Assembly (NCBI GenBank): GCA_048882505.1
Contig: JBHLRO010000010.1
Span: 90,001-122,000, forward strand
Length of the DNA: 32,000 nt
Source of the DNA: Candidatus Thorarchaeota archaeon
Lineage (GTDB): Archaea > Asgardarchaeota > Heimdallarchaeia > Hodarchaeales > Hodarchaeaceae
Reading direction: 5' to 3'
This document shows, piece by piece, positions 1-32,000 of the stretch; the stretch's first letter is position 1; each line of letters begins with the position of its first letter. The translations under genes were made by a program, and so were the position numbers. The notes below the pieces were generated by a model. The model saw nothing but the letters and a program-made list of their open reading frames with translations. It made no database searches and was not told where the DNA came from.

Positions 1-59
1 TCGTATTCCTTCTTGTCATCCCTATCCTAATTCGGAGGAAAGGTAAAAAAGAGCTGTAG
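1..59 (+). CDS. 3' end of an upstream gene with a C-terminal membrane anchor (candidate thiamine ABC substrate-binding protein, ThiB)
   Basis: Frame starting at nt 3 reads VFLLVIPILIRRKGKKEL* (TAG 57-59): a hydrophobic run followed by a basic stop-transfer tail, 35 nt upstream of thiP on the same strand. ThiB identity is inferred from operon context only. Confidence 0.45.
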   Translation, partial: VFLLVIPILIRRKGKKEL

Positions 60-94
60 CCTCACCTTTGATATAGATCCAAGGTAGTTAATCA

Positions 95-1807
95 ATGGCC
101 GTGAATAAGGAGAGGGTGGAGCAGCTTGTAATTCTTTTTTTTCCCGTAATATTCTTGATTCTGTTTTTTCTTCTTCCCTTATTTCGTATTCTTCTCCTAG
201 CTTTCCTCAATGAAAGAGAAAACGGATTTCTTGTCACCTTTCAGCATATTGTTGAAGTCTTATCGCATCCCCTTAATCGATACTTCTTATATTGGGATTT
301 TCAGCAAGCAATCATCACTACAGGTCTATGTGTTATTCTTGGTATTCCTGGGAGCTATATTTTCACGAAATATCAATTTCCTGGAAAGAATCTTCTTCGC
401 AATCTTATTACCATCCCGTTCATTCTCCCGCCCATCGTTGTTCTGATCGGTTTCATTGAGGTTTTTGGGCACGGAAGTCCAATTAACCAAATGTGGAGTG
501 CCTTAACGGGTTCAATCTTGATTGAAATTTACAATAGCTATGAAGGTATCCTTTTGGCCCATGTTTTTTACAATATTCCCGTAATTATAAGGTTGACTGA
601 AATTGGATGGAAAAATATCGACCCTGATCTAATAGCTGTTGCAAGAAGTCTGAGAGCATCAAAATTTCAAATCCTATGGCGAGTTCAGATACCCCATCTC
701 CTTCCAATTACAGCAGCTGCCGCTCTCTTGGTATTTATTTATGCCTTCAACAGCTTTGCAATGGTTTTAGTCTTGGGGGGCGTACAGTACCAAACTCTAG
801 AGGTTCGGATTTATTGGTTAGCAAAACAAACCAATTTTCCAGCTGCTGCCGCTTTAACTCTAGTCCAAATCTCTCTAAACTTAGTGATGATTATGTGCTA
901 TCTTTATATTACAAAGAAGTATGAAATACCGATTTCCCCCCAATATCCCCGATATGAAAAGCCTCTTCTGTCTCGTTCCTTGAGTGTTAAGAAAGTTATT
1001 TCGATGATTACGGTCAGCATCTACTTCGCTCTAATCGGATTACTTTGCTTATATCCGATTTTTGGTGTTTTTTTAGTCTCTTTGTTTCCCAATGACCAAA
1101 TTTTCTCGTTAAATTCGTTTATACGCTTATTAGATCCTAATATACGAAGTTATATAGGGCTTCTTCCACTAGACATGGTGATGAATACCCTATTCTTTGG
1201 AGTAGCTGTAATGATCTTGGCCACATTGTTGGCTCTTCTCTTCAGTACAGGTATTGGTTATAGAACAACATACAAGACATCCTCGAATCGTTCCTTGACA
1301 ACAACGGTTGGTGAGATAGTAGTGATACTACCTTTGGCAATTTCCTCAATTACTTTGGCATTTTCAATCCTAACATTGTACCAAAACTCACCATTATACC
1401 GTGATTTCATCAGTTTAGCAATAATTATAGCCCATACACTAATCGCTTTTCCTTTTGCCTATCGCATACTTGCTGCTAAACAGGCAAACATAGACCCTTC
1501 TACGATTGGTGTTGCACGGAGTTTAGGCTCGTCTCGTTTTAACACATGGCTCAGAATTCAGGTTCCGCTGTTATTGACAGGAATCGTGGCGGCTGGTCTC
1601 TTTAGCTTCGCCATTTCTCTAGGGGAATTCGGGGCAACAACATTTTTGGCACGTGCCAATTTTGCCACAATTCCAGTAGGAATATATCGGCTGATCAATA
1701 CGCGAAATGTGGCCCCAGCGGCGGCCTTTTCCGTCATTCTCATCCTCCTTTCAACCATTAGCTTCATTATTATTGAGAAACTAGGACGCCTTGACTTTCG
1801 ATTCTAG
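95..1807 (+). CDS. thiP: Thiamine ABC transporter permease (two fused BPD_transp_1 halves), 570 aa
   Basis: About 12 hydrophobic segments; two EAA-like loops (IAVARSLRASKF, IGVARSLGSSRF); GILLAHVFYNIP, IPFILPPIVV and LGGVQYQTLEVRIY resemble ThiP motifs; next to an ABC ATPase and a ThiN-domain regulator. FbpB/Fe3+ permeases are the main alternative family. Confidence 0.8.
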   Translation: MAVNKERVEQLVILFFPVIFLILFFLLPLFRILLLAFLNERENGFLVTFQHIVEVLSHPLNRYFLYWDFQQAIITTGLCVILGIPGSYIFTKYQFPGKNLLRNLITIPFILPPIVVLIGFIEVFGHGSPINQMWSALTGSILIEIYNSYEGILLAHVFYNIPVIIRLTEIGWKNIDPDLIAVARSLRASKFQILWRVQIPHLLPITAAAALLVFIYAFNSFAMVLVLGGVQYQTLEVRIYWLAKQTNFPAAAALTLVQISLNLVMIMCYLYITKKYEIPISPQYPRYEKPLLSRSLSVKKVISMITVSIYFALIGLLCLYPIFGVFLVSLFPNDQIFSLNSFIRLLDPNIRSYIGLLPLDMVMNTLFFGVAVMILATLLALLFSTGIGYRTTYKTSSNRSLTTTVGEIVVILPLAISSITLAFSILTLYQNSPLYRDFISLAIIIAHTLIAFPFAYRILAAKQANIDPSTIGVARSLGSSRFNTWLRIQVPLLLTGIVAAGLFSFAISLGEFGATTFLARANFATIPVGIYRLINTRNVAPAAAFSVILILLSTISFIIIEKLGRLDFRF

Positions 1808-1821
1808 CGCCGCAACATAAC

Positions 1822-1829
1822 AAGGTGGA
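1822..1829 (+). promoter_or_regulatory. Putative ribosome-binding site (AAGGTGGA) for thiQ
   Basis: AGGTG core lies 5 nt upstream of the in-frame CTG at 1835. Confidence 0.45.
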
Positions 1830-1834
1830 AAGAA

Positions 1835-2947
1835 CTGGCCTTCCTAGAAGTAGAGAACCTATATTTCAGATATAACAAGACATGGGTGCTCAATGGAATT
1901 TCTTTGGAAGGGAGCGAAGGTGAACTTTTAGCTCTTGTCGGACCATCTGGCTGCGGAAAAACTACTTTGCTAAGAATCCTTGTAGGTATCTTAACACCTC
2001 AAGGAGGGACAGTTCGAGTAAACAAGATCAATCTGTTAACCTTACCGATCGAAAAAAGGAAGATCGGATATGTTCCGCAGAATCAAGCCCTGTTCCCGCA
2101 TCTCACAGTGTACGGAAACCTGGCGTTCGGTCTGCATGGACAAGAGAAGGAAAAGCTCAAAACGAGAGTTTTGGAGTTAGCCCGTCTCGGAGGACTGGGT
2201 GAACTCCTTGAAAGACGACCCCATGAGTTATCTGGAGGACAATCTCAACGAGTGGCCTTGTTACGAGCTTTGGCTCCATCACCCAACCTAATACTGTTGG
2301 ATGAACCTCTAAGCAACGTCGATTCACACTTGCGCGAACAATTGGCAATGTACATACGTAAACTTCAAAAAAAGGAAGCGATCACGACATTATTTGTAAC
2401 TCATGACCTACAAGAAGCCAAAATGCTTGCTGATAGACTGGTAATAATGGATGAGGGAAAAACTCTTCAGGTTGGCTCCCCTAAATCAGTTAACTTGCAT
2501 CCAAGGTCATTAGAGGTAGCTAAGACCTTGGGATTGAAAAATATTTTACAAATAAGCACAGTTAGCCTTGATAAAGAGAAATCGGAATACGTTATCCACA
2601 CAGATCTCGGAGAAATCCGTATTCCCGATTCTAAGATGCAAGTGCCTCCCCATGCGAGGGGTATCCGCCTCGACCCATCACAACTTACCGTCGCCAAAGC
2701 CCAGTTTGACGACCCTCTTCCTCCTAATTGCTTTCTTGGCGAAATAATAGCAATCGTCCCCGAACCTTTGATTCATAAATCTGTTGTGCTAATCAGTGTA
2801 ACAGCTAGCGTAACCTCCCCTGGATTGCCTGAACGAAATCAAGACTCCATTATTCGAACTTACGTTCCCATTGAAGATGACCTTTTCCATCTAGAAGATA
2901 AAGTGACCGTTAAGATTAACCCAGGTGCAGTCAGGTTCTATTCCTGA
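1835..2947 (+). CDS. thiQ: ABC transporter ATP-binding subunit (ThiQ/PotA family), about 370 aa; ORF track starts it at GTG 1886
   Basis: Walker A GPSGCGKT, Q-loop YVPQNQALFPHL, signature LSGGQ, Walker B LILLDEP, H-loop FVTHD, TOBE-like C-terminus. The in-frame upstream extension (L)AFLEVENLYFRYNKTWVLNGISL is the typical first beta-strand region of an ABC NBD. Confidence 0.82.
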   Translation: MAFLEVENLYFRYNKTWVLNGISLEGSEGELLALVGPSGCGKTTLLRILVGILTPQGGTVRVNKINLLTLPIEKRKIGYVPQNQALFPHLTVYGNLAFGLHGQEKEKLKTRVLELARLGGLGELLERRPHELSGGQSQRVALLRALAPSPNLILLDEPLSNVDSHLREQLAMYIRKLQKKEAITTLFVTHDLQEAKMLADRLVIMDEGKTLQVGSPKSVNLHPRSLEVAKTLGLKNILQISTVSLDKEKSEYVIHTDLGEIRIPDSKMQVPPHARGIRLDPSQLTVAKAQFDDPLPPNCFLGEIIAIVPEPLIHKSVVLISVTASVTSPGLPERNQDSIIRTYVPIEDDLFHLEDKVTVKINPGAVRFYS

Positions 2948-2955
2948 TAGACCAA

Positions 2956-3852
2956 TCAGTCCATACCGAGAGAATCGAACTGGGCACGGGCCTGATAAAC
3001 AAATTTATCTCCCCTCTCTACATTGAGGGAGTACCAGATGCCCGACATCACTGTGAGCAGGATTGCAACTGCATGAATCGCGTGGTCTTCAATTGAAAAT
3101 CCCGTTTTTCTCTGATAATCTTCTATTATGTTTCTTTTGGTTTCCTGAGTCATATCATTCTGGGTGATTAAATAGGCGATATCGACAAGGGGGGAACCTA
3201 AGGCCGCATATTCCCAATCAATAAATGTGACATGGTTGTTGGTCACCACAACATTGGAAAAAACCAAGTCCCCATGGAGAAGCACTTGATTCTCTTGAAG
3301 ATGATCGGTACTGTACGCTTTCATGGAATATTTGAGGACCTTGTCAATTTCCTTCGGAGGAGGAAGATGGTCTGATAGTTTTTCTCGCTCATAAATTGAT
3401 TTGTATGCACGAAAGTAATCTGGTATGATGTGAGAATAATCTAACGATACCAGATGCGGGATTTTTGCTGTTTCTGAGGATATATCTACAGAATGAATCG
3501 CTGCTAGTGCTTCTACAATACGGTTGGGATTTTCCTGGATCATATAGGAAGTTAAAATGCTTCCCTCCACCCATTTTCGAACCAGAAAATACTCGCCACC
3601 TTGTACGACCCATCGTAGAACTTTCGGAGCATGTGGATTGTCTTTCAAGATATTTAGCGCTTCTTTTTCTCTAAAAAATCGGTTACTCGCGGGGTCAGTG
3701 GTTTCTTGATGAGGAAGGTATTTTTTGATTACTACAGCCCGATCTATTAGATAATTTCTGTTGTTCAATCCAGTTTCTATTAAATTAAGCGAGGAAAAAT
3801 GCTCAGGCAAGAGACCTTTCGGAATATCCTTTATTATGGGATCCGAGTCCAT
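2956..3852 (-). CDS. Choline kinase/aminoglycoside phosphotransferase (APH) family kinase, candidate thiamine kinase (ThiK-like), 298 aa
   Basis: Brenner motif HGDLVFSN, metal-binding IDWEYA, downstream GSPLVDIAY, N-lobe GLNNRNYL and VIKK. The substrate is inferred from position between thiPQ and thiR. Confidence 0.8.
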   Translation of the reverse strand: MDSDPIIKDIPKGLLPEHFSSLNLIETGLNNRNYLIDRAVVIKKYLPHQETTDPASNRFFREKEALNILKDNPHAPKVLRWVVQGGEYFLVRKWVEGSILTSYMIQENPNRIVEALAAIHSVDISSETAKIPHLVSLDYSHIIPDYFRAYKSIYEREKLSDHLPPPKEIDKVLKYSMKAYSTDHLQENQVLLHGDLVFSNVVVTNNHVTFIDWEYAALGSPLVDIAYLITQNDMTQETKRNIIEDYQRKTGFSIEDHAIHAVAILLTVMSGIWYSLNVERGDKFVYQARAQFDSLGMD

Positions 3853-3875
3853 ATATTTACATCTCGGGGAAAAAA

Positions 3876-3885
3876 CTATTAATAG
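3876..3885. promoter_or_regulatory. TATA-like palindrome CTATTAATAG, candidate promoter of the kinase gene (leaderless) and/or operator
   Basis: Perfect 10-bp palindrome. On the minus strand TATTAATA ends about 25 nt before the ATG at 3852, matching archaeal TATA spacing for a leaderless mRNA. Confidence 0.45.
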
Positions 3886-3908
3886 CCGCCGTCATTCATA
3901 GCTTAATT

Positions 3909-3917
3909 CTATAATAG
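3909..3917 (+). promoter_or_regulatory. TATA-like element CTATAATAG, candidate thiR promoter
   Basis: TATAATA lies about 30 nt upstream of the thiR start and has the same CTAT...ATAG arms as 3876-3885. Confidence 0.4.
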
Positions 3918-3937
3918 ACCTTTAGGCGCTACGAAAT

Positions 3938-3945
3938 GAGGGTGA
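3938..3945 (+). promoter_or_regulatory. Putative ribosome-binding site GAGGGTGA for thiR
   Basis: Archaeal-type GGTGA core immediately upstream of TTG-ATG (3946/3949). Confidence 0.45.
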
Positions 3946-3948
3946 TTG

Positions 3949-4842
3949 ATGAGATTTATATGTGAATTAGTGCCTGTAGCGTTCTTAACACCTTTTCGTC
4001 GGGCCCTTGCTCGTGAACTCTCCAACCTCGGATATGTCCAAACGAGAATTGCAGAAATTCTAGGTGTGTCACAACCAGTGGTTTCCTCATACCTATCTGC
4101 TGAGGCTTCCAGTCCAATGATTTTCAAACAGGCTATTGAGGATTTAGTAGAGAACTTGATGGTGGGGATCAAAGCAGAAACGCTCACTCCGATCGAACTC
4201 ATGACTGCTACCTGCGAAGTGTGTCAAAAACTGCGGAGCGCGGGGCCGCTTTGCGATGTTCATAGAAAACAGGGAAATCTTGATTTTCCAGTTGGGTGTG
4301 ACCTCTGTTTTCCCTCACAAGAACAGTCACTGACCTTCAGTAAAAATCTGCAAGCCACTATCGAATTATACGAAGCCGCACAGCGGCTCATTGGCGCTGG
4401 AAGAAAATTTGGGGAAATTATCCCTGAAATTGGATGTCAATTCATCTACACGGTCAATAAGGAAAGCATTGGGTTTCCAGGTCGAATTGTTCGGGTGAAA
4501 GGTCAAGGAAGAATTGTCTCCCCACCCGAGATTGGCCAGGGACCTACTCTTGCCAAAATCCTACTCTTTTTTCACCAACATGGTTCACCATTTCAAAGCT
4601 TAATCTCCTTGAAATCGAAAGGTAAAATATTGGACAAAGTTGCTGACATGGTCATAGAGCGTACAGTTGAAGGAGACAAAGATTGGACCAAGACTTTAAG
4701 CCAAATTCCCAAAGAAAAAGTTCGAAATATCCATGGGATTGCTGATACAGGGGGGATCGGTCTTGAACCTATATTATATTTATTTGGTCACACACCAGCA
4801 AAATTGGCTTCCTTGATCTTGGAACGATTTTGTGAGGATTAG
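3949..4842 (+). CDS. thiR: ThiR-type transcriptional regulator: N-terminal HTH, Cys/His cluster, C-terminal ThiN (thiamine-phosphate synthase)-like domain (alternative start TTG 3946)
   Basis: HTH QTRIAEILGVSQPVVSSYL; CEVC-x9-CDVH-x11-CDLC; ThiN-like motifs IPEIG, GFPGRIVRV, DTGGIGLEPILYLFG; adjacent to thiamine transport genes. Confidence 0.75.
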   Translation: MRFICELVPVAFLTPFRRALARELSNLGYVQTRIAEILGVSQPVVSSYLSAEASSPMIFKQAIEDLVENLMVGIKAETLTPIELMTATCEVCQKLRSAGPLCDVHRKQGNLDFPVGCDLCFPSQEQSLTFSKNLQATIELYEAAQRLIGAGRKFGEIIPEIGCQFIYTVNKESIGFPGRIVRVKGQGRIVSPPEIGQGPTLAKILLFFHQHGSPFQSLISLKSKGKILDKVADMVIERTVEGDKDWTKTLSQIPKEKVRNIHGIADTGGIGLEPILYLFGHTPAKLASLILERFCED

Positions 4843-5226
4843 GGGTCTTATTAGGATTAAGGGATAGAATGTATGGTGCTTGATAAGGTCAGGCCCCCAT
4901 AAGATAGAATCCCCCTCTGTTTTCACCTGGGCATACCTCTTCCATTGGACTTCATCGTTCCTGTATGAATTCGAAGATTAGGGGGCCATTCTCCCATCTG
5001 AGGCTCCCGCTTCAATTTAGAAACTGCTAAAAAGATAGAGATCAGAAATTCTTCTTAATTGATTCCAAAGAAACGTTCGAAAGAGGGTCGTGCCAAAAGC
5101 TTTCACCTGCTGAACCCGCCTTTAAGGTGTAAATCCGTGCGAAATACGTTGTCAGGAACTTGGCTATGTTCCTTGCAGCTTGTGTTCAACGGTAATCCAA
5201 GACATTTCGCTGCTTGACGTTTTCTT

Positions 5227-5231
5227 GAGGT
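5227..5231 (+). promoter_or_regulatory. Putative ribosome-binding site GAGGT for the giant gene
   Basis: ttGAGGTaaaatatATG, 7-nt spacer to ATG 5239. Confidence 0.5.
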
Positions 5232-5238
5232 AAAATAT

Positions 5239-5970
5239 ATGCCAAAATTAATCAAAAAGACTCATTCTTATCTTTTCAAAGGCCTAGTGATTTTCTCCCT
5301 TGTTCTACTTTTAGGCTCGTTTCACGCTCTCGAACCGAGTAATTCATTATATCCTGTAACCAACATCTTCAGTTTTGGTACAAAGGGCCCTATAAGTGAT
5401 GGGATCGATAATCATACTTTCATTTCCGAGACAGGGAGGCAGGTTCATGAAATCACTAGTTCGACTCCTGCCTATAAAATTCGGCTTATTTTTCCAGTTC
5501 CTGGGGAATCCGCGGATTTTTTAACGCTTCGTCTTAAGGCCCGATATACTGAGGAATTCACAAACCTAATCCGTTGGAACCAAAATAAAAACGTCAGTAT
5601 CAGCGTTTTTCCGTTTGAATCATCAATCATGGATGGCATCAATCAGTCAGTTCAGGTATTAGATGCCATGGAATTATATTGGGGAACAACCATCAAATTT
5701 CCATTCAATAATACGGCGTTAGAAGGACGAGATTATTTTGAGATTGCGTTTTTCATGTGGAACAGAACTAGCGTATTAACAGGACTGCAATTCGAAGACA
5801 TTACGTTCAAAAACACCCCTACTCCCCTTTCGGGTCAAAATAACCTTCTCATGGGTTTCCTATCCACCTCGGCCGTCTGTTTGTGGATTGCGTTTCCCAA
5901 TAGATTTTCACCACTTGTAGCTTGTTTTATAATGATTGCTCTAGTTATTGTCCCTCTCACCTTGACGCTC
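5239..5970 (+). other. N-terminal export/anchor module of the giant protein: signal/TM segment, ~170-aa domain, two-helix hydrophobic hairpin
   Basis: Basic n-region plus hydrophobic GLVIFSLVLLLGSF (~5281-5322); LLMGFLSTSAVCLWIAF (5845-5895); LVACFIMIALVIVPLTLTL (5914-5970). Confidence 0.7.
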
Positions 5971-8900
5971 CAAACAATTCGTTTTCTTGACAATGTAGAG
6001 AAAACTGAAGCAGGAGTTTCGAGATTTACCTTTTTTGGACGCGTTTACGAGCAAAGAGATCTCGGAAATGGGTTGTTTTCACTTCGAATGGTCAAAGATC
6101 TTTCTCGGGCTTTTGAATTACAGGCCTTATCAGGAACAGGTGATAGCGACATCTATCCTGGAGTCTTTAAAGATGAGACGGTCTCACAGGAACTTCAAGG
6201 AATTGAGACTGTTTTTCTTCAGCCAATTATGGATTCCACGGACTCAATAGATTCACCTGTAACTTATGGTTCGCAGTTTACTCCCCTCCTTCCGCGTTAT
6301 AAGTTTAGTGATATCACTGGTAATCCGGGATGGTGGAATACTAGTTACAAGTATGTTAGACAAGTAAATATTACCGCTAATTCTGCATTAGACACAAATT
6401 ACACAGTTCAGGCTGATTTGGATACATCAACTCCTGTAACCGCCTCAAAAATGCGAGCCGACGGGAAAGATCTTCGTGTTGCTTATTATAATCAAACAGA
6501 TTCGACCTGGTACGAACTGGATCGTGTTATCCTAAATAATAATTCACAAAAAACTGCTGTTTTCTTCCGTCTTCAAAAAGCAGTTTCAGCTAGTAGTTCA
6601 GACAATAACTACGCGATTTTCTATGGTGTTCAGGGTAATCCAGGAATTCCACCTAACTCTACGAACAAGATCTTTCTCGATAATGATGACTTTTCTAGTA
6701 AGAACTTGAACAATTATAACCTGGCTACGAATTGGGCGGCAGCCCTAGACACTTCTAAGCCAACAAATATAGGATGGTGGATCACTGAGGACATCGCACT
6801 TCATTCTGGTGGTACTAACGATTATTTAAACAGATCAAACCTTTTGACGACCAACAATGAAATCATTGTCTTAGGAAAGTTAACAACCAGTGGTGGGACG
6901 AAAACATCGATTGAACTTAGGTCCAACGCCTCCCCATCCGACGACCTCCGGATCACTCATCTGTCTTCATCGCCCTATCTACGGCTTGAACGCTATAATG
7001 GTACAATCTACACACTTAGTTCTACAACAGGAAGTTTTTCAACCACCACCTGGTATTTATACAAATTTAACTTCGTAGGAGATACTATGAAAGCCCGTGT
7101 ATGGGAAGCGGGTCAAGACGAGCCGTCAACGTGGAACCTAACTTATACAGCAAGCTCTGGAGACAACTTTCCCTCAAATGGACATCTTTTGTTCAAATCG
7201 AATGGAGGAATGGAGATCGGAATGTGGGCACTTCGAGCGGGACTGAGTAATGATCCTGCTGTAACGGTCGATCTGGAGCAGCAAGAACTGGTTAAAATCA
7301 CAGATATTCAAATCCAGAATACTGAATATAACGGGTCACGTTACTGGGACAACAATGACGGTTCTGCCGATGATTTCATTCGGATTAAAATTACCGCAGT
7401 TTGGAATGTGACAGGTGATCCATATCTGGGGGAACTCTCCGTAGGCCATAGCCTAAACCCCACCTACTTTGGAAGTACCTCAGGAAATGTCGGGGGTACC
7501 ACCACAATCGATGTGGAGGAAAATCCAATTGGCTCGGTGACTACATTTGATGGCATCACTGTGGGTGCAGCTATTGTGGGTCCTAACAATCCCTTTGGAA
7601 CTGATGTTTATTTGGATCCAGGCTTAACCTTCTCCGATATTGGCTGGGATGCTGCCGAACCTACTGGGGGAAGTTGGTCTACCGATTTTGACACTACTGA
7701 CAATACTGGGGATGGATTTACTCCTTATGGGGCTGGGTTTGGCATCTATGATGCGTTTTACGATGATGCTGCATATACCGCGGATGCGTCGGGATGGAGT
7801 GACGGAACGGGTGCTGGAATCCTCGAGTATTATATCAAAAGTTCAGCGGGGAATCTTGGCCCTGCTGATGCAGACGGCGTAGATGTGAGTACCACATTAC
7901 CTGCCGAGGGTGTTCATAACATTCAGTATGCCATCCAAGATCAAGTCGGAAACTGGGCGAATGGCAGTGCGATTATTAACGTTTACTATTCAACGGCGGC
8001 CCCCAGTGGATTCACTGTAGATATTAACGGGACAGGAAGTTGGACTCCGACCACTCCATCATATGCGTGGATCTCTAATCCTACTGCCATCACCTCGGGG
8101 ACACTCTACCTTGGCCAGGCAGGGAATTCCATCTGGAACATCACCGTCAATGAAGGTACATGGAATGCCGGTGGTGCCTGGCAAGTCATTTTTGAATCGG
8201 GCTGGGGCGGAACTGAAGTCAGTGATACGGCCGCTCCCTATTATTCCGCGAATTATCACTCAAACACGAACGCGGAAGCCGATATCAACACATTCATCGT
8301 TAATCGTAATGGAGTCGTCTCAACCATCACGATTCGCACTCTCTCGGACACATCCGCTCCAGAAATGGCCTCTATCAGCGTTACTGGTGACTCTCCGATA
8401 CCTGGTTATTCTGATTGGGACCAGGATGGAGCAGGGTTCAGTATCGATCGGGCTACAATTACTGAAAAGGGCGATTTTGGGCTTGCCATAAATGCCTCTA
8501 ATTCCGAGACTTTTGCAAATTACCGTTATATGGGAGGCACATCGCCTAGTACAGCAATCACGGTCACTCATCTTTGGATTCGTACCACAGGATCAGGTAC
8601 CGCTGCTGTAGCCCTGTATACAGGAGGGACATTGTCCAATCCGACTACAGCGACGAAGCAAGCCGAAGCGTTCAATGTAGCGGTGTCAGCAGGATGGAAT
8701 CGTATTGATATCCCAGACACTCTAGTCTCTGCAGATGCCATCGTCTGGATGAGCGTGGCATTAGATACCGGGCTTTACTATGCAACGTCTGGGAACGGAT
8801 TGAAGGGAGACTGGCAGGAGTCACGAGGCCGCTGGAGTCAATCGGGTGGATCTGATCCAACTCAGGCATCGCCCAATAATCCAGGATCAGGAAGTTTTGC

Positions 8901-11900
8901 TCCTGCCTGGTACAACATGTATATGGAATATGACGGCGGGGCAGGAGGCAACCAAGCGGTTTATGATGTGGATAATAGTAATCCGAGCTTCGATCTATCC
9001 AGTAATGATCCGTATACTTATCCCGTCGATGTCGGCGCCGACGGGACGTATACTTTTTATGCAGTCGCGGTCGATCGAGTCGGAAACAAGGGGATTGTTC
9101 GCTCTGATCTCGGGTTTGTTGACGAGACCGACCCAATCCTCGGAACGACCTCGTTCACCGATGCCGACTATACCAATGCCACTCACGATTATTATGATCA
9201 AGGAGTTCGTGCTACTGCTACTTATCGGATCCCTTTTACTGAAACAAATGTGTTTAATATCACTGTTGTAGACATCATTAATGCTGCAGATCGTGCCTCT
9301 GATGCGGCGGCAGGTCAAACGAGTCCGTTCGATTCAACCATCAGTTTGTCCAATCTGTTTAGCGATGGGGAGTATACGATTACAATCACCATTACTGACA
9401 AGGTTGGTCGAACAGATACCACTGTTACTGGGGGGCCGACTTCGATATTCCTAGATAACACTGATCCCGTTCTGACCGATGCTCTCTCCAGCTTCGAGGA
9501 AACCTCTGGCGAGATAACAAAAGTCTATGGACTTCCTGGATCCGAACTATTTTATTTTGCCAATTCGTTTACTGGTGGAGCGATTATCCGGCTCTACGCC
9601 ACGGGCACCGATAGCGGCTCAGGCGTTCGGGGCATCGATTTTGGGGTCTTCGGGGCAGATAATCCCGCCGAAGATACGGTCTCACCCTATCGGGGCCAGT
9701 ATACCATCAATAATGATGATGTTTCAGGCACCATTACGGTCACGATCTATGATAAGGTGGGCAATTCCGACTCGGGAATCATAACGGCAACTGAAGATGC
9801 TGCTAATCCTAGTATCAGTCTATCTGGGGAAACAGAAAGCAGTACCTTCCTGTATGCAGCTTACGGCGACAATACACAGGGAGTCTATGGTTCTTTGATG
9901 GGTACAACCCAGGGATATACCATTAGTGGAACGGCGTCTGATGCCACTGCTGGCCTACTTTCACTGAGTGATAACACCACTTTCGGTGATAATCCCAGTA
10001 ATACAGGTTCCTTGAGCAATTGGCAGTTTATTTACACGATCGATACCGCGGATAACGGCGATATAGTAGTTGTCTATACTGCAACGGATAACGTGGGTAA
10101 TAACAATACTGTAACCTATACGTTTTACGAGGATAACTCTAATCCGCTAATAACTGATCCAATGTCTATCTATCAGGAATCTGGGGATACAGGAGAAGTT
10201 TATGGCGATATCGGTAGCGATGTGTTCTATTTCTCGAATTCATTCAGTACTTTTGCCACTGTAACGTTTACAGCAACTGGCCTGGAAGCTGGCAAGGCAG
10301 GGATCAGGGGGATCGACTTTGGGTCATTTGGTTCTGACGATCCTGGAGAAGATACTAGTGCTCCCTTTACAGGACAATATACGATAAATGGTGCGGATTT
10401 AGCTGGATCTATCACGGTTACGATTTACGACAACGTCGGAAACAGCGGTTCTGATACAATTACCTGCACGGAAGACGCCGCACCCCCCACGATTAGTATC
10501 ACAGGGGAGACAGAGAGTAGCGCCTACCTTTATGCAGGCTATGGTACCGTCAAAGAAGGAGTTTACGGATCTGGCATGGGATCGTTACAGAGCTATACGA
10601 TTAGCGGAACTGCGTCCGATGCGGATGCAGGACTTCTTTCAATCACAGATGATCAATCTTTCGGTAACGATCCTTCCAATAGTGGTACGAATAGCAGCTG
10701 GTCTTTTGTGTACCAGATAGATGCTGCCGATAGTGGAAATGTCGTCATTACTTATACCGCGACTGACCTGGTTGGAAATACTGCAACTGATGCCTATACA
10801 TTTAATGAGGATAATACTAATCCCTCCATTACTGTCACCCAAGCGGCAAGCGCCACTAATGAATCCTCTATCTTCCTATATTATGATAATGTATCCGCAT
10901 TCGGCTATTACTCACCCAATATGCTTGGAGTTTTACAAACCTTCAATGTGGGAGGTACCGCATCTGATGCGTCAGGCCTAGCATCTGTTACAGATGACAC
11001 CACTTTTGGTAATAATCCTGCAAGAAGTGGATCCTTAACCAGTTGGTCGTTTGGTTACCAGATAGACGACGGAGACGCAGTTTATGGCACTTTTACTGTT
11101 ACGTATACGGCTACAGACAACGTCGGGAACACTTTCACAGATTCATTCCAATTCATATTTGATAACACCAATCCCACTGTTTCCGTGGACACAGCATACA
11201 TTCTCGATGGCGGTTCTCCCTATCTCCATTGGGATGGAGTAGGAAGTAAAATCTGGTATGGCGACGATATGCCCAGCGGGCAATCGCTTACCGTGGGAAT
11301 TGATGCGGCAGATGCTTCATCGGGCTTAGACTATGCCATAGCCGCAAATCATTTCGGAGGTACAGCGGCTCAACTAACGGATGATACAGAAGACACCAAC
11401 GGAGGACGTACGTACGACGTACCTGTTGTTGATATCAACGCAACAGACACTTGGACGGGAAGCTTTGGAATTACCGTTTATGATAATGTCGGAAATAGTT
11501 TACAAACCACAGTTGATATCAGTCGGGACACCGGAATTCCCTCTATCAGTGTGACAGGGGAAATCGAAAGCAGCGTTTACCTTTACGCTGGATACGGAAC
11601 AACCAAACAAGGAGTTTACTCTGGTTCTGGCATGGGCTCAATTCAAAGCTTCACTATTAGTGGTACCGCCTCCGATGCTTCCTCGGGGCTCTATTCCATA
11701 ACTGATAATTCCGCGTTTGGTGACGATCCTATTAATACAGGATCGAATGCGAGTTGGTTGTTTTTATATCAGATAGATAGTGGAGATAACGGGGATGTAA
11801 CCATTGCTTATACTGCGACTGATTTAGTGGGAAACACAGCTGGTGACACATACACATTTTTCGAGGATGGTACTAATCCCACCTTAACCGATAATATGTC

Positions 11901-14900
11901 CGCGTATGCGGAATTTGTTGACACAACGGAGGTTTATGGGGTCACTGGAACTGACACTTTCTACTTCTCAAACTCCTTTTCGTCCTCAGCCACCGTCGAG
12001 TTCACGGCTACGGGTTTCGATACTGGATATGCAGGAGTTCGAGGTATCGATTTTGGGACCTTTGGCGGAGACAATCCTGTGGAAGATACAAGTGCGCCGT
12101 ACATAGGTCAGTATACCATTAACAATGTGGATAGCTCAGGTTCTATTACCGTAACGATTTATGACAATGTCGGAAATAATGACTCTGGTACTATCACCTG
12201 TATCGAGGATGCCACCAATCCCTCGCTCTCTGATCCTATGTCCGCATACACCGAAGATTCGGGTGATATAGCTGATGTCTATGGAGTCATTGGGACAAAC
12301 ACATTCTACTTTTCCAATACAATTCCTACCTCAGCCATGGTCACCTTTACCGCAACAGGATCGGACACGGGAGGGGCTGGAGTTCGTGGGATCGATTTTG
12401 GTTCTTTTGGCGGAGACGATCCAACGGAGGATACCAGTGCTCCTTATCAAGGTCAGTATACACTTACTAATGCTGATGCTACAGGAGCTATTACCGTAAC
12501 AATCTATGATAACGTAGGTAACCCAGGGTCCGCCACAATTACTTGTACCGAAGATAGTACCAATCCATCATTGTCTGATGCTATGTCGGCTTATTCCGAG
12601 GATGCTGGGGATACTGCAGATGTTTTTGGCAATGAAGGAACAAATCTTCTCTATTTTTCCAATACCATCCCAACATCTGCAACCGTTACATTCACTGCTA
12701 CCGGATCCGATGCAAGTTCTGGGGTACGAGGTATAGATTTTGGAGTATTTGGAGAGAATCCTGCTGAAGATACATCAGCTCCTTATACAGGAACTTATAT
12801 AATCGATAACAGCGATACGTCTGGCTCAATCACAGTTACTATCTATGATAATGTGAACAATTCTGCTTCAGGCACAATCACGTGCACTGAAGATAGTACC
12901 AGTCCATCATTGTCTGATGCTATGTCGGCCTACAATGAGATTAGCGGTGAGGATACTGATGTTTATGGACTGATAGGGAGTAACACCTTCTATTTTTCAA
13001 ATTCATTTTCGACCTCCGTCACAATTAATTTTACTGCCACTGGGTCTGATAGCGGCTCAGGCGTTCGCGGCATCGATTTTGGCACATTTGGGGCTGACAA
13101 TCCTGTTGAGGATAATACCGCTCCCTATGAAGGAACTTATGTTATTGATAATGCCGACACTTCGGGATCAATCACTGTGACCATCTACGATCAAGTCAAT
13201 AACTTCGCTTCGGCCACTATAACGGCCACCGAAGATAGCACCAATCCGACGCTCTCGGATCCTATGTCTGCATATTCTGAAGATGCAGGAGATCTTGGAG
13301 ATGTGTATGGGATTATCGGGAGCGATACCTTCTACTTCTCTGACTCCTTTACCTCTTCTGCAACTGTCACATTCACTGCCACTGGTTCTGACGCAGGCGG
13401 TGCTGGCCTCAGAGGACTTGATTTTGGGATATTTGGTGGAAATGATCCTATTGAAGATCCAAGTGCCCCATTTACTGGCCAGTATGTAATTGACAATGCG
13501 AGTAGCAGCGGATCAATCCAGGTTGTGATCTATGACAATGTCAATAATTCCAATATTGGAACCATTACCTGCATTGAAGACGCAATCAATCCCTCGGGGA
13601 TTATTTTAAGCAGCTATTTAGATTTGGATGATAATACAGGGGATGGCTACGTCCCTAGTGATGGAACTGGCACCAATACCGAAGCTTTTTACGATGAAGC
13701 TACTTTCATCGCAGATGTTTCCGTCACTGAAGCAGGTTCGGGAATTCTTTCTCTGCAATTAAAACGACTCGGCGGATCATACGGCACCAATGTCCCTTCG
13801 GGAACCAATGTTGATGCTACTCTTGCACTGGGAAACAATTCCATTTACTATATGATAATTGATAACGTGGGAAACAACGCCACTGGTTTTGCAAACGTAG
13901 ATGTCTTTTATTCAACTGCAGCTCCTACTGGTATGGACATTGATATAACAGGCACAGGATTATGGAGCAAAACAAGTCCCAGTTATGCATGGATCTTTGA
14001 TTCTACCGATATTACCTCCGGAACGCTATATCTGGGAAATGTAGGGAATACAAATTGGGGTATTGTTATGGATGGCTCCGGGAACTGGAACGCTGGGGGT
14101 GAATGGAAAGTCATTTTTGAAGCAGGCTGGGGTCAGGCCACCGATATTACAGACACAACACCTTCCTTTAGTACAGGCAATGTATATTCCTCCAATATAG
14201 GAGCAGAGGCGGATATTTGGGTGGATATTGTAAATCGAAACGGGATCAGTCAGCGCATTATCCTCACAACAACCGCTGATACAACAGGCCCTACCATGGC
14301 ATCCATCACTGTTACGGGAGACTCCCCTGTAGTATCCAATTGGGATCAAAATGGTGCAGAATTTAATATTGACTTTGCTACGACCAGCGATGGAGGGTCA
14401 GGGGCAAACGGTTGGTATGTAGAATATAATAATCCCGTACCTCGAGCCAATTGGACCACTCTTGATCCTTATGTCTATACGAATGATGTAGGAGACGGTT
14501 CATCAAATCCCTATCCCTTTTATGCTGTACCCGTTGACAAAGTAGGGAATATAGGAGCTGGTGTTAGATCAGACAATGGTTTTATCGATGAAACTGATCC
14601 GATTCTAGGTACTACATCATTTACCGATGCTGGGTATACCAACGGTAATGAAAATTGGTATGATCACGGAACAGCTGGCTCTGCCACGTTTAGAATCCCA
14701 TTTACCGAACTGAATGTTTACTCGATATCTGTCGTTTGTACCATTGCCTCTTCAGATCGGGCATCCGATGCTGGAATCGATCAGACGAGTCCGTTCGATT
14801 CAACCATCACGTTATTGAATACTTACCCAGATGGGACTTATGTGATCACTATCACCGTAATGGATAAATCGGGACGTACTGATACGACAGTCGCGGGCGG

Positions 14901-17900
14901 CCCGACCTGGATTAACTTGGACAATACTGATCCCTCTATCAGTGTTTCAGGAGAATCAGAAACCAGTAATTTCTTATATGCCGAATATGGCACAATTGTT
15001 CAAGGATATTACGGTTCTGGTATGGGAGCATCTCTTCAAGATTTTACAATCAGCGGAATTGCCTCAGATACGGGCGTAGGAGTAAGTTCAATTACTGACA
15101 ACACTTCATTTGGTAATAATCCCAGTAACGGTGGGTCTCCTACTAGCTGGAGCTTCCTCTATCAGATCGATGTTGCGGATAATGGGAATGTAACAGTAAT
15201 CTATACTGCGAGTGATTATGTCGGAAATACAGCCACAACATTATACACGTTTTATGAAGATAACACGGCTCCTACTGGATATTCCCTTTCTCTTGATCCT
15301 GATACCACAACGGACATCGGGTATCTCCCCAACACCAATTATTACGATGATGATTCTGTGGATGTAACAACGGGAGGAACCATCACTGAAATCCATTCAG
15401 GTCTCCCATCTTTGCGTTACACCTATCGGATCGGCTCTAATGCCTGGAGTCCATGGAGCGACGTCAGCATCCATCAATTCACGGGAGTACTTGACGGTAC
15501 GTATAATCTTGAGGTCATGGTGCGGGACAACGTCGGTAATAATGGAACCGCTCAAGCTGCTTCAAGTAGTGTGACGGTTGACACAGATTCGCCCGCAAAA
15601 TTCAATTTGACTCTAACTCGAGTGGGGAGTGGATTTGGAGCCAATTTCAATGAAACGCTCATGGAGTTGATATTCAATTCCCAGAAGAATGATTTCTTCA
15701 CTGCTAATATTACTTCCAATGGAACCTCGGATATTGGCAATTCAGGGTATTGGAAGATAGAATGGGATAAATACAGCCAATTTGAGACGGCATCAAATAT
15801 AACAATTGCTGGTCTTCCAGAATCTAAGAACTTCAACTATCTGGGGGATGTAAACGGTACATTCCTCATTCGCCTTATTAATAATGCTGGAAATTACCAA
15901 GAATGGAATATTACGGCCATTGAGGTCGTTGCAACCGTAACACTCACTATCACCGAAATCGTGGAAAGTTCAGACTTTCTCTATCATGACGGTATCATTT
16001 CTCATAATTACGGATACTATTCCGACAAAATGGGTGGTACTGTTGTTTTCACGCTAAGGGGAACTGCGACAACCACTAGTGGAGGATTAATGTTCACAAC
16101 GGATGACAATTCGACCTTATCCGCAGCTAACACTGGAACAGAGAGTAATTGGGAGTTCAACTATACCTTTGATTCTACCACTGGATCAACTTATGATACA
16201 TTCTTAGTAATCATAACTGGAACTGACAATTTGGCCTTTACTGGGAATACTACCTTTGAGTTTCGGTATGACAACACAAATCCAACGGCTCCCACCATCA
16301 TTGGAATATCTGAGTCTTCTGTTAATTTATACTACAATAGTACCGATTTCATTTACTCAAGCGATCAAGCTATGACTGATCCATTTACTATCCAAGTGAC
16401 GACGAGCGATAACGGAGTAGGGGATGTTGGGCTCTACAAGGCCAATGCTAGCAGTGATTTTGGGGCCGAAGTTCCCGAAGATTCAAGTTATACAACACAA
16501 TATGATCTGACGTATACGGTTTCCCAGTCTGAAACCGCTGGTGGAGATAATCAAGTAATTATTGCGGTTTATGACTTGGTAGGAAATAATGCCAGCGTTT
16601 CACTGAATTGCCTCCTAGATGACACACCGCCGACCGTCACGGTTACGGGAGAATCCGAGAATAGTTGGTACTTGTATGCTGGATATGGATCTGGAAATGA
16701 AGGGGTTTATGGTTCTCTTATGACCATCAGCCTCGCCTACACTATAAGCGGGACAGCAGTAGATACTATCGCGGGTTTGATTTCACTAGATGATAACACC
16801 ACATTTGGTGATAATCCAGGAAACACAGGAACTCTCAGTAGCTGGCAATATGTTTACGTGATCGATGCTGCGGATAACGGAAATATTACCGTAGTTTATT
16901 CCGCTTCCGACAACGTGGGTAATATTGGTACCACCAGTTATAGGTTTTATGAAGATAATACAGCTCCTACGGTTCCTACCCAGCTCATAACGAATCCTTC
17001 TGGCAGTCCGTATCTGTATCTCAATAGCACAGCCCGCTTCTACTTCAGTGATCAAATGGGTTTAACTCCCGTTGAAGTCCAGATAAGTGGAACGGGATCC
17101 GATGCGCTGGCTGGATTAAAAAATGCCACCTTTCCCGCCCATTTCGGTGATTCGCCTGCTGCTGATCTGACACCTACTAGCTGGCAAGCCTCTTACAACA
17201 TTCATGGAACGGATCCAGAGCAAACAGGACCTCAAACAAATATCAATGTTTTTGTTTATGATAATGTTGGAAATGTAAATACTGTTACCTTTACATTTAA
17301 AGGGGACAATTCTTCGCCAAATGTCTCGTTAACTGGGATTTCCGAAGACGCGTTGGTGTATTATCTTTATGTAGCCTCAAATTCCTTAATATATTACTCC
17401 ACAGTAGGTTCGGGGAATCGCAACTTCACTGTCACTGTCTTGGTTCAAGAACCTCTTGCGGTTCTCGACGCAGGTGTGAAAAATGTCTCGTTCCCAAACG
17501 TTTTTACGGGAAGTGATGGTGGCATTAACGCTTCCTCGGGTGGCAGCCATTCACGGACATGGCAATGGAGCTATTCCATCCCAATATCAGCGATTGAAAA
17601 CGGAAGTTTCACGATTACCGCATATGATCAGGTGAATAACTCTCAATCCATTGATCTTGAAATCTATCATGATTCCGCGGCACCTAGTGCCCCCACAATA
17701 ACAGATGTCTTGGAGAGCTCCGAATTCCTCTACTATAGTGCTTCTACACTATTTTATTCGAATGATCAAGTAATGAGCGCTTCTTTTACGATCCAATTAA
17801 CCACTGCCGACCTTGAATCAGGCTTAGAAAATGCCACTGGAAGCGCAGATTTTGGGGGTGAAACACCTAATGATTCAATTTATTCTGGGGGTTACGAACT

Positions 17901-20900
17901 ATCATACGTCATTAATCAAGGGGAAACGGACGGTGGGGACGATGTAGTCGTAACTGTGTACGATAAGGTAAGTAACAGCATCACGGTTACCCTTACGGTT
18001 ACTCTTGACAATACAGCTCCGACAGGACTTTCGGTTAACTCAGTTTATGAATATGGATCAGAGTTCCTTCATGTCATCGGCTCTACCTTGTATTATTCGA
18101 ATGATCAGACCATGTCTGAGGATTTCACGATCGAGGTTTTGGCATCCGACGTTGATTCCGGACTTCTTAACGCGACAGGAGAAGCGGAATTTGGAAATAG
18201 CCCAGGAGATATCAGTTATTTAGCCGGATATAATTTGACATATACAATTGATATGGGAGAGAGCGCTGGAGGCGGGAATGTGATCGTTTGGATTTATGAT
18301 AATGTTGGAAATAATGCATCTATCAGTCTAATAACTACATTAGACAATTCAGGTCCTACAAGCATCACAATTACGAATGTGATCGAGACTAGCGATTTTC
18401 TCTACTATGATGGAGCACGTGAAATCCTATTCTTTAGCAATGATCAAACCATGTCAGAGCTGTTCACGATTCAGGTGACAGCCGTAGATCCGGCTGCAGG
18501 GATAAAAAACGCCACTGGAGAAACCGAATTTGGCGACAGTCCTGTTGACACGACATACTCTGCTGGATTTGACCTTAGTTATACCATTGACCTCTCTGAA
18601 GCCACCTCTGATGGATATGTCACGGTGACCATTTTTGACATGTGTGCGAACTCAAACACGGTTGATCTAAATACAACAGTTGACAATGTGGGGCCAAGGG
18701 ATCAGAAGATTACCCAAATCAATGATTTTGGCTCCAAATACATTTATCTCTATAATGGTTCGAGCCTAATTCTCTATATCAACAATCAAACATCCTCGGA
18801 TTATCTCTTTTTCATTTATGTAAGTGATAACGAGCCTGCAAATGAAAGTGGGCGCTATTTGGCTGAGGGCAGTCTCTACTTTGGCGAAATTCCAGTTGCT
18901 ACGACTTACCAATACGTCCTGAGATATACCCTAAACCAAACTGAGAATGTTGACAATGGAACATTGGTAATAACCACTTTCGATCGTTGTAACAATAGCA
19001 ACTCGGTCGGTTTGACTGTCCAGGTGGATAGGACGCCCCCGGCACTAGTTCCTGGATACAGTTTCAATGACTTTGGCAGCGATTACATCCATAATAACGG
19101 AACACACTTCATCTTTAGTAGTCTCATGCCCTTCACTCAGACCATTCGCATCTCTGGGAGTGTCACGGATATCTATGCTAGTGTAAATGGGTCTGGAATT
19201 GATCATGTCGATTATCTTCCAGCGTTTGGGAGTTCTCCTACAACCACCTTTGGACCCTCATGGATTGCGGACTACGGAATTAATTCGACCGATTCGGAGC
19301 ACGGAAGCAATGGATCCGTAAGTTTTAGGGTGTATGATAATGTCAATAATTCCCGTCTAATTTTCATCCCTTATGTGTCTGATACTACTCCTCCGTCGGG
19401 CTTATCGATCATTGACATCTTGGAAGACCTCCTTCCTGAATATCTGCATTATAATAGCACTCTCATTGCCATTTTCTATTCCCACGTAAGACCTGAAAAA
19501 GGCGAACGGAAATTTACCGTTCGGGTTTCTGCCGCTGATTTGGGAGGAGCTGGCCTAAGAAACACTTCATTCCCTACCATTGGCGTTGGCTTCAGTACTG
19601 GTGGATTCGATACCAGTGATGCAGATGGATTCTGGAACTTCAGCTATACTGAAGATGGTTCGTCCGGAACGTTTAATGGAAGTCTTACTGTTACTGTTTA
19701 TGATAATGTAGGGAATAGCAACACGGTAAATTTCAATGTGTACAGCGATTTTGCGCCCCCTGCGGGATTAACCCTCGTCGAGTTAATAGAGGATAGTGAC
19801 TTCCTTTACTATGATCCAGGCTCTGAAACATTCTACTATTCAAACTCGCATAGCACTCCCCAGCCGTTCACAATCAATATTACCGCCGATGATCCTAACG
19901 CCGTACATAGTGGACTATTAGGTGCAAATGGTTCGGTTGATTTCAGTGAAACTCATTCAACGGTGGTTTTTGATGGAAATTTCTCTCTCACCTATGATGT
20001 TTCAAATGGTGAATCTGCCAGCGGAAATGATCTTACGATTACTGTCTATGACAAGGTAGGAAACTCTGCAGATTTCCATCTTTCCTCCATTCTGGACAAT
20101 TTAGCTCCGTCGGCACCTACAATCACGAATGTGGTGGAAAATTCTTACCTCCTCTACTATAGCGCTCCCACATTTTATTACTCCAATGACCAAACCATGA
20201 GTGCCAGTTTTACAATTCAGTTAACTACAAGTGATACTCTGGCAGGATTACGCAATGCCACGGGAAGTGCGGACTTCGGTGGGGAAACTCCCAGTGATTC
20301 TGTGTATTCTGGTGGGTACGAACTTTCCTATACCATAAGTCAAGGGGAGACTGATGGTGGAGATGGTGTACTTATCACAATCTATGATCGTGTTGGCAAT
20401 AGCGTGACAGGCTCACTGACGGTGCTTCTTGATAATGTCAGTCCCACAGGATCTATTCTGACACTGCTTGAAAGTTCTGAATACCTTTATTTCAATGGTA
20501 CGCATCTCTTCTACTCTAATGATCAATCCATGAGTGATCCGTTCACTATTCGAGTGACAAGTAGTGACGCTGCGTCTGGCTTGTTAAATGCCACTGGAGA
20601 AGATGATTTTGGGGACATCAATGTAGGTGATACTAGTTATTCCACATATTACGAGCTTACATACCTTGTCGATTCGGGAGACAGTGCTAGTGGAGCTCAA
20701 GTAGATATCTTCGTTTACGATCAGGTTGGAAATTCGTTATCTTTGGCTTTAAGTGCAGTAATTGATAATGATGCACCAAGTTCAGTCACCCTAAGCTCAT
20801 TAACTGGAACTGATATTGCAAACTATCTATACTTCAATGGAACCCACCTTTTTTACTCCAATGACCAAGTTATGAGTGAATCATTCACACTAAAATTGGT

Positions 20901-23900
20901 AGTAACAGAATTGATCAGCGGCATCAAGAATGTGACAGGAACGCTTGATTTCGGGACGATCCCAAGTACCACCACAAATGTCTCTGGAACATTCGACATT
21001 CAGTACACTGTAGATCAATCTGAAACCGCAGGATTGGACAATCAGATAAATATCTCGGCGTTTGATAATGTGGGCAATGTCCATAGCTCGTTCGTTTTAC
21101 CAGTAATCCTGGATAATACTGGTCCGATAATTCCTGCAATCCAGAATGTGATTGAAAATAGTGAATACCTATACTATTCTGGAACGACGCTATATTATGC
21201 GAATTCACACCCCACTCAGAGCGAGAAATTCAGTGTGAATATTACAGCTAGCGATACCCTAAGCGGAATATTATGGATAAATGGATCTATCGATTTTGGG
21301 GAAACTCCCTCAGATCCTGATTATGCCAAAGGTTATTTCCTAGTGAATTATACCGTTGGATTCAACGAAGAGGCATCAGGGTCTCAGATTGCGTTTACTG
21401 TTTATGATCGAGTGAAGAATACAAACTCCATAACGCTTAATTTGAATAAAGACAATACTGCACCCTCTGGAATCTCTATTACCAGTGTAACCGAGAATAG
21501 TGAATATATTTATTACAGTCTAGGAACTAAGATCCTCTATTACTCCAGCGATCAGGCCATGTTGGGACAACCGTTTACGATTACCATTGTAGCTCAAGAT
21601 AACGTCGGAGGTGCAGGATTATTCAATCTTACAGGGAGTACCGAGTTTGGTGATACACCAAGTGATTTAACGTATGTAGGTGAATATTCAGTAAACTACA
21701 TTATTGATTCGTTCGAGACCAATGTTTCTGCTATCATATTGTCGGTCTATGACCGCGTTGGAAACCTCAACAATAGTATTACCCTAGATCTAAAACTCGA
21801 TAATGCTGCCCCAAGTGCTCCATCTATCACGGGCATTGTTGAATCCTCACCCTATCTCTACTACAGTTCTCCCACATTTTATTATTCCAATGATCAACCC
21901 ATGGGCCATAATTTTACGATCCAGTTTACGACTAATGATACATTGGCGGGGCTGCAAAATGCCACTGGAAGTGTGGATTTTGGTGGCGAGATACCAGTTG
22001 ATGTAATATACAGTGCTGGTTATGAGATCACCTATAATGTTAGTCAGGGCGAAACCGATGGTGGAAATGACGTGGTTATCACTGTCTATGATCTGGTCGG
22101 GAATAGTATTACGGGAACCCTTAATGTGATTCTCGATAATGCTGCCCCAACCGTACCCACCATCACAGACGTTCTTGCACCTTCAGAATTCCTGTATTAT
22201 AATGGGACTCATTTCTTCTACTCTAATGATCAACCCATGAGTGATAGTTTTACAATCCAGCTTACCACAAGCGATGCTCTGGCGGGCTTGAAAAACGCAA
22301 CAGGGAGTACAGAATTTGGTGGTGAAACACCTGTCGATACCGGGTATTTGAGTGGATATGAACTCACCTATACAATTAGTAGCGGCGAAACGGATGGTGG
22401 AGATGACGTGGTTATTACTATTTATGATCTGGTCGGGAATAGTATTACGGGAACCCTTAATGTGATTCTCGATAATGCTGCGCCCATGGCACCAACGATT
22501 ACAGGCGTCCTTGAATCTTCAGAACATTTGCATTACAGTGCCCCGACTTTCTTTTACTCTAATGACCAACCAATGGCCGATAGTTTTACCATTCAGCTTA
22601 CGACTGGTGATTCAGATTCTGGGTTACAGAATGCCACTGGTAGTACAGATTTTGGCGGTGAAACTCCTAGTGATACATCATATTCTGCAGGTTACGACTT
22701 GATTTACACCGTGGACCAATCAGAGACCGCGGGCGGGGATAACCAAATCGTGATAACAATCTACGACCAGGTCGGGAATTTCATTTCCGTCTCCCTGGAT
22801 AGTGTCTTGGACAACACGGGCCCCATCAATACCAACTTAGTAACTGTGGTCATTCAAAAGAATATACAGAATCTTTATTATGCCAATGGAACAAAAACTC
22901 TATACTACTCAAATGATATAAGCGTTAGCGATAGTTTCAGTGTTCGTGTCTCGGCCCAAGATCCAAGTAGTGGTTTACAAAAGGCGAATGCTAGTGAATT
23001 TGGAGAAACTCCCTCCACAACTGATTATAGTTCAGGTTATTATCAGTTATCGTTTACTGTAAATACTGGGGAATCTTCACCCAGTTTCACAGTTACGGTG
23101 TGGGATAACGTTGGTAATCCTTCAAATATAGCACTTACAACTGTGCTTGACAATAATGCGCCCTCTGCACCTATAATTACGGGGGTCATTGAATCCTCAC
23201 CCTATCTCTACTACAGTTCTCCCACATTTTATTATTCCAATGATCAGCCGATGGGCCATAATTTTACGATCCAGTTTACCTCTAGTGATGGAGCTGCCGG
23301 GTTGAAAAACGCTACAGGGAGCACTGACTTTGGTGGGGAGATACCAGTTGATTGGATCTATTCTAGCGGTTATGAACTCACTTATAACGTAAGCCAAGGC
23401 GACACAGACGGTGGAGACGGTGTTACAATTTCAGTTTATGATAAAGTAGGCAACAAAGTTACTGATGTTTTCTCTGTAAGCTTGGATAACACTAATCCAA
23501 CTGCACCCAATATTAATAATGTTTTAGAATCCTCCGAATTTTTGTATTACAACGCTCTTACTTTATTCTATTCTAACGATCAGGCCATGAGCGCTAGTTT
23601 CACCATTCAATTGTCGACAAGTGATAGCGGTGCAGGACTTTTAAATGCAACGGGAGAAACCGACTTTGGAGGAGAAACCCCGAATGATTTAACCTATGTT
23701 GGGGGGTACGAGCTGACATATGTTATCAGTTCAGGTGAAACAGCTAGTGGAAACCAGGTAACGATTACGGTTTATGATAATGTCGGGAATTATGATAATT
23801 CCCAGAGCCTCGCATGTACCTTAGATAATATGGTTCCCACAGTTCCCATAATCATTGGGATCGGGGAATCTTCTGAATTTCTCTTTTACGGCGCTCCAAC

Positions 23901-26900
23901 ATTTTACTACTCCAATGACCAACCGATGAGTGACAGTTTTACCATTCAGCTTACGACTAGTGATTCGGGTTCTGGGCTACAAAATGCTACTGGAAGCGCG
24001 GAGTTCGGGGGAGAAATACCAGTAGACACTGTGTATGCTACTAGGTATGAGCTTTCGTATACTGTATCACAGTTTGAAACCGCTGGGGGTGATAATCAGA
24101 TTGTGTTAACAGTATATGATAATGTCGGGAACAGCGTAACAGGGCCATTAAGTAGTATACTTGATAATGTTGCGCCCACAGTGCCGATCATTACTGCAGT
24201 GTATGAAGGATCGGACTACATCTATTATTCAGGATCCATACTCTATTATTCAAATGATCAATCCATGACAGATAGTTTCACGATAGAATTTACAACCACA
24301 GATGGTTCAGCAGGCTTGCAGAATGCCACAGGAAGTGCAGAATTTAATGCTGAAATCCCAAGCGACTCATCTTATTCGAGTGGATACAACCTCAGTTACA
24401 CCATTAGTCAAGGAGAGACTGATGGAGGAGACGATGTTGTCATCACCGTTTATGATTTTGTTGGTAATAAGATTACAAAAACATTTTTGGTGACATTGGA
24501 TAATACGGCACCGAGCATTACACTAGAATCACATTCAAGTAAAATCTGGTATAATACTCCGGGTGGTATTACCTCTTACAGCGGATCTGTTTCAGACACC
24601 TTAAGTGGAATAACCAGTGCCTTCTTCAATTACTCGACTGATGGTGGAACTACAAACACATCCTTTACTGCGACTCTTGGAGGCGGGACTTGGCTAGATG
24701 ACGATGAGATCACGGATACCGTGAACGATAATGTCACCCTTATTGTTTATGTCTGGGATAACGTCAAAAATGTGAATTCCACTACCGTGGAAATTTGGCA
24801 TGATGATACACCACCCACTATCACCTATAATGATCCAACAGCAGGCAGCAGTACTATCTTCTATAATCTTAATGATAATGCCACCACTTTTGACATTGAT
24901 TTTGGGGTTACAGGGGGTAAAACATTTTATAGTGGATTAGTAAAGGCTGAATACCAAACCGATGATGGAATGGGATGGTATACCATTTTCGATAATACAG
25001 GGGCCCCGTCGCTTCTCGATAATACCACTAACTGGAAGATTGAGCGATGGAATGAAACGTTATTCAATGGCGTAAACACAATCGACATCCGAGTCACAGA
25101 TGCCGCAGGCAACATTCGTACGGATATTTACAGTACTGGAGTATCAGGGTTCAATTTACGTCTAGATACGCAAGGACCAGTAGCATTGAGTCTTAGCGTC
25201 AAAGGAAATGAAATTGGAATTTCTGATCCCTCCTTATATGATTGGGCAGGATCAGACTTCTATCTTTCATTCAAATTCAACTCTAGTTCCAATATCACCA
25301 AATTCTATATCTATAGCGACCAAAACACTGTGATTAAATCATATCTTAATAAGTCAGGTACGGAAGTATTTACTTGGTATGAGGTTGGTCCTGGCCCCGT
25401 TTACCATAATTATACCACTGTTGATCAACTTGTTTTCTTTGACATAGGTAATACGGGGAATCGGAGTGTCTACGTTAGAGCGGAAAATCAGGCGGGGATA
25501 AATAGTAGCTGGATTCAAGTCTACCTCTTTGTGGATGAGGAGGATCCCACCCTAACGCTTACTTCCATAACTGAACTTAATCTAACGTGGACAATTCACC
25601 CAGACGTGTTGGCCGGGAATGGAACTCTCTATTTCAGTGACCAAATGGGAGCATCAAATTCTGCTGGCTTTGACGTGACAGTTAACGCCGCTGATAGTGG
25701 AAGTGGAATGACAAATGGGTATGTTGATTTCCAAGCTTTTGAAGCAATTCCAGCCCAAACAAACACCTATACCGGAACCTTTTCTGTTGGTCAATCAACT
25801 ACTGATAGGGCATGGGTTCGAGCCTATGCAATAGATGCGTCCGGCCGAAACAGTAGTTCTATTGCAATAGTTGAAGTTATAAGAGACACTTCTGCTCCAA
25901 CCTTACCAATCATTACAACTATAGTCGAGAATTCAGAGTTTCTCCACTATGATTCAGGTTCAACTACCTTGTATTATTCGAACGACCAACCCATGAGCGC
26001 CACATTTACGATCCAACTTACAACTGCTGACTTGGGTGGTGCAGGCCTCGCAAATGCCACTGGTAGTGCCGATTTCGGTGGTGAAATTCCTACTGATACA
26101 GTATATTCGGGAAGATATGATCTTAGTTATACAATTAGCCAATCGGAGACGGCTGGAGGGGATAATCAAATTATTATAACTGTTTATGACCTGGTGGGTA
26201 ATAGCAGAACAAAAACGTTAGATTCAACGATTGATAATGCCGCTCCCTCACCTCCTATCTTTACTGGTGTTGTTGAAAACTCCGAAAACATTCATTACAA
26301 TGGAACTCATCTCTTCTACTCCAACGATCAATTGATGGACGATCTCTTCACTATTCAGTTTACCACGAGTGATGGACTGGGTGCAGGTTTACAAAATGCA
26401 ACGGGAACACCGGAATTTGGCGGTGAAATTCCATTTGATGCTATTTACTCAGCCATGTATGAGCTCTCGTATGCAATCAGCGGAGGCGAAACCGCAGGTG
26501 GAAATAATATAAACATCAGTGTTTACGATTTTGTGGGAAACTACATCAATGCCACCTTCAAGGTTATCCTTGATAATGTGGCCCCATCGATTCCTATTAT
26601 TACAGGAGTTTTAGAATCTTCAGAATTCATATACTTCGATGGTTCTACGATCCTTTATTATTCCAATGACCAATCCATGAGCGATAGCTTCACCATCCAA
26701 TTTACTACTGACGATGCACTGGCAGATTTGCAGAATGCTACGGGCAGTTCCGATTTTGGTGAAGTTAATCGAGTTGACACCACCTATTCTGCTGTTTATG
26801 AATTAAATTATACAATTGACCAATCAGAAACCGCTGGTGGTGATAACCAAATTGTAATTACGGTTTATGACATGGTCGGGAATTCCATAACAACTGTTAT

Positions 26901-29900
26901 GAGTTGTGTCTTGGATAATGATGCTCCTATTGTTCCCACGATCACAGGAGTTATAGAAAATTCAGAATACATGGCTTACATTGCACCCGTACTTTATTAC
27001 TCAAATGATCAACCGATGGGTCATAATTTCACAGTTCAACTTACGACAAGTGATGGAATCGTCGGACTACAAAATGCCACGGGAAGTGCAGATTTTGGCG
27101 GGGAAACTCCCAGCGACTTCTTTTATGTGGGTATGTATGAAATTACATATAATATAAGCCAAGACGAGACTGCTGGAGCTGGTAGTGAGGTTAATATTAC
27201 TGTGTACGACTTGGTTGGAAATTTCATTACCGTTACAATGATTTGTACGCTTGATAACATCGCGCCAACAACTCCAACCATATCGAGTATAATTGAATCC
27301 TCCGATTTTCTCTATTATGATGGCGCCATTCTTTATTATGCTAATACTGCACCACTGATGAGTGAAAGTTTTACCATCCAGATGACAACAAGTGATTCAA
27401 TTTCTGGTCTCCAAAATGCAACGGGGGAAACAGAATTTGGGGATACTCCAAGCGATGCAATATATTCTGCTGGATATGAGCTTGTTTATACCGTAGATAA
27501 CGGAGAATCTGTTCCTGACAATCAAATCACAATCATTGTGTATGATAACGTTGGAAATAACATATCGATTAGTTTAGATACAATTCTTGACAATACTGCC
27601 CCAACGGGCCTTTCCATTAATGCTATTGATGAAAACAGTGATTTTATCTATTATAATGGAATTGATGAGCTCTTCTTTTCTAACGACCAATCCATGAATG
27701 ATCCGTTTACTATCAGGCTATCCGCACTGGAATTTCGGAGTGGAATTCAAAATGTCACGGGCAGTTTCGATTTCGGCGAATCCCGAAGTAGCTTTTCAAA
27801 TGCCTCGGGGACATTCGATTTGACCTACTCCATCGCCAGCGGAGAAACAACAACGGCATCTGATGGAACCTTAACTCTCACAGTATATGATAATGTGGGT
27901 AATAAGGCCAGTCTAACCCTTACAGTGACATTGGATAATACTGCACCATCGCCGCCTTCGATCACGGGCGTTTCCGAATCTTCCGAGTATTTACATTATA
28001 ATTCTCCCATTCTTTTTTATTCCAACAATCAACCAATGAGTGCTAGTTTCACCATTCATTTTACGACAAACGATGTCGGTGCGGGCCGCTTAAATGCGAC
28101 AGGAGAAACCGATTTTGGAGGAGATACTCCGAATGATACAATATACGCTTCTGGGTACGACTTGATCTATACGGTGAGCCAAGCCGAAAGTGCCAGCGGA
28201 GGAGCGGTTGGCATTACAGTCTTTGACAATGTGGGAAACAGTGTCACCGTAAGTCTAACCTGTACCTTAGATAATGCCGCCCCGACTCTGCCTATAATCA
28301 CGAATATTGTGGAATCCTCCGAATATATCCATTATAATGCTCCCGTTCTATACTATTCCTCAGATCAGCCTATGAGCGATCAGTTCACGATCCAATTTAC
28401 CACCAGCGATGCCATAGCAGGCCTTCAAAACGCGACAGGGGAACTGGAATTCGGAGAAACCAACGTGGTAGATACGACTTATTCAGGAGGATATGAGCTT
28501 AATTACACGATAGATAACGGAGATACTGCTACTGGTGATCAAATTACAATCACTGTATTTGATCTGGTGGGGAACAGCGTTAGTTTGATATTAAGCGCTA
28601 TACTCGACAACACAAATCCGACATCCCCGTCGATTGTTGATGTTTTGGAAACATCTGAGTACTTGTATTACGATGGGGCTACTTTTTATTACTCCAATGA
28701 CGATGGATTAAGTGATTCATTTACAATTATTATTTCAACGGGTGATTCTGGCTCAGGCCTTAAGAATGCGACAGGAGAAACGGAATTTGGCAATACACCC
28801 AGTGACACAGTATATTCTGCTGGATTTGAACTTACTTATACGGTGGATAACGGAGAATCTGTTACTGGTGGTCAAATTACGATAACTATTTATGACATGG
28901 TCGGGAATACCGTAAGCGTTAATCTGGCTGCGACTGAGGACAATTTGGCCCCCAACATCTCCCTCTTAAACACTGCGTTACGGGAATCATCCGATTTCAC
29001 TTATTACCCACTAAATGGCACGCAGGTCCTCTATTATAGTAATAAGATGTTATCTGACGTTACAGTCTATATTAATGTGACGACCTTCGATGGATCATCA
29101 GGTCTTCAGGTAATGGAATTCCCATCACTATTCAATGTCGGCAGTACGTTTAATACGACAGTATACAACCAATCCTATGTTGTCTCTACCACCAGCGGGG
29201 ATAATGGGACATTTACTTTCAGGAGCTTCGATAATGTTGGAAATATCGCTATGACAACACTAGACATTGTGCAGGATAATCAGGCCCCTGATCAATCGGT
29301 CATTAGTGCGATTACCGAAAGTTCGCAATACCTGCACACGTCGGGAGTCGCGAAGCTATGGTATTCAGATCTGATGGGTGGGGTACCGGTTTCAGTAGGT
29401 ATAGATGTTAACGGAATCGATCAAGGAGGATCTCTCGCAGCGGGACTGGCGGTGATCACTTTCCCAACCATAGGCGATGAGTCTCCAGGAAATATCACTT
29501 CTGGTGCCTCTACGTATTCTGTGACCTATAATCTCAGTTCCACTGACAGTACCACAGGTGATTTGTTCTTCACGGTATATGATCGGGTGGGAAATACGTA
29601 TCAGATCCCTCTCGAAGTGATTAATGATATTACAGTACCAACGATCAGTTTTACCGATGTCACGAATCCAATATATGATCCCGATGCTAATGAATTGGAT
29701 AGCACAGGAAATTGGTATGATCAAGGTGTTCTATCCAGTGGATTCTCTGTAAGTTCCACACCTACGGATCCATTAAGTGGTTCCCGCCAAGGAAGTGGGG
29801 TATTTACCGTTTTTATTGATTGGGATAGCACCAATGATGTGGATGATCAATTGAGTATTAATGCGGGTGCAGATGGCGATGATGTTATAACAGGCTTGAC

Positions 29901-32000
29901 TGATGATGGGGACGGCAACATTGTAATAACCCTTACCGCCTATGATAATGTTGCCAATTCTGCACAAACCAGCATTACGATCCGATTTGACAATACGAAG
30001 CCGTCTGCGACCGATTCGACGCTGTTAGACCAGAATGGGCCTATCATTTCATTGTCGGGTCAATCCTCAGATGCTAGCTCTGGGGTTCAGAAGATCACAA
30101 TTTTGGATTACAACGGCTCACACTTCCCCACAATAGTCTCTAGTGGATTTTCCAGCTGGTCTCTCGACAATACATCAGCCTTAGATGGAACTATTCCAGC
30201 GGGTCAAAATATCGTAGTAAATGTGACAGTTTTTGACAACGTCAACAATAAGGATACCTATAATGTCACTATCACGTTCCATAGCCTGAAATTTCTTGTT
30301 TTCTCCCATAACATTCCGAAACGGGTAGAGATCGATGATCCCAATCCCCTGGATTGGAATATTACCATCGATTTCGAATATGATGGCACTTTAGCTGGCA
30401 GTGGCACCACAGTGATCGATCGGTTCATCGATCTTACCCAGTTTGAAGCGTGGATAAACGATACCTCCTTGGCTATTAAGCCAGGGTCCTTGGCGTGGCT
30501 TCCTGGCCCTCGACTTCAGTTTACTGTCATTCTTCCCAATAGTTCGAGCACTCCAGAGGTGTTAGAACACCTGACCATCGGTGAGACATACCTTAAAAAC
30601 CTCCGTGTGGAATGGAATATTACTACTCCCTCCATTGATGTCAGAATCGGTCATAATGTATCAAACGTTGTGTCCTACCATGATTTGGAGATCTGGTACA
30701 TCGGTGACGACCTAGATATTACAGAGACGGATAATCCCGATATCATGAATCTGGTACTACAATTCCGTAAGGATTATCAACCTCTGGATCCATTTTCAGG
30801 AGATCTAACATTCTTTGTCAATGGAGGCTCCGCCACTTTAGAAGGTGGAATTTCTCCTGTTGGTACTGGAACAGGCAATTGGAGTGTTCCGATTCGCCTT
30901 CCATCTGGTTTGACTCCAGGCTTGCATAGCATATCCTTTAGCTGGCGGTACAACCTTGGCGAATATTACTACGTCATAGACTCTAATACCAGCATTGATG
31001 TAGTTAATTACCATGACATAGACATTACGGTGGCTCTCCCCGCCCTGGATTCGTTAAGGATATTTGAAATCGATTCAGATTTCTCATCTTTGGTCTATTT
31101 CAACATTACTGAAGATAACGGTAATGGAAGTGGACCTCTGCCAGTTACAGGACGAGGTATCAGTGATCTTCTTGATTTTCGAATTCGGGGGCTAAGTCTC
31201 CTTTCTCACACTTCGAGTTTCCTGTCTGGGAGTGGGAATAGCGATTATTCTTTCAACTTTACTCTCTTTGATGCTAATACTACCGCGTCTTGGATTGGAA
31301 ACAACATTCTTACTTTCCGTATAAATACGAGTACAGGGTTATCAGATTGGGGATCCATTATCCTCATCGGACATGATTTGGACGTAGTGATAAATAGTAT
31401 CCTTACGATAGGTGGACTTGACATATTTGATCCTGATGAGCGTACAGAATTTGATATGATCATTCAGGTTCGAGAAGACCAAGGAAGTGGGCCTCAGGCG
31501 ATCTTGGGCCTAGATATCGGTAATTTTGTGAGACTTTACATGGAGAATGTGGGAGATCCCACCAAGAATGCCACTATTGGCTTCGTTGATAGTTGGAACC
31601 CGACTGTAAACGCCGGTGAATATACCGTTCGTTTCACATTAGAGGCCCTTGCCGCCAGCCAGCTTAGCCTCGGTCCAATTAGAGTAACATTCGAACTAAA
31701 CGACTTTGAAGGTCATCGCGCGTTTGATTCCAATACCGATTTAGATAGTAGAGATTTTGTTAACCTTTTGGGTTTGGAATGGATTAGTACACCCTTTGGT
31801 TTCTTTACATTCGATCCAGCTAATACTACTTCGGATATTACGTTCCGTTTGTCGTTGAATCAGGTTTTACAGGTCAACTTCCGCATTTACGCTCTAGATA
31901 CTGGGCTTACTCTTACCGATCCTATTAATGTATACTGGGAAACCCCGTGGAATACCTCCCAGCCCAATCCTCCACCAATCTTGAGATCTGGGAACGTTAC
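5239..32000 (+). CDS. Giant cell-surface Ig-like repeat (glyco)protein, at least 8,920 aa, 3'-truncated by the window end
   Basis: ATG at 5239 (MPKLIKKTHSYLFKGLVIFSLVLLLGSFHA...). Manual translation of the frame shows no stop through 31998 (...PNPPPILRSGNV). Coherent repeated beta-rich domains throughout; T/S/G/D/N/Y rich and K/R poor. Confidence 0.95.
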   Translation, partial: MPKLIKKTHSYLFKGLVIFSLVLLLGSFHALEPSNSLYPVTNIFSFGTKGPISDGIDNHTFISETGRQVHEITSSTPAYKIRLIFPVPGESADFLTLRLKARYTEEFTNLIRWNQNKNVSISVFPFESSIMDGINQSVQVLDAMELYWGTTIKFPFNNTALEGRDYFEIAFFMWNRTSVLTGLQFEDITFKNTPTPLSGQNNLLMGFLSTSAVCLWIAFPNRFSPLVACFIMIALVIVPLTLTLQTIRFLDNVEKTEAGVSRFTFFGRVYEQRDLGNGLFSLRMVKDLSRAFELQALSGTGDSDIYPGVFKDETVSQELQGIETVFLQPIMDSTDSIDSPVTYGSQFTPLLPRYKFSDITGNPGWWNTSYKYVRQVNITANSALDTNYTVQADLDTSTPVTASKMRADGKDLRVAYYNQTDSTWYELDRVILNNNSQKTAVFFRLQKAVSASSSDNNYAIFYGVQGNPGIPPNSTNKIFLDNDDFSSKNLNNYNLATNWAAALDTSKPTNIGWWITEDIALHSGGTNDYLNRSNLLTTNNEIIVLGKLTTSGGTKTSIELRSNASPSDDLRITHLSSSPYLRLERYNGTIYTLSSTTGSFSTTTWYLYKFNFVGDTMKARVWEAGQDEPSTWNLTYTASSGDNFPSNGHLLFKSNGGMEIGMWALRAGLSNDPAVTVDLEQQELVKITDIQIQNTEYNGSRYWDNNDGSADDFIRIKITAVWNVTGDPYLGELSVGHSLNPTYFGSTSGNVGGTTTIDVEENPIGSVTTFDGITVGAAIVGPNNPFGTDVYLDPGLTFSDIGWDAAEPTGGSWSTDFDTTDNTGDGFTPYGAGFGIYDAFYDDAAYTADASGWSDGTGAGILEYYIKSSAGNLGPADADGVDVSTTLPAEGVHNIQYAIQDQVGNWANGSAIINVYYSTAAPSGFTVDINGTGSWTPTTPSYAWISNPTAITSGTLYLGQAGNSIWNITVNEGTWNAGGAWQVIFESGWGGTEVSDTAAPYYSANYHSNTNAEADINTFIVNRNGVVSTITIRTLSDTSAPEMASISVTGDSPIPGYSDWDQDGAGFSIDRATITEKGDFGLAINASNSETFANYRYMGGTSPSTAITVTHLWIRTTGSGTAAVALYTGGTLSNPTTATKQAEAFNVAVSAGWNRIDIPDTLVSADAIVWMSVALDTGLYYATSGNGLKGDWQESRGRWSQSGGSDPTQASPNNPGSGSFAPAWYNMYMEYDGGAGGNQAVYDVDNSNPSFDLSSNDPYTYPVDVGADGTYTFYAVAVDRVGNKGIVRSDLGFVDETDPILGTTSFTDADYTNATHDYYDQGVRATATYRIPFTETNVFNITVVDIINAADRASDAAAGQTSPFDSTISLSNLFSDGEYTITITITDKVGRTDTTVTGGPTSIFLDNTDPVLTDALSSFEETSGEITKVYGLPGSELFYFANSFTGGAIIRLYATGTDSGSGVRGIDFGVFGADNPAEDTVSPYRGQYTINNDDVSGTITVTIYDKVGNSDSGIITATEDAANPSISLSGETESSTFLYAAYGDNTQGVYGSLMGTTQGYTISGTASDATAGLLSLSDNTTFGDNPSNTGSLSNWQFIYTIDTADNGDIVVVYTATDNVGNNNTVTYTFYEDNSNPLITDPMSIYQESGDTGEVYGDIGSDVFYFSNSFSTFATVTFTATGLEAGKAGIRGIDFGSFGSDDPGEDTSAPFTGQYTINGADLAGSITVTIYDNVGNSGSDTITCTEDAAPPTISITGETESSAYLYAGYGTVKEGVYGSGMGSLQSYTISGTASDADAGLLSITDDQSFGNDPSNSGTNSSWSFVYQIDAADSGNVVITYTATDLVGNTATDAYTFNEDNTNPSITVTQAASATNESSIFLYYDNVSAFGYYSPNMLGVLQTFNVGGTASDASGLASVTDDTTFGNNPARSGSLTSWSFGYQIDDGDAVYGTFTVTYTATDNVGNTFTDSFQFIFDNTNPTVSVDTAYILDGGSPYLHWDGVGSKIWYGDDMPSGQSLTVGIDAADASSGLDYAIAANHFGGTAAQLTDDTEDTNGGRTYDVPVVDINATDTWTGSFGITVYDNVGNSLQTTVDISRDTGIPSISVTGEIESSVYLYAGYGTTKQGVYSGSGMGSIQSFTISGTASDASSGLYSITDNSAFGDDPINTGSNASWLFLYQIDSGDNGDVTIAYTATDLVGNTAGDTYTFFEDGTNPTLTDNMSAYAEFVDTTEVYGVTGTDTFYFSNSFSSSATVEFTATGFDTGYAGVRGIDFGTFGGDNPVEDTSAPYIGQYTINNVDSSGSITVTIYDNVGNNDSGTITCIEDATNPSLSDPMSAYTEDSGDIADVYGVIGTNTFYFSNTIPTSAMVTFTATGSDTGGAGVRGIDFGSFGGDDPTEDTSAPYQGQYTLTNADATGAITVTIYDNVGNPGSATITCTEDSTNPSLSDAMSAYSEDAGDTADVFGNEGTNLLYFSNTIPTSATVTFTATGSDASSGVRGIDFGVFGENPAEDTSAPYTGTYIIDNSDTSGSITVTIYDNVNNSASGTITCTEDSTSPSLSDAMSAYNEISGEDTDVYGLIGSNTFYFSNSFSTSVTINFTATGSDSGSGVRGIDFGTFGADNPVEDNTAPYEGTYVIDNADTSGSITVTIYDQVNNFASATITATEDSTNPTLSDPMSAYSEDAGDLGDVYGIIGSDTFYFSDSFTSSATVTFTATGSDAGGAGLRGLDFGIFGGNDPIEDPSAPFTGQYVIDNASSSGSIQVVIYDNVNNSNIGTITCIEDAINPSGIILSSYLDLDDNTGDGYVPSDGTGTNTEAFYDEATFIADVSVTEAGSGILSLQLKRLGGSYGTNVPSGTNVDATLALGNNSIYYMIIDNVGNNATGFANVDVFYSTAAPTGMDIDITGTGLWSKTSPSYAWIFDSTDITSGTLYLGNVGNTNWGIVMDGSGNWNAGGEWKVIFEAGWGQATDITDTTPSFSTGNVYSSNIGAEADIWVDIVNRNGISQRIILTTTADTTGPTMASITVTGDSPVVSNWDQNGAEFNIDFATTSDGGSGANGWYVEYNNPVPRANWTTLDPYVYTNDVGDGSSNPYPFYAVPVDKVGNIGAGVRSDNGFIDETDPILGTTSFTDAGYTNGNENWYDHGTAGSATFRIPFTELNVYSISVVCTIASSDRASDAGIDQTSPFDSTITLLNTYPDGTYVITITVMDKSGRTDTTVAGGPTWINLDNTDPSISVSGESETSNFLYAEYGTIVQGYYGSGMGASLQDFTISGIASDTGVGVSSITDNTSFGNNPSNGGSPTSWSFLYQIDVADNGNVTVIYTASDYVGNTATTLYTFYEDNTAPTGYSLSLDPDTTTDIGYLPNTNYYDDDSVDVTTGGTITEIHSGLPSLRYTYRIGSNAWSPWSDVSIHQFTGVLDGTYNLEVMVRDNVGNNGTAQAASSSVTVDTDSPAKFNLTLTRVGSGFGANFNETLMELIFNSQKNDFFTANITSNGTSDIGNSGYWKIEWDKYSQFETASNITIAGLPESKNFNYLGDVNGTFLIRLINNAGNYQEWNITAIEVVATVTLTITEIVESSDFLYHDGIISHNYGYYSDKMGGTVVFTLRGTATTTSGGLMFTTDDNSTLSAANTGTESNWEFNYTFDSTTGSTYDTFLVIITGTDNLAFTGNTTFEFRYDNTNPTAPTIIGISESSVNLYYNSTDFIYSSDQAMTDPFTIQVTTSDNGVGDVGLYKANASSDFGAEVPEDSSYTTQYDLTYTVSQSETAGGDNQVIIAVYDLVGNNASVSLNCLLDDTPPTVTVTGESENSWYLYAGYGSGNEGVYGSLMTISLAYTISGTAVDTIAGLISLDDNTTFGDNPGNTGTLSSWQYVYVIDAADNGNITVVYSASDNVGNIGTTSYRFYEDNTAPTVPTQLITNPSGSPYLYLNSTARFYFSDQMGLTPVEVQISGTGSDALAGLKNATFPAHFGDSPAADLTPTSWQASYNIHGTDPEQTGPQTNINVFVYDNVGNVNTVTFTFKGDNSSPNVSLTGISEDALVYYLYVASNSLIYYSTVGSGNRNFTVTVLVQEPLAVLDAGVKNVSFPNVFTGSDGGINASSGGSHSRTWQWSYSIPISAIENGSFTITAYDQVNNSQSIDLEIYHDSAAPSAPTITDVLESSEFLYYSASTLFYSNDQVMSASFTIQLTTADLESGLENATGSADFGGETPNDSIYSGGYELSYVINQGETDGGDDVVVTVYDKVSNSITVTLTVTLDNTAPTGLSVNSVYEYGSEFLHVIGSTLYYSNDQTMSEDFTIEVLASDVDSGLLNATGEAEFGNSPGDISYLAGYNLTYTIDMGESAGGGNVIVWIYDNVGNNASISLITTLDNSGPTSITITNVIETSDFLYYDGAREILFFSNDQTMSELFTIQVTAVDPAAGIKNATGETEFGDSPVDTTYSAGFDLSYTIDLSEATSDGYVTVTIFDMCANSNTVDLNTTVDNVGPRDQKITQINDFGSKYIYLYNGSSLILYINNQTSSDYLFFIYVSDNEPANESGRYLAEGSLYFGEIPVATTYQYVLRYTLNQTENVDNGTLVITTFDRCNNSNSVGLTVQVDRTPPALVPGYSFNDFGSDYIHNNGTHFIFSSLMPFTQTIRISGSVTDIYASVNGSGIDHVDYLPAFGSSPTTTFGPSWIADYGINSTDSEHGSNGSVSFRVYDNVNNSRLIFIPYVSDTTPPSGLSIIDILEDLLPEYLHYNSTLIAIFYSHVRPEKGERKFTVRVSAADLGGAGLRNTSFPTIGVGFSTGGFDTSDADGFWNFSYTEDGSSGTFNGSLTVTVYDNVGNSNTVNFNVYSDFAPPAGLTLVELIEDSDFLYYDPGSETFYYSNSHSTPQPFTINITADDPNAVHSGLLGANGSVDFSETHSTVVFDGNFSLTYDVSNGESASGNDLTITVYDKVGNSADFHLSSILDNLAPSAPTITNVVENSYLLYYSAPTFYYSNDQTMSASFTIQLTTSDTLAGLRNATGSADFGGETPSDSVYSGGYELSYTISQGETDGGDGVLITIYDRVGNSVTGSLTVLLDNVSPTGSILTLLESSEYLYFNGTHLFYSNDQSMSDPFTIRVTSSDAASGLLNATGEDDFGDINVGDTSYSTYYELTYLVDSGDSASGAQVDIFVYDQVGNSLSLALSAVIDNDAPSSVTLSSLTGTDIANYLYFNGTHLFYSNDQVMSESFTLKLVVTELISGIKNVTGTLDFGTIPSTTTNVSGTFDIQYTVDQSETAGLDNQINISAFDNVGNVHSSFVLPVILDNTGPIIPAIQNVIENSEYLYYSGTTLYYANSHPTQSEKFSVNITASDTLSGILWINGSIDFGETPSDPDYAKGYFLVNYTVGFNEEASGSQIAFTVYDRVKNTNSITLNLNKDNTAPSGISITSVTENSEYIYYSLGTKILYYSSDQAMLGQPFTITIVAQDNVGGAGLFNLTGSTEFGDTPSDLTYVGEYSVNYIIDSFETNVSAIILSVYDRVGNLNNSITLDLKLDNAAPSAPSITGIVESSPYLYYSSPTFYYSNDQPMGHNFTIQFTTNDTLAGLQNATGSVDFGGEIPVDVIYSAGYEITYNVSQGETDGGNDVVITVYDLVGNSITGTLNVILDNAAPTVPTITDVLAPSEFLYYNGTHFFYSNDQPMSDSFTIQLTTSDALAGLKNATGSTEFGGETPVDTGYLSGYELTYTISSGETDGGDDVVITIYDLVGNSITGTLNVILDNAAPMAPTITGVLESSEHLHYSAPTFFYSNDQPMADSFTIQLTTGDSDSGLQNATGSTDFGGETPSDTSYSAGYDLIYTVDQSETAGGDNQIVITIYDQVGNFISVSLDSVLDNTGPINTNLVTVVIQKNIQNLYYANGTKTLYYSNDISVSDSFSVRVSAQDPSSGLQKANASEFGETPSTTDYSSGYYQLSFTVNTGESSPSFTVTVWDNVGNPSNIALTTVLDNNAPSAPIITGVIESSPYLYYSSPTFYYSNDQPMGHNFTIQFTSSDGAAGLKNATGSTDFGGEIPVDWIYSSGYELTYNVSQGDTDGGDGVTISVYDKVGNKVTDVFSVSLDNTNPTAPNINNVLESSEFLYYNALTLFYSNDQAMSASFTIQLSTSDSGAGLLNATGETDFGGETPNDLTYVGGYELTYVISSGETASGNQVTITVYDNVGNYDNSQSLACTLDNMVPTVPIIIGIGESSEFLFYGAPTFYYSNDQPMSDSFTIQLTTSDSGSGLQNATGSAEFGGEIPVDTVYATRYELSYTVSQFETAGGDNQIVLTVYDNVGNSVTGPLSSILDNVAPTVPIITAVYEGSDYIYYSGSILYYSNDQSMTDSFTIEFTTTDGSAGLQNATGSAEFNAEIPSDSSYSSGYNLSYTISQGETDGGDDVVITVYDFVGNKITKTFLVTLDNTAPSITLESHSSKIWYNTPGGITSYSGSVSDTLSGITSAFFNYSTDGGTTNTSFTATLGGGTWLDDDEITDTVNDNVTLIVYVWDNVKNVNSTTVEIWHDDTPPTITYNDPTAGSSTIFYNLNDNATTFDIDFGVTGGKTFYSGLVKAEYQTDDGMGWYTIFDNTGAPSLLDNTTNWKIERWNETLFNGVNTIDIRVTDAAGNIRTDIYSTGVSGFNLRLDTQGPVALSLSVKGNEIGISDPSLYDWAGSDFYLSFKFNSSSNITKFYIYSDQNTVIKSYLNKSGTEVFTWYEVGPGPVYHNYTTVDQLVFFDIGNTGNRSVYVRAENQAGINSSWIQVYLFVDEEDPTLTLTSITELNLTWTIHPDVLAGNGTLYFSDQMGASNSAGFDVTVNAADSGSGMTNGYVDFQAFEAIPAQTNTYTGTFSVGQSTTDRAWVRAYAIDASGRNSSSIAIVEVIRDTSAPTLPIITTIVENSEFLHYDSGSTTLYYSNDQPMSATFTIQLTTADLGGAGLANATGSADFGGEIPTDTVYSGRYDLSYTISQSETAGGDNQIIITVYDLVGNSRTKTLDSTIDNAAPSPPIFTGVVENSENIHYNGTHLFYSNDQLMDDLFTIQFTTSDGLGAGLQNATGTPEFGGEIPFDAIYSAMYELSYAISGGETAGGNNINISVYDFVGNYINATFKVILDNVAPSIPIITGVLESSEFIYFDGSTILYYSNDQSMSDSFTIQFTTDDALADLQNATGSSDFGEVNRVDTTYSAVYELNYTIDQSETAGGDNQIVITVYDMVGNSITTVMSCVLDNDAPIVPTITGVIENSEYMAYIAPVLYYSNDQPMGHNFTVQLTTSDGIVGLQNATGSADFGGETPSDFFYVGMYEITYNISQDETAGAGSEVNITVYDLVGNFITVTMICTLDNIAPTTPTISSIIESSDFLYYDGAILYYANTAPLMSESFTIQMTTSDSISGLQNATGETEFGDTPSDAIYSAGYELVYTVDNGESVPDNQITIIVYDNVGNNISISLDTILDNTAPTGLSINAIDENSDFIYYNGIDELFFSNDQSMNDPFTIRLSALEFRSGIQNVTGSFDFGESRSSFSNASGTFDLTYSIASGETTTASDGTLTLTVYDNVGNKASLTLTVTLDNTAPSPPSITGVSESSEYLHYNSPILFYSNNQPMSASFTIHFTTNDVGAGRLNATGETDFGGDTPNDTIYASGYDLIYTVSQAESASGGAVGITVFDNVGNSVTVSLTCTLDNAAPTLPIITNIVESSEYIHYNAPVLYYSSDQPMSDQFTIQFTTSDAIAGLQNATGELEFGETNVVDTTYSGGYELNYTIDNGDTATGDQITITVFDLVGNSVSLILSAILDNTNPTSPSIVDVLETSEYLYYDGATFYYSNDDGLSDSFTIIISTGDSGSGLKNATGETEFGNTPSDTVYSAGFELTYTVDNGESVTGGQITITIYDMVGNTVSVNLAATEDNLAPNISLLNTALRESSDFTYYPLNGTQVLYYSNKMLSDVTVYINVTTFDGSSGLQVMEFPSLFNVGSTFNTTVYNQSYVVSTTSGDNGTFTFRSFDNVGNIAMTTLDIVQDNQAPDQSVISAITESSQYLHTSGVAKLWYSDLMGGVPVSVGIDVNGIDQGGSLAAGLAVITFPTIGDESPGNITSGASTYSVTYNLSSTDSTTGDLFFTVYDRVGNTYQIPLEVINDITVPTISFTDVTNPIYDPDANELDSTGNWYDQGVLSSGFSVSSTPTDPLSGSRQGSGVFTVFIDWDSTNDVDDQLSINAGADGDDVITGLTDDGDGNIVITLTAYDNVANSAQTSITIRFDNTKPSATDSTLLDQNGPIISLSGQSSDASSGVQKITILDYNGSHFPTIVSSGFSSWSLDNTSALDGTIPAGQNIVVNVTVFDNVNNKDTYNVTITFHSLKFLVFSHNIPKRVEIDDPNPLDWNITIDFEYDGTLAGSGTTVIDRFIDLTQFEAWINDTSLAIKPGSLAWLPGPRLQFTVILPNSSSTPEVLEHLTIGETYLKNLRVEWNITTPSIDVRIGHNVSNVVSYHDLEIWYIGDDLDITETDNPDIMNLVLQFRKDYQPLDPFSGDLTFFVNGGSATLEGGISPVGTGTGNWSVPIRLPSGLTPGLHSISFSWRYNLGEYYYVIDSNTSIDVVNYHDIDITVALPALDSLRIFEIDSDFSSLVYFNITEDNGNGSGPLPVTGRGISDLLDFRIRGLSLLSHTSSFLSGSGNSDYSFNFTLFDANTTASWIGNNILTFRINTSTGLSDWGSIILIGHDLDVVINSILTIGGLDIFDPDERTEFDMIIQVREDQGSGPQAILGLDIGNFVRLYMENVGDPTKNATIGFVDSWNPTVNAGEYTVRFTLEALAASQLSLGPIRVTFELNDFEGHRAFDSNTDLDSRDFVNLLGLEWISTPFGFFTFDPANTTSDITFRLSLNQVLQVNFRIYALDTGLTLTDPINVYWETPWNTSQPNPPPILRSGNV
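6331..6627 (+). other. DUF2341-like domain within the giant protein
   Basis: WWNTSYKYVRQVNIT...NYTVQADLDT...KMRADGKDLRV...TAVFFRL...NYAIFYG matches the recalled DUF2341 pattern (WW..W.YR..I, M..DG.DLRF, IY.YYG). Needs HMM confirmation. Confidence 0.75.
6676..7281 (+). other. ConA/LamG-like (lectin-like) beta-sandwich following DUF2341
   Basis: DDF start, WYLYKFNFVGDTMKARVWEAGQDEPSTW, and a closing strand followed by DPAVTVDLEQ. The pattern is typical of ConA-like domains that accompany DUF2341; fold is inferred. Confidence 0.5.
7648..9453 (+). repeat. Four-domain block, copy 1 (second copy at 13579-14919)
   Basis: Shared in the same order: DNTGDG...AFYD...YSTAAP; PSYAWI...ITSGTLYLG...WNAGG.W.VIFE.GWG...VNRNG; MASI.VTGDSP...WDQ.G; DETDPILGTTSFTDA...QTSPFDSTI...GGPT.I.LDNTDP. 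Confidence 0.9.
8464..8931 (+). other. 156-aa inserted domain in a loop of an Ig repeat (jelly-roll/DUF4082-like, inferred)
   Basis: Present in block copy 1 between ATIT and DGGAGG; absent from copy 2 (ATTS|DGGSG). The block length difference (1806 vs 1341 bp) matches the insert size. Confidence 0.75.
9454..13578 (+). repeat. Zone of type-B (GVRGIDFG; 7 copies, 5 contiguous at 11866-13578) and type-A (ETESS.YLYAGYG...GVYGS.MG) repeats
   Basis: B units start at 9454, 10132, 11866, 12208, 12553, 12892, 13234. A units start at 9796, 10474, 11527, with further A units at 14920 and 16618. Confidence 0.9.
13579..14919 (+). repeat. Four-domain block, copy 2 (no insert)
   Basis: Colinear with 7648-9453; includes a 25-bp exact DNA match (14785-14809 = 9319-9343). 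Confidence 0.9.
21841..23279 (+). repeat. Near-identical 89-bp DNA pair (21841-21929 and 23191-23279)
   Basis: Only 2 mismatches (CAA CCC vs CAG CCG, both synonymous); the copies are 1350 bp apart. Confidence 0.9.
22087..22481 (+). repeat. Exact 59-bp direct repeat (22087-22145 and 22423-22481)
   Basis: TATGATCTGGTCGGGAATAGTATTACGGGAACCCTTAATGTGATTCTCGATAATGCTGC occurs twice, 336 bp apart. Confidence 0.95.
30280..32000 (+). repeat. Distal repeat class with H-[DS]-[LI] junctions, lacking DxVGN
   Basis: FHSLK (His codon at 30280), YHDLEI (30679), YHDIDI (31012), GHDLDV (31372); spacing 399, 333 and 360 bp. Confidence 0.65.

Follow-up and report, generated by a model that had tools for sequence, protein, structure and literature searches.

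The window analysed here, a stretch of 32,000 nucleotides (C10:90001-122000; positions given as L002 lie beyond it), contains most of a giant gene on its + strand, to which all feature coordinates below refer. The gene starts with ATG at 5239 and ends with a TGA at C10:125425-125427 (= L002:5425-5427), the first 8,920 of its 10,062 codons lying at 5239..32000, and encodes an acidic protein of 1.08 MDa (pI 4.05) that is rich in Thr, Ser and Asn. As an in-frame stop is located upstream at 5215-5217, ATG 5239 is the first possible start; a Shine-Dalgarno-like GAGGT, read from the sequence, is found 7 nt 5' of the start codon (5227..5231). The preliminary description of this DNA had reported an uninterrupted frame running from this ATG to the window end and missing from the ORF track. 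Both observations hold, the frame of 8,920 codons appearing only if open-ended ORFs are included, and the calculated chance of a stop-free frame of this length is ~(61/64)^8920, i.e. ~1e-186. Extension past the window resulted in the stop codon, with C10:125427 as its last position, as well as a C-terminal TM helix and a longin tail. The megadalton size was likewise anticipated, with halomucin (~9,100 aa) as the benchmark; at 10,062 aa the complete protein is longer still. This size is not unique, however, as the same genome carries a 14,729-aa ORF on C14, found unrelated to the giant upon comparison, and surveys list Asgard proteins of at least 5,000 aa.

Repetitive genes in metagenome-derived assemblies may be chimeric, or their repeat arrays may be collapsed or expanded, the real gene then being smaller or in several pieces. 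For the giant gene such an artefact is very improbable. The source is a MAG (83 contigs, 3.7% contamination), some units share short stretches of near identity (82% over 230 bp; 59 bp without mismatch, which is also the longest exact repeat), and the assembly of the close relative G016 is without the middle part of the gene, a search for which gave only paralogous cross-matches. Against this, the Ig-like units are diverged repeats whose DNA identity is for the most part no higher than 70-80%, and a homolog search in Asgard genomes found orthologs in three further Hodarchaeales assemblies, each in a single frame (8,816, 8,856 and 10,431 aa), with the same order of blocks and landmarks and near-identical spacing. 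Moreover, the independently assembled 3,411-aa fragment P0002 is colinear with the last 3,411 aa of the giant, being 85% identical and almost gapless, and purifying selection acts throughout, with a dN/dS versus G016 of 0.14 over the last 3,403 codons (Ig units 0.16, membrane-proximal modules 0.13, TM helix and tail 0.05). The contig has zero N, and the gene's middle (aa ~2,400-6,650) is supported solely by the orthologs, at 40-50% identity. The giant frame is confirmed as one real, complete gene of a Hodarchaeales (Asgard) archaeon. At NCBI, all seven homologs found for the head of the protein are fragments, the six named ones each being called 'hypothetical protein, partial'; given such fragmentary entries the gene provides a useful annotation lesson.

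The gene is followed by a paralog of 1,540 aa that ends in the same tail and overlaps with the giant's stop codon in an ATGA (L002:5424-5427), the pair being conserved in at least 10 genomes. The paralog's tail is encoded at C9:124212-124781 on the reverse strand, across the gap between the ends of C10 and C9. Large surface-protein genes thus stand in tandem (10,062 + ~1,540 + 1,046 aa). The neighbouring genes encode a thiamine-type ABC transporter, an APH kinase, ThiN, LysRS and PPDK, and no GTPase gene is present within ~36 kb of the locus. A 244-aa neighbour with weak Roadblock/longin-like leads was dropped as a candidate partner because synteny with the giant gene is lacking in five relatives.

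Membrane topology and ectodomain

The TM topology was derived from hydropathy alone. A signal-like helix (aa 10-31, 5266..5331), which is preceded by a basic n-region and kept in four orthologs, is predicted to be a signal peptide or a signal anchor, in line with the export signal noted earlier. It is followed by a sequon-rich, predicted extracellular domain (aa 32-200, 5332..5838; sequon density 2.96%) that is conserved in the orthologs and for which a Pfam scan returned no family. Next comes a predicted TM hairpin (aa 203-219 and 224-247, 5845..5979) with hydropathy values of 2.0-2.9. It occurs in each of the four orthologs, its short basic turn reading NRF, RRF, QQF or RKF. At the other end of the chain a TM helix (aa 9846-9870, L002:4774-4848) followed by QRFR is kept in all four orthologs, as are the signal helix and the hairpin. 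Given the conserved hairpin and the C-terminal TM helix, the ectodomain of ~9,600 aa appears to be tethered at both ends and would therefore form a giant loop having about half of the proposed reach, rather than a free rod of 0.25 micron; cleavage of the N-terminal part would invalidate this loop model. The free rod of ~0.25 micron suggested in the preliminary description is thus at odds with the predicted double membrane anchor. Nor is the chain an open-ended filament, since its C-terminus is formed by a TM helix with a conserved, predicted cytoplasmic longin domain of the folliculin type behind it, an anchor that was invisible from the window because it lies beyond it.

Behind the hairpin lies the head. 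Its first part, aa 365-480 (6331..6678), is 41% identical (E 7e-22) to residues 27-142 of P0154, a region overlapping P0154's own PF10102 match at 73-157. The DUF2341-like assignment made previously is thereby supported via likeness to the PF10102-bearing P0154, a direct Pfam match of the giant being absent at E<=1. The lectin-like domain was also recovered: in the AF2 model aa ~510-669 (6766..7245) adopt a ConA/galectin-like lectin jelly-roll with a local pLDDT of ~78, the head model overall being of moderate confidence (mean pLDDT 62). In the fold comparison (VIA) the domain matched CBM66 4b1m with Z 15.4 and an rmsd of 3.0 Å over 140 aa, as well as galectins, ERGIC-53 and legume lectins with Z 12-15. 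Direct Pfam scanning of the head (aa 30-700) gave no family, and neither PF13385 (Laminin_G_3) nor any other Pfam family matched aa 470-700 at E<=1.

Most of the remaining ectodomain consists of repeats. Divergent Ig-like units (block copy 1, aa 805-1420, 7651..9498) are duplicated as block copy 2 (aa 2782-3231, 13582..14931), the copies sharing 41-49% identity. One unit of copy 1 carries, according to pairwise alignment, a Gly/Ala/Trp-rich insert of 156 aa (aa 1076-1231, 8464..8931), which is absent from copy 2, GC-rich (GC 0.495 in 8001-10000) and without a family in a Pfam scan. Using a self-built HMM we delineated three arrays of canonical ~110-aa units: array I (aa 1422-2781, 9502..13581) with 12 units, array II (aa 3232-6522, 14932..24804) with ~28 units and one divergent stretch at aa 3342-3566, and, beyond a divergent Ig-like block (aa 6523-6770, 24805..25548), array III (aa 6771-8348, 25549..30282) with ~14 units, one DUF7743 match above the cut-off and colinearity with P0002 at 85% identity. 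In total, 54 canonical and ~15 divergent units were counted and the conserved half-motif occurs 69 times, in agreement with the ~65 tandem Ig-like units counted before.

The units weakly resemble Ig-like beta-sandwiches, an assignment based on weak Pfam matches (Big_13, DUF7743, Big_7 and Big_9). Big_13 exceeded its gathering score at aa 1329-1396 (28.7 and 30.7 bits, cut-off 27), and other units remained mostly below the cut-offs, with Big_13 matching 9 and DUF7743 matching 14 of 48 units; the profile of the unit gave nothing significant against PDB sequences. The further repeat class of the preliminary description corresponds to a different class of modules that fills the last ~1,500 residues of the ectodomain (aa 8349-9845, from 30283..32000 on to L002:4773). 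These membrane-proximal, beta-rich modules did not yield a clean second repeat family, as self-HMMs seeded in the region either gained no second copy or converged on the main Ig class instead. A direct Pfam scan of the C-terminal 1,808 aa found no family, and ESM Atlas produced weak leads only, to archaeal Big_3_5/MG4 proteins. The ectodomain holds 210 sequons, compared with 152 ± 11 in shuffles and none in the tail, and a conserved NAT sequon occupies the same column in 26 of the 48 units, all of which is consistent with predicted export and glycosylation.

The longin tail and its family

Behind the C-terminal TM helix the chain continues with 190 aa (aa 9873-10062, L002:4855-5424) for which AF2 predicted, with a pLDDT of 93.7 and a pTM of 0.89, a longin topology (beta2-alpha-beta3-alpha2). 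The best single match in the fold comparison (VIA) was the Asgard longin 8yqg (Z 13.3). FLCN in the active GAP complex 8dhb (8dhb_J) reached Z 12.8 with an rmsd of 2.7 Å over 134 aa, ranking above the longins of DENN, TRAPP and SNARE proteins, which reached Z 10 or less. Among Swiss-Prot folds SMCR8, C9orf72, NPRL2 and Lst7 matched best, and the matching AFDB clusters bear the name 'Folliculin/SMCR8 longin domain-containing protein'. At the sequence level Pfam PF11704 (Folliculin) scored 18.1 bits (E 0.0025), below the curated cut-off of 23.3, and a profile of the tail family did not reach FLCN among PDB sequences, giving only chance helical matches. No DENN module follows, as the chain stops ~10 residues past the longin helices.

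Across 59 family members G45-P46, R112 and E116 of the tail are invariant. R112 (aa 9984), located in the beta4-beta5 loop of the model, is a candidate counterpart of the catalytic arginine finger (FLCN R164, SMCR8 R147, NPRL2 R78). The G45-P46 pair (aa 9917-9918) opens strand 2 (residues 45-52 of the AF2 model), and a GP motif in the loop at, or at the start of, the second beta strand is confined to GAP-type longins (PMC12290439). The tail thus resembles, as far as the model goes, the longin domain of the GAP-type folliculin/SMCR8/NPRL2 class. It is also the most conserved and most constrained part of the protein, orthologs being 65% identical here compared with 33-53% in other parts.

Paralogs bearing this tail are encoded elsewhere in the genome (C1, C4, C8, C17, C35 and C50; 1,562-4,342 aa). 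Their TM helices and longin tails are 29-37% identical and share the motifs FFDQ-GP-P-I, LSDRSFS and ARGG-EN, and a search of their ectodomains for the giant's 110-aa unit gave 0 matches. Three of them (C1, C4 and C50) directly adjoin genes for Rag-like GTPases, whereas the giant locus does not. In all, the genome encodes 17 Rag-like GTPases (C1:25217-25792 being one of them) in addition to Arf-like ones. The giant is the largest member of this surface-protein family found here. A predicted complex of the giant's tail with that of the downstream paralog, run without controls, scored 0.00, which speaks neither for nor against pairing.

Proposed function and alternatives

With moderate confidence we read the giant as an acidic surface glycoprotein that combines a lectin domain and an Ig-like array with a double membrane anchor and a GAP-type longin tail, and that is possibly a glycan-binding regulator of a GTPase. 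In this model the chain would open with a signal peptide, continue with a small glycosylated domain and then reach the TM hairpin, which would return it to the outside. There, a head of the sugar-binding type, ~65-70 Ig-like units and ~1,500 aa of membrane-proximal modules would form the looped ectodomain, and a single TM helix would lead to the 190-aa longin domain in the cytoplasm. The ectodomain would bind glycans or the surfaces of partner cells, and the tail could recruit or regulate a small GTPase (Rag- or Arf-like) where contact is made. In this it would probably act jointly with the 1,540-aa paralog, which is translationally coupled to the giant and has the same tail. As the protein is predicted to end intracellularly in a folliculin-like domain, it may act as a receptor and not solely as an adhesive filament. 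We infer these adhesin, receptor and GAP roles, along with topology, ligand binding and signalling, from sequence features and models; a role as adhesin or spacer in partner contact, which the preliminary description had put forward, is at present pure conjecture. A stronger version, in which the ectodomain senses glycans or a partner and the giant's tail, paired with that of the paralog, is itself the plasma-membrane switch for Rag- or Arf-like GTPases, the longin GAPs of eukaryotes having descended from such receptor tails, appears doubtful to us.

We also weighed readings in which the tail does not signal or does so differently. A passive coat or spacer, be it glycocalyx- or halomucin-like or a tether for protrusions or partner cells, with the longin domain serving anchoring, sorting or oligomerisation only, is somewhat unlikely. 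Structural surface proteins are typically as large, acidic, rich in sequons and furnished with Ig and lectin domains as the giant, the ~36 kb around the gene are free of GTPase genes, lectin-first huge proteins without known function are common in archaea (PMC11573180), and cultured Hodarchaeales bear surface filaments and protrusions (bioRxiv 10.1101/2025.02.26.640444). Yet it is the cytoplasmic tail that is most constrained (dN/dS 0.05; 65% identity), which points to signalling or GTPase control and not to a passive spacer, and the GP motif, specific to GAP-type longins, and the Arg are both invariant in all 59 members, some tail-bearing paralogs adjoining Rag-like GTPase genes. Should the protein be a surface receptor, its tail might still be another GTPase platform, i.e. 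a GEF, effector or scaffold in the style of DENN, Mon1-Ccz1 or Roadblock-longin proteins. Most longin domains are GEFs or scaffolds, DENND1A, DENND6, AVL9, TRAPP and Fuzzy are among the fold matches, and the best match is an Asgard Roadblock-longin protein without known activity; we nevertheless hold this to be improbable in view of the higher Z of FLCN (12.8 versus <=10 for DENN, TRAPP and SNARE longins) and the invariance of a GP motif that is restricted to GAP-type longins (PMC12290439).

The tandem arrangement of big surface-protein genes (10,062 + ~1,540 + 1,046 aa) recalls the tandem giant 'aloposon' genes (Otus/Ephialtes) of Heimdallarchaeum, and many giant Asgard genes are known, some of them on mobile elements (Wu et al. 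2022, PMC8813620). That the giant is cargo of such an element is nonetheless extremely improbable: its neighbours are housekeeping genes with neither ParA/MinD nor an integrase among them, no tRNA gene is present in the ~16 kb upstream and ~17 kb downstream searched, the flanks have a similar GC content, and throughout the genus the giant gene and its partner show vertical conservation. The aloposon reading in particular was rejected, as neither tRNA-adjacent integration nor the four upstream genes including a ParA/MinD ATPase were found.

Under the favoured reading as a surface glycoprotein with a GAP-type tail, the family would connect the cell surface (partner contact, glycans) with GTPase switches in a concrete, testable way, and G9917-P9918 and R9984 are named as key tail residues for mutation. 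Two Hodarchaeales strains, HC1 and SC1, are now cultured (bioRxiv 10.1101/2025.02.26.640444), making proteomics, cryo-ET and biochemistry feasible. If the tail were to act directly as a receptor-GAP, the lysosomal longin GAPs of eukaryotes (FLCN, GATOR1 and C9orf72-SMCR8) would descend from archaeal surface-receptor tails. Of the archaea known so far, Hodarchaeales belong to those most closely related to eukaryotes, and it is debated whether endomembrane and nutrient-signalling systems grew out of their Rag/Arf-like GTPases and longin proteins.

Comparison with known systems

Giant bacterial Ig-repeat adhesins of the Big_13 type include the RTX adhesins LapA, SiiE and MpIBP, which are type I-secreted and held at the outer membrane at one end. 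Like these, the giant has a long array of ~100-aa beta-sandwich-type units with a D-x-x-G-N motif, its Big_13 matches sitting at about the cut-off, and the array would serve to reach out with a ligand-binding region at its distal end. Unlike LapA, SiiE and MpIBP it is archaeal, apparently Sec-exported, predicted to be anchored at both ends and equipped with a putative cytoplasmic domain. With halomucin of Haloquadratum walsbyi it shares its very large size, acidity, predicted export and a lectin-type head, a comparison of features that implies no sequence relatedness. The same features recur in archaeal huge proteins in which an N-terminal Laminin_G_3/ConA-like domain is followed by Ig-like repeats, surveyed with function unknown (PMC11573180), so that giant lectin-first archaeal proteins as such are already known from surveys; what sets the giant apart from them and from halomucin is its TM hairpin, together with a C-terminal TM helix that leads to a conserved, predicted cytoplasmic domain of the signalling type.

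Compared with the tail-bearing paralogs of the same genome, the TM helix and longin tail are shared, whereas the 110-aa unit is found in the giant only and Rag-like neighbours at three of the paralogs only. FLCN (Lst7 in yeast) is the catalytic subunit of the FLCN-FNIP GAP for RagC/D, its relatives being SMCR8 (in C9orf72-SMCR8-WDR41) and NPRL2 (in GATOR1). Like FLCN, SMCR8 and NPRL2, the giant's tail has a predicted longin fold in which GP opens beta2; its conserved Arg in the beta4-beta5 loop is a candidate arginine finger. It differs from FLCN in that the longin domain is the predicted C-terminal cytoplasmic tail behind the TM helix of a 10,062-aa protein, lacks a DENN module, turned up no FNIP-like partner and has a sub-threshold Pfam score, the GAP role being putative. 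The fold class, the GP/Arg signature and the phylum are shared with the Asgard Folliculin/SMCR8 longin proteins (PMC12290439), a 2025 paper in which the word 'transmembrane' does not occur, and with the Lokiarchaeota Roadblock-Longin protein 8yqg. In the matching AFDB cluster representatives, however, the domain is N-terminal in proteins of 200-500 aa, whereas that of the giant appears to be membrane-tethered behind a megadalton ectodomain.

The complete gene and its surroundings

The uninterrupted frame that a preliminary description had reported from ATG 5239 is present in the window and runs over 8,920 codons to the last base with no stop, being listed only if open-ended ORFs are allowed. 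The ATG is the first possible start, since an in-frame stop is located at 5215, and it is preceded at a distance of 7 nt by a GAGGT motif. Following the frame into contig C10 beyond the window, as had been proposed, located the stop, a TGA at C10:125425-125427. The complete product comprises 10,062 aa (1.083 MDa, pI 4.05, 17 Cys, 215 N-X-S/T sequons). C10 ends 619 bp past this TGA; the genome as a whole consists of 4.32 Mb in 83 contigs with an estimated completeness of 94.6%.

Four indirect lines of sequence evidence argue strongly that the gene is real and correctly assembled. Its repeats are diverged, the longest exact DNA repeat being 59 bp and the best pair being 82% identical across 230 bp. 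The suggested search for homologs yielded giant orthologs, each in a single frame (8,816, 8,856 and 10,431 aa), in three further assemblies from this genus, B3_Heim, DZ2M.341 and H2S.126. Their identity outside the cytoplasmic tail is only 33-53%, and the non-repeat landmark blocks follow in the same order, with nearly equal spacing in the 10,431-aa ortholog. An independent assembly of a close relative contains a 3,411-aa fragment that matches aa 6650-10061 colinearly, almost without gaps and with 85% of residues identical. Finally, dN/dS against this relative is low, amounting to 0.16 for the Ig units, 0.13 for the membrane-proximal modules and 0.05 for the transmembrane helix (TM) plus tail. 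As the relative's assembly lacks the middle third of the gene, that part is backed only by the more distant orthologs.

The neighbours of the giant gene are housekeeping genes with no ParA or integrase among them, and the searched flanks (~16 kb upstream and ~17 kb downstream) contain no tRNA gene, which argues against a giant gene of the 'aloposon' type described in Heimdallarchaeum (PMC8813620). The upstream cluster (window 95-4842) encodes an ABC permease (570 aa), an ABC ATPase (353 aa), a kinase of the APH/choline-kinase fold on the opposite strand and a ThiN-domain protein with an HTH-like N-terminal part, and resembles a locus for thiamine uptake or salvage; a solute-binding protein is encoded directly before the window start. 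Elsewhere on C10, a 1,717-aa ORF running off the contig start (C10:3-5153, reverse strand) looks like another Ig-like surface protein. Contig C14 carries on its reverse strand a stop-to-stop ORF of 14,729 aa (reverse-complement coordinates 47114-91300), larger than the giant gene, with a signal-like N-terminal helix and no other TM helix; it contains none of the giant's Ig units, and BLAST detects no similarity between the two.

A probably glycosylated lectin/Ig-like ectodomain

Pfam recognizes almost nothing in the giant protein, giving Big_13 near the cut-off and one DUF7743. A profile made from the protein's own units identified 54 canonical Ig-like units of ~110 aa in three arrays, and with divergent copies included there are 69 instances of the conserved half-motif T-V-x-D-x-V-G-N, in agreement with the earlier estimate of about 65 units. 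Single units match known families weakly (DUF7743 in 14 of 48, Big_13 in 9 of 48, also Big_7, Big_9 and Big_15). A block of divergent units, 450-600 aa in length, is duplicated (aa 805-1420 and aa 2782-3231). One Ig-like unit of the first copy bears a Gly/Ala/Trp-rich, GC-rich insert of 156 aa (aa 1076-1231, window 8464-8931), which is absent from the second copy and matches no Pfam family; an antisense 154-aa ORF in this insert (8672-9136) is probably spurious.

The DUF2341-like and lectin-like domains proposed for the head do not pass Pfam directly, and both gain support from other comparisons. Residues 365-480 share 41% identity (E 7e-22) with a stretch of another protein in which PF10102/DUF2341 is recognized, and aa ~510-669 form a ConA/galectin-type jelly roll in an AF2 model (local pLDDT ~78, overall mean 62), with CBM66 (Z 15.4) as well as galectins, ERGIC-53 and legume lectins (Z 12-15) as structural matches. 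Seven NCBI homologs of the head were found, all partial, the six named ones as 'hypothetical protein, partial', and only a single further giant with this head has been recorded at full length. In the complete genome of a relative (G009, closed 4.94-Mb chromosome CP070695.1) the open frame that encodes the head homolog (C1:4185994-4186956 of that genome; 46% identity across aa 6-326) comprises only 1,336 aa; thus, the giant form either is not genus-wide or has been replaced by a shorter relative.

All four orthologs share a signal-like N-terminal helix, a helix pair and a C-terminal TM. In each of them a ~170-aa sequon-rich domain leads into two neighbouring hydrophobic helices (aa 203-219 and aa 224-247 of the giant) with a short basic turn between them, and the C-terminal TM is a single strong helix (aa ~9846-9870) followed by basic residues. 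A predicted path of out, in, out, giant ectodomain and in again is self-consistent, and would turn the ectodomain of ~9,600 aa into a loop fixed in the membrane by each of its two ends. The ectodomain is enriched in sequons (210 versus 152 +/- 11 in shuffles), the tail has none, and 26 of 48 units carry a sequon at the same alignment column, which supports an extracellular, N-glycosylated array. β-Sandwich units generally measure ~4 nm each; at this value the contour length would be ~0.3 micron and the reach of a doubly anchored loop about half of this.

The longin tail and its paralogs

The last 190 aa (aa 9873-10062) lie beyond the window and hence were invisible to the preliminary description. 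This cytoplasmic tail is the most conserved part of the protein, with 65% identity among orthologs versus 33-53% elsewhere. An exhaustive search of 1.84 billion representatives returned only 146 clusters with this TM plus tail, which in almost all cases form the C-terminal end of a long protein. G45-P46, R112, E116 and R169 (tail numbering) are invariant in a 59-member alignment. The AF2 model of the tail (pLDDT 93.7, pTM 0.89) has longin topology and comes closest in structure to an Asgard longin (8yqg, Z 13.3) and to folliculin from an active GAP complex (8dhb_J, Z 12.8, rmsd 2.7 Å over 134 aa), followed by Lst4, C9orf72-SMCR8, DENND1A and NPRL2. SMCR8, C9orf72, DENND6, NPRL2 and Lst7 are the top matches among Swiss-Prot models, the matching AlphaFold DB clusters include small archaeal proteins that bear the name 'Folliculin/SMCR8 longin domain-containing protein', and the Pfam Folliculin match falls under the cut-off (E 0.0025). 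GAP-type longins are marked by a GP motif opening strand 2 and an arginine finger, both noted in Heimdallarchaeial longins (PMC12290439, 2025). In the tail model strand 2 opens with G45-P46 and R112 is located in the β4-β5 loop; this residue, R9984 in full-length numbering, is a candidate equivalent of the catalytic arginine.

The stop of the giant gene and the start of the gene behind it overlap in an ATGA; this second gene is split by a contig break into L002:5424-6044, at the C10 end, and L031:4212-7031 (reverse strand), at the end of contig C9. The N-terminal 207 aa match residues 17-199, and the C-terminal 940 aa match residues 583-1540, of the ~1,540-aa proteins encoded after the giant gene in every ortholog locus; therefore C9 (reverse strand) lies next to C10 across a gap of ~1.1 kb. 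In common with the giant, the ~1,540-aa protein has membrane-proximal modules, TM and tail (35% identity), in which both the GP motif and the Arg are kept. Third in what appears to be an operon, a further gene (L031:1068-4205, reverse strand) encodes a secreted 1,046-aa protein with a signal-like N-terminus that matched no Pfam family, and the ortholog loci encode a secreted protein of 818-917+ aa at this place.

The genome contains nine tail-bearing paralogs, whose ectodomains lack the giant's 110-aa unit type; three of them, on contigs C1, C4 and C50, directly adjoin Rag-like GTPase genes, such a gene being found at C50:3995-4528. An open ORF of 2,277 aa at the end of C1 (region 508819-515649, reverse strand) ends in the first residues of an 823-aa tail-bearing fragment on C50, so that one more large surface protein seems to be divided between these contigs. 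An Asgard-specific family includes a 244-aa protein (L032:6893-7624) for which ESM Atlas points weakly (0.79-0.84) to Roadblock/LAMTOR2 and Fuz_longin_1, and which shows no synteny to the giant gene in five relatives.

A surface protein, its possible GTPase control and known systems

What the evidence supports best is a giant lectin/Ig surface protein that is glycosylated, anchored twice in the membrane and terminated in the cytoplasm by a GAP-type longin domain. On the structural side this reading is well supported; as to function, we infer that the ectodomain might bind glycans or the surface of a partner cell, and that this binding might be coupled to a small GTPase inside the cell, which the protein would control or recruit. 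Eukaryotic longin GAPs act as longin-longin heterodimers, and the co-translated ~1,540-aa paralog is therefore suspected as the partner and would probably act together with the giant.

The chief alternative would be a passive coat or spacer, with a tail that merely anchors or sorts the protein. The lack of a GTPase gene within ~36 kb of the giant locus speaks for this alternative; the GAP-specific motifs of the tail and the strong constraint under which it evolves speak against it.

The combination of a TM-tethered GAP-type longin on a megadalton ectodomain with a double anchor and a conserved giant/small gene pair was not found in the searched literature. About 23 Asgard proteins have at least 5,000 aa, the commonest giant archaeal architecture, of unknown function, begins with a lectin domain (PMC11573180), and FLCN/SMCR8-type longins of Heimdallarchaeia are already published (PMC12290439).
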